Shown here: piece by piece, positions 1 through 64,000 of the stretch
Layout: each line of letters starts with the position of its first letter
How positions within the stretch are numbered: the first letter of the stretch is position 1
DNA from: Halioglobus sp.
GTDB taxonomy: Bacteria; Pseudomonadota; Gammaproteobacteria; Pseudomonadales; Halieaceae
Direction of reading: 5' to 3'
Length of the DNA: 64,000 nucleotides
Assembly: GCA_034521205.1 (NCBI GenBank)
Contig: JAXHMT010000002.1
Coordinates: forward strand, 37,896 to 101,895
Made by a program: the position numbers and the translations under genes
Notes under the pieces: model-generated
What the model saw: the letters and a program-made list of their open reading frames with translations, nothing else
Told to the model about the DNA's origin: nothing
The model's database searches: none

Positions 1-318
1 ATTGTCCAACCATCTGGTAATTCTGCCATAGGATAGGGTGGTAGGTTTTTAAACCCTGACGCTTCATTTGAGAAGTTGGATCTGTCGGAAGACCATTACC
101 CGGACACCGGCTGAAACGGGGTCAGATGTTCCGTCGGGTCAATACTCCCACCAGGGCCGACCTTGAGGGCTTGGCAAACGATGAATCAGCGCAGTCAGCC
201 CCATGGCGAGCATCAGGGCTCCCACAAGGACGAACCAGCCGGCGCTATCGATGATCAGCGCTCAAGGTTGCAAATGCAAAGCCAGCCTTGCCGGAGAAGC
301 GCCAGTGTCCCGGCTGAA

Positions 319-773
319 TCAATCGTGCTTGCTCGTGCGCCGGCGCGTTTCAGTTTCGGCATAGCGGCTGTACATATCGAGAAGTACTTTCTGGAAGGAT
401 TCGCTGTAACCCGCCGCGACGCCCAGTAACAGTGTGGCGATTGCAGCGCGGCCCGGGTTGCTGCGCACCCATTCACTGATGACCGGGTCGGCATGCTCCT
501 GCAGCAATTGCTCGATCTGATCGGGCAATTCGCGAGAATGTGGCTGTGCACGCCTGGATCGCCTGGTCGCAATTTGCGTAATCAAAAGAACCACAGCGAT
601 TACAACAATGCCCGCTGCCGCCGTGACCAGGGCAGACAATGCCGGTGTCAGCGACTCGCGAAGCGCGAAGTAGCAGGACAGTCCCAGGAAGGAACAACAG
701 TCAACGCCACCGGCAGGATGATGGCACTGGCGATTGCCTTCTTCTCCAGACGATCTTTCAGTCGGTCGAACAT
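319..773 (-). pseudogene. Small membrane protein (phage-holin-like/YqjE-type partner of DUF883), frameshifted near 695
   Basis: ATG at 773 reads MFDRLKDRLEKKAIASAIILPVAL, then a frame change gives FLGLSCYFALRESLTPALSALVTAAAGIVVIAVVLL (ORF 319..639). Two hydrophobic segments; directly downstream of DUF883. Confidence 0.55.
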
Positions 774-875
774 ATCGAGCCCGTCATTTTTGTGTTCCGG
801 GTAACGGTCAATACGACGGGGTGAGGCGAGCCCTCATTCGTCAGGTAGCCGTGCCGTGGTTCCTGTACCGGCATG

Positions 876-1152
876 CTATCTCGACAGCAGCTTGCCGAGC
901 ACAAAACCGACGCCGAGCGCCACGGCAAGACTGGTGATGGGCCTGTTCTTTGATCTCGTGTTCAAGCAGTCCCCAGGTTTCCCGGGCTTGGTCACGAGAA
1001 TGCCTGGCCGCACCGCGAATTTGCTTGCGGCCCTCGGCCACGCCATCGTGGGCCAGATTTGAAATTGTCTCGCTCATCTCGGTAAGATCGGATTTCAGAC
1101 TGGCATATTCATGTTTGAGTTCGTTCAAGTCTTTTTCGGGTGCCGTACTCAT
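876..1152 (-). pseudogene. DUF883/ElaB-YqjD family tail-anchored protein, +1 frameshift near 950
   Basis: MSTAPEKDLNELKHEYASLKSDL... helical N-terminus; the shifted frame gives the typical C-terminus RPITSLAVALGVGFVLGKLLSR*. Confidence 0.75.
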
Positions 1153-1304
1153 GAGCACTGCTCCATTTTGGGATGAATCGAGACTGACGGGAACAGCTGA
1201 TCCGTCAAGGCTCCTGGTCAAGAGAAGTGGCCCGGACACGCCGGACCAGCTTATGCTCCTGAGAACAGGATCTCTGCATGATGCTCTGTCTGGAAATCGA
1301 TTGC

Positions 1305-1320
1305 TGTTCGGCAGCGCACA
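1305..1320. promoter_or_regulatory. CRP-like palindromic operator upstream of DUF883 (TGTTCG-GCAG-CGCACA)
   Basis: Matches the island motif; minus-strand -10-like CATCAT (1278-1283) is 21 bp away. Confidence 0.65.
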
Positions 1321-1555
1321 GATCGTCGGAGCCCAGGTGACGCGAATCCGGGTCGTCAATCGAGTTCGCACCATCGGTGCCGACGGCTGCGTGAAGCATC
1401 TGCATCAGAACGGTGCAGCAATCCAGGCGCTATGTGCTTTGCCGTACTGAAAACCTGATGCCCGATTAATAAGCTGATACGGAGAAAGATTTGCGAACAA
1501 CCTGGTTCGTAACTGCAATTATCCGTGCGGGCGGCTCCAAATCGAATGATCAGCG

Positions 1556-2683
1556 ATGACAACACCAGTATTGATCTACTACGACACGCGGATGCTCGGT
1601 CACAACCCGCACGGGTGGGACCCTGGCCATCCGGCCTGGACCGACGCCGTCAAGGCGATGATTGCACTGCAATATCCCAGCAGCAACCTGGAAACCTATA
1701 GCCACCCGGAGCGCCCGGATCGACTGACTGCGATCGTCGACCGACTGATGCTTGATCCAATCGAAGGGGTGCGCTGGATGCTGCCGACGGCGGCCAGCAC
1801 GGCTCAACTTGAGCGGGTTCATGACAAAACCTATGTCGCTCATATCGAGTCGTTGGAGGGTGAATCCTGCTGGCTGGCCAAAGATACCACCGCAGTGTCG
1901 CCGGGCAGTGTGGAAGCGGCCCGCCTGGCTGCCGGAAGCGGGAATCAGCGCTGTCGAGGCTATCTCGGCTGGGTGAGGCCCGGCGGGCGTTCTGTATCGT
2001 GCGGCCACCAGGGCATCATGCCCATTCCGGCCGCGCCTCGGGCTTTTGTCTGTACAACAACCTTGCGGTTACCGCTGCCCATGCGCGTGAGAGCCTTGGC
2101 TATCAGCGAGTGATGGTCTGGGACTGGGATATGCACCACGGTAATGGCACGCAGGAAATCTTCTACTCCGATCCTTCCGTGCTGGTGGTTGATAGCCACT
2201 GTGCGGCGCCGTTCTATCCGGGCACGGGCCTACAGTATGAAACCGGGACCGGAGCGGGAGTCGGCTCTCAACTCAACGTTCCGCTGCCTCTGGGCAGCGG
2301 CAACGCGGCACTGCTGAAGGTGTTCGACGAGGTGGTGAAGCCGGCGGCGAAGGCATTCCAACCCGATATTCTGCTGGTTTCCTCAGGTTTCGATTGCCAT
2401 TACCTCGACATGACCTGCGTCCATGGATGAGACGGGCTTTGCCATTCTTGCCCAGCGCATGAGTGACCTGGCAGATGAGCTATGCGACGGCCGTCTGGTG
2501 GTTCTGCTTGAGGGCGGCTACAACGCCCAGGCATTGGCCGATAGCGCTCATGCTGTCGTAAAGGTGCTGGCGGGGAACCCCGTAAATGCGTGCAATGTCA
2601 TGCTGGATGATCCTGGCTGCGGGGCTGTGGCGGATGTCATCCAGTTTCATCAAGGGACATATACCCGGCGTGCACGGGGGTAG
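1556..2683 (+). pseudogene. Histone deacetylase family (class II/AcuC/APAH-like) Zn hydrolase, frameshifts near 1942 and 2420
   Basis: HPERPDRL, RPPGHHA, GFCLYNN, DWDMHHGNGTQ, GFD and LEGGY motifs across ORFs 1556-2113, 1999-2430 and 2423-2683. Confidence 0.9.
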
Positions 2684-2913
2684 TAAAGGTGCCACACAGA
2701 TTCGCTGCAAGCACGATTCCCCAGAGGCGCGCGATGCAATAGAACCCGTTACGCGTTCTGCAGCGCTCCCGCTGCGTCGCCAGGCGGAGTCGCCATGCCT
2801 GCAAGGTCTTGCCCCGATACTGTACTCGTATCGCCGAGTTTATTTTTCGCATTATTGGATAGCCGCCAGGAGAACTCCGCTCCGCTGGTTTACCGGAATC
2901 ATGCACTGCCGTT

Positions 2914-2933
2914 TCTGTGCGATCGCGCACAGA
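2914..2933. promoter_or_regulatory. Perfect CRP-like operator TCTGTGCG-ATCG-CGCACAGA upstream of the PRC-barrel gene
   Basis: 8-bp perfect inverted repeat; -10-like CATTAT at 2953-2958, 21 bp from the core. Confidence 0.75.
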
Positions 2934-3031
2934 CTCAAGCCGGGGCACCGGTCATTATGATTGAACAGAACGAAGGGATGCCGCCTGTTCTGGAAAATCA
3001 GGTATTCAAACCACACGAGTGATGGAGAAAG

Positions 3032-3583
3032 ATGATGCTTGCTCAATTAGTTCAGAACACATTAAGCGCCACCCTGCTGACAGGGGGCTTGGCCCTGAGT
3101 ATGTCCGCGGTGGCAGCTCAAGGACTGTACTCGGCTGACGATCTTCTGGACGCCGATGTCTATGCCTCCGACGGCGAGGAAATCGGCGAAGTGGAAGATC
3201 TGCTCCTGGGGGATGACATGTCAATCCATTCCCTGGTTATCGAACTGGATTCCATGCTGGGAATGGGCGGACGCGAAGTGGTTGCCATGCGTGGAACCTT
3301 TACCGTACGGCCCGAAGAGTCGAAAAAAGGTGAAAACGAATTTGGCGATATCGATTACGAAGTACACCTCGATTCGAGCAAGGATGCAATAAAAGACCTG
3401 CCGGAGTACAGCAAAAGCTGGTGGCAAAAAACTCAGGCAGCCCTGGTCAACGCCTGGGAAGAAACCATGGACACCAGTGAGAGTGCCTGGGAAAGCACCA
3501 AGGAGGCTACCTCCTCAGCCTGGCACAAACTGCGCGAAGGCGCCGAAGGACTGGGAGACGATGTAGAGGCAGCGACGGACTAG
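3032..3583 (+). CDS. Exported PRC-barrel domain protein
   Basis: Signal peptide; SADDLLDADVYASDGEEIGEVEDLLLGDD...LVIE PRC-barrel pattern; acidic helical tail. Confidence 0.85.
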   Translation: MMLAQLVQNTLSATLLTGGLALSMSAVAAQGLYSADDLLDADVYASDGEEIGEVEDLLLGDDMSIHSLVIELDSMLGMGGREVVAMRGTFTVRPEESKKGENEFGDIDYEVHLDSSKDAIKDLPEYSKSWWQKTQAALVNAWEETMDTSESAWESTKEATSSAWHKLREGAEGLGDDVEAATD

Positions 3584-3667
3584 CCAGGATCAACCCAATA
3601 GATCGGATTCTGACGGACGCGCACAGGTCGATGCTGGATTTTCAGTGTCCGAATCCATGAGCCTGTG

Positions 3668-3683
3668 TGCGCGGAAACGAACA
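3668..3683. promoter_or_regulatory. CRP-like operator (TGCGCG-GAAA-CGAACA) upstream of a small lipoprotein
   Basis: CATAAT at 3705-3710, 21 bp downstream. Confidence 0.65.
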
Positions 3684-3746
3684 GACCATTCCACTACCTG
3701 CTGCCATAATCTGTTTCTACCCACTGGAAACTGGAGACCAATCACC

Positions 3747-3911
3747 ATGAAACTCAGCAGAACCATTACAGCCGCCATACTCGCAAGTGCCTTGATGATC
3801 ACACTGTCTGCCTGCGAGAACGAAGGTCCTCTTGAAGACGCGGGTGAGGAGATGGACGACGCAGTCGAGAACACAGGCGATGCCATCGAAGATGCCACCG
3901 ACGGCGGTTGA
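3747..3911 (+). CDS. Small acidic lipoprotein (54 aa)
   Basis: MKLSRTITAAILASALMITLSAC lipobox, then ENEGPLEDAGEEMDDAVE; GGAG SD upstream. Confidence 0.8.
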   Translation: MKLSRTITAAILASALMITLSACENEGPLEDAGEEMDDAVENTGDAIEDATDGG

Positions 3912-3969
3912 GCCAAAATCGGAGTGATGATTCTTCGGGTATATGCCCTCGGAGATCTTTTCACGTGGT

Positions 3970-5035
3970 ATGAAAGTGATTCTGATCTTGTCGGCCCTTA
4001 TTGTGGTGATAATAACGGCCCTTCCGCTGCTGCGTTTCGACCAGTGGTGGATTCGCGTTCTCGATTTTCCAAGAGCGCAAATCACCGTCGCTGGCATTGT
4101 GCTTCTTGCTCTCCATCTCTACTTCTGGGAAGCGCACCGGATTTACGAATCCGTTGTTCTTGGCCTGTTGGTGCTGGCGGTCGGGTATCAGATTGTGAAG
4201 ATATTCCCGTACACGGTGCTTATGCCCAGGCAGGTATTAGCGGCTGAATCGCGTTCGAACGGTGCTAACCTCAAGTTGCTTGTTGCCAACGTGCTGATGG
4301 ACAACCGGGAGTCTGAAGCCTTTCTGGATATCGTGCGCGAGTTTGACCCTGACATGGTCCTGACCGTGGAGACAGACGATTGGTGGGAGAAAGCACTCAG
4401 GGCATTGGAAGAGAAGTATCCATACACGCTCAAGAATCCGCTAGACAATACCTACGGCATGCTTTTGCACAGTCGACTGGAGGTGATAGATCCCGAAATC
4501 CGCTTTATTCTGAAAGACAGCATCCCGTCGATGCACATGCAGGTGGTGCTGCCTTCGGATGACCGGGTCTTCATGCACTTCGTCCATCCCGATCCGCCAA
4601 ACCCGAAGTATGCGACGGAGACGACCGAGCGGGATGCAGAACTGCTGATCCTCGGCCGGGAGACGGAGAAGCGTGACAAGCCGACAATCATTGCAGGGGA
4701 CTTCAACGATGTTGCATGGTCCGATACCACGCGTCTCTTTCAGAAAGCCAGTGGTCTGCTCGACCCGCGTGACGGACGGGGGATGTACTGCACCTTCAAT
4801 GCCAGAAATCCTCTGACTGCGCTGGCCGCTCGATCACGTCTTCCACTCCGATCATTTCAAGCTCGTCCGCATGGAGAAGGGGCCTGCCTGGGGATCGGAT
4901 CATTTTCCCATTTTCATCGAATTGAGTCTGGAGCACGAAGCAGAAGCTGAGCAGGACGAACCGGATACAGACCAGTCGGAAGCGGATCGGGTAGACGAAA
5001 AAATCAAAGACGGCAGGCAGAAAGCCGAGGAATGA
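3970..5035 (+). pseudogene. Membrane-anchored endonuclease/exonuclease/phosphatase (EEP, YafD-like), frameshift near 4815
   Basis: N-terminal TM helices; ANVL, LTVE and AGDFNDV motifs; the shifted frame restores RWPLDHVFHS...GSDHFP and ends at TGA 5033-5035. Confidence 0.85.
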
Positions 5036-5262
5036 TTCTGTCAGGTCTGGTCTTCTGGAAAATTATCATTAATTGGTTCGCAATCGAACTGAGGAGTGAA
5101 GAACATCAAGGTGACCTCGAAGTAATTCTGTGGGATAGCAAACAGTGAGGGCGCCAACAGCATGTCAGTCTGGCGCACGCAGCCCGCTGCCGCCGACACA
5201 AAATTGCTCACTGATTCATTCGATTCTGATCCATTCAACACCGGAAGCCAAGGAAGCCATAA

Positions 5263-5843
5263 ATGCCTTTCGAATTAACCGATCTACCTTACGCTCGCGA
5301 TGCACTGCAACCGCACATGTCAAAGGAGACCCTGGACTTTCATTACGGCAAACATCACGCCGGCTATGTGAAAAAGCTGAACAAGGCGCTGGAGAAAAAG
5401 GGGCTTGACGTTCCGCTGGAGGAGCTGATACGCACGCAGTCCGGCGACGTATTCAACAATGCGGCGCAGGTCTGGAACCATACGTTTTTCTGGCACCGTC
5501 TTAGCCCTGACGGCGGAGGAGAACCAGAAGGCGCACTGCTGGATGATTTGAATGCGGCGTTTGGTTCCGTGCAGGAGTTCAAGGACAAATTCAAATCTGA
5601 CCGCCAAGTCCAATTTCGGCTCCGGATGGACATGGCTGGTACAGAATGCGAACGGAGAACTGGAGGTCGTGAACACCGATGATGCGGATACGCCGGTGCG
5701 AGACACTGCTAAACGGCCGCTACTGACGGTTGACGTCTGGGAACATGCGTACTATCTGGATTACCGCAACTGACAGAGGCGCCTACCTTGACGCCTTCTG
5801 GAAGCTCGTCAACTGGTCGTTCGTCGCGGGCAATCGTCCGTGA
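5263..5843 (+). pseudogene. sodB: Fe/Mn superoxide dismutase (Fe-type signature), frameshifts near 5595 and 5772
   Basis: [41 protein letters not shown]; a third frame gives AYLDAFWKLVNWSFV...*. Confidence 0.92.
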
Positions 5844-5930
5844 GCTGCGACCGACCACGACAACTCTCGACAAAAGGCCTGTGGACCCGCGACTCGAGAT
5901 TGGCATACCCACCTTGAAAGGAGAACGCTG

Positions 5931-6225
5931 ATGCGTGTAACAACATTTTTGTGCGCTGTAACTGCGGTCACAGCACTGAGCAGCCTGTGATTTCAAACAG
6001 GGGCCGATGGAGGAAGCGGGGGAGAAAGTTGACGAAAGCTATCAGGAGGCGCTGACCGATATTGAAGAGACCGCCGACAAGATGAGTGAACGTCTTGAGG
6101 AGAGCCGCAACGAGGCCGAGGAGGCCATGCAACAGAGCAAAAAGGAAGCGCAGGCAGTTATGCAAGACACCGCCGATGAACTGGAGATGAATATGAACGA
6201 GGAGCAGACAGCGTCAGAAAAATAG
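5931..6225 (+). pseudogene. Small acidic lipoprotein, paralog of 3747..3911, frameshift near 5985
   Basis: AGGAGA SD, MRVTTFLCAVTAVTALS signal, then shifted C-DFKQGPMEEAGEKVDE helical repeat. Confidence 0.6.
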
Positions 6226-6356
6226 GCTTGCAGGCGGCGTCTTCTGCTGAAAAAACTCCCGCTCTCGCAGCTCGCTATATTTTTTGAGGGTCGCCTCGAT
6301 ATGGGGCGCTCCTTCGGCGAAGTCGTGACCTGTCTCCGGTTGTGTCGTGGAGTTGT

Positions 6357-6537
6357 TCATTTCGTTGCCTTCTTGACGTCGCTCTTGATGTCACCGTACT
6401 TGGCTTGTGCCTTGCCGGCATGCTTCTCGGCCTTTCCCTTGTACTCCGTGCTTTTGTCGCCCGTCACCTTGCCGGCAGCCTCCTTGATCTTGCCTTTTGC
6501 CTCGTTTCGCACGACCTTTGACCTGATTCTTGTCCAT
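6357..6537 (-). pseudogene. csbD: CsbD/YjbJ general stress protein, +1 frameshift near 6507
   Basis: MDKNQVKGRA.EAKGKIKEAAGKVTGDKSTEYKGKAEKHAGKAQAKYGDIKSDVKKATK*. Confidence 0.85.
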
Positions 6538-6648
6538 GCAGCTGATCTCCAGAGAACTGTCTCGTTTGAGTTTTGCCACTTACCGCGAATCCATTCAGAT
6601 CTGAGGGTGGCAAGCGATGCACTCTAAGTTGAAGCTCAGATTCTGGTC

Positions 6649-6721
6649 GGTGCGGTGCCAACGTAGCCCACAGCTGCACTGATTACAAAACCGGCTTGGC
6701 GGATCGGTACGATATAGCACA
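6649..6721. promoter_or_regulatory. Divergent pair of CRP-like operators (6649-6664 facing csbD; 6706-6721 facing DUF2254)
   Basis: GGTGCG-GTGC-CAACGT with minus-strand TAGAGT (6621-6626); GGTACG-ATAT-AGCACA with TAACAT (6744-6749). Both gaps are 22 bp. Confidence 0.55.
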
Positions 6722-6937
6722 GACGGCTCGTCGAAGATCGGGATAACATTCGCACCTTGACCGGGCTGGCATACAATACCCGGGTCAGGCGCGATGTCTG
6801 CACTTTGACAGTGGCAACCTCCGCCGCTGTGATCTGGCCGTACCTGCTCTTCGGTAAATTGACAGGAGTGAGTGTGCCGCGGAAGCATCCGTCTTTGGCA
6901 TGCAGAAAGCGCTCCCTGCCGAAGTGGGCACAGGGAA

Positions 6938-8035
6938 ATGAAGATGACTTCGACGATTTCGACGGAACGCCGCAGGTTCCTGGTCAGCCAACTCCGCGAG
7001 CGACTCTGGGTAAGGCCGCTGCTGGTGTGCCTGCTATCAATTGGCGCGGCTTTCTTCGCAAAGCTCATCGATGACACGGGGTTGGGGCGGTATGTGCCGG
7101 AAGTCACAACCGAGTCTGTCGAGATGCTGTTGTCCGTCATGGCCGCCAGTATGATGGTGATTGCTACATTTTCAGTAGCCTCAATGGTTTCAGCCTATGC
7201 GGCGGCAAGCAACACGGCTACGCCGCGATCCTTTGCCCTGGTGGTTGCCGACGACGCCTCGCAGAATGCGCTTTCAGCCTTTGTCGGCGCATTCATCTTT
7301 TCCATTGTGGCGCTTACTGCGGTCAAGAACGGTTATTTCGGTTCTGCCGGGATTTTCATTCTCTTTGTGCTAACGGTGCTGGTTTTCACCATGGTTATCT
7401 TTACCTTCGTGCGCTGGGTCGATGGTATCGCCCGCCTCGGGCGAATTGGCTCAACGCTGGAAAAGGTCGAGAAGGCAACGGGCGAAGCGCTGAAGCGGCG
7501 GCGGAATGCACCCGCTCTTCAGGGGTCCGCAGCGCGGGCCCGGCCAGCGGGACAGGCGGTGTTTGCGAACCAGGTCGGCTACGTGCAACACATCGATGTC
7601 GAGACGCTTCACGGCTGGGCAGAAAAGGCCGACGTCCGGGTACTTGTCGCCGCGTTGCCGGGCACTTTTGCCACGCCGGAACGGCCATTGGCGTACGTGG
7701 TCACCGAACGCGAGGGTCAACCCGTGCCTGAGTGCGAGTGTGTCGTCGAGGCTTTTGACGTCGCTACCGATCGCCGATTCGATGACGACCCGAGGTTTGG
7801 TCTGGTTGTTCTCGCGGAGATAGCCGGAAGGTCACTATCGCCCGCGATCAATGATCCCGGCACCGCGATAGAAGTTCTGGGTAGAATGGGCCGGCTCTTT
7901 TATCTGTGGTCTCAACCGGCAACAAATCAGGATGAACACTGGACGCTGTATGAGCGGGTGGAAGTACCCGAGGTGTCGGTGCGAGATATGTTTGACGACG
8001 CCTTCACCGTGATTGCCCGGGACGGTGCCGGTCAG
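6938..8035 (+). pseudogene. DUF2254 family membrane protein, C-terminally broken after ARDGAG
   Basis: LRERLWVRP, ATFSVASMVSAY..AS..ATPR, DDPRFGLVVLAEIA.RSLSPAINDPGTAI, FDDAF..IARDGAG; the normal tail is missing. Confidence 0.85.
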
Positions 8036-8343
8036 GCCTGCTGGCCGCGCATTTGCCAACGTTTCGTATGCCCCCGACCCGGAAGAGGGTCTGCGTGCCA
8101 TCGAACGGGCACTGATTTGCATGAATCCCGACCACCGGTGGAAGGTCGGGTTTGACGGTGACGAGAACGTCTACGACATCCGCTATACTCTGATTCATGA
8201 GGGAGAAGTAGTATCGCTCCGTCAGTGGGTGCTCCTCGCGGTAGCGTCAACCCGGGCAGCTCCCGGGCTCGGGATCGCGGCAGGAGCGGTCAATTCGTAC
8301 TCGTCCCTCAGTGTGCCCGCCAAGCGTGAGGCGGGCTCGAGCT

Positions 8344-8418
8344 TCAGCCCACTCCCAAAAAACCCAAGACTACCGCTACAATGACGACTGCACCTACAAG
8401 CCAGACAATTGAGTTCAT
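8344..8418 (-). CDS. 24-aa single-pass membrane small protein MNSIVWLVGAVVIVAVVLGFLGVG
   Basis: ATG with GGAG SD upstream, one hydrophobic helix, own operator-like site at 8481-8496. Confidence 0.6.
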   Translation of the reverse strand: MNSIVWLVGAVVIVAVVLGFLGVG

Positions 8419-8480
8419 GATTCGCTCCGTTTCGATGTTGTTACCAAAACATCCTTTTACCACCGCATGGACCCGGTGTA

Positions 8481-8592
8481 AGTACGTTATCGAACATTTG
8501 TATGAAAGCCTCGTCAGAAAAATTCCCGCGGCTTTGATTGCGACAAGCCTTTCGAATAGCCAATCGACAGCCAGTGCCTGCGGTGACGCACA
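8481..8592. promoter_or_regulatory. Divergent pair of CRP-like operators (8481-8496 facing the sORF; 8577-8592 facing yqaE)
   Basis: AGTACG-TTAT-CGAACA with minus-strand TAAAAG (8454-8459); CCTGCG-GTGA-CGCACA with CAGGCT (8614-8619). Both gaps are 21 bp. Confidence 0.55.
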
Positions 8593-8656
8593 GACAAGGC
8601 CGCGCCCGTGCCTCAGGCTGGCGGCTGACAAGTCATTCAACGTTGAGGAGTTCCCG

Positions 8657-8830
8657 GTGGCCGTCACAGCAACCGATCCGATCAAGATTCTTTTTGCCAT
8701 CCTCTTGCCGCCGCTCGGCGTCTTTCTTGAGGTAGGCCTGAAAGGCCATTTCTGGCTGAATATCCTGTTGACCCTGCTGGGATTCATTCCCGGGATCATT
8801 CACGCTCTGTACGTTATTCTCAAGCATTAG
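8657..8830 (+). CDS. yqaE: YqaE/Pmp3 (UPF0057) membrane protein
   Basis: GAGGAG SD plus GTG start; ILFAILLPPLGVFLEVGLKGHFWLNILLTLLGFIPGIIHALYVI. Confidence 0.92.
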   Translation: MAVTATDPIKILFAILLPPLGVFLEVGLKGHFWLNILLTLLGFIPGIIHALYVILKH

Positions 8831-9148
8831 CGCGATGGCCGGGCGCCTGGTGCATCAAACAGATGCTTTTTAGTGGACGGGAGAGCCTGTTCCGAAGTGC
8901 CCGATTTTTCTACGTCATCCCAGCCTATTGCCACCTATTTCCAAACCATGCTCAGGAACCCGCCGACACCAATTCCGATGAAGCGCTTTCCGGCGGTAGC
9001 AGACGGGCCACTGTCCGTGCCTTGAAAGCCTTGCCATAACGTGCCATACGTCACCTCGTTGCCCTCTGCTTCCATTGTAAGGGAAGCGGCACCTATCTTG
9101 ACGCAGAGGGGAGCGAGGCAGGCGGAATCCCCCGGTCTGTATGCAAGC

Positions 9149-9922
9149 TCACGCCGGCGCGCGAGGGTGCAGGACCTTGGGTCTGTAGGTCATCAACCGG
9201 TCGGTCTCCTTCTTTACCACCTCGTAGCACTCGCAGCTGAGCTGTTCAAGTCTGGGCCGGTCCATAACCTCTATCTTGCCGCGCCTATAAGTGATGACGC
9301 CGAGTTTTTGTAGTTTGCCCGCCGCCTCGGTCACGCCCTCCCGGCGCACGCCGAGCATATTTGCGATCAGCTCCTGGGTCATGACCAGGTGGGGGCCTTC
9401 CAGGCGGTCAAGGGAAAGCAGCAGCCAGCGGCACAGTTGCTGGTCGATGTTATGGTGGCGATTGCAGACCGCGGTCTGGGCCATCTGGGTGATCAGTGAT
9501 TGGGTATAGCGCAACATCAAAAAGAGCAGTTCGCCGTGGCGGTTGAATTCCGCCTTCATTCGCTGTCCCGCCAATCGATAGGCGTATCCGGCACTTTGAA
9601 CAACGGTACGACTGGGCGTGCTTTCGCCACCCATGAACAGGGAAACACCCACAATGCCCTCTTTGCCCACCACCGAGATTTCCGCCGATTCGCCATTTTC
9701 CATTACATAGAGTAATGAGACGATGCTGTCGATGGGGAAATAGACATACCTCATGGTATCCCCGGATTCACAGATCACGTGGCCAAGGGGCAGGGGCACC
9801 AATTCAAGGAATGGGTAGATGCGCTCCTTTACCTCCGGGGACAACTCTCCCAGCAGGTGATTTTGCTCGGGACTCTGAGCGGTCTGTTGCCTCGAAGTGG
9901 CGGCCTGAGATGCTTGCGTCAT
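9149..9922 (-). CDS. Crp/Fnr family transcriptional regulator
   Basis: cNMP-binding-like domain (VYFPIDSIVSLLYVMENGESAEISVVGKEG) and HTH TQELIANMLGVRREGVTEAAGKLQ. Confidence 0.93.
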   Translation of the reverse strand: MTQASQAATSRQQTAQSPEQNHLLGELSPEVKERIYPFLELVPLPLGHVICESGDTMRYVYFPIDSIVSLLYVMENGESAEISVVGKEGIVGVSLFMGGESTPSRTVVQSAGYAYRLAGQRMKAEFNRHGELLFLMLRYTQSLITQMAQTAVCNRHHNIDQQLCRWLLLSLDRLEGPHLVMTQELIANMLGVRREGVTEAAGKLQKLGVITYRRGKIEVMDRPRLEQLSCECYEVVKKETDRLMTYRPKVLHPRAPA

Positions 9923-9967
9923 ATAAATCCCTGCTGACTGAAAGTTGGATAACGGTGTTCCTGCTCG

Positions 9968-10000
9968 GCACCTGATTCCGCACCTGATTCGGCACCTGTT
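9968..10000. repeat. 12-bp tandem repeat (GCACCTGATTCC) x2.7 in the regulator leader
   Basis: gcacctgattcc gcacctgattcg gcacctgtt read directly. Confidence 0.7.
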
Positions 10001-10067
10001 TACGACGGAACATAACGGCGGCACGCCAACCGCTCCGATAAATTATGTAGCAGTTTCGGCCGCTGTC

Positions 10068-10152
10068 TGTGCGATAACGCACATAGAGCCGATAACTTCG
10101 GGGCGCGGGGCGGAAGAAAACTGTTTGTCGACAATATGTGTCCTGACGTACA
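10068..10152. promoter_or_regulatory. Divergent CRP-like operators: TGTGCG-ATAA-CGCACA (10068-10083, faces the regulator) and TGTGTC-CTGA-CGTACA (10137-10152, faces the sugar transferase)
   Basis: Minus-strand CATAAT (10042-10047) 20 bp from the first; TACTCT (10174-10179) 21 bp from the second. Confidence 0.7.
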
Positions 10153-10189
10153 TACGCAAAAATTCTGGAGTTGTACTCTCCTTCCTCTG

Positions 10190-10876
10190 TTGATAGAGCC
10201 AACTCAGGCAGGAGCAATTCAACGTGCAGCAGGCGCAATTCAACGTGCAGCAGGCGCAATTCGAACGCCAGCCCGCAGGCGGCTTCGGCAAGAGAGCATT
10301 GGATATCGGCACGGCCTGGTCTGCCTGCCGGTCACCTGGCCGGTGATGTTGCTCGCCATTCTTGCGATCAAGATCGAGGATGGGGGCGGTGCCCCGGTGA
10401 TCTTGCGTCAGCGGCGTGTGGGTTTGCATGGAGCCGTGTTCAGCGTGATGAAGTTTCGCAGCATGGCGACCATTGCGAAAAGTGACGGCGAGGCGCGCTG
10501 GGCGATTGCAAATGATGCCAGGCTTACCCGGGTCGGGCAGCTTATCCGCAAATTGCATATTGATGAGCTGCCGCAGATTTTCAATCTATTAAGAGGGGAT
10601 ATGTCCCTCGTCGGCCCACATCCCGAGCGCCCCGAAATTGTCGGCGAACTGGCCAGGAAAATTCCCCAGGTCCACACACGCCACTGTGTCAAGCCCGGTA
10701 TAACCGGCTGGGCACAAATCAACTATCCTTATCGTGCATCAGTGGCTGATGCCAGAAACAAGTTCAAGTCTGATTTGTACTACGTGAAGAACCAGAGTCT
10801 GTATCTGGATTTCATGGTCTTGCTGCGGACCGTTAAATTGGCGCTGTTTGGCAAGCGAATACAGAAACAAGGGTAA
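10190..10876 (+). pseudogene. Polyprenyl-phosphate sugar-1-P transferase (Bac_transf, WcaJ/PssA-like), short form with an N-terminal frameshift
   Basis: KRALDI (10290-10307) is out of frame with QRRVG, KFRSM, TRVGQLIRKLHIDELPQ, GDMSLVGP.PERP, KPGITGWAQIN and DLYYVKN. Confidence 0.85.
10205..10267. repeat. 21-bp tandem repeat CAATTCAACGTGCAGCAGGCG (two full copies plus partials)
   Basis: Copies at 10215-10235 and 10236-10256, partial from 10257. Confidence 0.85.
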
Positions 10877-10888
10877 CGGTTTTCGCCG

Positions 10889-13456
10889 TCAGGATTTCGA
10901 GTCCTGCCGCAGGGTCTGCTCCAGTTTCTTGGTTGCGGTGATATCCAGCAAGGTAATGACCACCCCGTCAATCACATTGTCCAGCCTGCGATAGGGCATT
11001 ATCCTTACCGTGAACCAGCGGCCGTCTGTGGCCAGTATCTGCTTCTCCGAAAATACCAGGGTACGCAGGGTTTCCAGCGCATCACTATGCAGGTCCGGGT
11101 ACTGGAGATTGCTGGTAAGGTCACTGAGTGGCCGCCCCAGGTCGCTCTCCCGGACATTGATGATTTTTGTTGCCCGGTCAGTGTAGCGTCTGACGTTCAA
11201 GTCCTGATCCAGAAACAGAATTGCGATCTCGATGCTGTTGAGCAGGTTGCGCATGTCACTCTGGGCCAGCGCGAGATCATCCAGCTTGGACTGCATCTCT
11301 GCATTGATGGTTTGCAGCTCCTCGTTCATCGATTGCATTTCTTCCTTGGAGGTTGTGAGCTCCTCATTCGTGGATTGCAGCTCTTCGTTGGTAGATTGCA
11401 ATTCCTCGTTCGCGGACTGCAGTTCTTCCTTGGATGCGTGAGCTTCCTCACGCAGGCTCTGTATTTCGTCGCGGTATTGCTGGATCTCGTGTTCATGAGA
11501 GCTTGCCAGGGTTGTTTTCCCCTTTTTCCGTGCAACGTCCGCACTTGTCCGGGCGATATCGTGAAACACGATCATGCTCGTGCCGCGCGGGCTGTCCGGC
11601 GGTGCCAGCGCCTGTATCGTGATATCGACCTGCTGCCCGCCGCCGCCCGGTAACTGTACCTGCAGCCCGTGCAGATGTTGCGTTTCACCCTCCTTGGCCA
11701 ACTTCTTCAGGGCGGTACTGATCGGTATCTGCAGACTCTCACGCACCATTGCGTGGAGGTTCCAGTTGGCTTTCCCCGTAGCGGGCTCCAGGTACTTCCC
11801 CGTGCGACCGCTGATATAGAGAATGTCACCGTCCTGGTTGATGACGACCGCAGCGGGGGCATAGACCTGCAGCAGGACCTGATCGGCGGTCGCCTGCAGG
11901 TTATCGCTTAAGGGAGGGGTAGTGGCCATGGGTTGCTCCCTGGCTTTTTTTGACAGTGGTGGAAAGGAATTTAGCAGAAACTCCGTCTTGCCACTAAGGG
12001 TGCTATCCTGGCGTCGGTACAGGCGCAGTTTGGACTCCAGCGGCGCGAACAGCCGGGTGTGCTGCCCCACCGTTTCAGCAGTACCCAGCAGCAGCACTCC
12101 GCCCCGGCGCAGGCTGTAGTGAAACATCGGTATCAGGCGGCGCTGCAGGTTGGCATCGAAGTAAATGAGCAAATTGCGGCAGCAAATCATGTCGAGTTTG
12201 GTAAACGGCGGATCCAGTATCACATCCTGCTGGGCGAACAGCACCATGTCCCGAATGTCGCTGTTGATCTGGTAACTGCCGGTGTGGGCAGTGAAAAATC
12301 GCTCCAGCCGCTCTGTTGATACCTCGGCTTCGATCGCGGCGGGATAGCGCCCACGGCGGGCGGTATCTATGGCCTCCCGGCTAAGGTCTGTGGCAAAGAT
12401 CTGCAGGGAGAAATCCCGGAAACTGCTGTGCTGGCGGATCACCTCTTTGAAGCTTATCGCCAGCGAATAGGCCTCTTCACCCGTTGAGCAGCCGACCACC
12501 CAGGCCCGCAATCTTCGCAGCTCGCTGCGCTGGGCCAGCAACTCCGGCAGCGCGACCGTTGCCAGGTGCTCCCAGACCGCAGGGTCGCGGAAAAAGCTGG
12601 TCACGCCGATCAGCAGTTCCTTGAAGAGCAGGTCTATCTCCTGAGGGTTCGCCTGCAGATATTCTGCGTAGTCTTCAGGCGTGGCAATAGCATGGATGGC
12701 CATACGGCGTTCTATGCGCCGGTTCAGGGTGCTGCGCTTGTAGAGAGAAAAATCGTGCCGGGTTCTCTGCAGCAGCAGATCGAAGGTGGTCTGTAGTGGT
12801 TCGTGGTCTATTTCCTGATCCCGGGCGGGATAATTCGGGTCTCGAACATGGGCGATGTAGGCCAGAATTCGTGCCGGCAATTCCTCCGGCGGCGCCACGA
12901 TGTCACCGCACTCCGCGGCGATGGCGCTTTTGGGCATCGAGTCGAATTGCGCGGTATCCGGGCGCTGCACCACGGTTAAACCGCCGACAGCCCTGACTGC
13001 CTGCAGGCCCAGGGTGCCGTCGGAACCCATACCGGAAAGGACCACGGCGATGGCGCGCTCACCCAGTGCGCCCGCCAGGGAAGAGAACAGCACGTTGATT
13101 GGCAATTGCATGCCCCGGGGTTCCACGGGCGTCTCCAGTTGCAAGGTGCCGTGGCTTACGCTGAGTTCGGTATTGGGAGCGATGACGTAGACACAGTCGG
13201 GCTCTATGCGCATATTCTGGCGCGCCTCGCGCACCGGCATCGGGGTAGTCCGCTGTAGTAGCTCTGATAGCACTGTTTCGTGGGTGGGATCGAGATGCTG
13301 CACAACGATGTAAGCCATGCCGCTGTGCGCTGGAGTATTCCCGAGAAATGACTCCAGCGGCGCCAGGCCTCCGGCAGACGCGCCAATGCCAACAATGCGG
13401 GTCGCCGCGGATCGGGGTGTTGCGGGTGGTGAGTCGGCGGGTATCAGGGCAGCCAT
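10889..13456 (-). CDS. CheB methylesterase-CheR methyltransferase-PAS-coiled coil-PAS fusion, no kinase domain
   Basis: GASAGG/QHL/LSGMGSDG triad; TSFFRD, GCSTGEEAYS, CRNLLIYF; EELQSTN heptads; C-terminal PAS (GRPLSDL). Confidence 0.93.
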   Translation of the reverse strand: MAALIPADSPPATPRSAATRIVGIGASAGGLAPLESFLGNTPAHSGMAYIVVQHLDPTHETVLSELLQRTTPMPVREARQNMRIEPDCVYVIAPNTELSVSHGTLQLETPVEPRGMQLPINVLFSSLAGALGERAIAVVLSGMGSDGTLGLQAVRAVGGLTVVQRPDTAQFDSMPKSAIAAECGDIVAPPEELPARILAYIAHVRDPNYPARDQEIDHEPLQTTFDLLLQRTRHDFSLYKRSTLNRRIERRMAIHAIATPEDYAEYLQANPQEIDLLFKELLIGVTSFFRDPAVWEHLATVALPELLAQRSELRRLRAWVVGCSTGEEAYSLAISFKEVIRQHSSFRDFSLQIFATDLSREAIDTARRGRYPAAIEAEVSTERLERFFTAHTGSYQINSDIRDMVLFAQQDVILDPPFTKLDMICCRNLLIYFDANLQRRLIPMFHYSLRRGGVLLLGTAETVGQHTRLFAPLESKLRLYRRQDSTLSGKTEFLLNSFPPLSKKAREQPMATTPPLSDNLQATADQVLLQVYAPAAVVINQDGDILYISGRTGKYLEPATGKANWNLHAMVRESLQIPISTALKKLAKEGETQHLHGLQVQLPGGGGQQVDITIQALAPPDSPRGTSMIVFHDIARTSADVARKKGKTTLASSHEHEIQQYRDEIQSLREEAHASKEELQSANEELQSTNEELQSTNEELTTSKEEMQSMNEELQTINAEMQSKLDDLALAQSDMRNLLNSIEIAILFLDQDLNVRRYTDRATKIINVRESDLGRPLSDLTSNLQYPDLHSDALETLRTLVFSEKQILATDGRWFTVRIMPYRRLDNVIDGVVITLLDITATKKLEQTLRQDSKS

Positions 13457-13478
13457 GGCGCGGAGCCGCTAATCGGGG

Positions 13479-14084
13479 TTAGCCGACACTCGCGCACTCA
13501 CAGCAGGCCAACAGCGTAAACCCGCTCCCGGGCAAGGCGGATGCCAGGAACTGCAAGGGTGGTCTGGCTCCGCTCGGGCCGGGTTGCCTTGGCACCGCGC
13601 AGGAAGCCCTGCCCCCATTATTTACTACACGCCGCAGCAAATCCCCCAGTAGGGGCCTGAATTCCGGTGTCAGGAGAGTGTCGATTCGGCGCCCCCCCAG
13701 GTCGATCCCGGCAACGCCAAAGAGCTCCGAGGCAGCGGGATTGCCCTCGATGACGATGCCATCGTGATCAAGGATAAAGTAGGCCAGGGGCGCGCATTCG
13801 TAAAGCGCCCGGTAGCGGCTGAGCTCTTCCACCATCGCCCGTTCATTGGCGGCAATCTCCTCGTTCTGCAGGTCCAGCTCCACCTGATGAACCTGTAATT
13901 CATGCAGGAACCTGAGGGCGTCGTCCGCGGTTTCGGGATTACCGGCCAAGCGGTGCAGCAGGCGCAGGGCATCCACACTCATTGCGCAGTGGGTTGTGGG
14001 GGGCGTTGTTCCCGCCGCCAGTTGCGCTTCTGCCTTGTCGCGCAATTGCGTATAGACAGCGGGTTCACTAATGGATGTCAACAT
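13479..14084 (-). CDS. Coiled-coil (HELQVHQVELDLQNEE) plus single PAS domain protein
   Basis: Signalling helix followed by RYRALYECAPLAYFILDHDGIVIEGNPAASELFG PAS; no output domain. Confidence 0.8.
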   Translation of the reverse strand: MLTSISEPAVYTQLRDKAEAQLAAGTTPPTTHCAMSVDALRLLHRLAGNPETADDALRFLHELQVHQVELDLQNEEIAANERAMVEELSRYRALYECAPLAYFILDHDGIVIEGNPAASELFGVAGIDLGGRRIDTLLTPEFRPLLGDLLRRVVNNGGRASCAVPRQPGPSGARPPLQFLASALPGSGFTLLACCECASVG

Positions 14085-14160
14085 ACAATGTGCAGCCTCT
14101 CCTGCAGCTATTCAGTCTAGCGTATCGCAGCAGTAGATAGTATCGTCTCACTACCCCTTC

Positions 14161-14176
14161 GGTGCAGAGACGCCCA
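14161..14176. promoter_or_regulatory. CRP-like operator (GGTGCA-GAGA-CGCCCA) upstream of the PAS/cheBR pair
   Basis: Degenerate motif match; weak minus-strand TATCTA (14134-14139) 21 bp away. Confidence 0.4.
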
Positions 14177-14345
14177 GAAAGGGCCCTCTGGATGGCCATT
14201 GACGGATTCTATCCACGCTTGGCCATGCTCTCCAGCTATCTGCAGACCATGGCTAACTGTGGATACAGCCCCCTCGTCGCTATACAGCTCGCTCCCTGGC
14301 CAACTTTACGCCGAAGGGGGCGAGTAGTTATTACCTTCAGACTAA

Positions 14346-15545
14346 TCATGTGACCGTCCCGTATGCCACTGCCTGTTCCCGCTCTCGATGATAGAACTGG
14401 AAATTATTCCGACCCTGCCCCTTTGTCATGTACATGGCGGTATCCGCATTCTGCAGCAAGCTCATCGCATCTTGACCGTCCGCAGGGTAGGAGCTGATGC
14501 CGATACTCAAGCTTACATTCAGATCGTGACCGTCAATAACCCGAGGCCGTGTAAATTTGGCCAGCAACTTTTTAGCGACCTCAGCAGCATCCTCCATTTT
14601 CTCAACCTGGGGCAGCAGAATAACAAACTCATCCCCGCCGAGGCGACCAACGGTATCCGTGCCGCGCACGCAGGACACCATCTCCGCCGCTGCTTCCTGC
14701 AAAAGTTGATCGCCAACCGCATGACCACAGGAATCATTGATCTGCTTGAAATAATCCAGATCGAGAAAAAGCACAGCGACCTGCTTGCGGTTCCGCTTTG
14801 CCATGCCGATAGCCTGGGTCAGGCGCTCCATCAACAGCAGGCGGTTGGGCAAGCCAGTAAGACTGTCGTGCTGTGCAAGATAGCTCATATTATCTCTCAC
14901 ATGCCGGGATTCCTGCGCATCATGGAAGACTATGACGGCACCAGCCAGTTTTCCGTGTCGGTTGAGGATAGGCGCCGCCGAGTCCTCAATCGCAAGATCA
15001 CTGCCGTCATGGCGTATGAGTACGCTACCGAGTTCAAGCTCGACTATCCGGCCCTCGTTCATCGCCCGTTTCGACGGGCTGATTCGAGGCTTCCGGGTGG
15101 TACCGTCAACAATGGAAAAGACATCAGCTTCGGGACGTCCACATGCCTCTGCGCTGGCCCAGCCGGTCAGCTTTTCAGCAACCCTGTTGAGATAAATCAC
15201 GATTCCATCCGGGTCGGTAACCAATACGGCGTCGCCGATAGCGTTCAGCGTGATCTGCGCCATGTCGCCAAAGGACATCTCACTAAAGGCGGTCCTGGTC
15301 GTCTCATCATTGCAGTCTGTCTGAGTAGACAAGTTGCCCGTCCAGGTGCAGACGGGGTCCCCATTTCCTGCGGCACACCGGTAACGATGAACAGGGAAGA
15401 AAAGGCTCATCAGCCGATCGACGGGGCGACGCTCAATAGGGATCAGCGAGCTGTTACAACGCGGACATGCCGGCGTGGTAACGGCGGGAGCACTGCGGTT
15501 CCAAGCCCCACCCGTATGCTTTATAAGACTGTTTTTAGTTCCCAT
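14346..15545 (-). CDS. Diguanylate cyclase: N-terminal 4-Cys motif, PAS/PAC and GGDEF
   Basis: CPRC...RYRC...C; ITLNAIGDAVLVTD PAS; HDSLTGLPNR, FLDLDYFKQIND, RLGGDEF. Start codon uncertain. Confidence 0.92.
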   Translation of the reverse strand: MGTKNSLIKHTGGAWNRSAPAVTTPACPRCNSSLIPIERRPVDRLMSLFFPVHRYRCAAGNGDPVCTWTGNLSTQTDCNDETTRTAFSEMSFGDMAQITLNAIGDAVLVTDPDGIVIYLNRVAEKLTGWASAEACGRPEADVFSIVDGTTRKPRISPSKRAMNEGRIVELELGSVLIRHDGSDLAIEDSAAPILNRHGKLAGAVIVFHDAQESRHVRDNMSYLAQHDSLTGLPNRLLLMERLTQAIGMAKRNRKQVAVLFLDLDYFKQINDSCGHAVGDQLLQEAAAEMVSCVRGTDTVGRLGGDEFVILLPQVEKMEDAAEVAKKLLAKFTRPRVIDGHDLNVSLSIGISSYPADGQDAMSLLQNADTAMYMTKGQGRNNFQFYHREREQAVAYGTVT

Positions 15546-15579
15546 ATTCCAGATAATTTCAAGTAATCTTTGCTCAGTC

Positions 15580-15632
15580 TGTGCGAAAACACACATAAAG
15601 CCCCTGCGACCCGCTCAGTGCGCCGCCGAACC
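15580..15632. promoter_or_regulatory. Divergent CRP-like operators: TGTGCG-AAAA-CACACA (15580-15595, faces the DGC) and AGTGCG-CCGC-CGAACC (15617-15632, faces GlsB/YeaQ)
   Basis: Minus-strand AATTAT (15553-15558) and plus-strand TAAATT (15654-15659), each 21 bp away. Confidence 0.65.
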
Positions 15633-15731
15633 GACGGACTCTATCGCGCGGCGTAAATTAACCCTTGCGCGTTGGACGTAATCTGACTGGACTGACGCTT
15701 TGTGCGTCGATATCAACGGGAGTAAGGAATC

Positions 15732-15998
15732 ATGGGTATTATCATATGGCTCATCATGGGTGGCATCGTCGGCTGGATCGCGAGCATGATCATGGGAACC
15801 AACGGGCGGCAAGGCATTATCCTCAACATTGTGGTCGGGATAGTTGGTGCACTCATCGGCGGCTGGCTGATCGGACCACTGATCGGCGCTGGATCCATCA
15901 ACGACGGCATCACCTTCATGAGCTTTATCGTGTCGCTGATCGGTGCGGTGATTCTGCTCTTCGTAGTCGGCCTGTTCCAGCGCAAGTCTGCACACTAA
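15732..15998 (+). CDS. GlsB/YeaQ/YmgE transglycosylase-associated stress membrane protein
   Basis: MGIIIWLIMGGIVGWIASMIM...ILNIVVGIVGALIGGWL...SLIGAVILL. Confidence 0.92.
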   Translation: MGIIIWLIMGGIVGWIASMIMGTNGRQGIILNIVVGIVGALIGGWLIGPLIGAGSINDGITFMSFIVSLIGAVILLFVVGLFQRKSAH

Positions 15999-16319
15999 GT
16001 TGCTGCTGCCGGTCGTGTGCCCCAATAGAGCATCAGACCGGCTTGCGGAGATCCCTGGGGCTGTCGAGGCCGAGCAGGCTTGGAGCCTCTCTCCCATCCC
16101 CGGCTCCCTCCGTCGCCAGCCGTTGCTCCCACCTCGCGCGGACAGCTGACCAGGTAACGGTAAACTGAAGACCAATACGAAGGGCGAAGGCCAACAGGCC
16201 GTCGGTCAGCACAACCTTATTCTTTTGCAAGTTGGAAAAGCCGCCCTCTCCGGGAAAATTTCTCCGAAAAGCTTCTGCTGCCTATCAAGTCGCGGCTTTG
16301 GAAAAAATCACGCCGTATA

Positions 16320-16335
16320 AGTTGGCCAGCGCACC
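16320..16335. promoter_or_regulatory. CRP-like operator (AGTTGG-CCAG-CGCACC) upstream of the second csbD
   Basis: TACCCT at 16357-16362, 21 bp downstream; same half-site type as at csbD1. Confidence 0.5.
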
Positions 16336-16441
16336 GACCAGACACTGGCATTTGATTACCCTGATGAGCTCACGCTGCCTCCTGCCATGAACCCATGCGA
16401 GGAGGAAGCCCGTAAACAAACACTTATCTGGAGATCGGCCA

Positions 16442-16621
16442 ATGAACAAGGATCAAGTAAAAGGACGTGTCAACGAGGCAAAAGGCAAGGTCAAGGAGAC
16501 CGCAGGCAAAGTGACCGGCGACAAGAGTACCGAGATAAAAGGCAAAGTCGAAAAGCAGGGCGGCAAGGCCCAATCGAAATACGGCGACATCGCAAGCGAC
16601 GTCAATAAAACAAAAAAATAG
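16442..16621 (+). CDS. csbD: CsbD/YjbJ general stress protein (59 aa, below the ORF-track cutoff)
   Basis: GGAGA SD; MNKDQVKGRVNEAKGKVKETAGKVTGDKSTEIKGKVEKQGGKAQSKYGDIASDVNKTKK*. Confidence 0.92.
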   Translation: MNKDQVKGRVNEAKGKVKETAGKVTGDKSTEIKGKVEKQGGKAQSKYGDIASDVNKTKK

Positions 16622-16684
16622 CCCCATCACTGACACGGTCGAAGAGTATGCCTGACGCCATATGGCATTTGACCGACAAGCCCT

Positions 16685-16796
16685 AGGATTTGGGGTCAGG
16701 ATTTGGGGTCAGAGTAAAAATTCAACCGTAAGCCGCGTATTACATGCATGAAAGCAACGCAAAAGAAAATGGGTAGTTTTTACTCTGACCCCAAAT
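16685..16796. mobile_element. 96-bp MITE/REP-like element with 20-bp perfect terminal inverted repeats, plus a 13-bp tandem duplication at the left end
   Basis: ATTTGGGGTCAGAGTAAAAA (16701-16720) and its reverse complement (16777-16796); AGGATTTGGGGTC twice (16685-16710). Confidence 0.65.
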
Positions 16797-16800
16797 ATTC

Positions 16801-17964
16801 TTATGGCAACTGTTCACGCAGAAAACGCAGGACGTTGCCGCCCATGACCGCGCGAATTTCCGTCTCGCTGAAATTCGCGTCGAGCATGGCCTGTGTCAGT
16901 GCGGCCAGTTCGGATGTGTCGGTGTGCGTCTTCACGGTGCCGTCGTAATCCGAGCCCAGTGCGATGTGGTCGACGCCGAGCAGTTCAATACCGTAGCGGA
17001 TAGCGCCGGCGATGCCGGCCGGACTGGCGTCGCAGACCGCGCCCTCCCAGTAGCCCACGCCGACGAGGCCACCGGCGGCGGCGATATCCCGCATGAGCTC
17101 ATCGTCCAGGTTGCGCGGTGTATCGCAGTGGCCGCGAAATCCGCCGTGGGAGAGAACGACCGGGCGTTTCGACATGGCCAGTACGTCGCGCACCATCGCC
17201 GGCGAGGCGTGGGCCACGTCGATGGTCATGCCGAGCTGTTCCGCGCGCGCGACCACCGCGCGCCCGAATTCCGTCAGGCCCTCGCCGCTGGTGCCGTGCA
17301 GCGAGCCGCCCAACCTGTTGTCGAAAAAGTGCGTGAGGCCGACGAAGTGCAGCCCCTGCTTGTGCAGCGCGTCGAGATTGTCGAGCTCGCCCTCCAGGGG
17401 GTGCGCCCCCTCGATCAGGTACATGGCACCGACCGTATCGGGGTCGGCGGCCCGGGCCTCCCGCAGGCGCTGCAGGTCCTCCCGATTGCGCACCAGTATC
17501 AGCCGGTTGTCCGGTTCGGCCTCCAGTTCGCGCAGGCGCCGCAGCTGGTATTCCGCCCGCGCGTACAGCGATGTCCAGGTGGCGATCGGCCAGCCCTGAA
17601 CGACGGCCAGGGCGGTAATATTGTCCGTGGAGCCGGTGTTGCTTTCGTAATTCTGGCCGCGGGGACTCTTGGTCGTGGCGGAAAATACCTGGAGGGCGAC
17701 ATTGCCCCGTCGCAGGCGCGGCAGATCGACATGGCCGCGCTGTGATTCCTCGGCGAGGTCCCGGGCCCACAGCAACGAGTCGGTGTGCAGATCCGCGATG
17801 AACAGCGAGTCGTGCAGCGCCTGTGCGCGCGGCGCAATGACATAGGGATCATGGGGTTCAACACGGTTGAGAGAGGACTCCAGCACGGGGGGCAGCAACA
17901 GGCGACCCGCGACGAGCACGACGATCAGTATGAGCACGGAAAAAATCAGGGTGCGTTTCAGCAC
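16801..17964 (-). CDS. Membrane dipeptidase (M19/renal dipeptidase family)
   Basis: GTG start after GGAG; N-terminal TM; DLHTD, IEGAH, THFFDN, DVAHAS, SHGG, GSDYDG. Confidence 0.92.
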   Translation of the reverse strand: MLKRTLIFSVLILIVVLVAGRLLLPPVLESSLNRVEPHDPYVIAPRAQALHDSLFIADLHTDSLLWARDLAEESQRGHVDLPRLRRGNVALQVFSATTKSPRGQNYESNTGSTDNITALAVVQGWPIATWTSLYARAEYQLRRLRELEAEPDNRLILVRNREDLQRLREARAADPDTVGAMYLIEGAHPLEGELDNLDALHKQGLHFVGLTHFFDNRLGGSLHGTSGEGLTEFGRAVVARAEQLGMTIDVAHASPAMVRDVLAMSKRPVVLSHGGFRGHCDTPRNLDDELMRDIAAAGGLVGVGYWEGAVCDASPAGIAGAIRYGIELLGVDHIALGSDYDGTVKTHTDTSELAALTQAMLDANFSETEIRAVMGGNVLRFLREQLP

Positions 17965-18074
17965 GGCGGTGGCTCCCGGCCTGTAACAGCCATTGTTGTT
18001 GTAGCCGAAGGGTAGCAGAGGCGGGCCGGCCACGCTTGCCGGGGCACACGTCGCGTGAGAGCCTTGGCCTGAGG

Positions 18075-18151
18075 CAGCGCGGGTGCAGCGCGGGGATAGC
18101 GCGGGGGTAGCGCAAGGGCACGGCAAGGGCAGCGCGGGCGCAGCGCAGGTA
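18075..18151. repeat. Degenerate 11-bp tandem repeat (YAGCGCGGGNN) x7 in the divergent dipeptidase/aidB promoter
   Basis: Units start at 18075, 18086, 18097, 18108, 18119, 18130 and 18141; TATAAT at 18166-18171. Confidence 0.7.
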
Positions 18152-18234
18152 AAATGCGTGGGCGGTATAATGCCCTTACCGGCGGCTGCCCCCGGCCCGC
18201 CGCGCGAACCGCGCGACCAGAGAGGAGCACGATC

Positions 18235-19947
18235 ATGACTCGACACAAGGGCGCTGAACAACCGATCGACGACCGCCGCGAAGACAGCGCAATCTCGATC
18301 GGGGCACAGACTCACCAGGTATTCAACCAGCCGCCGCCGCTGGAGGATTTCAACACCTACACAGCGGACAGGCCCCTGATGGACGCGTTGAAGTACGGCG
18401 GCGGAGAGTGGGGCGAGGCCCAGGTGGCCGGTCTCGGCGCCCTGCTGGGACAGGCGGAGTGGATCGAGCGCGGGTTCCGGGCCAATGAAAACAAACCGGT
18501 ATTCCGCTCCCACGACCGCTACGGACACCGCATCGATCGCGTCGATTTTCATCCCGCCTATCACGAGTTGATGGCGCTGGCCATCGAGCACAATATTCAC
18601 GCGCTGCCGTGGAGCGGACCCCAGCCCGGCGCCCACGCCGTGCGCCTGGCCATGAACTATCTCTACAACCAGAACGAGGCGGGCACGGCGTGTCCGCTCA
18701 CCATGACTTTCGCCTGCGTGCCGGCGTTGCAGAAAACCCCGGCGCTGGCCGATACCTGGTTGCCGAAGGTTTTCAGCCGCGAATACGACCCGGGCTTTGC
18801 GCCGATCGAGAACAAGCGCGGCGCCACCATCGGCATGGCGATGACCGAAAAGCAGGGCGGCACGGATGTTCGCGCCAATACCACCACGGCGATACCGGAG
18901 GCGGGAGACGAGGGATCGGGCGCGGCCTATTCGCTCGTCGGTCACAAATGGTTCTGCAGCGCGCCGATGAGCGACGCCTTTCTCACACTGGCCCAGACCG
19001 ACGACGGGCTTAGCTGTTTCCTGCTGCCGCGCTGGCGTCCGGACGGCTCGCTGAACGCCTTCCACATCCAGCGGTTGAAGGACAAGATGGGCAACCGCTC
19101 CAACGCGTCCAGCGAAGTCGAGTTTCGCGGCGCCCACGCCCGGATGCTCGGTGACCCGGGGCGCGGTGTGCCCACGATTATCGAGATGGTCGCGCTCACG
19201 CGCTACGACTGCATGATCGGTTCCACGTCGCTGATGCGGCAGGCCGTGGCCCAGGTCACGCACCACATCGCGCACCGCGACGTCATGGGCAAACGCCTGA
19301 TCGAACAGCCGCTGATGCAGAACGTCGCCGCCGATCTGTGTCTGGAGGTCGAGGGCGCGCTGGCCATGACCATGCGCCTGGCCATGGCCATGGACCGGCC
19401 CGGGGACGAGCGCGAGCAACAACTGGTCCGCCTCGCCACCGCCGTCGGCAAATACTGGATCTGCAAGCGCGCCACGCAACATATCGGCGAGGCCCAGGAA
19501 TGCCTCGGCGGTATCGGCTACGTGGAAGAGTCGATAATGGCCCGGCTCTACCGGGAGGCCCCGGTCAACTCCATCTGGGAGGGCAGCGGCAACGTGCAGT
19601 GCCTCGACGTGCTGCGCGCGGTGAGCAGGGCGCCCGAGGTTCTGGAGGTCTTTTTAGAGGAGCTGCACAGGGCGCGCGGCCGCCACAGCGACTACGATCG
19701 CAGTCTGGACGCCCTGGTCGCGGCCTTCGAGGACCGGGACAATCTGGAGTACCGCGCGCGCGGCCTCGTCGAACACATGGCCCGGCAGATGCAGGCCTGC
19801 CAGTTGCTACTGATGGGCGATGAGCAGGTGGCCGATGCTTTTTGCAGCGCGCGGTTGGGTGTACAGCGCGGGCTGAACTTCGGCAATCTGCCCGCGACCG
19901 TGGACTGCGCCGCACTGATCGAACGCGCCCGCCCCGTATTGGCTTAG
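18235..19947 (+). CDS. aidB: AidB-like acyl-CoA dehydrogenase
   Basis: FNQPPPL, CPLTMT, MAMTEKQGGTDV, GHKWFCSAPMSD, RLKDKMGNRSNASSEVEF, IWEGSGNV. Confidence 0.85.
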   Translation: MTRHKGAEQPIDDRREDSAISIGAQTHQVFNQPPPLEDFNTYTADRPLMDALKYGGGEWGEAQVAGLGALLGQAEWIERGFRANENKPVFRSHDRYGHRIDRVDFHPAYHELMALAIEHNIHALPWSGPQPGAHAVRLAMNYLYNQNEAGTACPLTMTFACVPALQKTPALADTWLPKVFSREYDPGFAPIENKRGATIGMAMTEKQGGTDVRANTTTAIPEAGDEGSGAAYSLVGHKWFCSAPMSDAFLTLAQTDDGLSCFLLPRWRPDGSLNAFHIQRLKDKMGNRSNASSEVEFRGAHARMLGDPGRGVPTIIEMVALTRYDCMIGSTSLMRQAVAQVTHHIAHRDVMGKRLIEQPLMQNVAADLCLEVEGALAMTMRLAMAMDRPGDEREQQLVRLATAVGKYWICKRATQHIGEAQECLGGIGYVEESIMARLYREAPVNSIWEGSGNVQCLDVLRAVSRAPEVLEVFLEELHRARGRHSDYDRSLDALVAAFEDRDNLEYRARGLVEHMARQMQACQLLLMGDEQVADAFCSARLGVQRGLNFGNLPATVDCAALIERARPVLA

Positions 19948-20001
19948 CGGAGCGAACGTCCGGCCTTGTAGATCAAGTGGGTGGAGGCCTGTTGCGCTTT
20001 G

Positions 20002-20340
20002 TTATAAGGCAAGAACAAGGCGAATACCCTCCTCAACTTCACGGAGTGTCATATCGTGCAGTTTCCCAACGCGCTTTCGTAGAAAGGACTTGTCGAGTGT
20101 TACAATCTGAGAAACATTTACGACGGATTCGCGACCAAGCTTCGTACTACGTTTAGGGAGTAGGACATTTCCTGGAGCAGCAGCAAGTTTTGTGTTTGAT
20201 GTAATCGCGACAACCACAACAGTATTGATTCGACTGCGATTGAATTCATTGGACTGTAGAATCAGCACCGGTCGTCTGAAGCCTGGCTCGGAAGCGGTTG
20301 GCTCGGGAAGTTCTGCCCACCAAAGCTCCCCTCGCTTCAT
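20002..20340 (-). CDS. mazF: PemK/MazF family endoribonuclease toxin
   Basis: MKRGELWWAELPEP..SEPGFRRPVLILQSNEFN...VVVAITS...SVVNVSQIVTLDK. Confidence 0.93.
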   Translation of the reverse strand: MKRGELWWAELPEPTASEPGFRRPVLILQSNEFNRSRINTVVVVAITSNTKLAAAPGNVLLPKRSTKLGRESVVNVSQIVTLDKSFLRKRVGKLHDMTLREVEEGIRLVLAL

Positions 20341-20577
20341 TTACCAGTCATCCTTTTCGATGCTCTTGCTCTGCATTTGGCCAAGATGTTCATCCAATTC
20401 GGAATCTTCTGAAGCATAGAGGTCATTGAGTCGCGATGTTACGTCTTCGACCCTATGCCGCTCGATAAATTCATATACCGCGGTCGAATATAGCTCACTC
20501 CTGGACACACCAAGCTTCTTGGCCGCCCTGTCTGCAGCTTCGAATATATCATCTGGTACTGAGATTGCCGTTTTCAT
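20341..20577 (-). CDS. Ribbon-helix-helix antitoxin
   Basis: MKTAISVPDDIFEAADRAAKKLGVSRSELYSTAV; abuts the toxin start. Confidence 0.88.
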   Translation of the reverse strand: MKTAISVPDDIFEAADRAAKKLGVSRSELYSTAVYEFIERHRVEDVTSRLNDLYASEDSELDEHLGQMQSKSIEKDDW

Positions 20578-20584
20578 GAATGTA

Positions 20585-20602
20585 GTATAACTATGGTTAT
20601 AC
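20585..20602. promoter_or_regulatory. Putative TA operator GTATAAC-TATG-GTTATAC
   Basis: Perfect 7-bp inverted repeat 7 bp upstream of the antitoxin ATG. Confidence 0.7.
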
Positions 20603-20712
20603 CCGGATGCAAGCATCATAACGCTCTGAAGGATGGCAGTGAAACTGCTGAGTAGTTTTACCCTCCACCTCTGGCGGGACGGTCCTGCTATCGGGTGCGG
20701 GTCTCGCGCCGC

Positions 20713-21912
20713 TCAGGCCGAATGCGTCTCCGTATCCGTTTCCAGCTCCCGAACTTTCGGCTGCCGCCGCCGCCGCGCTCTCGCCGGGATCATGTCGCGC
20801 ATGGCCTCGAGCTTGCCGAAGCACAGCAGTTTGTCGCCGGCCTCGAGGACGCGGTGGTAGCGTGGATTGGGAATCACTTTGGCGCCGCGATACAGCGTCA
20901 ATACGTTGATGTCCTTTTCCGTCAGGCCGGCCTCGGTAATGGTCCGCCCCACGAAATTGGAGCCCTCCGGGACGTAGATTTCGCTGACGCCGTAGCCCTT
21001 GCTGACGGTCAGTCTCTGGCGCACGTCTATCTCCGGGAAGTCCACCTGCGCCGCAATGTATTCGATGACCGCACCGGCGATATCCAGCCCGGTGCACGTC
21101 TCGATACCCTCCAGCCCGGGGGATGAATTGACTTCCATGACCTGCGGTCCGTCCTTGCCCTCGAGCATGTCCACGCCTGCCACGCGCAGGCCCATAATCT
21201 GTGTGCAGCGCACCGCGGTCTCCAGATAATCCTCGTCCAGATCCACCGGTTCGGCGACACCGCCGCGGTGTACGTTGCTGCGAAACTCCTGCCCCTGGGC
21301 CACACGACGCATGGCGGCGACCACGCGATCGCCGACCACGAAAGCCCGGATATCCCGGCCCTTGCTCTCCGCCACGAATTTCTGGATCAGCACGTTCTGC
21401 TTCTGACTCTGCAGCAGTTCGATAATCGACTCCGCCTGCTTCACCGAATCCGCCAGCAGCACGCCGATGCCCTGGGTGCCCTCGATCAGCTTGATCACCA
21501 CCGGCGCGCCCCCGACCCGTTCGATCGCCGGCAGCACATCCTTCTTGTCGCGCACGAAGGTGGTGCGGGGAATACCGACGCGGTGCCGGCTGAGGATTTG
21601 CAGGCTGCGCAGTTTGTCGCGGGAGTTGAGGATGCCGTGGGCGGTATTGGCGCAGAACACGTCCATCTCCTGAAACTGCCGCACCACCGCGGTCCCGTAG
21701 TAGGTTATCGAGGCCCCGATCCGCGGCAGCGCGGCGTCATAGGTACTCAGGTGCTTCTGGCGATAGAAGAGATCCGGGGCGCCGCGTTCCAGGTCGATCG
21801 CGAACTTGAGCGTGTTGAGCGTCTTGGCCTGGTGACCGCGGTGCGCCGCGGCTTCGCGCAGGCGCCGGGTGCTGTAGGAATTCGGCGCGCAGGACAGGAT
21901 GGCGAGTTTCAT
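20713..21912 (-). CDS. rimK: RimK family ATP-grasp glutamate ligase with a C-terminal TrkA-C (RCK_C) domain
   Basis: MKLAILS...YSTRRL, PRIGASITYYG, RSRDK-like RDKLRSLQIL, GTQGIGV, FRSNVHRGG, EVNSSPGLEGIE; tail VPEGSNFVGRTI...VLEAGDKLLCFG. Confidence 0.9.
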   Translation of the reverse strand: MKLAILSCAPNSYSTRRLREAAAHRGHQAKTLNTLKFAIDLERGAPDLFYRQKHLSTYDAALPRIGASITYYGTAVVRQFQEMDVFCANTAHGILNSRDKLRSLQILSRHRVGIPRTTFVRDKKDVLPAIERVGGAPVVIKLIEGTQGIGVLLADSVKQAESIIELLQSQKQNVLIQKFVAESKGRDIRAFVVGDRVVAAMRRVAQGQEFRSNVHRGGVAEPVDLDEDYLETAVRCTQIMGLRVAGVDMLEGKDGPQVMEVNSSPGLEGIETCTGLDIAGAVIEYIAAQVDFPEIDVRQRLTVSKGYGVSEIYVPEGSNFVGRTITEAGLTEKDINVLTLYRGAKVIPNPRYHRVLEAGDKLLCFGKLEAMRDMIPARARRRRQPKVRELETDTETHSA

Positions 21913-22033
21913 GTCAAAGACTCCCGGATCGAAGAAATGGCGGCGAGGTCGACATATTTACATGCCGACCGTCCACCGGGCAACACATCAGCGAATGGAA
22001 AACAGCACCAGCGGTTGAGATCACAGCCCGAGC

Positions 22034-22166
22034 GAGGGGCGGTTACGGTGCACTGAAACCGTGTGGCGACAGGAGAGCCTGCCCTCTTTTTCGGGCACGT
22101 CGACCCGAGCCTGCACAGGGAGGTGCGCTTTTTGGCGTGTTTCAGTGCGACCGTATACCGCCCCTT
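22034..22166. repeat. Dispersed structured repeat (GGA-loop element), copy 1
   Basis: Outer IR TACGGTGCACTGAAAC / GTTTCAGTGCGACCGTA; inner GGCGAC-AGGA... and GCAC-AGGGAG-GTGC hairpins; homologous to 25.3-25.6 kb and 42.3 kb. Confidence 0.85.
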
Positions 22167-22344
22167 GCGACCCTCACTGGACCCGAGAACCCTGGCTGCG
22201 ACCTCATATGAGACCCCTGGTTGCGGCTTCATGTGAAAACACTGGAATCAACACACCGCCACCGGTCGATGCGGAATCGACAGACCTTCCCCCCTCGCCC
22301 GCGAACAAGCCGACGCCAACCAGTGTCGCTGCTCTGCTGTTGCC

Positions 22345-23631
22345 TTACAGCAGCCCCGCCAACAGAGTCGCCGTACCCAGAAAGGCAAAGAAACCCGACA
22401 CGTCGGTGACGGTCGTGAGAATAATGGAGGAGGCCGTGGCCGGATCCTGTCCCAGACGCGACAGCACCATGGGCACCAGTGCGCCGGAAATACCCGCCAT
22501 GACCATGGCGGTGACCATGGCGATGGCGATCACCAGCCCCAGCCCCGGCGACTGGCTCCACAGCCAGACGCCCAGGCCGCAGGTAATCGCCAACGCGACA
22601 CCGTTGATCAGGCCGATCTGCAACTCCTTGTTCATCACCGCGCGCCAGTGCAGCGTGCTGATCTCGCGCAGCGCCAGACCCCGCATGGTCACCGCCAGTG
22701 CCTGCGAGCCCGCATTGCCGGACTGTCCGGCGACCACCGGCAGCAGAATCGCCAGGGCGGTGAATTGCGCGATGATCGACTCGAACAGACCCACCACCGC
22801 CGCCGCCAGAAAAGCGGTGAGGAGATTGATATGCAGCCAGGGCAGACGGCGCTTCACCGCGAATAGCGGCGTGGACAGGGCGCGCTCGTCGGCGCTCGCG
22901 CCCACCATGCGCTGGATATCGGCGGTGGCGGCCTCTTCGGCTGCCTGGAACAGGTTGGCGTAGCGAATGATGCCGATCAGCCTGAAATCCTGGTCGACCA
23001 CGGGAATGGAGTCCACCCGGGAGCGATCAAACAGTTGCACCAGGTCTTCCTCGGTCGACGTGAGGGAAGCGACGTCCTCGACCGTGTTGAGCAGTTCCGA
23101 CATCGGCGTGTCGGGGTCCGCCAGCGCCATATCCTGCAGATCGACGCGCCCGGCCAGCACGTCGTTGTCGCTCACCACATACAGCGAGCGCACGCGCTGG
23201 GCCCTGGACTTGCGCAGGACCGACAGCGCTTCGCCGACGCTCTGGTCGATGTGGTAGCGCGCCAGCAGGCGCTCCATGAACCGGCCCGCGGTGCGTTCCG
23301 GCGACTGCAGAAGTTCCAGGTATTCCTGGCGCACGCGGGCAGGCAGGCGCGCCAGCGTGCCGTCGAGTTCCTCTTTTGTGAGGGCGCGCATGACTTGCAT
23401 CGCGGTGCGCACATTGGCCAGTTGCAGAACCTCTGCGCGGCGCGTCTCGTCCAGCGCCAGAAACAGTTCTCTCTGCCGGTGCGGCTCGACGTGCTCCAGC
23501 AACCGGGTGTAGGCCTCCGCCGACAACTCGTCCAGCCCGGTCGGCAGAGTATCCTGGGCCTCGACCGCCAGCGCCGCGTCCATCGGATGCGCCCGCACGT
23601 AGTAGTCGCGCAGTGTCTCCGGGAGGCTCAT
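22345..23631 (-). CDS. mgtE: Magnesium transporter MgtE
   Basis: MgtE_N, CBS pair, KRRLPWLHINL, PVVAGQSGNAGSQ, DPATASSIILTTVTDVSGFF. Confidence 0.93.
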   Translation of the reverse strand: MSLPETLRDYYVRAHPMDAALAVEAQDTLPTGLDELSAEAYTRLLEHVEPHRQRELFLALDETRRAEVLQLANVRTAMQVMRALTKEELDGTLARLPARVRQEYLELLQSPERTAGRFMERLLARYHIDQSVGEALSVLRKSRAQRVRSLYVVSDNDVLAGRVDLQDMALADPDTPMSELLNTVEDVASLTSTEEDLVQLFDRSRVDSIPVVDQDFRLIGIIRYANLFQAAEEAATADIQRMVGASADERALSTPLFAVKRRLPWLHINLLTAFLAAAVVGLFESIIAQFTALAILLPVVAGQSGNAGSQALAVTMRGLALREISTLHWRAVMNKELQIGLINGVALAITCGLGVWLWSQSPGLGLVIAIAMVTAMVMAGISGALVPMVLSRLGQDPATASSIILTTVTDVSGFFAFLGTATLLAGLL

Positions 23632-24440
23632 CGGGATTTTCCGAGCACCGACTCGACCACGCTGGCGCAGGCATTGAGGTAGCCGCCGGCCAGTTCTGTC
23701 AGCAGTTGTTCAAGATTGTATTCACGGGCCGTTGTGTTGCCCGCTGCCCGTTCCAGGGCGGCGCGGGTCACGATACCCAGCAGCCGATGCCTGGCGTCGA
23801 CCACGGGCAGTTCCGAATGGTTGAGCCACTGACGAGCGGTCAGCGCGCTCTCCACTCGCGTGAGGCCGTTGAGCGGTGACACCGACAGCGCAAAGTCAGC
23901 CAGCGGCCGCGAGCGGTTCTTGCGCGCGTAAACCGCCTGCAGATTGAGTCTTCCCAGGTAGCGGCCCTGCGCGTCCACCACCAGCACGGGCCGGGGCTTG
24001 TTGTCGGTACTGTTGGCCAGTTGCTCGGCGAAGTCGCCGCACAATGTCGCTGCGCTCACCCGGATGAACTCCGTGGTCGCAAAGGCGGCGACACTGTGCG
24101 CGGGGAAGTTGAACAGCTCCCGCAGGTCGGGGTGTGCGCGCTTTGGCGCGGCCTCGAGAACCGCCGGGTAAAGCGAGGTATGCAGGTGCGAAACCAGGGC
24201 GATGGCCTCGTCCGTGCGCGCGGCGATCAGCAGATCGGCGGTCAGCGCCGGTTCCAGGGTGCCCAGCAGTGTGGTGAGTTGCCAGCTGGCCAGGTGCGCC
24301 GCGACGCTTGCACCGACGCCGGGGGGCAGTGCCTGCAGCAGTTCGCACAGCTCGGACAAGTCCGCGTTCGACAGAACGGCCGCCATTTCCTGCGGCCGGC
24401 TGGAGGCGAACTGCAGTACCAGTGGGTCATGTTCCGGCAT
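23628..24440 (-). CDS. Soluble MgtE N-domain plus CBS-pair protein (no TM domain)
   Basis: Helical N-domain, two CBS repeats (VVDAQGRYLGRL; PVVDARHRLLGIVT); overlaps mgtE by 4 bp. Confidence 0.8.
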   Translation of the reverse strand: MPEHDPLVLQFASSRPQEMAAVLSNADLSELCELLQALPPGVGASVAAHLASWQLTTLLGTLEPALTADLLIAARTDEAIALVSHLHTSLYPAVLEAAPKRAHPDLRELFNFPAHSVAAFATTEFIRVSAATLCGDFAEQLANSTDNKPRPVLVVDAQGRYLGRLNLQAVYARKNRSRPLADFALSVSPLNGLTRVESALTARQWLNHSELPVVDARHRLLGIVTRAALERAAGNTTAREYNLEQLLTELAGGYLNACASVVESVLGKSR

Positions 24441-25209
24441 CGGCGTCCCCCTCGTCCGCGTCGCCGACGACGAGCAGCACTTCGGAGTCGACAAAGCGCG
24501 CGGTGGGTATGGTCAGCAGGCCGCGCTCCGTCTCCAGGATGATCGAGGTGCTGAGTATCTCGACGATCCTGCCGCTGCTGTTTCCGACGACGACGGTGTC
24601 GCCGACGCGGTAGCGGTCCAGCGCCCGGCGGGCCAGCAGGTTCTCCACCAGGGAGCGGCTGCCCAGGGCGAACGCCAGGGACAATCCGCCGAAGAAAAAC
24701 GCCAGCAGAATGACCATCACGTTGGAGATAAACGAGATATCGAATGCCGTCTGCGCCAGGCCGGTCAGTACCGCCGTGGTGATGACCAGCAATTGCGCCA
24801 GCCGCGGCACCAGATGGTCCGGTGCCACCCCCATCAGCCCGGCCAGCAGGGTGCGCACGACCACGCCAATGAGGTAGCCGGAGAGAATGATCAGTCCGCC
24901 CAGGATCAACTGGGGGACATGTTGCAGCAGAAGGTCCAGCCACTGCTGCACGACCGCGATACCGAGGGTTTGCAGCGCGGCGAGTACGAATATGAGAAGC
25001 AGGCCGTAGTACAGGCAGGCTGTCAGGGCGCGCCGCACCAGTGCCAGGTTCAGGCGTTCGAAACGTTGCGGCGCCGTGCGCCGCAGATAGCCTTCGAGGG
25101 CGATGAGCCAGCGCCTCAGCAATCTCGCGGCGAGTGCCGCGATAGCGAAACCCGCCAGCGCGATCAGCACCGCCAGTATTTCGGGATGGGCGCTGAAAAA
25201 TTCACTCAC
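24427..25209 (-). CDS. Small-conductance mechanosensitive channel family protein (TM-helix repeat type)
   Basis: Five TM segments; LSLAFALGSRSLVENLLA, YRVGDTVVVGNSSGRIVEI...LTIPT. Confidence 0.88.
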   Translation of the reverse strand: MSEFFSAHPEILAVLIALAGFAIAALAARLLRRWLIALEGYLRRTAPQRFERLNLALVRRALTACLYYGLLLIFVLAALQTLGIAVVQQWLDLLLQHVPQLILGGLIILSGYLIGVVVRTLLAGLMGVAPDHLVPRLAQLLVITTAVLTGLAQTAFDISFISNVMVILLAFFFGGLSLAFALGSRSLVENLLARRALDRYRVGDTVVVGNSSGRIVEILSTSIILETERGLLTIPTARFVDSEVLLVVGDADEGDADAGT

Positions 25210-25297
25210 CTTGAGCGGGCCTCCGCAGTGTTTTCGTGCATGTTAGCCGCAGGGAACGCCAAAGGCCATACCGTCATGGTGTGTGTCACATCGAATT

Positions 25298-25558
25298 GAA
25301 AGCAGTGCGTGAGCATGGGTTGGGTACGGCCCACTGGAACCGTGTGGCGACAGGAGAGCCTGCCCCTCTTTTTCGGGCACGTCGCCCCGCAAGCCTGCAC
25401 ACGAATGGTGGTGTGTGCTGCATCAGCTGGAAAGCAGTGCGTGAGCATGGGTTGGGTACGGCCCACTGGAACCGTGTGGCGACAGGACGTCGCCACCCGA
25501 GCCTGCACATGGAAGTGCGCTTTTTGGCGTGTTCCAGTGGGCCGTACCCAACCCATGC
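25298..25558. repeat. Tandem pair of the GGA-loop dispersed element (58-bp direct repeats; 27-bp inverted repeat)
   Basis: 25298-25355 equals 25430-25487; CATGGGTTGGGTACGGCCCACTGGAAC is inverted at 25531-25557. Confidence 0.9.
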
Positions 25559-25608
25559 GATTTCCATGCGGTAACAATTGAAACTGACGCACTACCGTGG
25601 CACAGGAG

Positions 25609-26160
25609 TTATGCACCGGTCCTGGGTTCGGCCGGGGGAGCGGGCGGCGGCGCAAATATTTTTTGCGGAAAATCCGTGTTGCCCCGGTCCAGCTTGATAA
25701 CCGGTTTCTGCAGGATCAGGGAATTGGGGTAGGTAACGATGTTCCCTGCAGGCGTGCGAATCAGCACGTGGAACAGGCTGATTTCCTCGACCGTGCCGGA
25801 GAGATCGAAATCGGCATCCGTCACCTTGATCGCGTCGCCCACCCGATAGGGAAAGCCGAAAAAGATAACCATGCTGGCGGTGATGTTGCTGAGGATGGAC
25901 CACTGGGCGAAGAAGGCGATGCCGACGACCGCGAAGGCGGAGGAGAGAAACAGGGACACGTCGCCGTAGCCCAGTCCCAGCACCAGGCAGACGACGAAGA
26001 CGAGCATGGCGAACAGCGCGATGTTGGTGGTCTTGAGCAGGTAATTGATACGCACCTGTGCAACATCCTTGAGCGCACCCAGGCGGCGGATAGCCATGCG
26101 GGCAGCGCGCAGCGCGAACAGGTAGACGGCAATACAGATCACGACGGACAGGATTTTCAT
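25609..26160 (-). CDS. MscS family mechanosensitive channel (short form)
   Basis: WSILSNITASMVIFFGFPYRVGDAIKV...GTVEEISLFHVLIRT...VTYPNSLILQK. Confidence 0.9.
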   Translation of the reverse strand: MKILSVVICIAVYLFALRAARMAIRRLGALKDVAQVRINYLLKTTNIALFAMLVFVVCLVLGLGYGDVSLFLSSAFAVVGIAFFAQWSILSNITASMVIFFGFPYRVGDAIKVTDADFDLSGTVEEISLFHVLIRTPAGNIVTYPNSLILQKPVIKLDRGNTDFPQKIFAPPPAPPAEPRTGA

Positions 26161-26272
26161 GGCTTCTTCCAGGCTCGAACAGTATCAGCGGCGTAGGACC
26201 GCGCCAGCGTCAGTATACAACGCGCGCAAAGGCGGGCCGCGATGGCAGGGTGATCCGGGTACCAGGGCTCGC

Positions 26273-27778
26273 TCATGCTTCCAGCGCGGCGATGATCTCG
26301 TTGCGCAGCGCCGCCGGGGAGATCACCCGGTCGAAGGCCATGGCGTCCGCGGCCACCCAGGCGCCGGACTGTATTTCCCGCAAACGCCCGGCCTCCTCCT
26401 CGCTCGCTTTCGCCGCCTCGGCGCCGCCGATCGCGGGCACGCCGCCGAGATTGACCGCCGGCAGGGCGAGGCTGACGACCTGGCGGTCCCAGGGGTTCAT
26501 GCCCATGACGGAGCTGCCGAAACCGAAGGCCTTGCGCAGCGTGGCGACAATCTTGCGGCCGCGATAGCGGCGCTGGGCGAGAAACATTGCGGCGGCGGCC
26601 TTGAGTACACCGTCGGCTTCGGCGGCGGGTCCGGGCATCACTCCCGGGTTGTCCACCAGGCTGATCAGCGGCAGATCAAAACGGTCGGCCACGCCGATGA
26701 AATGGGTGGCTTTTTCGGCGGCGGTCCGGGTGACCGCCCCGGCTTCCACCGCCGGCTGGTTGGCGATGATCATGCAGGGCGCGCCGCCGATGCGGGCGAG
26801 GGCGGCGATCAGGCTGCGCCCGTAGTCGGGTTGCAGTTCGAACAGGGATTGCGAGTCCACCAGCTCGGCGAGCACGTCGCGCATGTCGTAGGTCTGGTGC
26901 GCGTGGGGCGGTATGATTTCCAGCAGCCCGTCGAGAGAGCGCCGGGCTGCTGAGGGGCCGGTCGTGCGGGGAGGCGGGTCCCCGGCCCGGGCCGGCAGCA
27001 GCGAGAGAAAGTAGCGCGCCATGGCGAAGCAGTCCTGCTCCGTGTTGCCGATATTGTGCGCGACACCGCTGCGGGCTGTGTGCATTCGCGCGCCGCCCAG
27101 TTCCTCCGGTGTTGTCGCGATACCCAGCGCGGCCTGCACCAGTGGCGGCCCGGCGGAGAACATGGCGCTGCCCTCGGCCATGACGATGAGGTCGGCGAAC
27201 ATCCCGGTGAGGGCGCCGTGCCCCGCGGATGTCCCCAGTACCAGCGTTACCACCGGCGCCACCCCCTGCAGATCCGCCACCAGCTGCAGGTCGCCGGGCG
27301 CGTTGGGATAGCGCGCGGTCTGGTTGCCGGTGCGCTCGCCCGCACCATCCAGCATCAGCACCAGCGGCACCGCGCGTTCCAGCGCAAGCCGCACCAGTCG
27401 CGCCCGCTTGGCCGCGTTGGGGTGGCCGATGGAGCCGCCCTTCACGGTAAAGTCCTCGGCCAGTACCACTACCGTGCGGCCGTCGATGCGCGCGGTTCCC
27501 CCCACCAGGGCGTCCGCGGGCAGCGGGGCGCCGCCGGCGGGGTCCTGGCCGCCGGCGAGTGCGCCGTACTCGCTGAAACTGTTCCGGTCGCAGAGCGCCG
27601 CGATCCGCTGGCGCGCCGTGAGACGGCCGCGGCCGTGCTGCGCGCCGATCTTCTCCTCGCCGCCCATGCCCTCGGCGAAGCCGGTGCGTGACTGCAGTTC
27701 GTCGAGCAGGGCCTGCCAGCCCTCGCGGTGTGTGGCCAAAAGTCGGTGTCTCCGGTCAGGTATCCAGCCGCCAAACAT
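26273..27778 (-). CDS. Acyl-CoA carboxylase carboxyltransferase (beta) subunit; start uncertain (TTG 27739 has a GGAGA SD)
   Basis: GRLTARQRI, DFTVKGGSIG, LDGAGER, SAGHGAL, AGPPLV, ELGGARMH, VDNPGVMPG, LRKAFGFG. Confidence 0.92.
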   Translation of the reverse strand: MFGGWIPDRRHRLLATHREGWQALLDELQSRTGFAEGMGGEEKIGAQHGRGRLTARQRIAALCDRNSFSEYGALAGGQDPAGGAPLPADALVGGTARIDGRTVVVLAEDFTVKGGSIGHPNAAKRARLVRLALERAVPLVLMLDGAGERTGNQTARYPNAPGDLQLVADLQGVAPVVTLVLGTSAGHGALTGMFADLIVMAEGSAMFSAGPPLVQAALGIATTPEELGGARMHTARSGVAHNIGNTEQDCFAMARYFLSLLPARAGDPPPRTTGPSAARRSLDGLLEIIPPHAHQTYDMRDVLAELVDSQSLFELQPDYGRSLIAALARIGGAPCMIIANQPAVEAGAVTRTAAEKATHFIGVADRFDLPLISLVDNPGVMPGPAAEADGVLKAAAAMFLAQRRYRGRKIVATLRKAFGFGSSVMGMNPWDRQVVSLALPAVNLGGVPAIGGAEAAKASEEEAGRLREIQSGAWVAADAMAFDRVISPAALRNEIIAALEA

Positions 27779-28075
27779 ACGGGATGATTTTTCGCGGCAC
27801 AACGGTCCGGTCGGGGGTACGACCCGCATTGCGTGGACCGTCAGGACGCATCGCGGCTCAGGCGCCAGGCGCCGTGGCAGACGGAGAAACCGCTGCTCGA
27901 GGCAAAGCCGATGACGCTAGTGAGTGATTATTGTAGCAAGCACAGTATAGGTGTTTCGGGCCACCGCAAGGGCGCGCGAGGGGACGCCAGTGCGCCGGTC
28001 AGAGGCGGAAAACGTGAAAAATTACCCCTTTTGATGTATACTTTATGGATTCACTAACACATCAAAGGAACAGCC

Positions 28076-28264
28076 ATGCCACGCAAGCCCACTCGCGCCG
28101 CAGCCAAAAGAAAAGTGCCCGCCGCAGTAGAGACTTCCGACTCCATCGCTCAGCAAACCGCCGCCTTTCTGAAGGCCGGCAACAAGATCGATGTGATCGA
28201 TTCCGGTATCAGCGGGCAGGCCAGCATGGCGGTCAACAAGAACATCAAGCTCGGCAATCGCTAG
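28076..28264 (+). CDS. Small basic protein resembling SutA-like RNAP-binding proteins
   Basis: AAGGAA SD; IAQQTAAFLKAGNKIDVI..GISG pattern recalled from SutA-type domains. Confidence 0.5.
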   Translation: MPRKPTRAAAKRKVPAAVETSDSIAQQTAAFLKAGNKIDVIDSGISGQASMAVNKNIKLGNR

Positions 28265-28377
28265 CAGGAACATCGTGCCAGACAACCGTCATTAAACCGC
28301 GGTAATCCGGGGAGAGTGTACGCAATTCCCGCGCTCCCGGAATCAAGGCGGCCACGCTGAACGGGGACATTGTCCCC

Positions 28378-28449
28378 GAGATACAGAGTGTCCCCGGAAT
28401 GCAGAGTGTTCCCGGGTTTCCGGGTTTCTCCGGAATGCAGACGCTCCCC
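28378..28449. repeat. Degenerate 18-bp tandem repeat (GGAATGCAGAGTGTYCCC) x4
   Basis: Units at 28378, 28396, 28414 (divergent) and 28432, between convergent genes. Confidence 0.6.
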
Positions 28450-28454
28450 TGAAT

Positions 28455-30215
28455 TCAAAGTCTCAGGTCGACAATAACCGGGTTGTGGTCGGTCGACCGC
28501 CAGGGCTCGTTCGGGTCCGGACTCATGACGCCCTGGTAGCCGAGTGCCCGCGGCTCATCGGCATTCACCAGCCAGCTCCGGGCCGCAATGACACGGGGCC
28601 GGAGTTTTTCGCCGGCCAGGGCATAATCCAGAGAGCCTTTTTCGCCCCTGTACCGATAGGTGTAGTGGCGACAGTTGCTGTCCGTGCACGGATGGAACTG
28701 GTGAACCATGCTGGCGAATCCGGCTCTCGCCAGCACGGCGAGAGGTTGCTCGCGGGCGTAGCTGTTGAGATCGCCGACAATCAGGGTGCCCGCTGAACGA
28801 GGGTCGGCGGATGCGGTGCCGGACCAGCTGGCGAGTGCCGCGGCCTCGGCCGTTCGCCGGCTGGCGTAGCACCCCTGGCCGTCGGACTGGTCCCGCTCTT
28901 CGTCCCGGGCCCCACGGCAGGACTTGGATTTCAGGTGGGGGACAACGACCCTCACCGTATGCTCGCCGCCAGCGCGACGGAAATCCTGGGCCAGCGGCGG
29001 GCGACCCCTGAACCTGAAAGGACCGCCGGCCAGTCGTGCGGCCGGCCCGATGGCGACAACGCGGTCGGCGCGATACAGCAAACCGGTCCGGATGGCGTCG
29101 TCGCCATCCTCGCCGGGCGTACCGACAAACCGCCAGTGACTGCCCAGAGCCGCGGCCAGCGCGGCGATTGCGCTGTCCGGGCCGTAACCGTCGTTTTCCA
29201 GCTCCGTGACCGCGAGGATGTCCGGAACCGGGGCGAGTAGCGCCTCGATCAGCCGTTGTTGCTGTCGCTGAAACTGCGCCTTCGTCGCCGCGCCTCGCGG
29301 GGTCGGAAAGTCGCCGCCCCGGCCATCACCGTTAAAGTAATTGCCGAGATTCAGGGCCACGACCCGGACGGAATCGCCCGGCGGTGGCGGCGGTGCCGGT
29401 GTTCGCGGGTTGGTGCTCAGGAAGCGCGGCGCCCGGGCCGGCTGAATTCGCCAGGCACCAAAGCGGAAATCCAGGATACCGGCGAGCCCGTCGATCCGGT
29501 CGCCGGCCCGCACGGTTGCCGATGAAGAAGCCGCCGGCGGCCAGGGCAGGGGACGTGGATCGCGCAGGGACCGGTTGTCGTCCAGCAACACGCGATTGCG
29601 CCGGTTTGTGGCGGACTTGCGGTGCGCCGGGTTGCCGGGCGACAAATACTCGGTCGGCTGTACCTGATCCGAGGCCGCCAGAGCCAGCTCTCCGTAACGG
29701 GCGAGCTCAGCGTTGTCCACCACCGTCAGCGGCTGGCGGAAGGTGACCCGCATGTTTTCCAGAGTCTCCGGGTCGACGGTCCATGGCAATGCCAGGATGA
29801 CCGGCTCGGGCAGCGCAGCCGGGCCGCACAACCGGATTTCCCGCACGGCCACCAGTTCCGTCAGCCCATGGTATTCCTTCACCTTGCCGGTCACTCGCAG
29901 ACGCATGCCGGGTTCGCCCGCAGCGCGATCGGTGTACACAAAAAGCGCTTCGGAAGTGGCCGGGTCGCCGTCGGTCTCGCGGTCCGCCTGCTGCAGGTAG
30001 AAGCCGCCGAATGCGTTCTCCGAGCGCAAATCCCGGGTCAGAATGCCTTCCACGGTCACGGTCCGGCCAGTCAGGGGAGACGCCGGCCCATTGCCCTGGA
30101 CAGCGGATATCGGCGTCGCGGCATCGCCACAGGCCGATGCTGCCGTTGCCGCCATGGGCGGGAACGACAGAATCGGCAGGCAGAAATAGCAATACAGCTG
30201 TTTTTTCAAGCTCAC
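28455..30215 (-). CDS. ExeM/NucH family extracellular endonuclease
   Basis: Signal peptide; ISAVQG.G.ASPL.G..VTVEG OB-fold; NLGNYFNG, HLKSK, GDLNSYA.E.P, SLDY, RSTDHNPV. Confidence 0.92.
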   Translation of the reverse strand: MSLKKQLYCYFCLPILSFPPMAATAASACGDAATPISAVQGNGPASPLTGRTVTVEGILTRDLRSENAFGGFYLQQADRETDGDPATSEALFVYTDRAAGEPGMRLRVTGKVKEYHGLTELVAVREIRLCGPAALPEPVILALPWTVDPETLENMRVTFRQPLTVVDNAELARYGELALAASDQVQPTEYLSPGNPAHRKSATNRRNRVLLDDNRSLRDPRPLPWPPAASSSATVRAGDRIDGLAGILDFRFGAWRIQPARAPRFLSTNPRTPAPPPPPGDSVRVVALNLGNYFNGDGRGGDFPTPRGAATKAQFQRQQQRLIEALLAPVPDILAVTELENDGYGPDSAIAALAAALGSHWRFVGTPGEDGDDAIRTGLLYRADRVVAIGPAARLAGGPFRFRGRPPLAQDFRRAGGEHTVRVVVPHLKSKSCRGARDEERDQSDGQGCYASRRTAEAAALASWSGTASADPRSAGTLIVGDLNSYAREQPLAVLARAGFASMVHQFHPCTDSNCRHYTYRYRGEKGSLDYALAGEKLRPRVIAARSWLVNADEPRALGYQGVMSPDPNEPWRSTDHNPVIVDLRL

Positions 30216-30439
30216 GGCGACAGTTTAGGGCCCGCGCAAGAATAATTCCCGTTTTTTTGGGGCGTCGAGGCGCCTGCCTGGCAAGGCGCGAGGAGGGCGC
30301 ATAGCGCCACTATGCAACCGACGAGCAACGCAGCCAGGCAGGATGCATCGGCGGCCCAAATCGGGAACTTATTCTTGCGCGGGCCCTTAGCCGAGACCGC
30401 CGGCAGCTTCCCGTGCTTGTGCATGTCTGTCGGCTTTAC

Positions 30440-32250
30440 CTGCGGTCTGGGATTAGATGCTAACGGCCGGTCGCAGCACCCGCTCGCGGATTGTCCCGCA
30501 GATGTGGATGTGCCAACGAGTAGTACTTGCCACCTGCGACATCAACCAGCGATTGGATCGTGCCGTCGGGCCATTCGTATGGATGCCCTGGTCGCGATGA
30601 CCTCCTGAATCGCCGAATCCGAAGCGCAGGGTCGACCGGGATTTCCGACCCTGGTAACCGCCGTTCGCCAGCACCGGCCGCATTTGGCGTTCTCCATTGA
30701 TTTCGATTGTAACGGTCGCACCAATCGCGCCGGTGTTCGAGCTGCGTAGCCAATCAGATGAAAACCGACGAAGCCGTCAGCATCGTTGCCGCGAAAAGCG
30801 TTTTCGTAGAAGCGGGGCGCATCGGAATTTTGCGCCGTCACAACATCAACGTCACCATCACGGTCAAATCAACACAAACGCTAAGCCGCGGCCATCGGTC
30901 GCCTCATGCAGCCCCCAGGCTTCACCGACTTCGTCAAACGTGCCATTGCTGCTATTCAGGAAAAGTCGAGGGTGGGCTGCGCAGAAATTGTGCCAACTGG
31001 TTCTGAGTCAACTCAACAATGGTGTTGGGAACAAGGCGACGACCTCATCGGGCAATAAACCGAAACCGTTTTCATGGAAGATATCGACCCAGCCATCATT
31101 GTTGAAATCCGCTGCACAAGCTCCCCACCCCCATCCGCCGTCTCTAAGCCGGACGACTCGGTTGCGTCAATGAATTTCAGACCGTCGCCGGTTCCCCTGT
31201 ACAGGCGATTCCCACTGTCGCCCCAGAAAACGCTACGCCGTCATCCTGCTTAAAAATGGCCGTCACAAACCAATCGAGAAGACCATCGTTGTCAAAATCG
31301 ACAACGGCCTGCCCCATGCCATTCTCGTCTGTGATCACAGCGTGGTCGGCGATAACAGAAAAAATACCCTCACCGTCGTTTTACGCAGCATTCTGGCGGT
31401 GCCAAAGTCGGACGCGATACAATATCCTGATCGCCGTCAGCATCGAAGTCGGCGAACGCGCTGGTGAGAATGAAGATTCTGCTCCAGATCCGCGCCCGTC
31501 GTGCCGGCAATATCATCTGCCGCACGCATGACGCCACCGACATTCCGCATTAACGCCGGAGCCTGTGCGGGCCGTGTAACTTCGTTATCCCAGTGCGCCG
31601 CAAAGATGTCCAGCCAACCGTCGCCAGAAATGGTCGCCGAACGCAAAACCGAAGACGCTTTTGGACATACTGATCTGCTGCCGCAGTTGGAGGGCCGCGT
31701 CGTTCCCGCATATTCCACAGCGCCGTTCCGCGCGCCAAAGAGATTGCCAACGGCAAGGTCGAGTCGGTAATCGGCATCCAGATCCGCGAGCCGAGGGCCC
31801 CGATTATGTCCGGCAGGCCAGGCAAGCTAGAACCTGCTGCTCGAATCCATCATCGGTGCGCAGGCCAGCAGCACTGGGCCGCCGGCGGTGTAGGTTCCAA
31901 ACAACTGATCCGGCCTGCAGTCACCTTCATGTCTCCACTGAACCAGGGGGCCGGAACTCATTGCGAATTCAACCTGGAAGGATGAAGCCGGGCCATACCA
32001 CATATCTGGCGGTAGAAACGCGCTCGCGCTCTATACCGAGCGCCAGCGTTCTGTCGACAAATCGGGATTGACCAGAGTAGGCCCGCTCCGGTTCGTGATC
32101 GTGGCAGGCTAAAGCTCCTCGAGCTGCCCAGGGGCCAGCGGAGGCACGCTGCCAGCGCGCTCGACCTTACTTGGTGCGACGTTCTCGCTTGCAACATCGA
32201 ACGGTCGCGATGCCTGTTGATTCGTCGAAAACCGGCTGGAGCAGACGCCC
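30440..32250 (-). pseudogene. FG-GAP repeat / ASPIC-UnbV (CRTAC1-like) protein, heavily frameshifted
   Basis: Fragments DGWLDIFAAHWD, DFDADGDQDI, ENGMGQAVVDFDNDGLLDWFVTAI, WGWGACAADFNNDGWVDIFHENG and VLANGGYQG...FGFGD...WPDG. Ends approximate. Confidence 0.75.
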
Positions 32251-32399
32251 GTCAAAATCATCGCGATAGCTCGCGATCCATGGCTGCAGGCGATCCCGCG
32301 ATTTGACGCAAGGATCGGTCAGCGCGGTCATGGAAGCCTCTAGCGCGCCTGACCTCGGCATTCAGGTCAGCGCACGATGAGGTAGCAGGGGGCTGAGCC

Positions 32400-33560
32400 G
32401 GTCAATGGCCCGACCGGTCAGCTGTCTCGCCGCCGGATAGGCATCAGATTTGCCGCAAACTGGCGCAGGTTGGATAGCGAAAAATCGAACTGTTCGAACT
32501 GTGCCGCAGGGTCTGCACACCAGAGCGAAGCACCGCTTCCAGACTTTCGAATGCGCCTGTGTGCCCGTAGGGCGCTGTGACCTCGATGTTCAATAGCGAG
32601 GGTGTACGAAACCGGTACCTGTCGTCATCAGCCTGGGTCACCAGATAAGCGCCAGGATCGTCGCCATCGGCGCGCTTGCCTCTTCCCAGCTGCGGGAAAC
32701 CTACCACGTGGAAAGACTCATCGGAAAGCAGGCGCCCGCTGTGGGATGCGCAGCGAGGCCGCCCTCGGCCGTATCCCAAGAAAAGCCGGGCGCCGCGTTT
32801 CGCATTCTCGGAAAGCGCGTCCCGGTTGCCGCCGCGTAGTCGCGCCAGGGCGAGTCGATGAAGGTTTGGGTCTGTTGTAGGCGCTGAGCGCACGGGCAAC
32901 ATTATCGTACGTTACGAATTTTTCTGGCGGGGATTTTGGATAATTGCTGAAACGCCGATCGAAAAGCTTCAACCCAACCCTCCTTTGATCGCAGTCGCTC
33001 AGCAATATGATGGCGAACTTCCGCAGAGGTCAGATCATAAAACTCACCGAATCCTCGCATTTCCTGAAATGAAACGATCGGGAAAGCGCGCCTGAACGGC
33101 GAGTAGATCGCCCACCGCATTTCGGTCCGGATTGCCTCGAAGCGCGGCTCTCCTGGCGTTCTGTAAAGCGGCCGATTTAGATCGTCAGTGCCTGGATAAC
33201 CCGGATGCGACCATCAAAGAGTAGTGCATGATTGAACAGGCCCGCGTTAAAGGTCGTCTGCGAGTTGCGCCAACGTTCGGCCCGCCGATACGTGCCGCTT
33301 TGGGGTCACGATCGAGGCTGATATCCACGCGGCCGGGGACCGACGACCTCGGGCAGGTGCGCTCCAATACCGACCGGCAGCGAAAGTGATCGCTTCCACC
33401 CAGCAGCGGTGGTGGCAGGAGGCGCAAGCAACGTCGCGATCGCCGCTCAGTTGCCTGGAGAAAAACAGCGCTCGGCCAAGTGACGGCAAAGCGTCCGTCG
33501 GCGAGCCCGGGCCGACTCATCAATGGTCGCATACTCATCGCCGAGCTCAGACAAATCTAT
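32400..33560 (-). pseudogene. Di-haem cytochrome c peroxidase / MauG-like protein, heavily frameshifted
   Basis: LGRALFFSRQLSGDRDVACASCHH, TTFNAGLF..ALLFDGR, AKRGARLF, SDESFHVVGFPQLG, FRTPSLLNIEVTAPYGHTG. Confidence 0.8.
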
Positions 33561-34199
33561 AAGCGTAGCCAGATTGTCATCTATCGACGCGCTAACAACA
33601 TTACACGAAAGAAAAAGCGCCGTTAGAAAAACCGTCGAGCGCCGGCTCGCCAGAACGCCTAGTGCAGTTCGACTTCTTCATCCCTGATCTCGGAAACCGC
33701 TATGGGAATCCTCATTCCTTCTGCGTTGATGTATCTGACGAAGGCCCTGGCCGACCTGCAGCAATTCAAAGGCAGCCTGACTGCCGCCAAGCAGCTTCAT
33801 TCCCCCAGGAAACATAAGCGGGTCAAAATCATAGCGGTATTCACTGATAACGGCCTGGCGTTCTACCAGATGCGTTGCGGGGATAAAGACGATTGACTCC
33901 AGCACGGTGTTCCTCATCAAGTTCGGCAGAGGTGTCCAAGTATAGATATCGTCTTCCTTCGCAACCAGTATTTACGTCTTTTTTACGTCTTTTTCGACTT
34001 TTTTGACAATAACATGCCCCCAATCACGGTTTTCCTCGCGTGCGCTGTGACAGTTGCCATGCCGAACAGCCGGTGAGCCAATGGATGCTGAGCATCCCGT
34101 TTCCATTGCGCTTCTTGTTCGCGGCCCGCCCGAGATCATGGGCCGAGTGCTGGGCATTACGCGATTGTGCCGGTTTGTGGCGGACCTGCGCGCGCCGGG

Positions 34200-35339
34200 C
34201 TGCCGGGTGACAGGTATGCGGTCGGTTGTACCTGATCCGAGACCGCCGGCAGCATCCGCGATGCATCGCCGGATGCATGGGGCCGCCGTGTGATACTGAA
34301 TCGGCAATTTGGCGTGAAGCATGGATATCCTGATGGCCCGGAACTCTCCGAGATCGGGTTTCTGCTGGAATCGGGGTCCGACCGAATCGGAGCTCTCGAC
34401 TTCCAACTATCTCCGACGAGCTATGAGCCTCGCTCGCACGTAAATGCGACGCTGGATGAGCTTCTGGAGTCAGCGCACCGCGTAGAAGAGGGCATTCCAC
34501 TGACCGCCGAACTCGACCAGGCACTGCATCGTGGCAGCTCCATCGGGGGCGCACGTCCCAAGGCACTCATAGACGACGGTGACGTCAAGCACGTCGCCAA
34601 ATTCTCATCAACCTCGGACACTTACAGTGTCGTCAAGGCTGAATTCATTGCCATGCGTCTCGCGTCGCTGACTGGCATCAATGCGGCACCGGTGTCCCTG
34701 GTGTCTGCTTCCGGGAAGGATGTTCTGCTTATTGAGCGGTTTGATCGTGTCAAGGCTGAAGATGGCTGGCAGCGAAGACTCATGGTCTCGGCACTGACGC
34801 TGCTTGAACTGGACGAGATGATGGCGCGCTACGCAAGCTATTCCGAGCTTGCGCAGATCATCCGACACCGCTTTGCCGATCCATCCGGGACATTGGCGCA
34901 GCTATACAGCAGAATTGTCTTCAATATCCTTTGCGGGAACACTGATGATCATGCGCGAAACCACTCAGCTTTCTGGGACGGTGAATCCCTGAGCCTGACG
35001 CCGGCATACGATCTCTGCCCTCAGTCCCGTTCCGGCCGGGAAGCCAGTCAGGCAATGCTGATTTCGCCGGATAACCGCATGAGCCGCATTGCCACCTGTA
35101 TCGGGGCGTGCCATTTTTTCCTACTCTCGTCCGATGATGCGATACGGATCGCGGAGGCACAGCTTCGATGTATTGGTGAAAACTGGCGGGCCGTGTGTGA
35201 TGAAGCAGGTCTGGGCGAAACAGAGCGGAATAGGCTCTGGGGACGCCAGTTTTTGAACCCTTACGCCTTCACTGAACTCGATGGCGAGGCCGCACGGATC
35301 GCCAGGCTCGCTGAAGATATTCAGGCCTCGGCAGGTTAG
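34200..35339 (+). pseudogene. hipA: HipA family Ser/Thr kinase toxin, N-terminus truncated or scrambled
   Basis: PDAWGRRVI upstream of the called start; SIGGARPKA, VAKFSS, KAEFIAM, LLIERFDR, GNTDDHARNH, LTPAYD. Confidence 0.85.
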
Positions 35340-35437
35340 GCCTACTCAAGGCCGCCATCCCCCGCAGGCCCAGATGACGATGGCGCGTATAACCACCGCA
35401 ATCTATGCAATGATGCCGTGGGGGCAATCGATGTCGT

Positions 35438-36487
35438 TCAGCGCTCCCCGCCCAACGGCAGATAGAACTGCTCGTACCAGCGGCGCAGCTTGTTGATGGG
35501 GCCGTCGCCGTCGCACAGGATGGGGTCGGCGCGGTAGATCTTGTCCTTCCAGATCTCGACATCCTGCCCGAAGGCGATGTGGGCGACCTGCGGATACATC
35601 TGCAGGAATTCCTCGGGCAGCGGTCGCTCGTCCAGGCTGCTGACGATGACCGCCGAGCACAGATCCAGCTCGCGCTCATCGACCGGGGTATGGCAGTTCA
35701 CCCACCAGCTGCGAAAACTCACTTCCGGGCTTCTCGACTCGGTGTAGTAGTACATGATCGACGGCCCGTGGTAGGTGGCGTCGCCCCAGGCGTCGGATTC
35801 CCCGCCGGCGGTCTCCTCGCGCATGGCCTCCAGGTCGAAGGGCACTCCCGGCGGGATGATCATCTTCGCGTCGGGATCGCGGTCCACCGTGGATACCTGC
35901 GTCACGGTGCGCTCCGTGAAGCGGTTTTCCCATTTGCGCACAGAGCCGGCGTGCACGTGGGGGAAGTGAGCGATATCGACAATGTTCTCGATCACGTCAC
36001 AGGGGCGGGCGCGAATACGCGAACGGTAGAACTGCCAGTCGCCCCAGCCGTCGTCTCCCCACACGTCGATGTCGGGGAGGTAGTCCTCCGTCGGGTTGCC
36101 GTCGGGGTCGTACCACATGGCGATAAAGCCGTTTTTCTCCAGTACCGGCCAGGCCCGCAGTGCGTTCAGCGCTCTGTCCGGAATGGCGCTGGCGTAGGGA
36201 ATATCCACGCAGCGGCCCTGCCGGTCGAAGGTCCAGCCGTGAAACGGGCAGGCGATGTGATCGCCGCAGACACGGCCCTCGCCGCTGGCCAGATGGGCCC
36301 CCAGGTGCGGGCAGTGGGCGTCGAGCACGCCCACCTGTCCGGAATCGCCGCGGTAGGCAACCAGGTCGCGGTCGAAGTAGCGCAGGGCCTTCACCTCGCC
36401 GGCGGCCAGCTCCTTCGAGAACAGCACGATATGCCAGCCGCGGGCGAAGCTGCCGGGCTCGAGAAACGCGTACCTGTAATCACTCAT
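35438..36487 (-). CDS. kshA: Rieske non-haem oxygenase, KshA (3-ketosteroid 9-alpha-hydroxylase) type
   Basis: CPHLGAHL and CPFHGW Rieske; ENIVDIAHFPHVH; DVEIWKDK...LCDGDGPINKLRRWYEQFY. Confidence 0.82.
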   Translation of the reverse strand: MSDYRYAFLEPGSFARGWHIVLFSKELAAGEVKALRYFDRDLVAYRGDSGQVGVLDAHCPHLGAHLASGEGRVCGDHIACPFHGWTFDRQGRCVDIPYASAIPDRALNALRAWPVLEKNGFIAMWYDPDGNPTEDYLPDIDVWGDDGWGDWQFYRSRIRARPCDVIENIVDIAHFPHVHAGSVRKWENRFTERTVTQVSTVDRDPDAKMIIPPGVPFDLEAMREETAGGESDAWGDATYHGPSIMYYYTESRSPEVSFRSWWVNCHTPVDERELDLCSAVIVSSLDERPLPEEFLQMYPQVAHIAFGQDVEIWKDKIYRADPILCDGDGPINKLRRWYEQFYLPLGGER

Positions 36488-36488
36488 A

Positions 36489-38257
36489 TCATGGGGTTCC
36501 CGCGTCGGATTGGTCGAATGCGTGCAGCGCCGCGAGGTAGGCGAAGGTCATCGCCGAACCGATGGTCGCGCCGGCGCCCGGATAGGTGTCGCCCATCGCG
36601 GCGGCGCTGGCATTGCCCGCGGCGTACAGTCCCGCAATGGGATCGCCGGCATCATTCAGTACCCGGCCGTGTTCGTCGCACAACAGCCCTCCCTTGGTGT
36701 CCAGGTCCCCCGGCTCGCAGCGCATGGCATAGAAGGGTGGTTCGTCCAGCGGCGCCAGGGAAGGGTTGGGTTTGACCCTGGGGTCGGCGTAGTAGCGGTC
36801 GTGTTCCGTGGCGCCGCGCTTGAACTGCGGATCCTCGCCGCGGCGGGCGTGTTCGTTGAAGCGCGTAACCGTCTCGACCAGTGCCTGGGCCGGCATGTCC
36901 AGTTTTTCCGCCAGTGCCGGCAGGGAATCGGCCCGTGTGAGCAGCCCGCTGTCGAAATTCTCGGGAGCCACCTGGCGGTCGGTCTCGACCTTGCCAGGCT
37001 TGATGTGGCCGACGGCGTATTTGCGGCGGTAGGCCGCATCGAACACAAGATAACAGGGGATCGCCCGCTCGCCGCGGGCATGTGCGGCGTACTGGGCCTT
37101 GACCAGGTCCTCGTAGGGCTGGGCCTCGTTGGCGAAACGCCTGCCCTCGCCGGACACCATGATGGAACCGGGATTGGATTTGCCGGCAATCAGCGCCAAC
37201 ACGCGCCCGTCGGGAATCGTATAGGTGGGCGACCACCAGGCGCACGGCATGAAGCCCAGTGCCGCGCCGACTTCCTGCCCCAGGGTCACCGCGTCACCGG
37301 TTGCCCCGGGGGCGGAGGCCGTCCAGTCGGCGCCAATGGGCGCCTGCTGATACTGGCGGCGCATGGCGGCATTGCGGGAAAAGCCACCGGTGCCCAGCAG
37401 GACGCCGCGGCGGGCGCGAATGCGTCGGGCCGAGCCCTCATGGCGCACGACCGCGCCCAGGACACGACCCTCACCGGTGATCAGCGTTTCCATCGGCGCG
37501 TTCAGCCACAGGGGAATATCCCGGTCCATCAGCGAGCGCCGCAGGCGCGCGACAAGCGCGGGGCCCAGGCAGATGCGGTTGTCCCGCTGCCGCCGCAGCC
37601 GCGCCGGCAGATCCAGCCAGTAGCGCAGCAGCAGGGCGGCGCCCGTGGTCAGCGTGCGCAGGTTCATCGCCTGCAGCCGCTGTCCCTCGGCGATGGTGAT
37701 ATTGAAGGGCAGGAGCAGGCCGTCGTAGTGCGCGATGCGAATGTGCCGCGCCTCCTCGCCGAGGGCGCGCAGGCTGAACGGCTTGTTGTCCATGGAGCGG
37801 CTGCCGGATTGTAACCCGCGACGTTCTCGTAGTAATCCATGTAATTGGGGATGGCGCTGTAATCGACGCGGCTGTGCCGCATCATGAATTGCAGCATTTC
37901 CCGCGCCCGCTCGGCGTAGGCGCGGACCCGGGCATCCGGCACCGACTCGCCGATCAGTCCCTTGAGGTAGCTGTAGCCTTCCGCCACCGTGTCGGCGATG
38001 CCGGCCTGTGCCTGGCGGTGATTGGCGGGTACCCAGGCAACGCCGCCCGATTTGGCGGTTGTGCCGCCGTACAGGGATTCCTTTTCCACCACCAGTACAG
38101 TGCCGCCCAACTGGTGCGCCACCACCGCGCCGGTCATGCCGGCGGCTCCCGCACCGGCGACCAGCCAGTCTACTTCCAGATCCCAGTCCAAATTCGTACC
38201 CGTGTGGTTGCCCGGGCCCCTCGGCCCGTTGGCGACTGCGCAGTGTGGCAGGGCCAT
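36489..38257 (-). pseudogene. kstD: 3-ketosteroid-delta1-dehydrogenase-like FAD oxidoreductase, frameshift near 37810
   Basis: AGAGAAG, GGTTAKSGGVAWVPAN, GTGGF, GRRFANEA, DLDTKGGL, GLYAAGN, YPGAGATIG. Confidence 0.82.
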
Positions 38258-38379
38258 CGTCCCCGAATCCAGTGGCTTTCCCAATTGGCACACCACAGTT
38301 CAATATTCCGGCCGCGGCAGTTGACCGCGCAACGCGCCCGCCCTACTGTTCCGGACATGCTCAACGACCCGGTTCATTC

Positions 38380-39399
38380 ATGATGCAGATTCCCCAGGCC
38401 AGAATTCACGCCGTCGACGATCTGCGACTGGATACCATTGCACCTCCCGAGTGCGGGCCCGACGATGTCGTCGTCCGGGTACGCCAGTGCGGCATCTGCG
38501 GATCCGATCTCTCTTATCTCGCCATGGGCGGTATCGCGGCCCCCGATACACCGATGCCGATCGGCCACGAACTGTGGGGCGAAATCGGCGAAGCCGGTGC
38601 CAACGTCACGCACGTCGCCGCCGGCGATCGCGTGGTCGTTCAGCCTCTGTGCAACGATACCAATATCGGCAACGGCGGCAGCGAGGGCGGTTTCACGCCG
38701 CTGTTGCTGGTGCGCAACGCCGCAAACAATCCCGACAGCGTGATCAAACTGCCCGACGATCTGCCCGTCGCGTACGGGGCCCTGGTGGAACCGCTGGCGG
38801 TGGCGCAGCACAGCGCCAATCGTGTCATGGCCGCGCCGACCGACAGGGCCGTGATCTACGGCGCGGGCCCGATCGGGCTGTCCATCCTGCAGGTCCTGAA
38901 GTACCGTGGTCTCGAGGATATCGTGGTGATAGACCTGTCGCCGCTGCGTCTGGAGACCGCTGCCGGGCTGGGGGCGGTGGCGCTGCGCGGCGACGATCCG
39001 GAACTCGCGCGGCAACTGATCGATATTCACGGCAGCGCCGACTTCTTCGGGCTGCCCATGCCCGCCAGCACGCTGTATTTCGAGGCCACGGGAGCGCGTT
39101 CGGTGTTCGAGGGGATGCTCGACGTCGCCGGTCCCGGCAGCCGCATTTGCCTGACGGGAGTGCACAAGGAGCCGGCCACACTGGATCTGGTAATGTTGCT
39201 GGCCAAGGAGATATCCCTGGTGCCCGCCCTGGCTTACGCCGGGGAATTCGCTGAGGTGATTGACATGCTGGGCTCCGGCGCGATCGATCCGTCGGTGATG
39301 GTCACCCATGAGTTCCCGCTCTCGAACATCGACAGCGCCTTTGCCACCGCGCGCGATACGGGCAGGGCCATCAAGGTGATTGTCGACTGCCAGGCCTGA
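38380..39399 (+). CDS. Zn-dependent alcohol dehydrogenase (MDR)
   Basis: CGICGSD, GHE, VGDRV-like, VEPLAVA, GAGPIG; lacks the structural-Zn Cys cluster. Confidence 0.92.
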   Translation: MMQIPQARIHAVDDLRLDTIAPPECGPDDVVVRVRQCGICGSDLSYLAMGGIAAPDTPMPIGHELWGEIGEAGANVTHVAAGDRVVVQPLCNDTNIGNGGSEGGFTPLLLVRNAANNPDSVIKLPDDLPVAYGALVEPLAVAQHSANRVMAAPTDRAVIYGAGPIGLSILQVLKYRGLEDIVVIDLSPLRLETAAGLGAVALRGDDPELARQLIDIHGSADFFGLPMPASTLYFEATGARSVFEGMLDVAGPGSRICLTGVHKEPATLDLVMLLAKEISLVPALAYAGEFAEVIDMLGSGAIDPSVMVTHEFPLSNIDSAFATARDTGRAIKVIVDCQA

Positions 39400-39430
39400 G
39401 GCGAACCGTTTCGTAGACAAGGAAGAACCC

Positions 39431-40255
39431 ATGCAGAATCTACAGTCCAAAGTCGCCGTCGTGACCGGCGCCGGTTCGGGCATCGGCGAGGGCATAGCGC
39501 GCGCCGCGGCGGCCGCGGGCATGCGGGTCGTCGTCGCCGATATTGACCTGGAGGGCGCCCGGGCGGTTGCCTCGGACATCGGCGAGAGCGCGTTCCCCTG
39601 CCGGGTCGACGTATCCAGTCTCGCGTCCGTGGAGGCGATGCGCGACACCGCATTGGAGCAATTCGGGGCGGTGCACCTGCTGTGCAACAACGCCGGCGTC
39701 TGGGTCGGCGCGTTGATGATCGATGCGGACATCAAGGACTGGCAATATCTGATCAGTGTGAACCTCTACGGTGTGATCCACGGTGTGAAAGCCTTTCTGC
39801 CGTTGCTGGCCGAGCAGGGGGAGGGCCACATCGTCAACACCGCCTCCATGGGCGGCCTCATTTCCGGGCCGCCGGAAGGCTTGTACACCACCACCAAGTT
39901 CGCGGTGGTCGGCCTGTCCGAATCTCTGGCGATGGAAGTTGCCGAGCTGGGCGTCGGTGTGTCCGTGCTGTGCCCGGGCCTGGTCGATACGCGACTGACC
40001 ACGAAGTCCTTCGAGGTGCGGCCGCCGGAGATGGATCCGGGTATCGATCACGGTCATGCCGGCCCCGATACGGCCAGCGGCATCCCGCCGCGTGTGGTCG
40101 GCGATCGCGTGATCGATGCGGTGCGCGAGGGCGAGTTCTATATCATCACGCACGATGACTACCGGGATATCATCGCCATGCGGCACCAGAACATCATGGA
40201 TGCGCTGGACAAGCACGTGCGGCGCTACGGTTCGACGTCGGGGCGTGAACTATGA
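39431..40255 (+). CDS. Short-chain dehydrogenase/reductase
   Basis: TGAGSGIG, NNAG, NTAS, YTTTK, CPG. Confidence 0.93.
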   Translation: MQNLQSKVAVVTGAGSGIGEGIARAAAAAGMRVVVADIDLEGARAVASDIGESAFPCRVDVSSLASVEAMRDTALEQFGAVHLLCNNAGVWVGALMIDADIKDWQYLISVNLYGVIHGVKAFLPLLAEQGEGHIVNTASMGGLISGPPEGLYTTTKFAVVGLSESLAMEVAELGVGVSVLCPGLVDTRLTTKSFEVRPPEMDPGIDHGHAGPDTASGIPPRVVGDRVIDAVREGEFYIITHDDYRDIIAMRHQNIMDALDKHVRRYGSTSGREL

Positions 40256-42151
40256 ACAGCAATGCACTGAGTGTTTTGATTCTCGCGCTGGCCCTGTTGA
40301 GCGGCGAAGCGTCCGCCGGCGTCGACTACACCGAGGAGCGCCAACCCTGCGTCCACCGGGACCCGTTGCGCCAGCCCTTTTTCGGCGACCTGCACGTCCA
40401 CACCCGCTATTCGCTGGATGCCAGCACACAGGGCACGCGCACGAGTCCGGACGAGGCATACCGTTTCGCCCTGGGCGCCAGAATTGGTATTCAACCCTGG
40501 ACCGACGAGGGCGAAGCCCTGCGCTCGTTGCAACTGCGCCGCCCGCTGGATTTTGCCATGGTCTCCGACCACGCGGAGCTGATCGGCGAGGTCTCCATGT
40601 GCACCACGCCGGGGGCGCCGGGCCACGATTCCTGGCAGTGCCGTCTCTACCGTTACTGGCCGCGCGGGGCGTACTACCTGTTCAATTTCTATTCCTCCAT
40701 GCGCGCGTCCCACCTCGGCCTGTGCGGCGAGGACGACGAGTTGTGTCTGCGGGCGGCGCGCGTGCCCTGGCTGGAAATGCGCGCAGGCCGCGGAGGCGCA
40801 CTACGACCGCAGCGCCGAGTGCTCCTTCTCCACCTTCGTCGGCTACGAGTGGACGGGTGTCGAGCCCGGCTCGGGCGGCAACCTGCACCGCAACGTGGTA
40901 TTCCGCAACGCGGCGGTGCCCGAACTGCCGGCCAGTTACATCGACGAGCCCGACCACGAGCGGCTCTGGCAGGCCCTGGAAGATCAGTGCATCGGTGCGC
41001 CGGGGCCTGCGACTCCCTGGTCATTCCCCACAATTCGAACCTCAGCGCCGGCGCATATGTTTGCCGGGCCGCGGGACACGGACGTACCGATCACGCGCGA
41101 GTACGCCGAGCGGCGCCGCCGCTTCGAGCCTCTGATGGAAATCATGCAGCACAAGGGCACCTCCGAGTGCTACTACGCGGCGGGTGTGACAACGGACGAG
41201 CTGTGCGCATTCGAACAGATGGCCAGGGACAACATCGCCATTCTCGCCAATCCGCCGCAACCGGACACGGGTTTTGCGCGCGAAACGCTGGCAGAGGGCC
41301 TGCGCCTGGAACAGGAGCTCGGCGCCAATCCCTATCAGTTCGGCTTTGTCGCCAGCACCGACACCCACCTGGGAACGCCGGGGGCTGTCGAGGAAGATCG
41401 CTTCCTCGGCCACGGCGGCGCCGGTGTTCCCGCGCGCAAGCGGGTACCGCCGGGGCTGCCGGATTTCCTGGAATACAATCCCGGCGGACTGGCGGTGATC
41501 TGGGCCGAGGAAAACAGCCGCGACGCGCTGTTCGATGCGCTGCGCCGCCGCGAGAGCTACGGCACCAGCGGGCCGCGCATCCGGGCGCGGTTTTTCGGCG
41601 GCTGGGACTATGCCGACGACCTGTGTTCCCATCCCGAGCGCGTCGAACAGGCCTACGCCGGCGGTGTGCCGATGGGCGGCGAGCTGCAGCCGGGGCCGCA
41701 GGGGCCGCCGCGATTCATGGTGGCCGCGAGTCAGGACCCCGGCACGTCGGAGAAACCCGGTACGCCGCTGCAGCGCATCCAGATCATCAAGGGACAGGTG
41801 GATGCGCAGGGCGAGTACACGGAGCGCGTTATCGATGTGGCGGGCGACCCGCGCAACGGCGCGTCGGTCGATACCGGCACCTGCGAGAGGCGGGGCGAGG
41901 GCTTTGCCCAGTTGTGCACAGTGTGGACCGACGAGGCGTTCGATCCGGGCGAGCGCGCCTACTACTACGCGCGTGTGGTGGAGAACCCCACCTGCCGCTG
42001 GAGCCAGCGCATGTGCGTCGCCAACGGGGTCGACTGCAGTCGTCCCGAGACCATCGGCAAGGGGTTCGAGGGCTGTTGCGCCGACGAGCACAGGCCGGTT
42101 ATCCAGGAGCGGGCCTGGACATCGCCGATCTGGTACTCACCGGACAGTTGA
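40252..42151 (+). pseudogene. DUF3604 exported PHP-like protein, frameshifts near 40785 and 41015
   Basis: FGDLHVHTRYSLDA, DFAMVSDHAE, YEW, NLHRNVVFR, PHNSNLS, STDTH, YGTSGPRI, IQERAWTSPIWY. Confidence 0.88.
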
Positions 42152-42261
42152 GCCCGCGGCAGCGCTTCAGCATGGATGCCCGGCCCGCGCGGTCGTAATT
42201 GCGGACGCCGTCGACGATCATGCCGATTTTGGAATTGTGCCCGGAGCGTCGGAAGGCGCGC

Positions 42262-42347
42262 GCTCTCCCTGGAACCGTGCGGCGACAGGACGTCGCCGCC
42301 CGAGCCTGGCCAGGGAGGGCCGCTTTTTGGCGTGTTCCAGGGAGAGC
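42262..42347. repeat. Dispersed GGA-loop element, copy between convergent genes
   Basis: 14-bp perfect IR GCTCTCCCTGGAAC / GTTCCAGGGAGAGC enclosing GCGGCGAC-AGGAC-GTCGCCGC and GGCC-AGGGAG-GGCC. Confidence 0.88.
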
Positions 42348-42410
42348 ATACCCTCCTGACGCTGCAACTCCGACAAAAATTCGAAATGAGCCACTACCAT
42401 GCAGTCGGGA

Positions 42411-43058
42411 TCACTTGACTGTCGGACCCGTTTCGAGCGCGCGCCGGGCGAACTCGAGGGCCGAGGCGGCATCGACCCGCAGCATGAAGTCGGCCGGAAA
42501 CAGTTTGGCGACCACCTTGTTGTCCGAATCGAGAACCAGCATGCCGGGATGCGGAAGGCCGTAGTGCGTATCTCCCGGTTCATGTCTCTCGTCGAGGATG
42601 CCCAGTGTGCGAAATGTCAGTGCGCCATCGTCGGACAGGACCGGAATGCTGATGTCGTTGCGCTCGATGAATGATCGCAGGTCTTCCGGCGGGTCGTAGG
42701 TAATCACGACAAGCCCGATGCCGGCGGCTTCGAACCGCGGCAGGTAGTCCTGCAACTGCAGCAGCTGTCGCCGGCAGTACTGACACCAGTCGAGTGAGAG
42801 CGTGGCCACAACGACCGTGCCTTTGGTCCCGGCGAATTCCTGCACCAGCGTAATGCGCCGGCCCCGGTAACTGGCCTGCAGCCCGGGGAAATGCGAACCG
42901 ATGGCGGGGCCCGGCTCGAAGTCCGCTGTCGAGGACGGGACGAACCTCTTATCCTCGTGCGGGGCACCCGATGGCCCGGAGTTGACGGTCCGGTACAGAT
43001 AGGCCAGCGCAAGGGCGGCGACCAGCAGCAGCGCCAGAACAGACAGCGTCCTCTTCAC
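42411..43058 (-). CDS. Membrane-anchored peroxiredoxin-like (AhpC/TSA) protein
   Basis: N-terminal TM; SLDWCQYCRRQL; VLSD; PHPGMLVLD. Confidence 0.82.
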   Translation of the reverse strand: MKRTLSVLALLLVAALALAYLYRTVNSGPSGAPHEDKRFVPSSTADFEPGPAIGSHFPGLQASYRGRRITLVQEFAGTKGTVVVATLSLDWCQYCRRQLLQLQDYLPRFEAAGIGLVVITYDPPEDLRSFIERNDISIPVLSDDGALTFRTLGILDERHEPGDTHYGLPHPGMLVLDSDNKVVAKLFPADFMLRVDAASALEFARRALETGPTVK

Positions 43059-43185
43059 GGGACGGCGGAATTTATTGCGGATTGCATCGTGCGGATTCTA
43101 CCGGATTGCGGGCTCCGTGCCTTGCTATTGTCGCGTCACCCCGGGAGCGCGTATGCTTTGCCCGACCGATAATAAGGAACGCTGA

Positions 43186-44910
43186 ATGTTTGACCAGCTG
43201 CTGGTCGCGGGACTGTTTGCCGCGCTACTGTTCTGTCTCATTTTCACCAGCTGGTCCGCGGTGTGGGTTTTCGTCTGTGCCATGCTGGCGGCGTATTTTT
43301 CCGGACTGGTGGAAACCGACCAGGTACTGGACAAGGCCACCAACACGGGACTGGTGACGTTGATATTATTGCTGCTGGTCTCCATTGGCCTGGAGAAACT
43401 GCCCTGGCTGTCGCGCCTTTCCCACACATTGATCACGCCCAGTTATACGGGCAGTCTCTTGCGTCTGGGCGCCACGACGGCATTCTTTTCCGCCATCGTC
43501 AACAATACCGCCGTGGTGGCGACCCTGGCCCACACGGTGCGCAGCAATCGTCATCACCCCGTCAGCAAGCTGCTTATACCCTTGTCCTACGCGGCAATAC
43601 TCGGCGGCACAATGACACTGATCGGTACTTCCACCAACCTGATTGTCAGCAGTTTTCTCGAGGATGCCACGGGCAGTGGCCTGGCGTTTTTCGACTTTCT
43701 GGCGGTGGGCGCGACGGCGACCGTGGCCGGTCTCCTGGTTATTCTGGTCAGCTCGCGACTATTGCCCGAAGGCAGCATGGAACCCCTGGATATCAAGGAA
43801 TACGTGATCGAGGCAGAGGTCAGCGAGGGTTCGAGCCTCGTGGGCAAGAGCGTCCTGGAAAACAGGCTGCGCGACCTCGAGGATCTCTTTCTGGTCGAGA
43901 TCGTGCGCGGCGACTACCTGATTTCGCCCGTGACACCGCAGGAGCACATCGAGGCGGGGGACAAGTTGATCTTCTCCGGCGACATTACGAAAGTACAGGC
44001 CCTCGAAGCCTTCGACGGCCTGCACCTGTTCGCGGTGGACGAGGGCCTGCTGCGGGAAAACATGATTGAAGTGATTGTCATGCCCAACGCCACGATCGAG
44101 GGCAAGACGGTCAAGGACAGCGCCTTCCGTTCGGTGTTCGACGCGGCGGTGGTCGGCATGCGGCGCGGCGGCCAGCGGCTCTCGGGCAAGCTCGGCAATA
44201 TCACGATCCAGGCCGGCGACAGCATGATGCTCGCGGTCGGCCCCGACTTCAATGAGCGCAAGAATCTGGACAAGAATTTCGTGGTGATCGACGATGAGGT
44301 GGGCGAGGTCACCACCACAACCTTCAACAACTATTTCATCACGGGGGCGCTCATACTGGTTATCGCGCTGGCCACGCTGGAAATCGTGCCGTTGATCAAG
44401 GGGGTCGGCGCCTTGCTGGTCGCGATGCTGCTGTCGGGCGTGGTCAGCGGCGGCGAATTGCGGCGGCGCTTTCCGTTCGAACTGTGGTTGATTATCGCCT
44501 CGGCCCTGACGTTGTCACAGGCGCTGAGCAACTCGGGGCTGGTGGCGGCGTTGGCGGATACGCTGCACAGCAATCTGTCGATCGTCGGACCCTGGGGTGC
44601 CATGATCGGCATCTATCTCGGCACGCTGCTTCTCACCGAGACCATGACCAACAATGCCGCCGCGGCACTCAGCTTTCCCGTGGCCTTCGGCCTGGCGGAG
44701 AGCTACGGCGTGAATTTCATGCCCTTCGTGATGGCGGTCGCCTACGGCGCCAGTGCCAGTTTCATGACGCCCTACGGCTACACCACCAACCTGATGGTGC
44801 AGAACCTGGGCGGTTACGAGTTCCGGGATTATCTGCGCGCGGGCCTTCCCATGTCGCTGGTCTACAGCGCGATTGTGATACTGCTTATCCCGCGGTTTTT
44901 CCCGTTCTAG
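43186..44910 (+). CDS. SLC13 family permease with two TrkA-C domains
   Basis: SAIVNNTAVV, PLSYAAILGGTMTLIGTSTNL, TETMTNNAAA, ASASFMTPYGYTTNLMV. Confidence 0.93.
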   Translation: MFDQLLVAGLFAALLFCLIFTSWSAVWVFVCAMLAAYFSGLVETDQVLDKATNTGLVTLILLLLVSIGLEKLPWLSRLSHTLITPSYTGSLLRLGATTAFFSAIVNNTAVVATLAHTVRSNRHHPVSKLLIPLSYAAILGGTMTLIGTSTNLIVSSFLEDATGSGLAFFDFLAVGATATVAGLLVILVSSRLLPEGSMEPLDIKEYVIEAEVSEGSSLVGKSVLENRLRDLEDLFLVEIVRGDYLISPVTPQEHIEAGDKLIFSGDITKVQALEAFDGLHLFAVDEGLLRENMIEVIVMPNATIEGKTVKDSAFRSVFDAAVVGMRRGGQRLSGKLGNITIQAGDSMMLAVGPDFNERKNLDKNFVVIDDEVGEVTTTTFNNYFITGALILVIALATLEIVPLIKGVGALLVAMLLSGVVSGGELRRRFPFELWLIIASALTLSQALSNSGLVAALADTLHSNLSIVGPWGAMIGIYLGTLLLTETMTNNAAAALSFPVAFGLAESYGVNFMPFVMAVAYGASASFMTPYGYTTNLMVQNLGGYEFRDYLRAGLPMSLVYSAIVILLIPRFFPF

Positions 44911-45709
44911 GCGTCAGGGGGTTGCAGTGCGGGCCGGCTTTCCACAACTGCGGCAGGGACTCTTCCACCAAGCCCGCGTTCCAGCCGCCATCGGCGATGA
45001 ATTCCGAGCCGGTGCTGTAACTCGCTTCATCGGAAGCCAGGAACGCGGTGACCGCCGCCACCTCCCGCGGCAGGCCGACCCGGGGCAGGGCGTGGCGCTG
45101 GTAAAACCGGTCGGCATCCTGTTGCGACATGAATTCGGACCCGTGCATGGATGTATAGATGCCGCCGGGGTGCACACTGTTCACGCGAATGTTGTATCTG
45201 CCCATCTCCAGGGCGGCCGCCTTGGTCATGCCGCGTACCGCCCACTTGGTGCCCGAATAGGCGGCAAGGGAGTTTTTCGACTGCAGGCCGTCGATGGAAG
45301 AGACGTTGATGATGGACCCGCCGCCCGCGTCCCTGAGTGGCTCGAACACCGCCTGCATGCCCAGAAACACACTGAGCTGGTTGATGCGCACGATATTCAT
45401 GAAGTCCTCTTCGGTGGTATCGACGATCGTCTTCTGCAGAACGATAGCCGCGTTGTTCACCAGTATCCGCAGCGGCCCCAGGGCTTTTGCGGCGGCGACC
45501 GCCGCTTCCCAGTCGGACTTTTGTGTCACATCCATGTGCACGTAGCGCGCCGCGTCGCCTAGTTCGTCGGCCAGGGCCTGCCCGGGTTCGTCGAGAATAT
45601 CGCCGATGAGTACCCGCGCGCCTTCCTCGACCATCAGTCGCGCAGTGGCCTCGCCCATGCCCCGGGCGCCGCCCGTGACGATGGCGACCTTGCCTGTCAA
45701 ACGCTGCAT
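44885..45709 (-). CDS. SDR, 3alpha/20beta-hydroxysteroid dehydrogenase-like
   Basis: TGGARGMG, NNAA, INVSS, YSGTKWAVRG, RVNSVHPG, TGSEFIADGG. Confidence 0.92.
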   Translation of the reverse strand: MQRLTGKVAIVTGGARGMGEATARLMVEEGARVLIGDILDEPGQALADELGDAARYVHMDVTQKSDWEAAVAAAKALGPLRILVNNAAIVLQKTIVDTTEEDFMNIVRINQLSVFLGMQAVFEPLRDAGGGSIINVSSIDGLQSKNSLAAYSGTKWAVRGMTKAAALEMGRYNIRVNSVHPGGIYTSMHGSEFMSQQDADRFYQRHALPRVGLPREVAAVTAFLASDEASYSTGSEFIADGGWNAGLVEESLPQLWKAGPHCNPLTPRTGKTAG

Positions 45710-45774
45710 GCTTGTGCCCCTTTTGTTTTCAATGGAAAGGAAGGCGCGGGATTATAAAACAGTGCCCGCCGACT

Positions 45775-45895
45775 TGCCCGTCAATCTTTCTCACCGCGGT
45801 TTTGTGCCATGACCTGCCCGCGCCGCTGCTCGATCATCTGGCTCGTGGCCTTCTCCGCCCAGGCCATGGCGCGCTCCGACTCCCAGGCCAGCGCC
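45775..45895. repeat. Direct-repeat copy of the enoyl-CoA hydratase 3' end (att-like)
   Basis: 119 of 121 bp identical to 47177-47297 by eye. Confidence 0.92.
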
Positions 45896-46046
45896 AGCGC
45901 GAGCTGCTCGGCGTGCACGATCACGGCTGCCTTTATGGCGTTGCAGGTCTGCGGGATCATGAACTCCTCCACGGCGGCCACGCTGCCGATGACACGGCAT
46001 GACTCGGGCACGCCATGCGCCATGCCGTTCACCGCCTGCGGCCAGC

Positions 46047-46474
46047 TTAATGATCAGCGAAAGGATTCTCGATCACCAGGGTACCGATTCGTTGTCCATC
46101 CTGCATATCTTCCGTGAACAGACGCTTGCAATCCGCCTCCAGCGCGGCAGAGATGATCAGAGAGTCATAGAATCCGTATCGGTAGCGTTCCTGAATATCC
46201 AGCCCCCGGCGAAACAGGATAGAGCTGGCGGGGACTTTTAACAGTGGATTGAGCACGTGGTCCAGATACAGTCGGGTACCGCTACATCCAGCGGTACCTG
46301 GGCCTTACGCAGGATAGTATTCAGGCATTCCTGAACGACCTGGTAGCTGATACAAGCATTAGCTGTCGCTATGGCCTTGCGGATGATGCCGTCCGCTATC
46401 GCCGTTTTTCGGGGATTCGATTTATCGAGTTGATAGATAAAAAGATTGGTATCGAGAAATGTATCAACGCTCAT
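46047..46474 (-). pseudogene. vapC: PIN domain (VapC) toxin, frameshift near 46280
   Basis: FLDTNLFIY, ISYQVVQECLN, YGFYDSLIISAALEADCKRLFTEDMQDG...IENPF. Confidence 0.9.
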
Positions 46475-46685
46475 TCATTTCTTCCCGACTCAAATGGCGC
46501 CCGAGCGTTACCCGACCCTGTAACGCCTCGATGACCGTATCATACTGCTGCAGCCGGCCGGATTGGCGCGCATACATTTCGAGCCACTCGCGGAACTGCA
46601 CATTGAGCGTCGTGTGCTCAGCGCGTGCACGGGACCGGGCAGCCTCAATCAGTTTTCCATCCGCACTTAACGTGATATTTTTCAT
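46464..46685 (-). CDS. VapB-like antitoxin
   Basis: MKNITLSADGKLIEAARSRARAEHTTLNVQFREWL...LSREEMNER; overlaps the PIN start. Confidence 0.85.
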   Translation of the reverse strand: MKNITLSADGKLIEAARSRARAEHTTLNVQFREWLEMYARQSGRLQQYDTVIEALQGRVTLGRHLSREEMNER

Positions 46686-46706
46686 AGTCGCATAATCGCT
46701 TACAAA

Positions 46707-46734
46707 CACGAGAGTAGTGTACACTGTTTTCGTG
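46707..46734. promoter_or_regulatory. Imperfect palindrome centred on AGTGTACACT; putative VapBC operator
   Basis: 11 of 14 arm positions pair; 21 bp upstream of the antitoxin ATG. Confidence 0.5.
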
Positions 46735-46911
46735 GTTTTTGCATAACGGACATCGATCTGAACCTGAACCCTCAGGGCAACGAAGGTAGCGAATTTCGCT
46801 TTATCGCCCTACATCTTTTCTGCCCGCAGCAGTCATTCAATCAATCAATTATCTGCGGTAGTGGCTGACATCGCCGGTAATATCACGTGACTTCCGAGGG
46901 GGACGGGGACA

Positions 46912-47110
46912 ATAGTAGGTACAGCGCGTGCGGTGACGCGGCCGGGCCTTGAACTCCGGCCGCTGGCCGCGCTGCCACAGAGCCAGGTCGATCTCGCGCG
47001 CGCTGGTGTGCAGGCCCGCTTGGCGCAGCGCCGCGACGAGCCGCTCGACGCGTGCACGCTGAGCGCGCGGATCTCGACAGTCTGTCCATTCGCGCCAACG
47101 CCATGGCCAG
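46912..47110 (-). pseudogene. C-terminal fragment of a queuosine-salvage hydrolase (Qng1/DUF2419-like)
   Basis: VEIRALSVHA(V)ERL...SAREIDLALWQRGQRPEFKARPRHRTRCTYY after restoring one base near 47045. Confidence 0.6.
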
Positions 47111-47182
47111 TAGAGTCCGACCGCCTGCTGCTGCGCCATTGACTGATAGAGGGTACGATTGGCGACGCGCACAACCTGCCCG

Positions 47183-47953
47183 TCAGTCTTTCTCACCGCG
47201 GTTTTGTGCCATGACCTGCCCGCGCCGCTGCTCGATCATCTGGCTCGTGGCCTTGTCCGCCCAGGCCATGGCGCGCTCCGACTCCCAGGCCAGCGCCTCG
47301 TCGAAAGGCATCGAGTAGCCCTCGCTGATCAACTGCTGATAACCGGCCAGCACCTCGGGCACGCAGGCGCACATGTTGCGCGCCATCTCCATGGCGCGGG
47401 GCAGCAATTCATCCTGTGGCAGCACGTGATTCACCAGCCCCCATTCGTAGGCCTGGGCAGCGCCGATGGGCGCGCCGGTGAAGGACATCTCGCGCGCCCG
47501 CGACAGACCGATCAGGCGCGGCAGCTTCTGGCTCAGACCCCAGCCCGGCAGCATGCCGACCCGGGCGTGGGTATCGGCGAAGCGCGCGTTCTCCGAGGCG
47601 ATCAGCACGTCGCAGGCCAGCGCCATTTCGAAGCCGCCGGTAATGCAGTGCCCGTTGATCGCGCCGATGATGGGCCCCTCGAACGCGGCCATCGCGTCGC
47701 CCACGGCGTTGTCCGCTTCCCCCGCCGTGCTACTCGCCTCCGGGGAGCCGAGTTCCTTCAGGTCAAAACCGGCGCAGAACGCCCTGCCGTTGCCGGTCAG
47801 TATCACCACTCGCGTGTCCTCGTCCCGGGTGCAGGTTTCGAATACCGACACAAAGTCCGCGCGCAGTTCCCGCGATAGCGCATTCATGGCATCGGGCCGG
47901 TTGAGGGTGACGACGGCGAAACCGTCGTGTTTTTCCAGCAGCACAGTGTTCAT
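47183..47953 (-). CDS. Enoyl-CoA hydratase/isomerase
   Basis: TLNRPDAMNALS, FCAGFDLKE, INGHCITGGFEMALACD, FADTHARVGMLPGWG. Confidence 0.94.
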   Translation of the reverse strand: MNTVLLEKHDGFAVVTLNRPDAMNALSRELRADFVSVFETCTRDEDTRVVILTGNGRAFCAGFDLKELGSPEASSTAGEADNAVGDAMAAFEGPIIGAINGHCITGGFEMALACDVLIASENARFADTHARVGMLPGWGLSQKLPRLIGLSRAREMSFTGAPIGAAQAYEWGLVNHVLPQDELLPRAMEMARNMCACVPEVLAGYQQLISEGYSMPFDEALAWESERAMAWADKATSQMIEQRRGQVMAQNRGEKD

Positions 47954-48350
47954 TGTGAAGAAGTCCGCATGTATGACCACATCCTGTGTCGGGGAGTTCG
48001 ACGATGGAACGGGCGAGCCGAGTGGGGAGTCCGTCGTCAGACAGAGCCTGGCCGCAAGGCCATGATGCACCGGGCAGAATAGCGTTATACAGTGACGGGG
48101 TCGAGCAGGCAGCACAAGCCTGGCCGCGGGCCTTGTTCGCCCCTTTCTCCAGAGCCTGCGGGGTCGTTCAGCTTGCCCGACAACGTCGCCACGCCGGGTC
48201 CGGCCATCCTGTGCTTTTCAGGTATATGCTTCATCGTGATCACACCCCCTCGTGAAATGTTGCACCCGCCAGCGCCAGCCGAAGCTCGCGCAAGGCCTGG
48301 CGCAGGATATGGCGCGCACTGGCGAGAAACAGCAGTGCCATGCCACTCGG

Positions 48351-48692
48351 TCAGGGAGCCCGCGGCGCAAAAGCGTGCGAGTCCTCTGCGCCGTCGTCGA
48401 TACGGATTGCGCGCAGGATTTTCGTGATCATGACCCGGCCGTCACCGGCGTGGCCCGGTCCCGTACGGCCCTCGGTGACAATACAGCGGGCTGCCCGATC
48501 GGCATCCTCGATGCTGCCGACATCCACTTCGATCTTGACCATGTCCACCCGAGTCAGCTTGCCGTCCGGCAGCGCATGCCCGTACTGGTGCAGGCCAACG
48601 ACTGCCACACCCGTGACGCATTCGAGCCTGGCAAGCGCGTCGATCACGGCCTCCATCTTGACCTGCTTTACATACCCCTTCACTTCATACAT
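48351..48692 (-). CDS. PII-like protein associated with heavy-metal efflux
   Basis: MYEVKGYVK..KMEAVIDAL, KIEV, GRTG...GDGRVMI, AIRIDDG; short T-loop; last gene of the czc operon. Confidence 0.85.
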   Translation of the reverse strand: MYEVKGYVKQVKMEAVIDALARLECVTGVAVVGLHQYGHALPDGKLTRVDMVKIEVDVGSIEDADRAARCIVTEGRTGPGHAGDGRVMITKILRAIRIDDGAEDSHAFAPRAP

Positions 48693-48711
48693 GAGCACTC
48701 TCCTGTCGGCA

Positions 48712-51700
48712 TCAGACTTCCACTTCCTTGCGGGGCATCGCGAACCAGCGATACACGCTCGGCAGCACCACGAGGGTAAGCAGCGTGGATGTCACCAGAC
48801 CGCCCACCACGACTGCAGCCAGTGGCCGCTGGACATTCGAGCCGATGCCATCGGCCAGCAACAGGGGCACCAGCCCCAGAATGGCGACGGTCGCCGTCAT
48901 CAGCACCGGTCGCAGCCGCCGCTCCGCGCCCATGGCCACGGCCTCGTCCGCGGGCATCCCCTCGTCGCGCAGCTGATTGATGTAGCTCACCAGCACGACG
49001 CCGTTCAGCACCGCCACGCCGAATACCGCGATGAAGCCCACCGCGGCCGGCACCGAGAGGTACAGCCCCGACACCAGCAGGGCGATGATGCCTCCGGTGA
49101 TGGCGAAGGGGACGTTCAGGAAGATCAACGTGGCATAGCGCAGGCTGCCGAACGCCGAGAACAGCAGCAGAAAGATCAGTGCGAGGGTAATCGGCACCAC
49201 CAGATACAGGCGTGCCATCGCCCGTTCCTGGTTCTCGAACTGCCCGCCGAACTCGACGAAATAGCCGGGCGGCATGTCGACCCGCTCGCGGACCAGCCCG
49301 CGCAGCTCTTCCACGACGCCGCCCATGTCGCGCCCGCGTACGTTCATCTGCACGTACAGGCGCCGACTGGCGTTGGACCGCGAGATCTGTTTGGGCCCGG
49401 TGTAGAGACCCACGTCAGCCACCCGCGACAGCGGCACCACGGCGCCCTCCGTGCTGCGCAGCGGCAGCTCGCGAATGAGATCGAGACGGCTTCGCTGGGA
49501 TTCTTGCAGGCGCAGGAAGATGTCGAAACGCCGGATGCCATCGAACACCAGGCCGGCGGTCGCGCCGCCGACACCGGTTTCGAGCGTGCCCAGGACATCG
49601 TCGATGTTGATACCGTAGCGGGCGAGCGCATCGCGGTCCGGACGCACCACAATCTGGCGCTTGCCGCCCTGCTGCTGGGTACGCACGTCGGTGGCGCCGG
49701 GAACCTCGCGGGCCAGCGCCTCGACCTCGCTGCCGATGCGGGCGAGCTCGTCGAGATCGTCACCGTAAATGCTGGCCACGAGCTGCGCCTGTACCCCCGA
49801 AAGCAGCTCGTCGGTGCGAAGCTGAATCGGCTGGGAGAAGTTATTTGCCAGGCCCGGCACGACCTCGCCAACGCGCTCCGCCATGACCGACTGCAGTTCC
49901 TCGTAGGATCGGCCGCTCTCCCACTCGTTGAGCGGCTTCAATGTCACCACCGTGGCGACGACGTTGACCGGCTCAGGATCGCCGCCGACTTCGGCACGGC
50001 CGATTCGAGAATAGGTGCCGGTGACCTCCGGATATTCCCCGAGCACTTTCTGAATGCGTTTGCCGTACTCGATAGCGGAATCGAGACTGGCGCCCGGCGG
50101 CAACGTCGAACGCACCTGGACCGTCCCTTCCCGGAGCGTCGGCACGAATTCCGTGCCGAGCAGCGGGAACAGGGCGAGGCTGCCGAGGAAGACCGCCAGC
50201 GCGATACCGAACACCGTCCCGGGTGCGCCGAGCGCGCCCTTGAGCAACGGTCGGTAGCGTGCCTTCAGCCACAGGACCAGCCGGGGCTCGCCGTGAATGC
50301 TCCCTTTGGAAAACGCCAAAGTGGCCAGCACCGGCACCAGCGTGAGCGCCAGGATCAGCGCGCCAACCAGCGCGAAGCTGATGCTGTAGGCCATCGGGCT
50401 GAACAGCTTGCCTTCCACCCCCTCCAGGGTGAACAGCGGCAGGAAGACGATGATGATGATGGCCATGGCGAAGACGATGGGCCGCGCCACCTCCCGGGCC
50501 GCCTCGCTGACCAGCCGCCACATCGACAGGTCTTCTTCCGATCGCTCCTCGAGATGCCGGAATATGTTCTCGATCATCACGACCGAGCCGTCGACCATCA
50601 TGCCGATACCGATCGCCAGCCCGCCCAGGCTCATCAGATTGGCGGACAGGCCGGAGTAGCGCATCGCGATGAACGCCACGAGTACCGACAGCGGCAGGCT
50701 GGCGATGACGATGAGTGTCGAGCGGAGGTTGCCGAGGAACAGATACAGGAAGATCAGCACCAGCACCGCACCCTCCAGCAGCGCACGCTCCACGGTGCCT
50801 ATCGCCTTGTCCACCAGATCAGCCTGTGAGTAGAACGGCTCGATCGCGCAGGCCGTCCGGCAGTGACTCGTTGATCTCGGCGATCTTCGCATCCACGTCC
50901 TCGAGCACCTGCTGGGTGTTGGTGCCGATGAGCTTGAACACGTACCCGCCGGCGGATTCTTCACCGTTGGCCACCTGAGCGCCGCGCCGGATGGCCGCAC
51001 CATAGGTGACCTCGCCGACATCGCGGACATACACGGGCTTGCCTTCGTGTTCGGCCACGATCACGTTGCCGATGTCCTCGATACCTTGCTCGTCCGGTCG
51101 AAACCCAGCCGAAGCCGCGGACGATGTACTCGTCGCCGGCCCGTTTGATGAACGACGCGCCGACATTGCGATTATTGGCCACCAGCGCCTTGCGCACGTC
51201 GGCAATAGACAGATCCCGGGCTATGAGCGCATTGGCGTCGAGCTGTACCTGATACTGTTTCTCGTAGCCGCCGATGGAGAGCACGCCGGTCACGCCCGGA
51301 ACGGTGCGCAGCTGCTGTTTGACGATCCAGTCCTGGATCGTGCGCTTTTCCATCAGCGAGTAATCCGCTCCGGCTTCGTTCACCAGGGTATACATCAGGA
51401 TGCGGCCGAGACCGGTGGTGATGGGCCCGAGCTCCGGCTCGCCGAGGCCGGGCGGAATCTGGCGGCGGGCATCGGCCAGACGCTCCATCACCAGCCGCCG
51501 GGCGAAGTAGATGTCGGTGCCATCCTCGAAGTACGCATCGACCCGGGACAACCCGAAAATGGACGTACTCTGGACCTTTTCGAGATTGGGCAGACCGTAC
51601 ATGCTGATCTCGACGGGGTAGGAGATCAGCGTTTCCACGTCCACGGGCGAGAGCCCCGGACTCGAGGTGAACACCTGAACCAGGGTGGGCGTGGCGTCGG

Positions 51701-51818
51701 GAAAGGCGTCAACCGGCAATGTCCGGAATGACAGCAAGCCCCCGATGGTGACGGCGGCCACCGCCACCAGCACCATCAGCCGGTTGGCGAGGGCGTAACG
51801 AACCAGTGCTTCGATCAT
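48712..51818 (-). pseudogene. czcA: CusA/CzcA heavy-metal RND permease, frameshifts near 51100 and 50845
   Basis: LPVDAFPD, PVEISMYGLP, GPITTGLG, NLMSLGGLAIGIGMMVDGSVVMIEN, AVLNGVVLVS, RLRPVLMTA. Confidence 0.93.
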
Positions 51819-51833
51819 GTTATTGCTCCCGCC

Positions 51834-53126
51834 TCAGTGTGAGTGTTCGGCGCTTCTGGATGCGGCCGTGAGCGCGGACATGAGGTCGAATGCTCCTTCG
51901 AAGACGACGGGTTCGCCAGCGACGATGCCCTCGACCACTTCGACCCAGCCGTTGCCTTCGTGGCTGAGTGTGACCGGCACGGCGCGGAACGCGTATTCCT
52001 CCTCGGCCGGCACAAACACAACATCCGTCTCACCGAGCCGCTGCACGGCATCAATCGGAACGCGGGGAGGACCTTCGCCGCTGCCCGTATCGATCCTGGC
52101 CGTACCGAACAGGCCCGCCCGCAGGATACCCCGGGGGTTCTCCAGCACGGCTCTCAGCGTCACCGTGCGAGACTGCTCGTCGAGTTCCCGGGATATCCAG
52201 TCGATCTGCCCGGAAAAGCGTGCATCGTTCAGAACACGGGACGTGAATTCGACGTCCTGGCCGAGGCGTATGCGGTCGAGACTGTTTTCGAAGGCATCGA
52301 TCATGAGCCACATGCGGCTGTTGTCGACGATGTGGATGGGCGTATCGTCCGGCCCCAGCGTCTGTCCCGGGGACAGGTCGCGCCGTTGCACAACGCCGTC
52401 CATGCTGGCGGTCAAGCTAAGGCGCGACAGTGCTTTTCCCGGTTCGGTGCTGTCGATTTCCTCGGAACTGAGGCCGAACAAACGCAGCGCCTCCATCGCG
52501 GCCTGCTGGTCCGCCTCCGCCTCGCGCAACGCGGCCCTGGCGTCGAGCAGTTCTGCCTCGGAGGCAATCTGCTGCTCGGCGAGACGTCGCTCGCGCTCAA
52601 ATTCCGCTCGCGCATTTTCGAGCAGCGCGCTCGCCGTCAGATAACGGGCCCGGGTTCGGCCCAGCTGGACGCTGGCCAGCACGGCGAGCACGTCACCGGA
52701 CTCGACGACGTCGCCCAGATCGACCAGTACCTGTACGACTTTGGCTTCCAGCCGCGGGCCGATACGGGCGACTCTGTCCGGATCGAAACGTACCACCGCC
52801 GGCGCGCTCAAAAGGGCATCCGCATGGCCCCTGGGAGAATTGGCAATCTCGATGTTCAGCAGTCCATGCTGCTCCGGTGTCAGGTGGATTTCCCGTGCCT
52901 GCCCGTCCGCTGGCTCCTCGTGCGGTGCCTGCTCCTGCTCACCATGCTCCTCGGCCCCGGCCTCGTCGTGCCGTGCAGCGGACGGTGTCTCTCCCTCTTG
53001 CTGGCAGGCCGCGAGGAAGGGCAGCAGAAGGACGAAGACGACTAGCGTGAATGGTCGGCGCAGCCGTCGCGGCCACGTTCCGAAAATGGATGATGGGTAC
53101 ATGATGTTGAGCTCCAATTGATTCAT
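51834..53126 (-). CDS. czcB: CzcB/CusB membrane fusion protein
   Basis: Lipobox LAAC, His/Glu-rich linker, lipoyl-like VDLGDVVESGDVL, SRTVTLRAVLENPRGILRAGLF. Confidence 0.92.
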   Translation of the reverse strand: MNQLELNIMYPSSIFGTWPRRLRRPFTLVVFVLLLPFLAACQQEGETPSAARHDEAGAEEHGEQEQAPHEEPADGQAREIHLTPEQHGLLNIEIANSPRGHADALLSAPAVVRFDPDRVARIGPRLEAKVVQVLVDLGDVVESGDVLAVLASVQLGRTRARYLTASALLENARAEFERERRLAEQQIASEAELLDARAALREAEADQQAAMEALRLFGLSSEEIDSTEPGKALSRLSLTASMDGVVQRRDLSPGQTLGPDDTPIHIVDNSRMWLMIDAFENSLDRIRLGQDVEFTSRVLNDARFSGQIDWISRELDEQSRTVTLRAVLENPRGILRAGLFGTARIDTGSGEGPPRVPIDAVQRLGETDVVFVPAEEEYAFRAVPVTLSHEGNGWVEVVEGIVAGEPVVFEGAFDLMSALTAASRSAEHSH

Positions 53127-54430
53127 GGCGTGCTGTCCTTCTGCACTTTGTTTTCCTCAAGTACGATCAGGCCACCGGTCGCCCGCTCGAGCTCCGTCAC
53201 CGACACGATCAGGGCGCCCAGCGACCCCAGGTAGCTGCGACGGACGTCGATGAGGTTGTTCTGGGCCGCGGTGATTGCAGGCGCCCCGACCTTGCCGGCC
53301 TCGAATGCTTCCTGGGTCAGCTCCAGGTTGGCTTCGGCCCGTTCAAGCATGGACGTGCCCAGCAGCTCCGCCCGGCGCCGGGCCGCGCGGTAGTCGGCGA
53401 TTGCGCTCAGTACCTCGCGGCGGACAGTGAGGCGCAATTCGTCTTCCTGGAGTTGCTGTTCGAGAAGCTTTCCCGCCGCCTGTTCGCGCTCGCCGCCATA
53501 GCGGTGCAGCAACGGAAGCGGCAGGCTCGCGCCAATGCCGGTGATTTCCGCCTGTTCTTCTTCCTCGTAGAAGCCGAAAACCGTCAGATTGGGAATGAGC
53601 TGGCGGCGGCTCAAGCGCAGCTCCTCACGTGCGGCCTGCACGCGCTCGGCGGCGGCTGCCAGGTCGCCGCGCCGGCGGGCCGCCGCGTTCAGCACCCGCG
53701 TTTCCCCTGGCAGGCTCACGGGCCAGGGCTGAATATCGCCGGTGACCCGAATCGGCGCGGTCGGATCGCGAGCCAGCACGTCGGCCAGCGCCAGCCGCGC
53801 CTGTGCCGATTGACGCTCCGCCTCCACCAGCTCGGTGCGGGCGCGGGCGGCGCCGATGAGTGCGGAATTGAGATCGAGCGCGGTGGCGCTGCCCGCCTCG
53901 AGCCGGCGCCGGGCATAGTCGGCCAGCCTGTGTGTGAGCTGCACCAGGCGCCCCGCCGTTTCCTCGGCCCGTTCGGTCAGCAGGACGTTCAGGAACGCGC
54001 GGCGCGCCCGGGCGGCGGTCGCGGTGCGGAGGAAGCGAAGATCCTCCTCGACCGCGGTCAACCGGGCCGCTGCGGCACCGCGCTGCAGGCCCCGCTGCCC
54101 GCCGATCCAGAATTCCTGGCTGAGGCTTATGCTGAAGTCCCGGCTATTGTCCTCCGCGTCGACCTCCCGATCACTGGTAGCTACCTCGAGCGAGGGATTC
54201 GAAGGGGTCCAGCGGCGGGCATGTGTCAGGGCCCCGCCTTGCTGGCGGACCCGCGCCATGGCCTGGCGTACCGCATAGTTCCCCTCAAGGGCCTCGTCGA
54301 TTGCGCCGTCGAGCGTGAGGGGGCCTGTTCTGTCCCGGGCAGTGGTTGCCCGGTTGTCCGCTGCAACGGCCTGCAGCGACAACGCTGCACACAGTCCGAG
54401 CAACGCAACGCTGCACATCCATCGGTGCAT
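53123..54430 (-). CDS. czcC: CzcC/TolC outer membrane factor
   Basis: Signal peptide; PNPSLEV, LSQEFWIGGQR, LIPNLTV, SLPLPL, EAGKVG. Confidence 0.9.
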   Translation of the reverse strand: MHRWMCSVALLGLCAALSLQAVAADNRATTARDRTGPLTLDGAIDEALEGNYAVRQAMARVRQQGGALTHARRWTPSNPSLEVATSDREVDAEDNSRDFSISLSQEFWIGGQRGLQRGAAAARLTAVEEDLRFLRTATAARARRAFLNVLLTERAEETAGRLVQLTHRLADYARRRLEAGSATALDLNSALIGAARARTELVEAERQSAQARLALADVLARDPTAPIRVTGDIQPWPVSLPGETRVLNAAARRRGDLAAAAERVQAAREELRLSRRQLIPNLTVFGFYEEEEQAEITGIGASLPLPLLHRYGGEREQAAGKLLEQQLQEDELRLTVRREVLSAIADYRAARRRAELLGTSMLERAEANLELTQEAFEAGKVGAPAITAAQNNLIDVRRSYLGSLGALIVSVTELERATGGLIVLEENKVQKDSTP

Positions 54431-54516
54431 GCGAATTGTCTCCGTGCTGGAATGGAAATCCGCCTCGCCGCCCGCGCATTCAGCGGCGGGTAGCAAAACT
54501 CAGTATTGACGGAAGA

Positions 54517-54867
54517 TCAGACCAGGGAGATAGGTGGGCGGAAAAGCCGGTCGAAGTGACCGGACGGGGGGGCATCGAGACAGTGGACAGGCCGAAAATT
54601 GCGCTGCGAATCACAGCTCTGTTTTGCGACCGCTGTGCCTGCGAGATGGATGCAACAGATATGGATGTGAACGTGCGCGGCACCGCCGGTTTGTTCATTG
54701 TCCGGGTTCGGTGCCGGTCGCTCGCCGGGCGCGTCGATATAAAAGCCGCCGGGTTGGTGGCTCGGGGCGCCGCCCTGATGAATATCCGCAAAAGGGATGC
54801 CGTTGAAGACCAGAACCAGCGTCAGCACCAGGCGAAGTGAATGACTGTTGCGAAACACTCTCGACAT
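54517..54867 (-). CDS. CzcI/DUF2946-like His/Cys-rich exported protein
   Basis: Hydrophobic N-terminus, HVHIHICCIH, C-terminal RPP; first gene of the efflux operon. Confidence 0.6.
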   Translation of the reverse strand: MSRVFRNSHSLRLVLTLVLVFNGIPFADIHQGGAPSHQPGGFYIDAPGERPAPNPDNEQTGGAAHVHIHICCIHLAGTAVAKQSCDSQRNFRPVHCLDAPPSGHFDRLFRPPISLV

Positions 54868-55049
54868 GCTAGCAAAATAACACCGGCAACAGGATATAAC
54901 AACCGGCCAACCTTGTCTGGCAGTCGTGGTCGCTTCGGCCTTCACCTCGTCCGACTGCACAGACAGTCAAGCGGCGCCGCGCGACCTCGATGTGAGAGCC
55001 GCAGGCCCGAATGCCGGCGGTGCGCTCTAGCCGTGACCGCCAGCAGGCC

Positions 55050-55633
55050 CAGGTTGAACGCCCGCAGGCCGCTGTCGGGATGTTCGGCCCGCAGCGAGGG
55101 CGCCATGCGCGACAGCGCGGCCTTGGAGGAGGTGAAGCGCAGCCCCAGCCGCCGCCGTCGCCGGCGCCGGGATGGATGTGCGCGCTGTCGCGGTAACCAT
55201 GTTGAGAATCGTGCCGCCGCCGCGTGCCAGCATGCCCGGCAGCAGTGTCTGGACCAGTGTCAGCGGCGTGAAGACATTGGCGCGGTAGATGGCCGCGAGC
55301 TGGTCGTCGGCGACCTCCAGCAGTGGTTCATGTTCCCGTGCCCGGTAACGGCATTGTTGAACAGCAGGTCGAGCCGCCCAATGTTCCGTCGCGGCCCGCG
55401 CCGCGTCCGCCAGCGATCGGGTCGAGGATACCGCGCGCAGGCACAATGCCTCGCTGCCGCGCGCTCCACCGCCGCGGCGGTGGCCCTGAGGCTGCCGGCA
55501 GGGGACTGTCGGAACCCTCGGCGAGGGTGCGCGCGGTGATCGCCACGCGGTAGCCGGCCCGCGCCAGCGCCACCGCGGACTCGGCGCCGATGCCGCGGCT
55601 CGCGCCGGTGATGAAGGCCACTTTGTCAGTCAC
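55050..55633 (-). pseudogene. SDR, multiply frameshifted and 3'-truncated
   Basis: VTDKVAFITGASRGIG, LFNNA, TILNMV, KAALSRMAPSL...RAFNL, then homology is lost. Confidence 0.8.
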
Positions 55634-56078
55634 GCTTTGCGTCTCCCGCTGCCAGCAGTTGATTGAGATTGTCGAAGGTCTGCACGGCCACCCGCTCGCC
55701 GAGTATCGCGGCGTACTGCCGCCACACGGTTTCCGTGGACTGGGACAGTTCATCGATGAACGCGCGCCCGCCTTCGGTGAAGTCGATCAGCTTGGCGCGC
55801 GAGTCGGCGGGGTCCGGATGCCGTTCCACCAGACCCATGGCCTCCAGTTCGTGGACGATCTTCATCATCGACTGGGGACGGATGCGCGCGGCCTGGGCCA
55901 GATCCACCGCCCGGCTGGCGCCGTTGCGGCCGAGGAACAGGAATACCGACCGGTGGCGCGCGCCGACGCCGCGAACACCCCGCGCGGCCAGGTCGGCGTC
56001 GAGCCGCTGTTGGAAATCGCGGGTCATCAGCATCAGAATCTGGCCCACTTCGTAGCGCAGTTGTCGACGGCGCGTCAT
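55626..56078 (-). CDS. MarR family transcriptional regulator
   Basis: VDLAQAARIRPQSMMKIVHELEAMGLVERHPDPADSRAKLIDFT. Confidence 0.92.
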   Translation of the reverse strand: MTRRRQLRYEVGQILMLMTRDFQQRLDADLAARGVRGVGARHRSVFLFLGRNGASRAVDLAQAARIRPQSMMKIVHELEAMGLVERHPDPADSRAKLIDFTEGGRAFIDELSQSTETVWRQYAAILGERVAVQTFDNLNQLLAAGDAKRD

Positions 56079-56143
56079 TGCAATTGCGAAACAATCAGCT
56101 AATCTTATAGTCAGTCTAGCTTACTATAAGGAGGGGTCAAGCC

Positions 56144-57169
56144 GTGTTTCAGGTATTCGCCGCCACGCCGGAGGACATGGGCCCCGGCGAGATCGGCGCC
56201 CACGCCGCCCGGGCCGAGGCCATGGGTTTCGACGGTCTGCAGGTGCCGGACGCCATCCACGACGGCCTGTTGCTGGCGACCATGGCCCTGGCCGCCACGG
56301 AGCGCCTGATTGTGGGCACGGCGGTGCTCGTGGCCTTTCCCCGCAGTCCGATGATCACGGCGGTTGCCGCCTGGGATCTGCAGCGCATGTCCGGCGGGCG
56401 CTTCGAACTGGGTCTGGGCACGCAGGTGCAGGCCAATATCGAAAAGCGTTACAGCGCCCGCTGGGACTCGCCGGTGCCGCAAATGCGCGAATACGTGCAG
56501 TCGATACAGGCGATTTTTCACAGTTTCCAGACCGGCGAACGGCTCGACTTCCGGGGCGATCACTACGCGTTCACCAAACTGCAGCCGTTCTTCAATCCGG
56601 GCCCGATCGAGCACCCGCATATTCCGATCCTCTGCGGGGCGGTGGGGCCGGCGATGACCCGGATGGTCGGACGCGTGGCGGATGGCATGATCACGCACCC
56701 GACCAACACGCCGCCGGAGTACATCCGGGACGTGTGCCTGCCGCGCCTGTCTGCGGGGTTCGACGGGCGCGGCGGCGAGCCGCGGGATTTCAAGCTGGTG
56801 CTCGGGCCGCTGACAGCGACGGGGCCCGATGAAGCCGCGGTGGCGGCCAACTGGGAAAAGCAGCGCCACCTGCTGGGCTTTCTCTACTCCACACCCGCCT
56901 ACTGGCCCAGCCTGGAACTGTTCGGCTGGCAGGACAAGGGGCAGCAGTTGCTGGACCTGACGCGGCAGGGCCGCTGGGAGCGGCTCCCGGAGATCATCAC
57001 CGACGATATGCTCGAGCGTTTCGTGCCGCGGGGCACCTACGACGAGATCGCCGGCGTCTACCTGGCGCGCTACGGCGGGCTGAGCCGGCGCGTGACCTTT
57101 CCCATGCCCGACGATCCGGCCGACGACCCGCATGCGGCGCGGGTGGTTCACGAACTGCAGGTGGCTTGA
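56144..57169 (+). CDS. LLM-class oxidoreductase, TIGR03617-like (predicted F420-dependent)
   Basis: HDGLL, VAFPRSPM, AWDLQ.MSGGRFELGLGTQV, TKLQPFFNPGP, FLYSTPAY. Confidence 0.88.
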   Translation: MFQVFAATPEDMGPGEIGAHAARAEAMGFDGLQVPDAIHDGLLLATMALAATERLIVGTAVLVAFPRSPMITAVAAWDLQRMSGGRFELGLGTQVQANIEKRYSARWDSPVPQMREYVQSIQAIFHSFQTGERLDFRGDHYAFTKLQPFFNPGPIEHPHIPILCGAVGPAMTRMVGRVADGMITHPTNTPPEYIRDVCLPRLSAGFDGRGGEPRDFKLVLGPLTATGPDEAAVAANWEKQRHLLGFLYSTPAYWPSLELFGWQDKGQQLLDLTRQGRWERLPEIITDDMLERFVPRGTYDEIAGVYLARYGGLSRRVTFPMPDDPADDPHAARVVHELQVA

Positions 57170-57272
57170 AAAATCATGCCGCGGGGAAAAAACTCGCGCT
57201 CGCGCTCTACCCGGGGATGCCGCCATGTTATACAGGGCGTGTGCGCAAAAGCAGAGACACAGGAGGCGAACG

Positions 57273-57719
57273 ATGACAGCTCCCGACGCGGTACATCTCG
57301 GCCAGGATGAACTGCCCTTTGTCGATATCGGCGACGGCAGCCTGTTGAAAGTGCTCCAGGTCCGGCCCGCCGAGGGTCTGTGGATCGTGGAGAATATCTT
57401 TCGGGCCGGCTACGAGGTCGAAACCCACAAACACACCGGCCCCGTATTCGGCTACACGCGTTCCGGCGCGTGGAAATACAAGGAATACGATTACGTCAAT
57501 CGCGCCGGTTCGTTCCTCTATGAACCCGCCGGCTCGGTGCATACGCTGCAGTGTATCGAGGACGACACCCGGGTCTGGTTCCAGATGTACGGCACCAACC
57601 TCAACCTGGATGCCGAGGGCAATATCACCTCGGTGGCGGACGGTCCACTGGCACTGGAATTCTACCTCGCCATGTGCGCGGAGATGGGGCATCCCGAACC
57701 GCCGGTGCTGGTGGGGTAA
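57273..57719 (+). CDS. Cupin, 2,4'-dihydroxyacetophenone dioxygenase/ChrR-like
   Basis: HKHTGPV...SGAWKY.EY...AGSFLYEPAGSVHTL; AGGAGG SD. Confidence 0.88.
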   Translation: MTAPDAVHLGQDELPFVDIGDGSLLKVLQVRPAEGLWIVENIFRAGYEVETHKHTGPVFGYTRSGAWKYKEYDYVNRAGSFLYEPAGSVHTLQCIEDDTRVWFQMYGTNLNLDAEGNITSVADGPLALEFYLAMCAEMGHPEPPVLVG

Positions 57720-57734
57720 ACTGGGCTCCGTGAA

Positions 57735-58932
57735 ATGAAGATAGACGTCTACGACCCGGACAGCTACACACAGGGCATCCCCCACGAGCAGTTCGCCTGG
57801 CTGCGGGCCAACGATCCGGTTCACTGGCACGAGCACCCGGCGGGTTACGGTTACTGGGTACTGAGTCGGCACGCGGATGTGCTGCAGGTGTCGCGGGACT
57901 TCAAGACGTTTTCCGCCGAGCAGGGCTTCGTGATGGTGGATGATCTGCCGCCGGATATTCTCGACATGGCCCGCAACCAGTTGCTGGGCATGGATCCGCC
58001 CCGGCACGCGCTCCTGCGCCGGGCGGTGATCACGCGCTTTACCTCGCGCATGCTGGCGGCGCTGGAACCGAAAATACGCGCCATTGCCCGCGACATCATG
58101 GCGCGGGTCGACGAGCCGGCGCGGGTCAATTTCGTGGAGAGCCTGGCCGGTGACCTGCCGACGGCGGTGATCTGTTCCATGCTGGATATTCCCCGGGACA
58201 GGTGGGAACAGATCCGCCGCTGGTCCGACCTGCAGACCTCCAGTACCGACCCCGATCTGGGCGGGACGCCGGAGGAGGTCAATCGGGCCAGCGTCGAGAT
58301 GGGCACCTACGGCTTCGAACTCGCCACCGAGCGCAAGGACAGCGGCGCGGATGATCTGATTTCATTGCTGATCAATCAGGAAGTGGAAGGGCAAAAGCTG
58401 TCCGAAACGGAATTCGCCGCGCTGTTCGTGCAGCTGACCGTCGCCGGCAACGAAACGACCCGCGGGTTGATCAGCAGCGGCATGTACGAACTGATGCAGC
58501 GCCCCGAGCTGATGGCGGGCGCTGCGCAGCGATCCCGGACTGCTGCCGGCCGCCGTCGAGGAGATGCTGCGCTGGACGTGTCCCCTGCATTATTTTCGCC
58601 GCACCGCGGTTGACGAGGCGCGGGTCGGCGGCCGGCGTATATCCCCCGGGGACCGGGTGGTCATGATGTACAGCTCGGCGAATTTCGACGAAAGCGTGTT
58701 TGACGAGCCCATGACCTTCGATATCGCACGCGATCCCAATCCGCACCTGGCGTTTGGTCACGGTATTCATCTGTGTCTGGGGGCCAACCTGGCTCGCCTC
58801 GAGGCGCGCATTTTTTTCGAGGAATTCTTCGAACACTTCAGTGCGATCGAGGGGGACGGCGAGCCGGTGTACATCCGTTCCAACAACATCCACGGCTTCA
58901 AGGAAATGCCGGTACTGCTGACGCCGGCGTGA
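57735..58932 (+). pseudogene. Cytochrome P450, frameshift near 58520
   Basis: MDPPRH, AGNETTR, EEMLRW, FGHGIHLCLGANLARLE. Confidence 0.95.
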
Positions 58933-58941
58933 CGGGCATCG

Positions 58942-60099
58942 ATGTATTTCGACCTGCAATACTACTGGCGCGTGCTGCGCCATGTCTGGTCCCTGAAGGG
59001 CTGGGCCGGACGGCGTCGCACCCTGCGGCGGCTGTTGCTGAATGTGCCGCTGGAATACCTGTTCAACGCGAGCTGCTTTCTGCTCGATTACCTGTTGTTT
59101 CCCTCGCTCTGGCGGCAGCGGGTGGAGCGGCCGGTGTTTATCGTCGGACACGCGCGCTCCGGCACCACGCTGGCCCATCGGCTGCTGGCGGCGGACGCAC
59201 AGACTTTCAGCTACTTTCTGTACTGGGAGATGTTTTTTCCCTCGCTGCTGCAGAAAAAGGTGATTCGCGGACTGGGCGTGCTCGATAAAAAACTGCTGGG
59301 CCGGTATTTCCACAAAAAGATCGTCGCCTGGGACGACAAGACGTTCGGCCCGACGCGTCACATGCACGATATGAGTCTGTGGAACTCGGAAGAGGACCAG
59401 TTCGTGATGCGGGGCGCCTGCGTCACGCAGCAGTGGTCCCTGGAAATTCCGATGATGGATATCGTCGACATTTTCCATGTCGATGCGATGCCGCCGCGCA
59501 AGCGCCGGCGCTGGCTGCACCACTACCGCGAGTGCGTCAAGCGGCAACTGCTGCTCAACGGCGGCGATCGAATCCATCTGGCCAAGAACCCCGTGATGAG
59601 CGGTTGGGTGCAGTCGCTGATCGACACCTTCGCGGACGCGCGCATCGTGGTAATGATGCGCGACCCGGCCAACTGTATACCCAGCGTGCTGAAACTGGTG
59701 GAGCTGAACTGGCGCGGCAGGGGCTGGCGCCGCGAGGACTACCGGCGCTCACTGGAGATCCTGACCGATATCTCCTTCGAAAGCTTTCAGCATCCGCGCG
59801 ACGTGCTGGCGCGCAATCCGGCAACACCGCAGATCGTGGTCGACTACCGGGAACTGACAGCGCGGCCGCGGGAGACTGTGCGCGCCATCTATCGCGCGCT
59901 GGAGCTGGATTACAGCGAGGACTACGATCGCTTCCTCGCCGCGCAGGAGGAGCGCGAGAAGCGTCACAGTACGTCTTTCGAGTACAGTATTGACGACTAC
60001 GACCTGTCCGCGCAGCGCATTGAAGCGGAACTGGCGGATTTCTACGAACAGTACGATTGGCCGCGCGCCACCGCGCGGGCCGCGAGCGGGGAGCAATGA
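58942..60099 (+). CDS. Sulfotransferase family protein
   Basis: RPVFIVGHARSGTT PAPS-binding loop; LAKNP; MRDP..CIPS. Confidence 0.9.
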   Translation: MYFDLQYYWRVLRHVWSLKGWAGRRRTLRRLLLNVPLEYLFNASCFLLDYLLFPSLWRQRVERPVFIVGHARSGTTLAHRLLAADAQTFSYFLYWEMFFPSLLQKKVIRGLGVLDKKLLGRYFHKKIVAWDDKTFGPTRHMHDMSLWNSEEDQFVMRGACVTQQWSLEIPMMDIVDIFHVDAMPPRKRRRWLHHYRECVKRQLLLNGGDRIHLAKNPVMSGWVQSLIDTFADARIVVMMRDPANCIPSVLKLVELNWRGRGWRREDYRRSLEILTDISFESFQHPRDVLARNPATPQIVVDYRELTARPRETVRAIYRALELDYSEDYDRFLAAQEEREKRHSTSFEYSIDDYDLSAQRIEAELADFYEQYDWPRATARAASGEQ

Positions 60100-60953
60100 T
60101 GCAGGATCAACTGCAGGGCAGGGTGGCACTGGTCACCGGCGCCAGCCGCGGCATCGGGCGCGCCATTGCGCGGCGGTTCGCCGCCGAGGGCGCCGCGGTG
60201 GTGGTTTGCGCCTCGCGCCCGGGACGCCATGGGGATCTCGAGGGCACGCTGGAGCAGACAGTTGAACTGATCGAGAACGCCGGGGGCAGGGCGGCCGCCG
60301 AAGCCTGTAATCTCGCCGACGCCGAGGCGCGGTCGGATCTGGTGGCGCGGGCCGGGAAGCACTTCGGCGCCCTGGATATCATCGTCAACAATGCCGCTGT
60401 TTCGCGCATGCGTCTGCCCAGTGAAAGTCCCGCCGCGGAGCGCAGCTGGATGTTCGACGTGAACGTCAATGCGCCGGTCGATCTCGCGCAGCAGGCGCTG
60501 CCGGAAATGCGCCGGCAGGGGCGGGGCTGGATTCTGAATATTTCCAGTGCCTCCGCGCGGCAGCCCGTGGTGCCGTACCGCGACACGCCGCTGGCGGCGC
60601 ATGTCATCGCGCCCTACGGCGCGACCAAGGCGGCGCTGGATCGCTACACCGAGGGCCTGGCCCATGAAGTTGCCGGGGAGGGTGTGTGTATCAACACGCT
60701 GGCGCCGGAAGGCATCGTGCTCACCGCGGGCGCCGATTACGTGCGCGATATCGCCCGGCGCAATCCCGACATGGCCGAACCGGTCGAAATGATGGCCGAG
60801 GCGGCACTGGCGTTGTGTTCCGGCAGTCTGCTGGGGCAGGTCTGTTACAGCCGGCAGTTGTTGCACTCGCTGGGCCGCCGCGTCATGAGTCTGGATGGCG
60901 CGACGGAATTGGGCGATGCGTTTCTCGCCGCCGATCCGGAGGAAACGGCGTAG
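60096..60953 (+). CDS. Short-chain dehydrogenase/reductase
   Basis: TGASRGIG, VNNAA, NISS, YGATKAAL. Confidence 0.92.
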   Translation: MMQDQLQGRVALVTGASRGIGRAIARRFAAEGAAVVVCASRPGRHGDLEGTLEQTVELIENAGGRAAAEACNLADAEARSDLVARAGKHFGALDIIVNNAAVSRMRLPSESPAAERSWMFDVNVNAPVDLAQQALPEMRRQGRGWILNISSASARQPVVPYRDTPLAAHVIAPYGATKAALDRYTEGLAHEVAGEGVCINTLAPEGIVLTAGADYVRDIARRNPDMAEPVEMMAEAALALCSGSLLGQVCYSRQLLHSLGRRVMSLDGATELGDAFLAADPEETA

Positions 60954-61000
60954 TGCGGCCGGGCTGCGTGTCGGGGGGATTTCTATTGTTTGCTCTTGCT

Positions 61001-61517
61001 GGATTCCCGCTTGCGCGGGAATGACGGCGGGTGGGCGCGAGTAATGACGGCGCCGTGGGCGCGAGTAATGACGGCGGGTGGGCGCGAGTGTAGAGTGACG
61101 GCGGGGGGCACGGGAATGACAGCGGGGAGCACGGGAATGACAGCGGGGAGCACGGGAATGACAGCGGGGAGCACGGGAATGACAGCGGGGTGGAGGCATC
61201 GGCCGCCTTCCAATGCCGTCATCACCGGTAGGCCGGAACGCGAGCCGCCTTCCAATGCCGTCATCACCGGTAGGCCGGAACGCGAGCCGCCTTCCAATGC
61301 CGTCATCACCGGTAGGCCGGAACGCGAGCCGCCTTCCAATGCCGTCATCACCGGTAGGCCGGAACGCGAGCCGCCTTCCAATGCCGTCATCACCGGTAGG
61401 CCGGAACGCGAGCCGCCTTCCAATGCCGTCATCACCGGTAGGCCGGAACGCGAGTCGCCTTCCAATGCCGTCATTCCCTCGCCCGCCCGCCGTCATTCCC
61501 GCGCAAGCGGGAATCCA
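61001..61517. repeat. Composite tandem array between two inverted REP/dRS3-like palindromes
   Basis: GGATTCCCGCTTGCGCGGGAATGAC (61001-61025) and its inverse (about 61492-61517); 23-24 bp x3 (61020-61089), 21 bp x4 (61108-61190), 42 bp x6 plus a partial (61202-61474). Confidence 0.95.
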
Positions 61518-61572
61518 GTAAGCTGGCCAGCGGCTCAACGGCTGGAATCAATGGTTTGTATCGGAACACAGT

Positions 61573-62964
61573 ATGAGTGACGACAACATGGCGAAAGCGG
61601 AGCTGCGCGCTGCCTGGGATGACATGATCGGGGCGCTGCAGGAAGCCCGGGACGCAATCGACCGTCCCGAACTGATGCCCGCGCCGGGAACCGAGCGCAA
61701 CCTCGCCGAGGGTTATCGCTACCTGATGGGCTATGTACACGCGGCGGTGGAGCGGGCCTTTCACGCCGATCCCGAGCGCCCGCAGTTTCGCAACGCGCTG
61801 TCCATCATTACCCGCAGTACGATCGACAACGCCGACGCGATTTATTTCTACGCGCCGATCGATGGGCAACGACAATACCGCATCAGCGGTGTGGCGGGCG
61901 ACTGGCGCCACTGGCGCGGCGAGCAGGCTTCGGCGGGCGTCACCAAAGCGCCGCACTACATGATCTTCGAGGCGACCGCCGGCGAACTGCCCGGCGACAG
62001 CGGCTCGCTGGCGGAACTGGCGCCGGGTGTCAAGACTCAGACCGGGCGCCTGGATTCCAGCGCCCTGCAGGTGGAGAGCGACGGGCATTTCGAGATTCTG
62101 CTCGCCCCGGAGCGGCCGGCGGGCCACAGCGGCAACTTCGTGTGTACCGCGAAATCGGTAGCCTCGGAGTCTGGCGACAGCGACGGCTCCACGACACGGT
62201 ATGCCACCTATATCAGCGGGCGCCAGTTGTTCTGCGACTGGGAACGCGAGGAGGCCGTCCACCTGGCAATCACCCGGGTCGGGGCCGAGGGAGGTCATGG
62301 CCCGGTCTACGGGCCGGCGGCGGCCGCCGACGAGCTGCGCCGCTGTGGCGAGATCGTGCGCAACCAGATGCATTTCTGGAACGCTTTCTGGACCATTCTC
62401 ATGGGCACCTACGGCGAGCGCGAGGGCAGCATCCCGGGCGTCGCGTTTCCGCGCAATGCCTTCAATCGCGTCAACGCCGCGTCGGGCGCCACGGGCGGCG
62501 GCCAGAGCACCAATCTCTATGCGGGCGGCGTGTTCGAACTGGAGGACGACGAAGCCCTGCTGATCGAGAACCGCGTGCCGGTGGCGCCGCAGTACATGGG
62601 TTTTCAGCTCGGCAACCTCTGGGGCGAGTCCATGGAGTACGCCGACCGCACCGGCAGCCTCAACGGCTGCCAACTGGTCGCCGACGCGGACGGCATTTAC
62701 CGTATGGTCGTCGCGCATCGCGACCCGGGCGTATCGAACTGGCTGGATACCAGCGGTCACCGGGAGGGCTTTCTGACGGCGCGCTGGGCCTACAGCGAAA
62801 AACCCGACGAGGCGGAGTGGCCGGGTATCGAAGCGCGCAAGGTGCCGTTCGATGCGGTGCGTGATCATCTGCCGGCCGATACAGCGACAGTGTCGCCGCG
62901 GGAACGCCGCGCACAGATCGCCGTGCGCCAGCGCCACGTGCAGCGGCGCTTCCGGGTTTTCTGA
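61573..62964 (+). CDS. DUF1214-type conserved protein
   Basis: LAEGYRYL, DNADAIY, DGHFEILLAPE, RQLFCDW, FELEDDEALLIE, DGIYRMVVAHRDPGVSNWLDTSGH. Confidence 0.82.
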   Translation: MSDDNMAKAELRAAWDDMIGALQEARDAIDRPELMPAPGTERNLAEGYRYLMGYVHAAVERAFHADPERPQFRNALSIITRSTIDNADAIYFYAPIDGQRQYRISGVAGDWRHWRGEQASAGVTKAPHYMIFEATAGELPGDSGSLAELAPGVKTQTGRLDSSALQVESDGHFEILLAPERPAGHSGNFVCTAKSVASESGDSDGSTTRYATYISGRQLFCDWEREEAVHLAITRVGAEGGHGPVYGPAAAADELRRCGEIVRNQMHFWNAFWTILMGTYGEREGSIPGVAFPRNAFNRVNAASGATGGGQSTNLYAGGVFELEDDEALLIENRVPVAPQYMGFQLGNLWGESMEYADRTGSLNGCQLVADADGIYRMVVAHRDPGVSNWLDTSGHREGFLTARWAYSEKPDEAEWPGIEARKVPFDAVRDHLPADTATVSPRERRAQIAVRQRHVQRRFRVF

Positions 62965-63734
62965 TGGAGGGCAAAATCGCACTGGTCATGGGCGGCGGCG
63001 CCGGTACGGGGCGCGCCATTGCCCTGGCATTCGCCCGGGAAGGGGCCGCGGTGGTGGTCGCCGATATCAATGAACAGGGCGGCGACGAAACGCTGGCGCA
63101 ACTGGAAACCCTGGGCGCCAGGGGCCTTTTCGTGCGCGCCGATACGTCGAGTGCAGAGGACGTGGCGCGGGTGATCGACACGACGCGCGAGCAATTCGGC
63201 GGCCTGCATATGGCGGTCAACAACGCGGCCAGGGGTGTGCCGAACAGGCCGGTCACGCAGTTGAGCGAGGACGAGTGGGACCGCTGCATGGCAGTCACCT
63301 TGCGCGGCGTCTGGCTGTGCATGAAGCATCAGCTGCCGCTGATCGAAGCTTCCGGCGGCGGCGCCATTGTCAACGTCGCCTCCGTCTCCGGATTGCGCGG
63401 CGAAGTGTTTCTCGGTGCCTACGCGGCGGCCAAGGGCGGCGTTCTCGCGCTGACCAAGTCGGTCGCCGTGGAATATGCAAAACGCGGTGTGCGCGTCAAT
63501 ACCGTCTGCCCCGGCGGTATCAATTCCGGCGGGATGGCCTTCTACCTGAAAGAGATGCCGGATGAGCTGCGCGAGAAAACCCTGCAAGCCCACGCCATGG
63601 AGCGCCTCGCCGAGCCGGCGGAGATCGCCGACGCCGCGGTGTACCTGTGCTCCGAGCGCGCCTCGTTTATCACCGGCCACGACCTGGTGGTTGACGGCGG
63701 GGTGCTGGTGCGCTCGAACGTGATCGACCTGTAG
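62964..63734 (+). CDS. Short-chain dehydrogenase/reductase
   Basis: GGGAGTG, VNNAA, YAAAKGG, RVNTVCPG, ITGHDLVVDGG. Confidence 0.93.
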   Translation: MEGKIALVMGGGAGTGRAIALAFAREGAAVVVADINEQGGDETLAQLETLGARGLFVRADTSSAEDVARVIDTTREQFGGLHMAVNNAARGVPNRPVTQLSEDEWDRCMAVTLRGVWLCMKHQLPLIEASGGGAIVNVASVSGLRGEVFLGAYAAAKGGVLALTKSVAVEYAKRGVRVNTVCPGGINSGGMAFYLKEMPDELREKTLQAHAMERLAEPAEIADAAVYLCSERASFITGHDLVVDGGVLVRSNVIDL

Positions 63735-63741
63735 ACGTCGG

Positions 63742-64000
63742 TCAGATTTGCTGGTTGTCCAGCGCCGTCAGATCGAAATCCGGTATGTACATCTGCGGCG
63801 TCTTGCCGCCGTCCACCGGCAGTACCACGCCCGTGATAAACGCGGCCGCGTCGGAAGCCAGAAAGCAGATCGCCGCGGCCATCTCTTCCGGCGTGCCGAT
63901 ACGCCCCATGGGAATGGCGCCCGCCATGGCGTCCTGCATCGCTTTGCTTTTCATGGTCGACGCTTCCAGACCGGGCGTCATGACGGCGCCCGGCGCCACC
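63742..64000 (-). CDS. SDR C-terminal part (5' end outside the window)
   Basis: [42 protein letters not shown]. Confidence 0.9.

What the first reader, a model, noticed from the sequence alone, without database searches (positions are those of the whole stretch)
1305..16335. Island-wide regulon: 13 copies of a CRP-like palindrome at class II promoter spacing
Seen: 16-bp sites of consensus TGT(G/T/A)CG-N4-CG(C/A/T)ACA, often followed by GA, at 1305, 2916, 3668, 6649, 6706, 8481, 8577, 10068, 10137, 14161, 15580, 15617 and 16320, all intergenic. Some are perfect palindromes (2916, 10068); others have one degenerate half. Each has a -10-like hexamer 20-22 bp away, oriented toward the adjacent gene: CATCAT, CATTAT, CATAAT, TAGAGT, TAACAT, TAAAAG, CAGGCT, CATAAT, TACTCT, TATCTA (weak), AATTAT, TAAATT, TACCCT. 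No clear -35 was noticed. Established: CRP binds TGTGA-N6-TCACA and activates class II promoters when centred near -41.5; these sites read TGTGC-N6-GCACA at that spacing. Inference: one Crp/Fnr-type activator drives DUF883, PRC-barrel, a lipoprotein, both CsbD, DUF2254, YqaE, GlsB, a 24-aa peptide, the sugar transferase, itself and the signalling genes. That would be a portable general-stress regulon that needs no SigB, EcfG or RpoS. Whether it is already described was not checkable.
Basis: partly seen in the sequence, partly recalled or inferred. Interest (0 to 1): 0.92.

Follow-up and report, generated by a model that had tools for sequence, protein, structure and literature searches.

The report
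Stress island with own Crp-type switch
A 23-kb mobile gene island carries its own, so far unstudied Crp/Fnr-type regulator, and that regulator's 20-bp DNA box sits at activator distance before nearly every island promoter for small stress, envelope and signalling genes; the same regulator-and-box pair recurs in hundreds of other bacteria and on plasmids.

Summary
A scoring matrix built only from other genomes puts 18 of the 47 best-scoring positions of this 4.4-Mb genome inside one 23-kb island (P about 1e-28). All 18 lie outside coding ORFs. Eleven of the 13 claimed sites hold; 6649 and 14161 do not. Three more sites lie inside the range (1433, 5075, 5129) and four lie left of the window.

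In 79 loci around orthologues of the regulator, the exact core occurs 65 times against 1.5 expected. It sits before the regulator gene in 46 loci. TANNNT hexamers pile up exactly where a site centred at -41.5 predicts them.

The regulator belongs to a very large, unnamed Crp/Fnr subfamily with a CNRHH...CECY signature. It is not CRP, FNR or NtcA. I found no paper on the box or the regulon.

Portability is supported: 89-bp flanking repeats, low G+C, and copies on pKLC102 and Burkholderia plasmids. Independence from RpoS is untested, because the host has rpoS. TSS mapping and DNA binding remain to be done.

The parts
9149..9922 (-). Crp/Fnr-superfamily regulator (257 aa) of an unnamed subfamily. 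Signature: C153-N-R-H-H157, C164, C230-E-C232-Y233. HTH reads GVRREGVTEAAG.
   Evidence: Pfam HTH_Crp_2 55.6 bits and cNMP_binding 35.5 bits. No NCBIfam equivalog. AF2 model pLDDT 93. Foldseek matches MtbCRP, GlxR, FNR and NtcA at TM 0.65-0.8 and 12-22% identity. Signature conservation.
10066..10085 (-). Operator 1, the best site in the whole genome (28.4 bits). It faces the regulator gene. -10 is CATAAT at 10042-10047; predicted TSS about 10035. This is the autoregulatory site.
   Evidence: A matching site lies before the regulator gene in 46 of 79 loci and in the Haliea island.
10135..10154 (+). Operator facing the sugar transferase gene (Bac_transf, ORF 10136-10876). -10 is TACTCT at 10174-10179; predicted TSS about 10186. 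The true start codon is therefore probably TTG 10190.
   Evidence: 17.8 bits, rank 12. Conserved in the Haliea island. Pfam.
2914..2933 (+). Operator facing the PRC-barrel gene (3032-3583). -10 is CATTAT at 2953-2958.
   Evidence: 23.8 bits, rank 2. A PRC gene with a site is also present in the Haliea island.
1303..1322 (-). Operator facing the DUF883 gene (841-1152). -10 is CATCAT at 1278-1283.
   Evidence: 21.5 bits, rank 4. Pfam DUF883.
1431..1450 (+). It faces the histone-deacetylase-like gene (1556-2683, frameshifted). -10 is TAAGCT at 1470-1475.
   Evidence: 16.0 bits, rank 15. Pfam Hist_deacetyl.
3666..3685 (+). Operator facing the 54-aa lipoprotein gene (3747-3911), with the EEP-family gene (3943-4950) downstream. 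-10 is CATAAT at 3705-3710.
   Evidence: 15.5 bits, rank 20.
5073..5146 (+). Two new tandem sites (20-mers 5073-5092 and 5127-5146, centres 54 bp apart) before the Fe/Mn superoxide dismutase gene (5263-5773, frameshifted). -10 is CAGTCT at 5166-5171.
   Evidence: 13.4 bits (rank 31) and 17.4 bits (rank 13). Pfam Sod_Fe_N.
6704..6723 (+). Operator facing the DUF2254 gene (6872-8155). -10 is TAACAT at 6744-6749.
   Evidence: 19.5 bits, rank 8. Pfam.
6647..6666 (-). Claimed site before csbD-1 (6360-6540). It is not supported as a full site. The right half and flank are kept, but the left half is 1 bp out of register.
   Evidence: Score -9.7. Aligned with the 16320 promoter. The assembly shows reading-frame breaks in several island genes, one of them a homopolymer indel inside csbD-1 (read).
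8479..8498 (-). Operator facing the 24-aa membrane peptide ORF (8344-8418). -10 is TAAAAG at 8454-8459.
   Evidence: 20.1 bits, rank 7.
8575..8594 (+). Weak operator facing the Pmp3/YqaE gene (8657-8830). -10 is CAGGCT at 8614-8619.
   Evidence: 12.2 bits, rank 41. Pfam Pmp3.
14159..14178 (-). Claimed site before the PAS gene (13479-14084) and the CheB-CheR-PAS gene (10889-13456). It is degenerate and not supported by score.
   Evidence: 3.8 bits. Orthologous PAS genes in L079 and L058 do carry strong sites (25.8 and 22.3 bits) at a similar distance.
15578..15597 (-). Operator facing the PAS-GGDEF diguanylate cyclase gene (14346-15545). -10 is AATTAT at 15553-15558. The predicted TSS, about 15546, falls at the ATG, so the mRNA may be leaderless.
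   Evidence: 21.3 bits, rank 5. GGDEF genes carry sites next to the regulator in 10 loci and in the Haliea island.
15615..15634 (+). Operator facing the GlsB/Transgly_assoc gene (15732-15998). -10 is TAAATT at 15654-15659.
   Evidence: 15.5 bits, rank 19. 3 of 5 GlsB homologues in other loci have sites of 20-24 bits.
16318..16337 (+). Operator facing csbD-2 (16442-16621). -10 is TACCCT at 16357-16362.
   Evidence: 13.4 bits, rank 30. 3 of 3 CsbD homologues in other loci have a site.
16799..16887 (.). Right copy of an 89-bp direct repeat (98.9% identical). It is the 3' end of the M19-dipeptidase-domain gene. The left copy is at C2:31610-31698, about window -6285. Together they bound the 23-kb island.
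   Evidence: G+C is 54-57% inside against 63% for the genome.

Best explanation
What it is. The region from about 6.2 kb left of the window's start to window position 16798 is a 23-kb horizontally acquired island. It is flanked by 89-bp direct repeats and encodes a self-contained regulon.

How it most likely works. The regulator encoded at 9149-9922 is a dimeric Crp/Fnr-fold protein of a large, uncharacterised subfamily. It binds a 20-bp palindrome, T(C/A)TGT(G/A/T)CG-(C/G)TA(G/C)-CG(C/T/A)ACA(G/T)A. At about 15 island promoters this box is centred at -41.5, where it replaces the -35 element. From there the protein most likely recruits RNA polymerase as a class II activator.

What it switches on:
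- its own gene, giving positive feedback
- small envelope and general-stress proteins: DUF883, PRC-barrel, a lipoprotein, two CsbD, DUF2254, Pmp3/YqaE, GlsB and a 24-aa peptide
- a superoxide dismutase and a deacetylase-like gene
- a sugar transferase
- a PAS-GGDEF diguanylate cyclase, and probably a PAS / CheB-CheR-PAS pair

Shown here: the box, its enrichment, its fixed spacing to -10 elements, its co-occurrence with the regulator across taxa, and the protein fold.

Inferred: that this protein binds the box, that it activates rather than represses, the TSS positions, and the sigma factor used.

The signal is unknown. Candidates are a ligand in the partly conserved cNMP-type pocket (GxEG...PxRA) or a thiol/metal site formed by the nearly invariant C153, H157, C230 and C232.
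For: 1. Enrichment in this genome. 18 of the 47 best matrix hits in 4.4 Mb lie in the 23-kb island, all outside coding ORFs (P = 1.3e-28). The matrix was derived from other genomes only.
2. Link between regulator and box. There are 65 exact cores against 1.5 expected in 79 orthologous loci and 169 against 6 at a 14-bit cut-off. Sites lie before the regulator gene in 46 loci.
3. Dimer-type symmetry. Both arms and the outer T/A flanks are conserved (149 and 160 of 181). There is no conservation outside the 20-mer.
4. Class II geometry. TANNNT starts at motif positions 37-39 in 71 of 181 promoter orientations, against about 1.7 per other position. The same spacing is seen in the window. Every predicted TSS lies 0-120 nt before a correctly oriented start codon.
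5. Closest relative. The Haliea island is syntenic (PAS - CheBR - Bac_transf <> Crp - PAS-GGDEF; DUF883, DUF3309, PRC; a second Crp) and has 9 sites at the matching promoters.
6. Similar cargo elsewhere carries sites.
7. The protein is a confident Crp/Fnr fold.
Against: - No binding data and no TSS data exist.
- A site overlapping the -35 region could also repress.
- Several -10 elements in the window start with C (CATAAT, CATTAT, CATCAT) and two are poor (CAGGCT, TAAAAG).
- Two claimed sites fail.
- The island holds two further Crp paralogues. One is frameshifted; the other is 34% identical with a different recognition helix. Which protein or proteins occupy which site is therefore open.
- The strongest site outside the island (C3:630108, 22 bits) has no obvious target gene.
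Confidence: 0.8

Rival explanations
1. The box is a repressor operator. The Crp-like dimer sits on the -35 region and keeps the island silent until a signal releases it.
For: The site covers the place where a -35 element would lie. Autoregulated repressors are common. There are no expression data.
Against: The distance to the -10 is fixed to +/-1 bp across 70 promoters in many taxa, and there is no -35-like element of its own. This is the signature of class II activation by CRP/FNR proteins (established knowledge). Repressor operators are not usually phased this strictly. The -10 elements are weak, as expected for activator-dependent promoters.
Confidence: 0.1
2. The sites are real, but another protein reads them instead of the 9149-9922 product. 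Candidates are the 34%-identical third paralogue (C2:34151-34990) or the host's global CRP.
For: There are three Crp-type genes in the island. The TGT...ACA frame is shared with CRP sites.
Against: The box follows orthologues of this particular protein (67-83% identical) across 79 loci and onto plasmids, usually right before their own gene. The third paralogue has a different recognition helix (GVQRGAIT). The conserved CG at core positions 5-6 and TA at 8-9 differ from the CRP consensus TGTGA-N6-TCACA.
Confidence: 0.07
3. The repeats are chance matches, or left-overs of duplicated promoter segments, and have no common regulator.
For: With 2 mismatches the simple 16-mer pattern is not enriched in the window. 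The two csbD promoters are paralogous copies.
Against: See the enrichment P = 1.3e-28 with an independent matrix. There is no sequence similarity outside the 20-mer. The box is conserved in unrelated genomes.
Confidence: 0.01

Closest known systems
E. coli CRP (CAP) at class II promoters such as galP1
   Same: Same fold: a cNMP-type beta-barrel, a long dimer helix and a winged HTH. Both use a palindromic site in a TGT-N10-ACA frame centred at -41.5 that replaces the -35 element. The R-E pair of the recognition helix is kept (R194, E195).
   Different: Only 13-14% identity. The core reads TGTnCG-N4-CGnACA with a central TA, not TGTGA-N6-TCACA. The R185 equivalent is E199. There are extra C-terminal helices with a CECY motif. 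The ligand is unknown. The regulon is stress and envelope genes, not catabolic genes.
FNR / Anr, and the B. cenocepacia lxa low-oxygen locus (Sass et al. 2013, PMC3721108)
   Same: Crp/Fnr-family activators act at class II promoters. In lxa, a gene island rich in stress proteins carries its own Crp-type regulators and a repeated box.
   Different: There is no N-terminal Cys cluster for a 4Fe-4S centre. The lxa/FNR box is TGA-N6-TCA (TTGAT-N4-ATCAA type), a different sequence. The Burkholderia orthologue of our regulator sits among PRC, Ysc84, DUF1003 and transketolase genes, not among the lxa USP genes.
NtcA (cyanobacterial nitrogen regulator)
   Same: It is the best sequence match among solved structures (E = 4e-5) and a class II activator.
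   Different: NCBIfam NtcA scores 24.7 bits against a cut-off of 245. The NtcA box is GTA-N8-TAC. There is no link to nitrogen genes.
c-di-GMP-responsive Crp/Fnr proteins: Clp (Xanthomonas) and BerA/Bcam1349 (B. cenocepacia; PMC3584217, PMC5552954)
   Same: They are Crp/Fnr-fold regulators tied to c-di-GMP signalling and to exopolysaccharide or sugar-transferase genes. Here a GGDEF gene and a sugar transferase gene flank the regulator and carry its box, and GGDEF genes recur in 10 loci.
   Different: Whether this family binds c-di-GMP is untested. No BerA operator is published in the papers I could read. berA is reported to have an RpoN promoter, not an autoregulatory class II site. Orthology to BerA was not tested.
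General stress regulons driven by sigma factors: RpoS, SigB, EcfG-PhyR
   Same: The cargo families overlap: CsbD, DUF883/ElaB-like, PRC-barrel, BON/OsmY-like, entericidin, GlsB/YmgE, Pmp3.
   Different: The shared promoter element is an activator box plus an ordinary -10, not an alternative-sigma -35/-10 pair. The module travels with its own regulator on islands and plasmids.

Membership tests
Crp/Fnr superfamily | An N-terminal cNMP-binding-type beta-barrel plus a C-terminal Crp-type winged HTH | tested here: met
   PF00027 scores 35.5 bits (cut-off 27.5) and PF13545 scores 55.6 bits (cut-off 27).
Crp/Fnr superfamily | Three-dimensional fold: barrel, long dimerisation helix, HTH with wing | tested here: met
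   AF2 model pLDDT 93, pTM 0.87. Foldseek probability 1.0 and TM 0.65-0.8 to MtbCRP, GlxR, FNR, NtcA and Clr.
CRP sensu stricto (cAMP receptor protein) | Recognises TGTGA-N6-TCACA | tested here: not met
   The conserved core is TGTnCG-nTAn-CGnACA. Positions 5-6 are CG in more than 90% of 181 sites.
CRP sensu stricto (cAMP receptor protein) | Close sequence relationship to CRP/Vfr/GlxR and cAMP binding | tested here: inconclusive
   13-20% identity to solved CRPs. No NCBIfam equivalog. A PBC-like GxEG...PxRA stretch is only partly conserved (R105 in 69%). Ligand binding cannot be tested with these tools.
FNR / Anr / Dnr | An N-terminal Cys cluster plus a central Cys that ligate a 4Fe-4S centre; FNR box TTGAT-N4-ATCAA | tested here: not met
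   The N-terminal 50 residues contain no Cys. The conserved Cys residues are at 153, 164, 230 and 232 instead. The box differs.
NtcA | NCBIfam TIGR03697 equivalog score; GTA-N8-TAC box | tested here: not met
   24.7 bits against a cut-off of 244.95.
Class II activator-dependent promoter | Activator site centred near -41.5, overlapping the -35 region, with a -10 element at fixed distance | tested here: met
   Spacing to -10-like hexamers holds in 70 promoters of other taxa and in 13 promoters of the window. The position is relative to predicted TSSs, not mapped ones.
Class II activator-dependent promoter | Transcription depends on the activator; the TSS is mapped | not testable with these tools
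No expression data are available.
Integrated genomic island | Compositional shift, flanking direct repeats at a gene 3' end, and a recombinase | tested here: inconclusive
   G+C is 54-57% against 63%. 89-bp direct repeats duplicate the 3' end of the dipeptidase-domain gene. No integrase was seen in the ORF survey.

The most novel reading that the evidence does not exclude
This CNRHH...CECY subfamily of Crp/Fnr proteins would be the master switch of a horizontally mobile general-stress and envelope-stress response. It would be used across Gamma- and Betaproteobacteria and beyond, including lineages that lack RpoS (for example Lysobacterales). It would work through an activator box rather than an alternative sigma factor. 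It would sense its signal through a new Cys3-His thiol/metal site at the hinge between the dimer helix and the DNA-binding domain, possibly coupled to c-di-GMP made by the GGDEF enzymes it induces.
Probability: 0.3. Interest if true: 0.82.

Novelty: new variant of a known kind. Interest (0 to 1): 0.62.

Why it matters
CsbD, DUF883, PRC-barrel, DUF3309, Pmp3, GlsB, BON and entericidin-type proteins are among the commonest "general stress" genes whose function and control are unknown. In most bacteria they are known only as members of RpoS, SigB or EcfG regulons.

Here they form a compact regulon with a defined 20-bp box and a defined, very widespread regulator. That regulator family counts 3,524 clusters at 50% identity with E <= 1e-30. 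It also rides on plasmids and on the P. aeruginosa element pKLC102.

This gives a directly testable handle, namely one protein, one box and about 15 promoters, on three questions:
- when these genes are used
- what signal triggers them
- how a stress response can be transferred between species as one unit

Tried and rejected
1. A simple pattern search with 2 mismatches showed no enrichment. I replaced it with a matrix built from other genomes.
2. I used it only to spot the hit left of the window.
3. My crude GC3 gene caller labelled only 60% of the genome as coding. I replaced it with a per-hit ORF test.
4. I checked top hits outside the island (C3:630108, C4:110482 and others) for target genes. 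No convincing regulon members turned up.
5. The B. cenocepacia lxa locus and motif are a different box, TGA-N6-TCA. The Burkholderia orthologue is in another cluster.
6. BerA/Bcam1349: no operator sequence is given in the readable papers. Orthology was not tested.
7. The B. cenocepacia TSS paper mentions no such motif.
8. Literature searches for the motif and for regulator-plus-cargo combinations found nothing relevant.
As a result there is no RNA evidence and no genome-by-genome co-occurrence test. The part of the island left of the window could be read only in Python.

Full report
**Setting.** The window is C2:37896-101895 of a 4.4-Mb, 63% G+C genome in 7 contigs.

| Gene | Window coordinates |
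|---|---|
| DUF883 | 841-1152, minus |
| Histone-deacetylase-like (frameshifted) | 1556-2683 |
| PRC-barrel | 3032-3583 |
| 54-aa lipoprotein | 3747-3911 |
| EEP family | 3943-4950 |
| Fe/Mn SOD (frameshifted) | 5263-5773 |
| CsbD | 6360-6540, minus |
| DUF2254 | 6872-8155 |
| 24-aa peptide | 8344-8418, minus |
| Pmp3/YqaE | 8657-8830 |
| Crp/Fnr-type regulator | 9149-9922, minus |
| Bac_transf sugar transferase | 10136-10876 |
| CheB-CheR-PAS | 10889-13456, minus |
| PAS | 13479-14084, minus |
| PAS-GGDEF | 14346-15545, minus |
| Transgly_assoc/GlsB | 15732-15998 |
| CsbD | 16442-16621 |

**Is the motif there and beyond chance?** The exact pattern TGTNCG-N4-CGNACA occurs 4 times in the window against 0.10 expected. 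It occurs only 9 times in the whole genome, and three of those lie within 9 kb of the island.

I fetched 79 loci around orthologues of the regulator (67-78% identical). They come from Pseudomonas, Nevskia, Lysobacterales, Rheinheimera, Colwellia, Halomonas, Marinobacter, Nitrosomonas and others. In these 1.43 Mb the exact core occurs 65 times against 1.5 in shuffles. A 16-bp matrix gives 169 sites against 6 at 14 bits.

Aligning 181 site-plus-flank sequences from these loci shows that the element is a 20-bp palindrome. The outer T at position -1 and A at position 18 are kept in 149 and 160 of 181 sequences. Positions 0 and 17 are C/A and G/T. The centre is TA. Nothing outside the 20-mer is conserved.

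**Independent ranking in this genome.** A 20-bp matrix built only from the other genomes ranks all positions of this genome as follows:

| Site | Rank | Note |
|---|---|---|
| 10068 | 1 | claimed |
| 2916 | 2 | claimed |
| 1305 | 4 | claimed |
| 15580 | 5 | claimed |
| C2:33885 | 6 | left of the window |
| 8481 | 7 | claimed |
| 6706 | 8 | claimed |
| C2:32902 | 11 | left of the window |
| 10137 | 12 | claimed |
| 5129 | 13 | new |
| 1433 | 15 | new |
| 15617 | 19 | claimed |
| 3668 | 20 | claimed |
| C2:34992 | 25 | left of the window |
| 16320 | 30 | claimed |
| 5075 | 31 | new |
| 8577 | 41 | claimed |
| C2:32026 | 47 | left of the window |

Eighteen of the top 47 positions lie in 0.52% of the genome (binomial P = 1.3e-28). 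None of them is inside a long coding ORF, whereas about half of the hits elsewhere are.

Two claimed sites fail. Site 14161 scores 3.8 bits. Site 6649 scores -9.7; it shares its right half and 13 flanking bases with the paralogous csbD promoter at 16320, but its left half is one base out of register. The assembly shows reading-frame breaks in several island genes, one of them a homopolymer indel inside csbD-1, so this one-base shift may be an assembly error or a real decay.

**Promoter geometry.** In the 181 oriented sites from other taxa, TANNNT hexamers start at motif positions 37, 38 or 39 in 71 cases, against about 1.7 per position elsewhere. With -12 at position 38, the site centre (8.5) falls at -41.5. 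The hexamers are mostly TAnnCT, with C at -8 in 39 of 70.

In the window, every supported gene-facing site has a -10-like hexamer at the same place. These are CATCAT, TAAGCT, CATTAT, CATAAT, CAGTCT, TAACAT, TAAAAG, CAGGCT, CATAAT, TACTCT, AATTAT, TAAATT and TACCCT. Strict TANNNT is found at 5 of 13 (P = 1.7e-6) and [CT]ANNNT at 11 of 13 (P = 7e-12). Each predicted TSS lies 0-120 nt before a correctly oriented start codon. The operator occupies the place of a -35 element. This is the architecture of class II CRP/FNR-dependent promoters (established knowledge). It is the main reason to read the protein as an activator.

**The regulator.** It has the Crp-type HTH and a cNMP-type barrel. The AF2 model is confident (pLDDT 93). 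The closest solved structures are M. tuberculosis CRP, GlxR, FNR and NtcA, at TM 0.65-0.8 but only 12-22% identity. By sequence the best solved relative is NtcA at E = 4e-5. No NCBIfam equivalog matches.

The family is very large: more than 8,000 clusters at 90% identity and 3,524 clusters at 50% identity with E <= 1e-30. All bear only the generic name "Crp/Fnr family transcriptional regulator". The closest members are from Haliea (82-83%), so the host is probably a Halieaceae member.

Nearly invariant residues define the subfamily:
- C153-N-R-H-H157 at the end of the dimer helix
- C164
- the recognition helix R193-R194-E195
- C230-E-C232-Y233 at the start of an extra C-terminal helix

There is no FNR-type N-terminal cysteine cluster. 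A Cys3-His thiol or metal site at the hinge is an attractive sensor hypothesis. I could not measure distances in the model, because coordinates are not exposed.

**Regulon in other genomes.** Genes that recur directly downstream of sites in the 79 loci are:
- the regulator itself (46 loci)
- a 2,881-aa glucan-synthase-like gene in Pseudomonas (13 loci; annotated GH94 on pKLC102)
- GGDEF cyclases (10 loci)
- histidine kinases (9 loci)
- DUF3309 (8 loci)
- BON lipoproteins (8 loci)
- DUF5670 (7 loci)
- DUF4398 (6 loci)
- CsbD, GlsB, entericidin, glycine-zipper 2TM and Ysc84/SYLF proteins

The Haliea island is syntenic with the window: PAS - CheBR - Bac_transf <> Crp - PAS-GGDEF, plus DUF883, DUF3309, PRC and a second Crp. 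It has nine sites at the matching promoters, including two in the regulator/sugar-transferase gap and one before the GGDEF gene.

**Portability.** An 89-bp direct repeat (98.9% identical) lies at C2:31610-31698 and at window 16799-16887. The right copy is the 3' end of the dipeptidase-domain gene. All 18 sites lie between the two copies.

The left part, outside the window, holds a frameshifted paralogue of the regulator (C2:33065-33798, 69-88% identical) and a third, 34%-identical Crp-like gene (C2:34151-34990). Each has its own upstream site.

Orthologues are present on 75 plasmid records, including:
- P. aeruginosa pKLC102 (75.8% identical), with six sites around the GH94 gene, small hypothetical genes, a methyltransferase and a desaturase
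- a 116-kb B. multivorans plasmid with three copies among PRC, CsbD, DUF3309, DUF3096, Spy, glycine-zipper and desaturase genes
- a Methylomagnum plasmid with KGG and YsnF stress genes

**Sigma factor.** The host encodes RpoS: 76% identical to E. coli RpoS, and NF004207 at 501 bits against a cut-off of 394. The family's -10 elements prefer C at -8, which in E. coli is also a sigma-S preference (my own knowledge). On the other hand, the regulator is common in Lysobacterales, a group known to lack rpoS (my own knowledge, not tested here). "Needs no RpoS" is therefore neither shown nor excluded.

**Known or new?** Searches of the paper library for the motif in several spellings, and for the regulator together with its cargo families, gave nothing relevant. 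The lxa locus of B. cenocepacia, a stress island with its own Crp-type regulators, uses a different FNR-like box, TGA-N6-TCA. The Burkholderia orthologue of our regulator lies in another cluster, with PRC, Ysc84, DUF1003 and transketolase genes. Papers on the c-di-GMP effector BerA give no operator, and its relation to this family is untested.

Earlier notes of this scan describe the same regulator-box module in many other genomes and also found no description. These are AI notes and not independent evidence. My own tests reproduce their main points: the 20-bp site, the -41.5 spacing, the pKLC102 copy and the CECY signature.

**Verdict.** The finding is real. It is a new subfamily-level variant of the CRP/FNR class II activator theme, with its own operator and a mobile stress regulon. 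Binding, TSS positions, direction of control, the signal and the sigma factor are still inferred.

Noticed in passing
window 16799-16887 and C2:31610-31698 (about window -6285 to -6197): An 89-bp direct repeat, 98.9% identical. It duplicates the 3' end of the M19-dipeptidase-domain gene and brackets the 23-kb low-G+C island. No integrase was seen inside the island.
   Followed up: partly
window 16690-16795: An element of about 100 bp with terminal inverted repeats (GGGGTCAGAGTAAAAA...TTTTTACTCTGACCCC). The genome holds about 15 further copies or fragments, clustered at C3:388-405 kb, C4:214-216 kb and C6:20-34 kb. It looks like a MITE or REP element and sits at the island's right edge.
   Followed up: partly
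window 1556-2683, 5263-5773 and 6360-6540; C2:33065-33798: Several island genes have broken reading frames: the deacetylase-like gene, the SOD gene, csbD-1 and the second Crp paralogue. In csbD-1 the break is a homopolymer indel (an extra A). This means either assembly indel errors or ongoing decay of the island, and it affects how site 6649 is read.
   Followed up: partly
C2:33065-33798 and C2:34151-34990 (left of the window): Two more Crp/Fnr paralogues. One is close (69-88% identical, same recognition helix, frameshifted). The other is distant (34% identical, helix GVQRGAIT, but it keeps CN.xH and CECY). Each has its own upstream box.
   Followed up: partly
window 15545-15558: The predicted TSS of the PAS-GGDEF gene (about 15546) coincides with its ATG (15545-15543), so the mRNA may be leaderless. 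Similarly, the ATG at 10136 of the sugar-transferase ORF lies inside the operator, and the likely start is TTG 10190, only about 4 nt after the predicted TSS.
   Followed up: partly
window 10203-10265: About 2.5 tandem copies of a 21-nt unit (GCAATTCAACGTGCAGCAGGC) lie at the 5' end of the sugar-transferase reading frame.
   Followed up: no
C3:630108-630127 (outside the window): The third-best box in the genome (22 bits, perfect arms TGTGCG...CGCACA). It lies just after a queD-like gene and 540 bp before a LysE-type gene, with no obvious target. It may mark an unannotated small gene or RNA.
   Followed up: partly
C2:23427-30188 (left of the island): A glycogen gene cluster (glgB-like, glgC-like, a GH57-like gene and a malQ-like gene) directly adjoins the island's left repeat.
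   Followed up: no

What the first reader, a model, noticed from the sequence alone, without database searches (positions are those of the whole stretch)
9149..10083. Candidate cognate regulator with an altered recognition helix and autoregulatory site
Seen: HTH recognition segment VRREGVTEAA, and a perfect site TGTGCG-ATAA-CGCACA with CATAAT facing its own gene. Established: E. coli CRP helix F is SRETVGR, with R180, E181 and R185 making base contacts. Inference: the R-E pair is kept while the R185 equivalent is E, which fits a retained TGTG core with a changed flank. Positive autoregulation could give switch-like induction. No FNR-type Cys cluster is visible, so the ligand is unknown. c-di-GMP from the neighbouring cyclase is a candidate, since Xanthomonas Clp is a c-di-GMP-binding CRP.
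Basis: partly seen in the sequence, partly recalled or inferred. Interest (0 to 1): 0.65.

Follow-up and report, generated by a model that had tools for sequence, protein, structure and literature searches.

The report
BerA-like regulator with self-activating palindrome
A Crp/Fnr-type gene regulator, related to the c-di-GMP-responsive BerA of Burkholderia, sits behind the genome's best copy of a 16-20 bp palindrome that it most likely binds to switch on itself and a neighbouring, horizontally spread set of small stress genes.

Summary
A 257-aa Crp/Fnr-family gene lies at 9149-9922 on the minus strand. A perfect palindrome, TGTGCGATAACGCACA, lies at 10068-10083. A CATAAT -10 box faces the gene at 10047-10042.

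A weight matrix built only from sites upstream of orthologues in other genomes ranks this palindrome first in the whole 4.4-Mb genome. Five of the top five hits, and 9 of the top 12, fall in the same 25-kb island. The motif recurs upstream of 51 of 80 orthologues, with a -10 hexamer at a fixed class II distance. It also co-occurs with the regulator across 150 genomes (P = 2e-4). The family motif is T-n-TGTnCG-nTAn-CGnACA-n-A. The fourth base, the G of TGTG, is not conserved.

The closest characterised relative is not Clp but BerA (Bcam1349) of Burkholderia cenocepacia, a c-di-GMP-binding activator of exopolysaccharide genes. It is 43% identical and has an identical recognition helix. c-di-GMP therefore remains a reasonable but untested ligand.

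Verdict: a new member of a known but poorly described subfamily, with a DNA motif I could not find published. Every functional claim rests on comparative inference.

The parts
9149..9922 (-). Crp/Fnr-superfamily regulator of the BerA (Bcam1349) subfamily, 257 aa (P0001)
   Evidence: ORF and translation. Pfam cNMP_binding plus HTH_Crp_2. AF2 model with MSA has pLDDT 93.6 and a CRP/FNR fold. 42.6% identity to BerA, E = 1e-70.
9317..9352 (-). Recognition-helix segment GVRREGVTEAAG (residues 191-202)
   Evidence: Aligns gap-free with CRP GCSRETVGRILK. R193, R194 and E195 are >=90% conserved in 141 family members. The segment is identical in BerA and in the pKLC102 homologue.
9452..9466 (-). Codons for C153-N-R-H-H157 at the end of the dimer helix. 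Together with C164 (9431-9433), this is a candidate effector, redox or metal site.
   Evidence: C153 and H157 are each conserved in 85 of 87 diverse representatives, and C164 in 76 of 87. The function is inferred only.
9227..9235 (-). Codons for C230-E-C232 (the CxCY motif), at the start of an extra C-terminal helix
   Evidence: C230 in 72 and C232 in 74 of 87 representatives. Helix 231-244 in the AF2 model.
10066..10085 (.). Autoregulatory operator TC-TGTGCGATAACGCACA-TA (core 10068-10083)
   Evidence: Top PWM hit in the whole genome at 29.1 bits, using a matrix trained only on other genomes. Perfect palindrome.
10042..10047 (-). -10 hexamer CATAAT of the regulator's promoter. Its first base is 28.5 nt from the operator centre, which is class II spacing (centre about -40.5).
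   Evidence: The same offset (35-37 nt from the first base of the 16-bp core) holds a TAnnnT in 26 of 51 orthologous promoters, against a background of about 0.7 per offset.
9968..9998 (.). 12-nt tandem repeat (GCACCTGATTCC x 2.6) inside the predicted 5' UTR. Its role is unknown.
10137..10152 (.). Second, weaker site (TGTGTCCTGACGTACA, 15.9 bits), with TGTACT at +35 facing the divergent sugar-transferase gene
   Evidence: Bac_transf domain, E = 3e-54.
15580..15595 (.). Site TGTGCGAAAACACACA (22.0 bits) upstream of the PAS-GGDEF diguanylate cyclase gene (14346-15545, minus strand)
   Evidence: GGDEF genes lie downstream of sites in 9 other loci.
2916..2931 (.). Second perfect site, TGTGCGATCGCGCACA (22.4 bits), upstream of a PRC-barrel gene (3032-3583, plus strand)
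1305..1320 (.). Site (19.5 bits) upstream of a DUF883 gene on the minus strand. A further site at 1433-1448 (17.9 bits) faces the histone-deacetylase-family gene.
8481..8496 (.). Site (20.7 bits) between the Pmp3/YqaE gene (plus strand) and a small membrane-peptide ORF (minus strand)
6706..6721 (.). Site (19.5 bits) upstream of the DUF2254 membrane-protein gene, beside a CsbD-like region

Best explanation
P0001 is a dimeric Crp/Fnr-fold activator of the BerA (Bcam1349) subfamily. Through the helix GVRREGVTEAAG it binds the 20-bp palindrome T-n-TGTnCG-nTAn-CGnACA-n-A.

At its own promoter the site is centred about 41 bp upstream of the predicted start. There it occupies the place of a proper -35 element, so the protein recruits RNA polymerase in the class II manner and activates its own transcription.

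The same site, at the same spacing, precedes about a dozen neighbouring genes. These include DUF883, PRC-barrel, DUF2254, Pmp3/YqaE, a sugar transferase and a PAS-GGDEF cyclase; weaker sites (13.7 and 16.0 bits) lie upstream of the Fe/Mn-SOD gene but without a convincing -10. The regulator is therefore the local master switch of a low-GC stress island that moves between Proteobacteria.

What is shown here: the fold, the family membership, the site statistics, the conservation of site and spacing, and the co-occurrence.

What is inferred: actual binding, the sign of regulation, and the effector. By homology with BerA the effector is most likely c-di-GMP (my estimate is about 45%). That would close a loop with the GGDEF target gene.
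For: Family and fold:
- Pfam domains.
- AF2 model with pLDDT 93.6, matching MtbCRP, GlxR, FNR and NtcA at TM 0.7-0.8.
- BerA was located in B. cenocepacia by an exact match to its published 24-nt RpoN site, 196 nt from its ATG. It is 42.6% identical to P0001 and has the identical helix plus the CNRHH and CECY motifs.

The site is cognate:
- A PWM trained on 46 sites from other genomes ranks 10068 first of 4.4 Mb. Twelve of the 23 hits >=14 bits fall in 25 kb, against 0.13 expected.
- 51 of 80 orthologues carry a >=14-bit site within 500 bp upstream.
- 59 of 211 relaxed-pattern sites in 925 kb lie in the 500 bp upstream of the regulator gene.
- In 150 same-order genomes the 12-base pattern is present in 10 of 20 genomes with the regulator and 15 of 130 without (odds ratio 7.7, P = 1.8e-4). 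The reversed control pattern shows no association.
- In B. cenocepacia chromosome 2 the pattern occurs 12 times, against once for the reversed control. Five of the 12 lie beside family members, including a 27-bit site upstream of berA.

Activation:
- TAnnnT sits at offset 35-37 in 26 of 51 orthologous promoters.
- The regulator's own promoter has CATAAT at offset 36 and only a weak -35-like CAGACA that overlaps the site.
- BerA is an experimentally shown activator whose DNA binding is enhanced by c-di-GMP (PMC3584217).

Regulon: the targets conserved in other genomes are the regulator itself (54 loci), a DUF3309-like protein, CsbD, BON, GGDEF, a histidine kinase and DUF4398.
Against: - There are no binding, expression or transcription-start data for this organism.
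- Two paralogues lie 13-14 kb to the left, and one has the same helix. The sequence alone cannot say which protein occupies which site.
- Twenty-nine of 80 orthologues lack a strong upstream site. Ten of 20 regulator-positive genomes have no perfect 12-base match.
- A site overlapping the -35 region could also repress.
- I found no convincing site upstream of the Wza-like and Wzc-like EPS genes near berA, the type of promoters BerA shifted in EMSA. Their identity with bcam1330/1331 is uncertain.
- The c-di-GMP-binding residues of BerA are unknown, so ligand transfer at 43% identity is weak.
- B. cenocepacia has closer homologues of P0001 (63-65% identical) that are uncharacterised.
Confidence: 0.72

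Rival explanations
1. The palindrome is real, but it is the operator of another protein. Candidates are the 83%-identical paralogue at C2:33086-33798 (same helix), the 34%-identical tandem paralogue (helix QRGAIT), or an unrelated factor. On this reading P0001 is only one of the target genes.
For: Three Crp-family genes lie in the island. Forty of 80 orthologous loci have two or more paralogues. Sites also precede the paralogues: 22.0 bits at window position -4008 and 12.9 bits at -2901.
Against: - The best site in the genome sits on P0001's own promoter.
- Orthologues without a nearby paralogue also carry the site. Sites were found in 51 loci, but only 40 have paralogues.
- The 83% paralogue reads as frameshifted in this assembly.
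- It has the same helix, so it would bind the same site anyway. This is redundancy, not a real alternative.
Confidence: 0.12
2. The regulator binds the site but represses its own promoter (negative autoregulation) by occluding the -35 region.
For: The site overlaps a weak -35-like CAGACA with a 16-nt spacer to CATAAT, which makes a 9/12 sigma-70-like promoter. Many regulators autorepress.
Against: - The exact phasing (offset 36 +/- 1) is kept in 26 of 51 orthologous promoters and in many different target promoters. This is the signature of class II activation; operators of repressors tolerate variable positions.
- BerA activates its targets (PMC3584217).
Confidence: 0.1
3. The effector is not c-di-GMP. 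The nearly invariant C153/H156/H157/C164/C230/C232 residues could form a metal, Fe-S or thiol-redox sensor at the hinge between the dimer helix and the DNA-binding domain. Alternatively the protein could need no ligand and be controlled only by its own level.
For: - The Cys/His conservation.
- The regulon is made of stress-type genes, including a superoxide dismutase with weaker sites upstream.
- CRP's cAMP contacts are not conserved: E72 falls on a gap and R82/S83 fall on T102/P103.
- cAMP-independent CRP relatives exist, for example DdrI (PMC11253593).
Against: - BerA keeps C153, C230 and C232 and is reported to bind c-di-GMP. The same region, rich in Arg, His and Trp, could be the dinucleotide pocket.
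- C164 is Ser in BerA.
Confidence: 0.3
4. The palindrome and its copies are chance matches or a repeat family with no regulatory role.
For: The genome is 63% GC and the motif is CG-rich. Matches with 2-3 mismatches are not enriched in the window as a whole.
Against: - P = 2.6e-5 for two perfect copies in the window.
- The independent PWM ranks this site first genome-wide.
- The site is conserved across Gamma- and Betaproteobacteria at a fixed distance from a -10 box.
Confidence: 0.01

Closest known systems
[quoted passage not shown] 2011, cited in PMC3584217, PMC5552954, PMC9684580)
   Same: - 42.6% identity over 244 aa, covering both domains (E = 1e-70).
- Identical recognition helix GVRREGVTEAAG, plus the CNRHH and CxCY motifs.
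- A 27-bit copy of the same palindrome in its own upstream region.
- A paralogue next door.
- A link to polysaccharide genes: here a divergent Bac_transf gene.
- A link to c-di-GMP.
   Different: - It is not the orthologue. B. cenocepacia has 63-65% identical copies elsewhere.
- berA is driven by an RpoN/BerB promoter, with the palindrome 512 bp upstream. Here the palindrome is at class II distance from a sigma-70 -10 box, and a sigma-54-like match is unconvincing.
- The regulon here is mainly small stress proteins, not a large EPS cluster.
- No DNA motif is given for BerA in the papers I could read.
Xanthomonas Clp (c-di-GMP-binding CRP homologue; PDB 3IWZ)
   Same: Same superfamily fold. It is a precedent for c-di-GMP acting on a CRP-like protein.
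   Different: - It ranks only 44th in the fold search, at 16% identity, and is absent from the profile hits at E <= 1e-3.
- From general knowledge, not tested here: Clp binds a CRP-like TGTGA-type site, and c-di-GMP releases it from DNA. In BerA, c-di-GMP enhances binding.
E. coli CRP (cAMP receptor protein)
   Same: - Same fold.
- A 16-bp palindrome with a TGT...ACA frame and the same overall length.
- Equivalents of R180 and E181 are kept.
- Class II promoter geometry.
   Different: - The R185 equivalent is E (D in 17 of 80 orthologues).
- The motif is TGTnCG-N4-CGnACA, not TGTGA-N6-TCACA.
- The cAMP contacts are not conserved.
- 14% identity.
- An extra C-terminal helix carrying CxCY.
FNR/Anr (including B. 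cenocepacia Anr1/Anr2, BCAM0049)
   Same: Same superfamily. Class II activation, and often autoregulation. A stress or low-oxygen island context in Burkholderia (the lxa locus).
   Different: - No N-terminal Cys cluster.
- The helix is not E--SR.
- The lxa/Anr box is TTGA-N6-TCAA, not this motif (PMC3721108, PMC9104464).
- 16% identity to A. fischeri FNR.
E. coli YeiL (recalled from memory, not tested here)
   Same: A CRP/FNR member reported to be stationary-phase induced and positively autoregulated, with non-FNR cysteines proposed to bind Fe-S.
   Different: There is no detectable specific relationship: NCBIfam gave only weak NtcA and PRK13918 hits. This is a functional analogy only.

Membership tests
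Crp/Fnr superfamily | N-terminal cNMP-binding-type beta-roll, a long dimer helix and a C-terminal winged HTH | tested here: met
   Pfam PF00027 (E = 1e-8) and PF13545 (E = 5e-15). AF2 pLDDT 93.6. Foldseek TM 0.7-0.8 to MtbCRP, GlxR, FNR and NtcA.
BerA (Bcam1349) subfamily | Full-length sequence similarity to BerA well above that to other Crp/Fnr families | tested here: met
   42.6% identity over 244 aa, E = 1e-70. Against any solved CRP/FNR protein the values are E >= 1e-5 (single sequence) and 1.7e-13 (profile).
BerA (Bcam1349) subfamily | Recognition helix GVRREGVTEAAG, and the CNRHH and CxCY motifs | tested here: met
   Identical helix. ALCNRHHS and ACECY are present in BerA. These positions are >=90% conserved in the family alignment A1.
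BerA (Bcam1349) subfamily | Binds c-di-GMP, and c-di-GMP enhances DNA binding | not testable with these tools
   Reported for BerA (PMC3584217). The binding residues are unknown, so no sequence test is possible.
BerA (Bcam1349) subfamily | Activates exopolysaccharide genes | tested here: inconclusive
   A 15.9-bit site faces the divergent Bac_transf gene, but there is no EPS cluster in the island. In 80 orthologous loci there were no Bac_transf neighbours.
BerA (Bcam1349) subfamily | RpoN/BerB-dependent promoter | tested here: inconclusive
   The only GG-N10-GC match facing the gene is TGGCGTTCGAATTGC at 10256-10270, about 335 nt upstream. Such matches are common: 33 in the window.
CRP proper (cAMP receptor) | cAMP contacts E72, R82, S83 (T127, S128) | tested here: not met
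   In the hhalign alignment E72 falls on a gap and R82/S83 fall on T102/P103. A family-conserved R105 lies 3 residues later. Confidence is low in this loop.
CRP proper (cAMP receptor) | R180/E181/R185 helix, and a TGTGA-N6-TCACA site | tested here: not met
   The R185 equivalent is E199. The motif is TGTnCG-N4-CGnACA with the fourth base free.
FNR/Anr | N-terminal Cys cluster plus C122, the E--SR helix, and a TTGAT-N4-ATCAA box | tested here: not met
   The only Cys in residues 1-150 is C51. The helix is RREGVTE. The motif differs.
Clp (Xanthomonas) | Close sequence or fold relationship to Clp, and its c-di-GMP pocket | tested here: not met
   Foldseek rank 44, 16% identity. Not among the profile hits at E <= 1e-3. 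The pocket residues were not compared.

The most novel reading that the evidence does not exclude
The BerA-type regulator and its palindrome form a portable, self-contained regulon. A self-activating class II switch travels with its own variable cargo of small stress genes and c-di-GMP enzymes. It moves on islands, chromids and conjugative elements such as pKLC102, across Gamma- and Betaproteobacteria. This would give recipients a stress or dormancy programme that does not depend on host sigma factors.

Its nearly invariant hinge motif (CNRHH...C...CxCY) would be a new sensory site in the Crp/Fnr fold. It might bind the c-di-GMP pocket, or it might be a redox or metal centre that gates the response to c-di-GMP.
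Probability: 0.3. Interest if true: 0.72.

Novelty: new member of a known kind. Interest (0 to 1): 0.55.

Why it matters

This locus shows the subfamily is large. There are more than 590 hits at 67-78% identity among species-representative genomes, and 3,524 cluster representatives at E <= 1e-30. Its distribution is patchy: 21 of 151 genomes in the order. It also occurs on mobile DNA.

The locus supplies three things that make experiments direct:
- a testable DNA motif and promoter geometry for the whole subfamily;
- a predicted regulon of small, uncharacterised stress proteins (CsbD, BON, DUF883, DUF3309, Pmp3);
- conserved Cys/His residues to mutate.

If confirmed, it would link c-di-GMP signalling to a stress regulon of the kind usually assigned to RpoS or SigB. 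It would also let BerA targets in Burkholderia be predicted from sequence.

Tried and rejected
1. The Burkholderia lxa locus and its 'Anr-related' CRP regulators. This lead came from coordinates of homologues near 71 and 274 kb on chromosome 2. I rejected it. The lxa motif is the FNR-type TGA-N6-TCA, and anr2 (BCAM0049) is 43% identical to Anr, whereas P0001 is about 16% identical to FNR.
2. Xanthomonas Clp as the closest relative. Not supported.
3. Single-sequence AF2. The model was useless, with pLDDT 39. I redid it with a 141-sequence alignment. Model coordinates are not exposed, so Cys-Cys distances could not be measured.
4. RNA-seq or read evidence for the transcription start.
5. The motif at BerA's published target promoters. 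Only a 5.5-bit half-site lies upstream of the Wzc-like gene and nothing upstream of the Wza-like gene. The gene order in this strain differs from the published table, so the result is inconclusive.
6. Literature searches for the motif or for a characterised stress-regulating Crp of this type. Nothing relevant turned up.
7. Rfam scan of 1-17000, for example for a c-di-GMP riboswitch in the 5' UTR. No hit at E <= 0.1.
8. tRNA genes as island borders. None.
9. A correlation between helix variants and the fourth base of the site. The identical helix accepts G, A or T, so no specificity code emerged.
Full report
**Observation.**
- A 257-aa ORF runs on the minus strand from ATG 9922 to the stop at 9149.
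- It has Pfam cNMP_binding and HTH_Crp_2 domains.
- Residues 191-202 are GVRREGVTEAAG, encoded at 9317-9352.
- The perfect palindrome TGTGCG-ATAA-CGCACA lies at 10068-10083.
- CATAAT lies on the minus strand at 10047-10042.

From base composition, the strict 12-base pattern is expected 0.007 times in the window and 0.5 times in the 4.4-Mb genome. It occurs twice in the window (2916 and 10068) and three times in the genome. Five of the 20 sites with <=1 mismatch lie within 25 kb, against 0.11 expected (P = 1e-7).

**Helix.** A profile-profile alignment of the family (A1, 141 sequences) with E. coli CRP puts GVRREGVTEAAG on GCSRETVGRILK without gaps. So R194 = R180, E195 = E181 and E199 = R185. 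HMMER alignments to NtcA agree. In the same alignment CRP E72 falls on a gap, and R82/S83 fall on T102/P103. The cAMP pocket is therefore not conserved, although this loop aligns with low confidence.

**Fold and relatives.** The AF2 model made with the alignment has pLDDT 93.6. It matches MtbCRP, GlxR, FNR and NtcA at TM 0.7-0.8 but only 13-24% identity. Xanthomonas Clp ranks 44th. No solved structure is close, and NCBIfam has no specific model.

The subfamily is large and strikingly conserved.
- More than 590 stretches were found in species-representative genomes, in Pseudomonas, Nevskia, Nitrosomonas, Halomonas, Colwellia, Marinobacter, Lysobacterales and others.
- There are 3,524 cluster representatives at E <= 1e-30.
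- Only 21 of 151 genomes in the order have it.
- Copies sit on plasmids and chromids, including the conjugative P. aeruginosa element pKLC102, whose copy is 76% identical with the identical helix.
- The island around the gene has 54-57% GC, against 63% for the genome.

**Is the palindrome cognate?** I built a 24-nt weight matrix only from sites upstream of orthologues in 46 other genomes. The consensus is T-n-TGTnCG-nTAn-CGnACA-n-A.

Scanning the window's own genome with this matrix gave:
- the 10068 site as the top hit of all 4.4 Mb (29.1 bits);
- the top five hits, and 9 of the top 12, in C2:32904-53475;
- 12 of the 23 hits >=14 bits in that 25 kb, against 0.13 expected.

Across other genomes:
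- 51 of 80 orthologues carry a >=14-bit site within 500 bp upstream;
- 59 of 211 relaxed-pattern matches in 925 kb of loci fall in that 500-bp bin;
- among 150 genomes of the order, the 12-base pattern TNTGTNCGNNNNCGNACANA occurs in 10 of 20 genomes with the regulator and 15 of 130 without (odds ratio 7.7, P = 1.8e-4). The reversed control pattern shows no association. Several hits lie 105-130 bp upstream of the regulator gene.

**Sign of regulation.** In the 51 orthologous promoters, a TAnnnT hexamer sits 35-37 nt from the first base of the 16-bp core in 26 cases (peak of 14 at offset 36). The background is about 0.7 per offset. The regulator's own CATAAT is at offset 36. That puts the site centre at about -40.5 to -41.5, the class II geometry of CRP and FNR activators. 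Only a weak -35-like CAGACA overlaps the site. This supports positive autoregulation, which remains an inference. The predicted start is near 10035, giving a 5' UTR of about 113 nt. The UTR contains a 12-nt tandem repeat and no Rfam element.

**The 'TGTG core'.** Across the family the fourth base carries only about 0.2-0.3 bits. In 54 orthologues with the identical helix, their own sites have G 25, A 29, T 15 and C 1 at that position. The R185-equivalent position is itself variable: E in 43 of 87 diverse members, and D in 17 of 80 orthologues.

**Regulon.** In this island, sites with a correctly placed -10-like hexamer precede the following genes:
- DUF883 (site at 1305)
- a histone-deacetylase-family gene (1433)
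- a PRC-barrel gene (2916)
- a small lipoprotein (3668)
- DUF2254 (6706)
- Pmp3/YqaE and a mini-ORF (8481)
- the regulator itself (10068)
- a Bac_transf sugar transferase (10137)
- a PAS-GGDEF cyclase (15580)

Weaker sites at 5075 and 5129 lie upstream of the Fe/Mn-SOD gene, but neither has a convincing -10 hexamer at the class II offset.

In other genomes the recurrent genes downstream of sites are the regulator (54 loci), a DUF3309-like peptide (13), CsbD (12), BON (10), GGDEF (9), a histidine kinase (8), DUF4398 (7), a DUF1328-like peptide (7), a fatty-acid desaturase (6) and GlsB/YeaQ (5). GGDEF genes lie within 6 kb in 22 of 80 loci, and a second Crp paralogue in 40 of 80.

**Closest known relative.** Four copies of the family lie on B. 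cenocepacia chromosome 2. One of them is BerA (Bcam1349). The published RpoN site, ctatTGGCACGTAAATCGCTtatt, lies at -196 to -173 from berA's ATG (PMC5552954). It matches exactly, and at exactly that distance, upstream of the gene at 1984576-1985358.

BerA is 42.6% identical to P0001 (E = 1e-70). It has the identical helix GVRREGVTEAAG, plus ALCNRHHS and ACECY. BerA binds c-di-GMP in vitro, and c-di-GMP enhances its binding to bep and bcs promoter DNA, which it activates (PMC3584217, PMC9684580).

The matrix finds a 27-bit site 512 bp upstream of berA. It also finds 17.2-, 18.3- and 14.4-bit sites between berA and the polysaccharide cluster. On the whole replicon the 16-mer pattern occurs 12 times, against once for the reversed control. 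Five of those 12 lie next to family members.

None of the BerA papers I could read gives a DNA consensus. I could not find a clear site at the Wza-like and Wzc-like promoters, so the link to the published EMSA targets is unresolved.

**Effector.** c-di-GMP is now a homology-based candidate rather than a guess from gene neighbourhood. However, BerA's binding residues are unknown, P0001 is a paralogue rather than the orthologue, and the local GGDEF gene looks like a target.

The family's most conserved stretch is the hinge: LRYTQ...QTAVCNRHHSxxQQLCRWLLLSLDR. It contains C153, H156, H157 and C164. Together with the C-terminal C230-x-C232-Y, these are conserved in 72-85 of 87 diverse representatives. 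This could be the dinucleotide pocket or a redox or metal site. I could not measure distances in the model.

**Leads dropped.**
- The Burkholderia lxa/Anr system has a different motif and belongs to a different family.
- Clp is not close.
- The literature searches found nothing that characterises this stress-island regulator.

**Verdict.** The gene is a new member of the BerA subfamily of Crp/Fnr regulators. It comes with a subfamily-wide operator and class II architecture that appear to be undescribed. It acts as the probable self-activating master switch of a mobile stress island. Binding, the sign of regulation and the ligand are inferred, not shown.

Noticed in passing
window 841-1374, 1556-2683, 3943-5035, 5263-5773, 10225-10876; L001 9066-10102 and 11899-12400: Many island genes read as two or three overlapping frames. 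These are DUF883, the histone-deacetylase family gene, the endonuclease/exonuclease/phosphatase gene, Fe/Mn-SOD, the sugar transferase, LemA and the 83% Crp paralogue. In the sugar transferase the shift falls in a short C run near 10310-10320 (KRALDIGTA / LVCLPVTW). The cause is either homopolymer indel errors in the assembly or a decaying island. The regulator P0001 itself is intact.
   Followed up: partly
L001 9066-10102 and 10152-10991 (genome C2:33065-34990): Two more Crp-family genes lie 13-14 kb left of the regulator. One is 83% identical with the same helix, but frameshifted as assembled. The other is 34% identical with helix GVQRGAITLAAG. Each has a motif-like site upstream (22.0 and 12.9 bits).
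   Followed up: partly
window 10208-10267: A 21-nt tandem repeat (2.8 copies) at the 5' end of the sugar-transferase gene encodes (QQAQFNV)n. A sigma-54-like TGGCGTTCGAATTGC lies inside it on the minus strand.
   Followed up: no
window 9968-9998: A 12-nt tandem repeat, GCACCTGATTCC x 2.6, lies in the predicted 5' UTR of the regulator. Its function is unknown. No Rfam match.
   Followed up: partly
L082 (P. aeruginosa pKLC102, NC_019202.1:93782-94501): The conjugative element pKLC102 carries a 76%-identical copy with the identical recognition helix. It lies near a fatty-acid desaturase, a SAM methyltransferase and the MobH relaxase. Moderate sites (15-20 bits) lie around it.
   Followed up: partly
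W01 (B. cenocepacia NZ_CP091013.1) 267843-290980: Four perfect TGTNCG-N4-CGNACA sites cluster within 23 kb around an uncharacterised 63%-identical homologue at 274399-275112. The whole 3.2-Mb replicon has 12 such sites, against 1 for the reversed control pattern.
   Followed up: partly
window 10889-13456: An 855-aa CheB-CheR-coiled-coil-PAS fusion, followed by a PAS-only ORF (13479-14084), lies between the regulator and the PAS-GGDEF gene. Only 2 of 80 orthologous loci have a similar CheB-CheR neighbour.
   Followed up: partly
window 1-16000: The island has 54-57% GC, against 63% for the genome. No tRNA gene lies in window 1-30000 or in the 14 kb to the left.
   Followed up: partly

Follow-up and report, generated by a model that had tools for sequence, protein, structure and literature searches.

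The gene P0001, located at 10889..13456 on the minus strand of the 64,000-nucleotide stretch of Halioglobus sp. DNA analysed here (the window; all features described below lie on the same strand), codes for an 855-aa CheB-CheR-PAS-helix-PAS_10 protein, which by its sequence is a typical member of a widespread and annotated CheB/CheR fusion family. The comparative data suggest that the two enzyme domains of this protein modify the glutamate-rich helix of their own polypeptide, rather than a chemoreceptor.

Reversible glutamate methylation is the textbook mechanism of sensory adaptation, and almost all its known cases come from chemoreceptor arrays. If the invariant helix of the fusion is the substrate, methylation-based memory would also be present in soluble PAS sensors controlling kinases and c-di-GMP turnover, and it would extend to bacteria that neither swim nor carry chemoreceptors; this would explain why CheR and CheB domains are kept in thousands of bacteria, including the non-motile Francisella adeliensis, which is devoid of both MCP and CheW.

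Domain organization and enzyme domains of the fusion protein

The ORF list and its translation gave one uninterrupted frame of 855 aa, and its domains were defined by Pfam; a homologue search with the fusion protein yielded more than 8000 matches. The N-terminal part is a receiver-less CheB methylesterase catalytic domain (PF01339, CheB_methylest, residues 22-197, E 1.4e-54; 12866..13393), followed by a SAM-dependent methyltransferase (residues 225-475; 12032..12784) composed of CheR_N (PF03705, residues 225-271) and CheR (PF01739, residues 285-475, E 1.3e-52). A first PAS-like domain (residues 519-634; 11555..11902) was recognized from the PAS-type pattern of helices and strands in the AF2 model, with pLDDT of 75-91; it is kept in most relatives and is missing from the Francisella protein. 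A long predicted helix (residues 653-741; 11234..11500) joins it to the C-terminal PAS_10 domain (PF13596, residues 735-840, E 3.2e-29; 10937..11254), for which the ThkA PAS domain (3A0R) is the closest relative of solved structure; this was also the best match for the helix-PAS_10 portion, for which no solved structure was found. Receiver (Response_reg), HisKA, HATPase and MCPsignal domains were all absent from the fusion protein in Pfam (PF00015 gave no match at E <= 0.01), in agreement with the earlier reading of the sequence alone, which had described a protein without a kinase domain. The 855-aa form itself lacks an output domain.

This organization, with a receiver-less N-terminal CheB, then CheR_N and CheR, and a C-terminal PAS_10 after a helix of NEEL heptads, is that of the K13924-type family, annotated in KEGG as [quoted passage not shown] (K13924/cheBR); domain order, length and the invariant NEELQSTNEEL helix are alike, and no structural difference was found. 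Homologues with E from 1e-150 to 1e-190 have the same Pfam set and are named “CheB/CheR fusion protein” or “chemotaxis protein CheB”, and identity with the like-named proteins of Haliea, Sedimenticola, Thiohalobacter, Halomonas and Marinobacter is 60-87%. The helix-PAS_10 module has matches in more than 18,000 clusters formed at 50% identity. Relatives carry different outputs on the same cassette, either GGDEF-EAL (Francisella), HisKA-HATPase-REC (G350) or none, as in the present case. In the full-text literature searched, K13924/cheBR occurs as an annotation label only, and no paper was found on the mechanism or substrate of CheB/CheR fusions or containing the heptad text.

Alignment to 1CHD and 3SFT located the CheB triad at S27 (in GASAGG), H54 (in QHL) and D146 (in GMGSDG), residues that are at least 90% conserved among the 52 family members aligned. 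The esterase domain begins at residue 22, and the N-terminal receiver domain, through which phosphorylation controls the esterase in canonical CheB, is missing according to Pfam; NCBIfam CheB models match the fusion protein through their C-terminal halves only, with scores far under the cut-off. The CheR part can be aligned from end to end with the CheR structures 5FTW, 5XLY and 1AF7, and the motifs CSTGEE, ATD and CRN..IY, as well as the basic substrate-binding helix R246/R247/R250/R251, show little or no variation in the family alignment. By these alignments both enzyme domains retain their catalytic residues, which bears out the intact CheB triad and CheR SAM motifs of the sequence-only reading.

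The glutamate-rich helix and chemoreceptor methylation sites

The AF2 monomer model, analysed with DSSP, predicts an uninterrupted 89-residue helix from 653 to 741 (pLDDT about 70-82), with a net charge of -16 from its composition. Its core (residues 670-720; 11297..11449) is formed by heptads with seven EE pairs and the consensus N-E-E-L-Q-S-T, and lies where EE heptads had been placed previously (about 11290-11440). Residues 670-726 read EEAHASK-EELQSAN-EELQSTN-EELQSTN-EELTTSK-EEMQSMN-EELQTIN-AEMQSKL, and the candidate methyl-accepting sites are E671, E678, E685, E692, E699, E706 and E713, or alternatively the Glu that precedes each of them. In Pfam the helix matched only generic coiled-coil families, below threshold, and gave no MCPsignal match.

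In the whole genome 20,501 six-frame ORFs reach 100 aa or more, and of these the fusion alone contains at least three heptad-consecutive matches to [EQ][EQ]xx[ASTG][ASTG], the count being five; when the helix was shuffled 20,000 times with its composition preserved, five consecutive matches were never obtained, and three only once. The DNA coding for the heptads has a 21-nt periodicity, but its units are just 65% identical and differ at synonymous sites; therefore the repeat is old and maintained at the protein level, and recent DNA slippage was ruled out as its origin. Indeed, in 141 representative clusters the seven heptad positions are about 90-100% conserved, including positions that face the solvent in any coiled coil: over residues 677-720, N is conserved at 91-100%, both E at 88-100% and L at 83-97%, while Q reaches 93-98% and S 82-97%, each in five of the six core heptads. 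Of the 57 columns that are invariant in the full-length alignment (A1), twelve fall in residues 690-718.

MCP methylation sites follow the consensus Glx-Glx-x-x-Ala-Ser/Thr, extended to [ASTG]2-xx-[EQ]2-xx-[ASTG]2, and E and Q frequently replace one another at chemoreceptor sites. Measured against this consensus, the strict form (EExx[AS][ST] or [EQ][EQ]xx[AS][ST]) is matched by two heptads of the fusion and [EQ][EQ]xx[ASTG][ASTG] by five consecutive ones; no heptad matches the 10-residue form. E/Q interchange, considered as a mark of CheB/CheR sites, was not seen as such at the EE pairs: it is almost absent in the 141 sequences, Q occurring in 9 at most and only in the outer heptads. An MCP-type hairpin turning at TTSK was ruled out by the continuity of the helix in the monomer model; since the predicted helix is continuous, it probably forms a two-stranded parallel coil, while the CheR/CheB substrates known so far form antiparallel four-helix bundles.

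Compared with the MCPs of E. coli (Tar/Tsr), the fusion helix shares Glu pairs at 7-residue spacing within a strongly acidic helical segment, small residues at +4/+5 (EExxS-T in the fusion, EExxA-S/T in MCPs) and the pairing with CheR and CheB, which are free enzymes for Tar/Tsr and are covalently attached in the fusion. It differs in the lack of an MCPsignal domain, in being a continuous helix instead of a hairpin four-helix bundle, in the Asn that replaces a hydrophobic residue before each EE, and in that no CheA/CheW array is involved. The heptads agree with the MCP site consensus in part.

Inheritance of the cassette and its genomic neighbours

The class sample consisted of 53 module-positive gammaproteobacterial genomes, which are phylogenetically non-independent. 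In this sample PAS_10 comes after CheB-CheR, or after CheR alone, in 74 instances, 9 of them frameshifted copies, and every one has from two to seven NEE[LM] heptads, while 7/8 PAS_10 domains not preceded by CheB-CheR have none or one, the exception being on a 2.5-kb contig. Naturally split genes, consisting of CheB-CheR and a separate helix-PAS_10, were also considered; their junctions contained out-of-frame junk C-termini, a C11 homopolymer or masked runs of N, and so they were attributed to frameshifts or assembly errors. On this comparative evidence, the CheB-CheR-helix-PAS_10 cassette is passed on as a single unit; that heptads go with CheB-CheR could be due to the common descent of one cassette, and not to an enzyme-substrate relation.

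The cassette is also kept intact, as judged from profile searches and alignments, in genomes without chemoreceptors. MCPsignal matches are absent in 3/52 and 12/75 module-positive genomes, and intact fusions occur in 13-14 MCP-less proteobacterial genomes. Three of these, among them the closed genome of Francisella adeliensis, were also searched for CheW and none was found; in each of them the fusion is the sole CheR. In the fusions of MCP-less genomes the heptads and the CheR residues are preserved, and so is the CheB triad in most of them, its Asp being replaced by Asn in two genomes.

Three genes close to P0001 are, by comparison of orthologous loci, conserved neighbours. PAS201 (13479..14084), a 201-aa protein with an N-terminal helix and a PAS domain (Pfam PAS_8/PAS_4), is coded 22 nt upstream of the fusion gene. 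A PAS-GGDEF diguanylate cyclase (14346..15596; Pfam GGDEF, E 1.3e-52, and PAS), with the GGDEF motif and an RxxD site (RGTD), lies 261 nt upstream of PAS201, and a CRP/FNR-family regulator (9149..10024; cNMP_binding and HTH_Crp_2 in Pfam), whose start codon is uncertain, is the third. A PAS201 homologue is found directly upstream of the fusion gene, on the same strand, in 64/80 orthologue loci. In the four loci with long flanks it always adjoins the fusion gene, upstream in three and, in L011, downstream and contiguous with a GGDEF match; a homologue of the cyclase is present in all four and one of the CRP-like regulator in three, the latter also being within 3 kb in 35/80 orthologue loci. These conserved operon partners indicate which outputs should be measured. 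A palindrome search near the operon promoters gave a confirmed site only at 10062-10089.

Proposed mechanism and alternative substrates

In the mechanism proposed here, the fusion protein would dimerise through its helix, and the tethered CheR and CheB would write and erase methyl esters on the Glu pairs of the heptads of that helix, within one chain or between the two chains of the dimer. As many as about 14 negative charges could be neutralised in this way on a helix that may be only marginally stable, with Asn at every putative “a” position and Leu at “d”; its packing would be altered and, with it, the signal transfer between the two PAS domains. The outcome would be a soluble adaptation or memory device independent of chemoreceptors, whose signal would probably pass from the co-operonic PAS201 to the PAS-GGDEF cyclase and to the CRP-family regulator, through c-di-GMP or directly. 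Self-methylation of the fusion helix is plausible on the comparative data, at about even probability. The broader proposal is slightly more tentative and falls just short of that: the cassette may represent a self-contained, receptor-free adaptation device, in which multi-site methylation of its own coil (up to 7-14 Glu) gives PAS sensors a chemotaxis-style memory and which is plugged into kinases, c-di-GMP enzymes or a separate helix-PAS partner. The receptor-free adaptation module suggested earlier, acting on its own coil or on that of the upstream PAS protein and feeding the cyclase or the CRP-like regulator, fits every comparative test that was run, and may be regarded as partly supported.

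The main substrate might instead be the N-terminal helix of a partner, PAS201 here and a helix-PAS-kinase or helix-PAS-GGDEF protein elsewhere, with the fusion's own helix acting as a dimerisation rod, docking site or decoy; this possibility is compatible with self-methylation, and it appears rather unlikely as the principal explanation. The immediate vicinity of PAS201 in most orthologue loci points to it, as does the conserved motif in its helix (residues 58-80, FLHELQVHQVELDLQNEEIAANE; 13845..13913), obtained from an alignment of 51 homologues and a motif scan of the neighbours: LHELQVHQVELDLQ is 70-99% conserved and is the most conserved part of PAS201. The N-E-E-I that follows LHELQVHQVELDLQ is variable, with the consensus H-E-Q-L in the 51 homologues, and the site alternates between EE and EQ among orthologues, as chemoreceptor sites often do; however, conservation of the EE pair is weak (30-70%). 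Neighbours of output-less fusions often start with [HY]Q-x-EL-[ED]-x-Q-N-E-E-L, a motif that includes the NEEL heptad once, but fusions with their own kinase or GGDEF-EAL output, and most of those in MCP-less genomes, lack such a neighbour (present for 1/13) and yet keep both enzymes and heptads. A similarly low probability is assigned to the helix being a structural or signalling linker, its invariance deriving from packing on the PAS or enzyme domains or in a higher-order bundle, and CheB-CheR acting on other substrates or being non-catalytic. Indeed, in the AF2 model the helix looks like any uninterrupted linker joining two PAS domains, many N-terminal helices of PAS proteins that have no CheB-CheR in the same polypeptide contain a single NEEL-type heptad, and the lack of E/Q interchange and the partial fit to the receptor consensus agree with such a role. 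In a simple linker coil, though, one would not expect 90-100% conservation over more than 100 clusters at positions b, c, e and f, and the heptads decay where CheB-CheR is missing. In addition, the catalytic residues are kept even in the absence of chemoreceptors, so that a substrate must exist, and the helix is the sole element always inherited with the enzymes, because relatives can do without the first PAS domain and the outputs.

The chemotaxis genes of the host raise a further alternative. In the genome, which is 94.8% complete, there is a single MCPsignal protein, and the CheR and CheB domains occur exactly once each, both in the fusion. Its only MCPsignal and CheW matches are on contig C4 and the window is on C2, so that the window lacks MCP, CheA and CheW, as the sequence-only reading had noticed; the description of the fusion as an orphan therefore holds for the window, but a truly orphan status was ruled out by the PilJ-like MCP coded elsewhere in a genome with no other CheR or CheB. 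This MCP belongs to a Pil-Chp-type cluster (REC-CheW-MCP-Hpt-ChpA-like) devoid of its own CheR and CheB genes, and the fusion could provide these activities in trans to it, for a classical receptor adaptation in twitching control. Such a role is very improbable: the fusion gene is on another contig and clusters with PAS, GGDEF and CRP genes, not with pil genes, the family is intact in the MCP-less genomes described above, and in its signalling domain the PilJ-like protein matches the loose consensus at just one site. Moreover, many Pil-Chp clusters are without PilK and ChpB.

Modification of the fusion's own helix, the preferred reading, has partial precedents. In Bacillus cereus the CheR-type enzyme RsbM methylates the signalling helix of the sensor kinase RsbK (PMC4574943). 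In this system a CheR-family enzyme modifies the sensor-output helix of a non-chemoreceptor hybrid kinase and tunes its output (PMC4574943), an action that we infer for the fusion, whose helix sits between two PAS domains in the AF2 model and is strictly linked to the CheR domain in the class sample. The RsbK-RsbM methyltransferase is a separate protein with no paired esterase (PMC4574943), whereas in the fusion writer, eraser and presumed target are in one polypeptide and, unlike in RsbK-RsbM, the helix has 6-7 repeated putative sites. FrzCD is methylated at non-consensus sites (PMC2535941). The CheR of Salmonella, which methylates PhoP at the consecutive acidic residues E8/D9 and E107/E108, is a precedent for CheR acting on such residues of a non-chemoreceptor (PMC8546571); it differs from the fusion in being a canonical free CheR with a response regulator as substrate, and neither a coiled coil nor a dedicated cassette is involved.

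Architecture of the fusion and its heptad helix

The fusion gene is a single 855-codon open frame on the reverse strand (window 10889..13456), and its product matches the Pfam families CheB_methylest (residues 22-197, E 1.4e-54), CheR_N (225-271, E 2.1e-14), CheR (285-475, E 1.3e-52) and PAS_10 (735-840, E 3.2e-29); no receiver, kinase or MCPsignal domain was found by Pfam, and residues 645-745 matched generic coiled-coil families alone, each under its cut-off. In an alignment to 1CHD and 3SFT the CheB catalytic triad of Ser, His and Asp falls on S27 (GASAGG), H54 (QHL) and D146 (GMGSDG), while the CheR part covers the structures of B. subtilis CheR (5FTW), P. aeruginosa CheR1 (5XLY) and Salmonella CheR (1AF7) end to end. 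An AlphaFold2 model, with 52 family members as input (mean pLDDT 82), contains the PAS_10 fold (residues 744-838), a second PAS-like fold (519-634), disordered linkers (487-520 and 637-657) and, at residues 653-741, a single unbroken helix (pLDDT about 70-82).

Residues 670-726 of this helix read EEAHASK EELQSAN EELQSTN EELQSTN EELTTSK EEMQSMN EELQTIN AEMQSKL (heptad core at window 11297-11449, reverse strand). Of the 89 residues of the helix 18 are Glu, and its net charge is -16; nearly all heptads combine Leu at one core position with Asn at the other. A six-frame scan of the whole genome, covering 20,501 ORFs of 100 aa or longer, singled out the fusion as the sole ORF in which at least three successive heptads match [EQ][EQ]xx[ASTG][ASTG]; five do, a number reached in none of 20,000 shuffles of its helix. 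The chemoreceptor (MCP)-like heptads of the sequence-only reading are thus borne out. The 21-nt DNA units of the repeat share only 65% identity, with differences at synonymous sites; the repeat is therefore ancient and maintained by selection at the protein level.

Every position of the heptad is close to fixed within residues 677-720 in 141 representative clusters: N is conserved at 91-100%, the first E at 93-100%, the second E at 88-100% and L (or M) at 83-97% (M707: 61% M, 30% L); Q (93-98%) and S (82-97%) hold in five of the six core heptads, the fifth having T701 and T702, and the last position is T, A or S. Replacement of E by Q is rare (at most 9 of the 141 clusters) and confined to outer heptads. 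Twelve orthologues, otherwise 70-87% identical, share the 50-residue heptad core letter for letter, and in a 52-sequence full-length alignment residues 690-718 hold 12 of the 57 invariant columns, a density equal to that of the CheR active site. In a simple structural coiled coil the core positions are constrained, but not b, c, e and f; here the non-core positions are nearly fixed too, which argues that something reads the helix surface.

The fusion is thus an ordinary member of a large, already annotated family. A word-indexed search gave at least 8000 matches, and the best matches listed are 70-87% identical, agree with the fusion in length and domains, and come among others from Haliea, Sedimenticola, Thiohalobacter, Halomonas and Marinobacter; they bear the names 'chemotaxis protein CheB' or 'two-component system, chemotaxis family, CheB/CheR fusion protein'. 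In an exhaustive HMMER search, 18,378 clusters at 50% identity matched the helix plus PAS_10 (residues 640-855, hereafter the module), whose orthologues of at least 70% identity are spread over Gamma- and Betaproteobacteria. The searchable literature uses the family name as an annotation label only, no mechanism or substrate being found there.

Heptads, enzymes and chemoreceptors in other genomes

Searching 400 gammaproteobacterial genomes with the module gave 53 positives, and all of the approximately 85 occurrences were fetched and scored for NEE[LM] heptads. PAS_10 domains following CheB-CheR in the same ORF (n=63) are preceded by 2-7 heptads (median 4), those whose CheB-CheR ORF lies immediately upstream but out of frame (n=9) by 3-5, and those after CheR only (n=2) by 2-3; the eight not after CheB-CheR have 0 in six cases, 1 in one and 6 in one. 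The latter comprise five separate proteins, an ORF cut off at its N-terminus on a short contig (L069) and two Francisella copies, one in a neighbouring 950-aa GGDEF-EAL protein and one being a second PAS_10 within the fusion; the lone copy with 6 heptads is on a 2.5-kb contig, in an ORF opening 45 nt from the contig end. Thus, the heptads travel with the enzymes rather than with PAS_10 as such, a correlation among related sequences in which the unlinked copies may be no more than an older branch that has diverged. The nine out-of-frame copies are frameshifts: their C-termini are junk, and a C11 homopolymer and masked runs of N are seen.

Among family genes in draft genomes and MAGs, roughly one in seven is interrupted by a frameshift after the CheR part and before the helix (L012, L019, L024, L028, L032, L037, L045, L059, L066, L075, L079 and L088), one site lying at the C11 homopolymer and another at a run of masked N; natural split genes were rejected, assembly errors or pseudogenes being most likely.

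The output of the fusion varies across relatives (none, kinase-receiver or GGDEF-EAL) and the first PAS domain is missing from the Francisella fusion; CheB-CheR-helix-PAS_10 is the sole constant part of the family.

The source genome (4.4 Mb, 94.8% complete) encodes exactly one MCPsignal protein (697 aa), located on another contig (C4) in a Pil-Chp-type cluster with the order REC - CheW - MCP - Hpt - ChpA-like (C4:1078000-1088500; loci L001 and L002). This cluster holds the sole chemosensory genes of the genome, including all its CheW domains and a 1486-aa kinase (Hpt-HATPase-CheW-REC), and contains no CheR or CheB gene of PilK/ChpB type; the sole CheR and the sole CheB of the genome are those of the fusion. 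The description of the fusion as an orphan is therefore half true: the MCP cluster lies apart from it, but the genome does have one PilJ-like MCP, on which the fusion may act in trans.

MCPsignal matches are absent from 3 of 52 module-positive Gammaproteobacteria and from 12 of 75 module-positive genomes in a phylum-wide sample. The first three also lack CheW, and the fusion is their only CheR domain. Francisella adeliensis (G231) has a closed 2.05-Mb genome with neither MCP nor CheW, and its fusion is the 1922-aa 'EAL domain-containing protein' AXA33788.1 (L005:2672-8440, reverse strand; CheB-CheR-helix-PAS_10-PAS(n)-GGDEF-EAL); the MCP-less G350 carries CheB-CheR-PAS_10-PAS-HisKA-HATPase-REC, and the MCP-less G384 solely a frameshifted copy. 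In all 12 further MCP-less genomes the fusions retain 2-7 heptads and intact CheR residues; the CheB triad is intact in nine, has Asn for Asp in two, and is ambiguous at the N-terminus in one. The enzymes are thus maintained in genomes that lack a chemoreceptor.

The two substitutions, at L171 (G452) and L174 (G760), change the CheB catalytic Asp to Asn (GSNGT) beside intact CheR residues and heptads; these fusions may be writer-only variants. The F. adeliensis fusion adjoins the 950-aa protein (PAS-PAS_10-GGDEF-EAL), whose PAS_10 is without heptads.

Neighbouring genes and a candidate mechanism

Upstream of the fusion lies the gene for PAS201, a 201-aa helix-PAS protein (window 13479..14084, reverse strand), with 22 nt from its end to the ATG of the fusion, and then a PAS-GGDEF diguanylate cyclase (window 14346-15596, reverse strand) with both a GGDEF motif and an RxxD site. 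Long flanks were available for four orthologue loci, from G239, G374, G083 (Thiohalophilus thiocyanatoxydans) and G297; the PAS201 protein and the cyclase are present in each, and a CRP-family regulator occurs in three, being missing in L011. In L011 the fusion gene has a PAS201-like match immediately downstream of it, contiguous with a GGDEF match; likewise, a second PAS201-like match in L008 adjoins the downstream GGDEF. Of 80 further loci with 3-kb flanks, 64 have a PAS201 homologue immediately upstream in the same orientation, and 35 have a CRP-like gene within 3 kb. The most conserved part of PAS201 is its N-terminal helix LHELQVHQVELDLQ (window 13845-13913, reverse strand), followed by a variable N-E-E-I (consensus H-E-Q-L); helices resembling [HY]Q-x-ELE-x-QNEEL head kinases or cyclases beside other output-less fusions.

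The recurrent motif, [HY]Q-x-EL-[ED]-x-Q-[NH]-E-[EQ]-[LI], forms the N-terminal helix of PAS proteins, kinases or cyclases beside such fusions (PAS201 and the neighbours in L009, L010, L013, L015, L017, L018 and L050) and includes a single NEEL heptad copy.

In the mechanism proposed here, CheR and CheB would write and erase methyl esters on Glu pairs of the fusion's helix; the resulting charge neutralisation would tune a highly acidic coil of marginal stability, laddered with Asn and set between the two PAS domains, and PAS201, the cyclase and the CRP-like regulator would receive the helix state. This would be a new variation on known methylation-based adaptation. The sensor kinase RsbK has its signalling helix methylated by the CheR-type enzyme RsbM (PMC4574943), PhoP is a substrate of Salmonella CheR at adjacent acidic residues (PMC8546571) and FrzCD is methylated at non-consensus pairs (PMC2535941); by analogy, methylation of the helix is chemically reasonable.

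The earlier proposal of a receptor-free module that methylates its own coiled coil or that of PAS201 and feeds the cyclase or CRP is partly supported: it gains from the conservation, the coupling, the MCP-less genomes and the synteny, but three points weigh against it: the heptads fit the receptor consensus only partially, the 141 clusters have no E/Q variation at heptad sites beyond the rare Q, and chemoreceptors form a four-helix-bundle hairpin whereas the modelled helix is continuous. On balance, self-methylation has roughly even chances. The conserved PAS201 helix brings in a partner helix as the main methylation target, which seems unlikely. A purely structural helix, with CheB-CheR substrates elsewhere, would suit the same three points but not the fixed non-core positions, and is likewise improbable. 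Trans action on PilJ follows as a possibility from the single MCP and the only CheR/CheB of the genome; with the enzymes retained in MCP-less relatives, it is very unlikely to be the explanation.

Some minor features accompany these genes. The cyclase has an N-terminal four-Cys segment (CPRC...C...C) ahead of PAS-GGDEF, and its RGTD I-site lies five residues ahead of GGDEF. A sigma-70-like promoter match (window 14206-14234, reverse strand) is located inside the 261-nt gap upstream of PAS201. A Bac_transf gene of the undecaprenyl-phosphate sugar transferase type (window 10136-10876, forward strand) and the fusion gene run towards each other, their stop codons being 12 nt apart, and an imperfect palindrome, GCTGTCTGTGCG-N4-CGCACATAGAGC (window 10062-10089), lies between the CRP-like gene and this divergent sugar-transferase gene.

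Follow-up and report, generated by a model that had tools for sequence, protein, structure and literature searches.

Four dispersed repeats in the window, the 64,000-nt stretch of Halioglobus sp. DNA analysed here, are probably copies of an undescribed mobile element of marine Halieaceae, a non-autonomous foldback transposon (MITE) of ~180 bp. With a 72-nt core as query, nhmmer detected 194 copies that do not overlap in the 4.40-Mb genome; 174 are full length, and copies lie on every large contig and on both strands. The full unit measures ~181-183 bp from one terminal inverted repeat (TIR) to the other (~183-190 bp for copies in the window) and has no reading frame; it is short (<~300 bp), non-coding and present in many dispersed copies, as expected of a MITE. 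Among 101 Halieaceae genomes sampled, 72 contain the core, as do 29 of 40 genera, with 0 to ~194 copies per genome within one genus, several genomes of that genus holding 0-4, a pattern that is burst-like. An exact 28-mer scan returned 75 loci, all in Halieaceae-type records except for one contig binned as an archaeon. Rfam 15 gave zero matches over the window at gathering scores, and its E-value mode returned chance-level matches only.

The copies in the window

The sequence-only reading had described four copies, and all four were recovered at its coordinates, with the quoted stems and loops and with covariance-model E-values of 1e-16 to 1e-30. Its outer stems are indeed complementary, but the 9-11 bp that it quoted are too short, the paired stem extending over ~28-33 bp. 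Likewise, the simple hairpin 1 that it gave, GYGGCGAC-AGGAC-GTCGCCRC, holds for copies C and D only, the loop being split by an insert in copies A and B.

Copy A (22031-22169, plus strand) comprises the long outer stem and the core (nhmmer core 22053-22145; 76.4 bits, E = 1.8e-16 with the covariance model), and its termini outside the stem are degenerate. Hairpin 1 is interrupted by a 23-nt micro-insert, GAGCCTGCCCTCTTTTTCGGGCA (22075-22097, plus strand), directly 3' of the loop GGA at 22072-22074, and has a damaged 3' arm (GTCGACC); hairpin 2 reads GCAC-AGGGAG-GTGC (22113-22126). This copy lies between minus-strand genes at 20713-21912 and 22345-23631, and its GGA strand is therefore antisense to both. 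Copy B (25278-25405, plus strand) is a left half only, with the left terminus, the left arm, hairpin 1 with a 24-nt insert, GAGCCTGCCCCTCTTTTTCGGGCA (25356-25379, plus strand; G000:C2:63248-63274), after the loop GGA at 25353-25355, and the start of hairpin 2; nhmmer matches it to core model positions 1-53 only. It goes back to a tandem duplication of 132 bp that it shares with copy C (duplication family D4: 25277-25355 versus 25409-25487, 91% identical, spacing 132).

Copy C (25407-25596, plus strand; core 25466-25537) is complete from terminus to terminus and scores 129.3 bits with the covariance model (E = 3.5e-30). It has a perfect outer stem of 28 bp, hairpin 1 at 25476-25496 (GGA 25485-25487), hairpin 2 at 25505-25518 (GGA 25511-25513) and a right terminus ending ...ACTGACGCACTACC, and its minimum-energy fold is a three-way junction at -87.8 kcal/mol. 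Its flanking genes (24427-25209 and 25609-26160) are on the minus strand, so that the GGA strand is antisense to the flanking genes at both 22 and 25 kb, as had been noted. Copy D (42216-42398, plus strand; 183 bp, core 42269-42340, covariance model 104.4 bits) belongs to subfamily B. Its hairpin 1 is GCGGCGAC-AGGAC-GTCGCCGC and its hairpin 2 GGCC-AGGGAG-GGCC; the right terminus, TGAGCCACTACC, ends at 42398 and the left one is degenerate. It occupies the intergenic space between two convergent genes, in sense to the upstream one (40895-42151).

The micro-insert is 23 or 24 nt long, GAGCCTGCCC(C)TCTTTTTCGGGCA, and splits the hairpin 1 loop right after the GGA in copies A and B. Genome-wide we counted 44 inserts, all within elements, in one orientation and directly after a loop GGA; either loop can carry one, and the inserted sequence is invariant.

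Mobility, insertion sites and orientation

Both subfamilies carry TIRs, GGTAGTG(T/G)CTCA(G/T)TTTG... and ...CAAA(C/A)TGAG(A/C)CACTACC, with a terminus that begins GGTAGTGNCTCA and that is also found in another genus. Most copies have degenerate termini, both being kept in only 15-20 copies. Eight-bp direct repeats abut the termini, with at least 6/8 positions identical in 15 of 20 testable copies and at least 7/8 in 14 of 20; for controls shifted by 1-2 bp the figure as printed is "23 to 26 of 8 identical", the exception being a single 8/8 at shift +1. At one orthologous site, filled in L048 and L050 and empty in L077, ~195 nt are inserted between flanks that are ~80% identical. Since it has TIRs, 8-bp target-site duplications and an empty site in a related genome, the element is a true MITE; together with the burst-like copy numbers, these features support the mobile, MITE-like nature suggested from the window alone.

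Duplications of 8 bp are what a staggered-cut (DDE-type) transposase, here supplied in trans, leaves behind. In this genome, a search for an autonomous partner ending in the element's termini yielded no two such termini spaced 0.6-5 kb apart. ISL3 and IS4-like elements are resident and likewise generate 8-bp duplications, but comparison of their ends with those of the element gave no significant similarity (shuffle p = 0.07-0.9).

Nearly all copies are intergenic (191/194), with 80 in 570 divergent, 98 in 2627 tandem and 13 in 566 convergent regions, and per kb, divergent (promoter) regions hold four times as many elements as convergent regions do. With respect to neighbouring genes, copies point either way at random (46 same versus 52 opposite in tandem regions; 59 sense versus 65 antisense to read-through; 90/105 in a further count). 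Relative to replication, copies are split 121 versus 73 (p = 7e-4), a moderate bias (62%) in which the lagging-strand template carries the GGA strand more often. This bias does not depend on window size and is seen in leading as well as lagging gene contexts.

A covarying stem around a conserved tip

The covariation that had been proposed from the window copies proved very strong across the family. Most of the fold is P1, a stem of ~33 bp whose sequence drifts freely through complementary changes that keep the pairing, and 30 of its 33 pairs covary. The covariation score was 0.61 versus 0.16 in shuffles, none of 500 shuffles reaching the observed value, and slid controls scored 0.08-0.10; paired cells made up 97.6% versus 74.7% in shuffles, and double-change cells numbered 820 versus 231. 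Covariation alone does not show RNA function, because REPINs, which are foldback mobile DNA, likewise show compensatory changes that keep their hairpin (PMC3116915).

The fold also has polarity: the GGA strand tolerates G:U/T wobbles, and their mirror image, A:C mismatches, seldom occurs. Wobbles on this strand number 109 G:T versus 32 A:C in this genome (28 versus 10 as distinct events, 45 versus 12 in a nearest-neighbour count) and 68 versus 11 across genomes. Both strands fold stably (-89 and -86 kcal/mol), and among 55 folded copies the GGA strand has the lower energy in 51 of the 54 that differ. The wobble excess and the fold energies thus show which strand is kept foldable, namely the one with GGA.

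At the centre lies a 58-nt tip that is nearly invariant between genera, ACCGTGYGGCGAC-AGGAC-GTCGCCRC-CCGAGCCTG-NNC-A-N-GGA-N-GNN-CGCTTTTTGGCGTGT, and that is predicted to fold as a three-way junction with two hairpins, whose loops are AGGAC and C-A-N-GGA-N-G. The GGA that had been noticed in both loops is present in 67/67 uninterrupted 72-nt cores of this genome, the adjacent loop positions being fully degenerate; across genomes it is found in 72/72 hairpin 1 loops and 71/72 hairpin 2 loops. In one paralogous pair the core is 71/73 identical, the arms 65-76% and the flanking intergenic DNA 75-80%, the stem decaying without compensation and the tip being kept. Among 15 dated copies, decay per site is 5% in the target-site duplications and 0.7% at invariant core sites. 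For this conservation in place, seen in the pair and in the 15 copies, gene conversion could be as good an explanation as selection.

Since ordinary MITEs conserve their termini rather than their centre, the role of the tip is something that we infer. It may act in cis, as a module whose folded single strand is read by a protein recognising both GGA loops. Because orientation ignores transcription and follows the replication strand, this single strand is more likely to be DNA (at the replication fork or in the course of transposition) than mRNA. The covariation was probably generated mostly in proliferating lineages, where multiplication is limited to copies whose stem is paired and whose tip is intact, perhaps with some exchange of tracts between copies, rather than through selection by the host on individual resident copies. 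Polarity and replication bias fit the 8-bp duplications awkwardly, because staggered-cut transposition does not normally depend on a single-stranded fold. RNA read from a copy in the sense direction would show two CsrA-type sites, plausibly as a side effect.

Rival readings and related elements

That the element is instead an RNA module that recruits or titrates CsrA, its ~194 copies acting as a sponge or placing neighbouring genes under Csr control, is in our view unlikely. In a predicted sense transcript the two GGA hairpins are ~26 nt apart, a distance that one CsrA dimer can span. Both GGAs are looped in predicted folds, in the A(N)GGA form of CsrA sites; they are invariant amid free neighbouring loop bases and lie on the foldable strand. 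The SELEX consensus for CsrA is RUACARGGAUGU, with the GGA in a hairpin loop and ACA and GGA invariant (PMC4347634). Hairpin 2 is C-A-N-GGA-N-G everywhere and reads ACAUGGAUGU or ACAGGGAUGU in most genomes, and the RNA-level reading stays alive because this form (GCACAUGGAUGUGC) fits the consensus very well. In this genome, however, ACA is lost in half of the hairpin 2 copies, its first A being C in 35/67 (position 42: A 31, C 35), and hairpin 1, ACAGGACGU, is one base short of the consensus spacing. Moreover, ~40 loops carry the insert, whose CCU is predicted to pair with the GG of GGA and so to mask it. The genome has one csrA gene and, with Rfam models, CsrB, RsmZ and RsmY were not recognisable genome-wide; one orthologous insertion lies in sense just upstream of a ribosome-binding site, and the core is conserved in place in the paralogous pair. 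Against this, orientation tracks replication and in no context favours the sense strand of adjacent genes; three of the copies in the window, out of four, run antisense to the genes beside them, and no sigma-70-like promoter was found in or adjoining the window copies. The element is also absent or nearly so from many genomes of the same genus and family, which surely use CsrA too. CsrB/RsmY/RsmZ decoys and CsrA-bound mRNA leaders share its GGA-bearing hairpin loops and, for hairpin 2 in most genomes, the good match to RUACARGGAUGU, but each decoy is a single regulated gene with promoter and terminator, whereas the Halieaceae element is a randomly oriented transposon of ~194 copies, with only two GGA loops per unit and no match to Rfam Csr/Rsm models. 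Despite the likeness of the loops to high-affinity CsrA sites, a selected role as decoy or regulator appears rather disfavoured.

Two further readings concern what moves or keeps the element. A host-domesticated structural RNA, its 33-bp stem and its hairpin 2 with U-run serving in either orientation as RNase III target, transcript stabiliser or weak terminator and its tip being kept for that role, would suit the very stable fold of both strands, the intergenic placement, the conserved core of the paralogous pair and a hairpin 2 that, together with the CTTTTTGG after it, is flagged as terminator-like. Such roles have been proposed for Correia, ERIC and REP elements. Yet terminator-like matches show no excess (3 versus 2.4 in shuffles), elements are depleted in convergent 3' regions and patchy over the Halieaceae, and the uncompensated decay of the stem beside a kept tip is the opposite of what an RNase III target or stabiliser predicts; we regard domestication as very unlikely. 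Lower still is the chance of a REPIN/REP-type element whose single-stranded DNA is mobilised by a Y1 transposase (RAYT or IS200/IS605-like) that would read the hairpins and cut within or next to the GGA loops. The strand polarity of the fold, the preference of the GGA strand for the lagging-strand template, as in IS608-type elements, and the compensatory changes shared with REPINs (PMC3116915) are consistent with it, as is the 24-nt insert that always lies exactly 3' of the loop GGA, as if the loop were nicked there. The genome even has three Y1_Tnp genes, but an associated RAYT, which the sequence-only reading had proposed to look for, was not found: the nearest copies lie 5.9, 17 and 25 kb from the three genes, none lies within 5 kb of any Y1 gene, and unrelated inverted repeats, TGGGGTCAGAGTC..., enclose each of the genes individually. 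A REP/REPIN-RAYT system has a gene flanked by the same repeats and no target-site duplication, and we found neither; Y1 transposases make no duplications, and the element has 8-bp duplications and TIRs.

As a MITE, the element is closest in form to the Correia (NEMIS/CREE) elements of Neisseria and the ERIC/IRU elements of enterobacteria, which are likewise ~100-180 bp, non-coding, high-copy intergenic foldback repeats with TIRs and target duplications, found in both orientations and forming long hairpins if transcribed. In Correia elements the duplication is TA and conservation is highest towards the ends; the Halieaceae element duplicates 8 bp and is invariant at its centre (the 58-nt tip), with arms that are hypervariable but paired. 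It has no sequence similarity to either and no Rfam match. REPINs and REP sequences with their RAYTs are alike in forming hundreds of dispersed palindromic repeats with compensatory changes (PMC3116915), which presumably function as hairpins of one defined single strand, but they conserve the two REP ends and vary the middle, the reverse of the Halieaceae element, which has TIRs and 8-bp duplications and is unlinked to the three Y1 genes. The IS200/IS605 family (IS608, ISDra2) offers another likeness, the active form being strand-specific folded DNA. Its members favour the lagging-strand template and have their insertion point immediately 3' of a short target, a placement that parallels that of the 24-nt insert, always 3' of the loop GGA. 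Nevertheless, they have their own TnpA, subterminal hairpins and no target duplication, unlike the Halieaceae MITE with its 8-bp duplications, and both ends would not fit into the 24-nt insert.

A further reading, which we think unlikely, gives the MITE a payload. In it, the family-wide transposon would carry, as its selected cargo, two high-affinity CsrA hairpins, such that bursts rewire the Csr regulon, the copies jointly act as a CsrA sponge in a genome where no CsrB/RsmZ-type RNA was recognisable, and the insert, by pairing with GGA, is a site-silencing switch. If this is true, transposition bursts would scatter CsrA sites through promoters and leaders.

Layout and distribution of the element

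The four structured repeats described by the sequence-only reading lie where it had placed them (copy A, 22031-22169; B, 25278-25405; C, 25407-25596; D, 42216-42398), and their quoted stems and loops were read correctly in the sequence. They belong to a MITE of the foldback type with an invariant, strand-specific GGA-loop tip. Flank alignment shows that the unit reaches ~55 nt past a 72-nt core on either side. It carries terminal inverted repeats, GGTAGTG(T/G)CTCA(G/T)TTTG... / ...CACTACC, with the terminus pair GGTAGTGNCTCA...TGAGNCACTACC. Complete copies measure 181-183 bp, or ~206 and ~231 bp when they hold one or two copies of a micro-insert. The predicted consensus fold has three parts: an outer stem, P1, of ~33 bp; hairpin 1, whose 8-bp stem bears the loop AGGAC; and hairpin 2, whose 4+4-bp stem has a CU bulge and bears the loop A-N-GGA-N, followed by UUUGG. 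This layout is unusual in that the invariant part is not at the transposon ends but in a folded three-way-junction tip of defined strand. Two outer-stem subfamilies prevail in this genome (89 and 46 copies). The outer stems are complementary, as first described, but the real stem is far longer than the 9-11 bp then quoted; that of copy C is a perfect 28-bp inverted repeat.

In copies A and B an insert of 23/24 nt, GAGCCTGCCC(C)TCTTTTTCGGGCA, splits the hairpin 1 loop right behind GGA (22075-22097, 23 nt, and 25356-25379, 24 nt, both on the plus strand). Copy B is a left half only and originated in a 132-bp tandem duplication (repeat scan, family D4). The repeat scan also recorded tandem arrays with 21- and 42-nt periods at 61093-61537 (61.1-61.5 kb) and a 21-nt periodic coding repeat at 11273-11434 (11.3-11.4 kb), both unconnected with the MITE.

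An nhmmer search with the 72-nt core profile found 194 non-overlapping copies in the 4.40-Mb host genome (63% G+C, 7 contigs), spread over both strands of all large contigs; 174 are full length. An exact core 28-mer occurs at 75 or more loci in public genomes, in records of Haliea, Halioglobus and other isolates and MAGs of the Halieaceae. The one exception (L028:996-1067), from a contig assigned to a Nitrosopumilaceae archaeon MAG, has a non-complementary outer stem; this is probably a mis-binned Halieaceae contig. With a covariance model trained on 12 copies, the MITE was detected in 72 of 101 sampled genomes of the family and 29 of 40 genera, the highest per-genome counts being at least 35. 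Several genomes of the same genus hold 0-4 copies, against ~194 in this one. The MITE was absent from 12 genomes of other families of the order and had no match in plasmid and phage collections. The Rfam search proposed with the first reading returned no matching family, at gathering scores or in E-value mode.

Transposition, candidate partners and the micro-insert

The suggestion of a mobile, MITE-like element is supported by its termini, 8-bp duplications, an empty site and the joint movement of core and arms. Direct repeats of 8 bp lie outside the ends in 15 of the 20 copies with both termini (at least 6/8 identical; at least 7/8 in 14), while in controls displaced by 1-2 bp the identity was "23 to 26 of 8" (as printed), the exception being a single 8/8 match at shift +1. 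A copy from another genus (L011) shares the terminus and shows a duplication that matches at 6/8 positions. At an orthologous site with ~80% identical flanks, two Halioglobus MAGs of different species carry a ~195-nt insertion (L048:6290-6610 and L050:3090-3410) and that of a third species is uninterrupted (L077:2790-2915). Three more pairwise alignments of putative orthologous sites gave nothing informative beyond the terminus and duplication of L011. Arms almost never occur without a core, showing that the unit moves as a whole: 435 of 468 arm hits in this genome adjoin a core, and most of the other 33 come from copies that are truncated or have internal deletions. Insertion of the core into older palindromes was rejected for this genome on these counts. 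At the orthologous site, the MITE has the sense orientation and precedes, by ~10-20 nt, the ribosome-binding site and ATG of a conserved gene whose product begins M..REFDV(I/V)VWGATGFTG.

No autonomous partner was found in this genome among terminus pairs or among the repeats of a genome self-BLAST, and no terminus pair encloses a gene. The resident ISL3 and IS4-like elements likewise make 8-bp duplications, but these elements and a 1.8-kb repeat were rejected as partners, the similarity of their ends to the MITE never rising above shuffles. The ISL3-family IS (Pfam PF01610) is present in three copies on contigs C3 and C4 (C3:225922-227337, C3:1014278-1015705 and C4:1254780-1256207), and at one of them the 8-bp duplication, AAAAAAGA, is clean. 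No reading frame longer than 262 aa was recovered, so the transposase frame may be disrupted. The 1.33-kb IS4-like element, also in three copies (C4:819106-820439, C4:503816-505158 and C4:905544-906872), has ends CCACTGCTGTCCGGTTAA..., an 8-bp duplication, ATCTGGTA, and a degraded reading frame with no Pfam hit. An associated RAYT, which the first reading had proposed to look for, was rejected: the three Y1_Tnp (RAYT/IS200-like) genes (L002:1402-2200, at C4:1758179; L003:1293-2115, at C6:60969; L004:1269-2312, at C3:419023) lie 6-25 kb from the nearest MITE copy. Each is tightly framed by its own 20-30-nt inverted repeats, TGGGGTCAG(A/G)(G/T)TC..., and together they are a separate small system unrelated to the MITE.

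The micro-insert, GAGCCTGCCCCTCTTTTTCGGGCA, occurs 44 times in this genome, always within elements, in one orientation and nearly invariant. It sits immediately 3' of GGA, in loop 1 (26 cases) or loop 2 (17), with seven elements holding it in both; three copies have lost sequence between these two positions. It is found in several genera and in no fewer than two repeat families: outside this genus it again follows GGA in loop 2 (L098:1501-1524), and in two further genera (L095:1501-1524, L094:1501-1524) it lies, in one, in an unrelated REP-like hairpin loop after ...GTCGA and, in the other, after ...TGTACA. The seven other genomes sampled from the same genus lacked it. The insert resembles the MITE's own linker-hairpin 2 module (GAGCCTG...CTTTTT...GGC) minus the hairpin apex. 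No longer parent was found, and the idea that its halves are the ends of a larger element was rejected, there being none in this genome. Its behaviour resembles that of an independent micro-element that targets hairpin loops.

Covariation and polarity of the fold

Covariation was measured by counting pairs over 72 copies from ~15 genomes. The stem covaries far above shuffles: 97.6% of cells were paired (shuffled, 74.7%), 820 were changed on both sides (shuffled, 231) and the covariation score was 0.61 (shuffled, 0.16; reached by 0/500 shuffles), falling to 0.08-0.10 when structures were slid by 1-3 columns. Covarying pairs made up 30 of 33 in P1, with two in hairpin 2 and one in hairpin 1. Among nearest-neighbour copies in this genome, 241 double changes from one Watson-Crick pair to another stood against ~90 single disruptions. 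This places the stem among the strongest compensatory variation findable in a bacterial genome. Compensatory changes are common in REPINs too, which are also mobile palindromes (PMC3116915), so this pattern is expected of foldback mobile DNA that needs pairing to multiply. The covariation of P1 is real, yet it is no proof of an RNA gene.

DNA-level orthologues of the window flanks were absent from 30 relatives, which gave repeat hits only, and in-place evolution was therefore studied in one paralogous pair and one orthologous triple. The pair is a useful natural experiment on in-place decay: an inverted 7.7-kb segmental duplication on different contigs (C4:1789389-1797013 and C6:251826-259271; 91% identical) holds a MITE at the same position in both copies. 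Their cores match at 71/73 positions, against 65-76% identity in arms and termini and 75-80% in flanking intergenic DNA; changes in the arms are uncompensated. A rare hairpin 2 variant is shared by the two copies, a point against recent conversion there. In 15 dated copies, target duplications differ at 12/120 positions (5% per site per lineage) and invariant core sites are off consensus at 6/836. At the orthologous site, the cores of the two MAGs are 97% identical and the flanks ~80%, while the arms are only ~55% identical yet each still paired; independent insertion at a hot spot, tract exchange between copies or fast paired change may explain this. These few cases suggest that the tip is under selection or homogenisation and that the stem has no in-place protection.

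The fold is also polar. Outer-stem mismatches in this genome are of G:T type in 109 cases and of A:C type in 32 (28 vs 10 distinct events; 45 vs 12 by nearest-neighbour comparison), and across genomes the ratio is 68 vs 11. Two junction pairs are conserved wobbles (U.G in 71/72 copies, G.U in 70/72). When 55 copies were folded as RNA, 54 differed between strands, and in 51 of these the strand showing GGA in both loops had the more stable fold. This polarity, together with the covariation of P1, supports the earlier proposal that structure is under selection.

Relative to neighbouring genes, MITE orientation is random: 46 same and 52 opposite in tandem intergenic regions, 59 sense and 65 antisense for read-through from genes facing the element, and 90 sense and 105 antisense within 250 nt upstream of a start codon. 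Since orientation is random and mismatches are polar, a symmetric mutation process cannot explain the pattern; what counts is one single strand, always of the same polarity. By our own codon-usage gene calls, copies A, B and C have minus-strand genes on either side, in agreement with the caveat that their GGA strand is antisense to the genes at 22 and 25 kb; copy D lies in a convergent gap with its GGA strand sense relative to the upstream gene. A consensus scan of 21.8-25.8 kb (copies A, B and C) found no promoter-like sites. In 121 copies vs 73 (p = 7e-4), GGA is carried by the G-rich strand, the lagging-strand template; this bias is moderate, steady over 20-400 kb windows, and holds with leading and with lagging neighbour genes. 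Nearly all copies (191/194) are intergenic. Unlike REPs, they are over-represented in divergent regions, with 80 copies in 570, and under-represented where genes converge, with 13 in 566. An orientation that is gene-random and replication-linked, with this intergenic pattern, favours a role of the fold at the DNA or element level over the mRNA level.

GGA loops, CsrA and wider meaning

The loops of the tip resemble CsrA sites. GGA is present in both loops in 67/67 uninterrupted cores of this genome, and loop 2 shows full degeneracy at its two N positions (T16/G32/A6/C13 and A5/T23/C25/G14). The usual forms of hairpin 2 across genomes, GCACAUGGAUGUGC and GCACAGGGAUGUGC, come very near the SELEX consensus for CsrA, RUACARGGAUGU, in which GGA sits in a hairpin loop (PMC4347634). 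A single csrA gene is present in the genome, and Rfam gave no hit genome-wide for CsrB, RsmZ or RsmY. A crude scan of GGA-dense intergenic windows for Csr-decoy candidates gave tandem repeats only (C4:815541-815929 and C6:230122-230306; units such as GCGGGGATGACGGAGTAGC and the 9-nt CCGAC(T/G)GAG), which look like simple satellites rather than small-RNA genes. Given the SELEX-like hairpin 2, the csrA gene and the lack of a recognisable CsrB, RsmZ or RsmY, we would expect sense RNA of the MITE to bind CsrA in vitro. The first reading proposed that the element recruits or titrates CsrA, which is not supported as the explanation of its form. Half of the hairpin 2 copies of this genome no longer have the consensus ACA, and in ~40 loops there is an insert that pairs, through its CCU, with the GG of GGA. 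ACA loss, these masking inserts, gene-random orientation and the patchy spread among relatives argue against CsrA binding as the selected function; recruitment or titration is a reasonable biochemical guess about sense transcripts.

The MITE is a warning case: very strong covariation combined with protein-binding-like loops can arise in selfish foldback DNA, and R-scape-type evidence alone would miscall it as a structured RNA gene. The literature on Halieaceae repeats and on MITE plus CsrA yielded no description of the element. As the first high-copy MITE described for the Halieaceae (OM60/NOR5), which are abundant coastal bacteria, it makes testable what places the micro-insert right behind loop GGA, how a duplication-making transposon comes to follow the replication strand, and whether the reader of its single-strand GGA loops is CsrA or a transposition factor.
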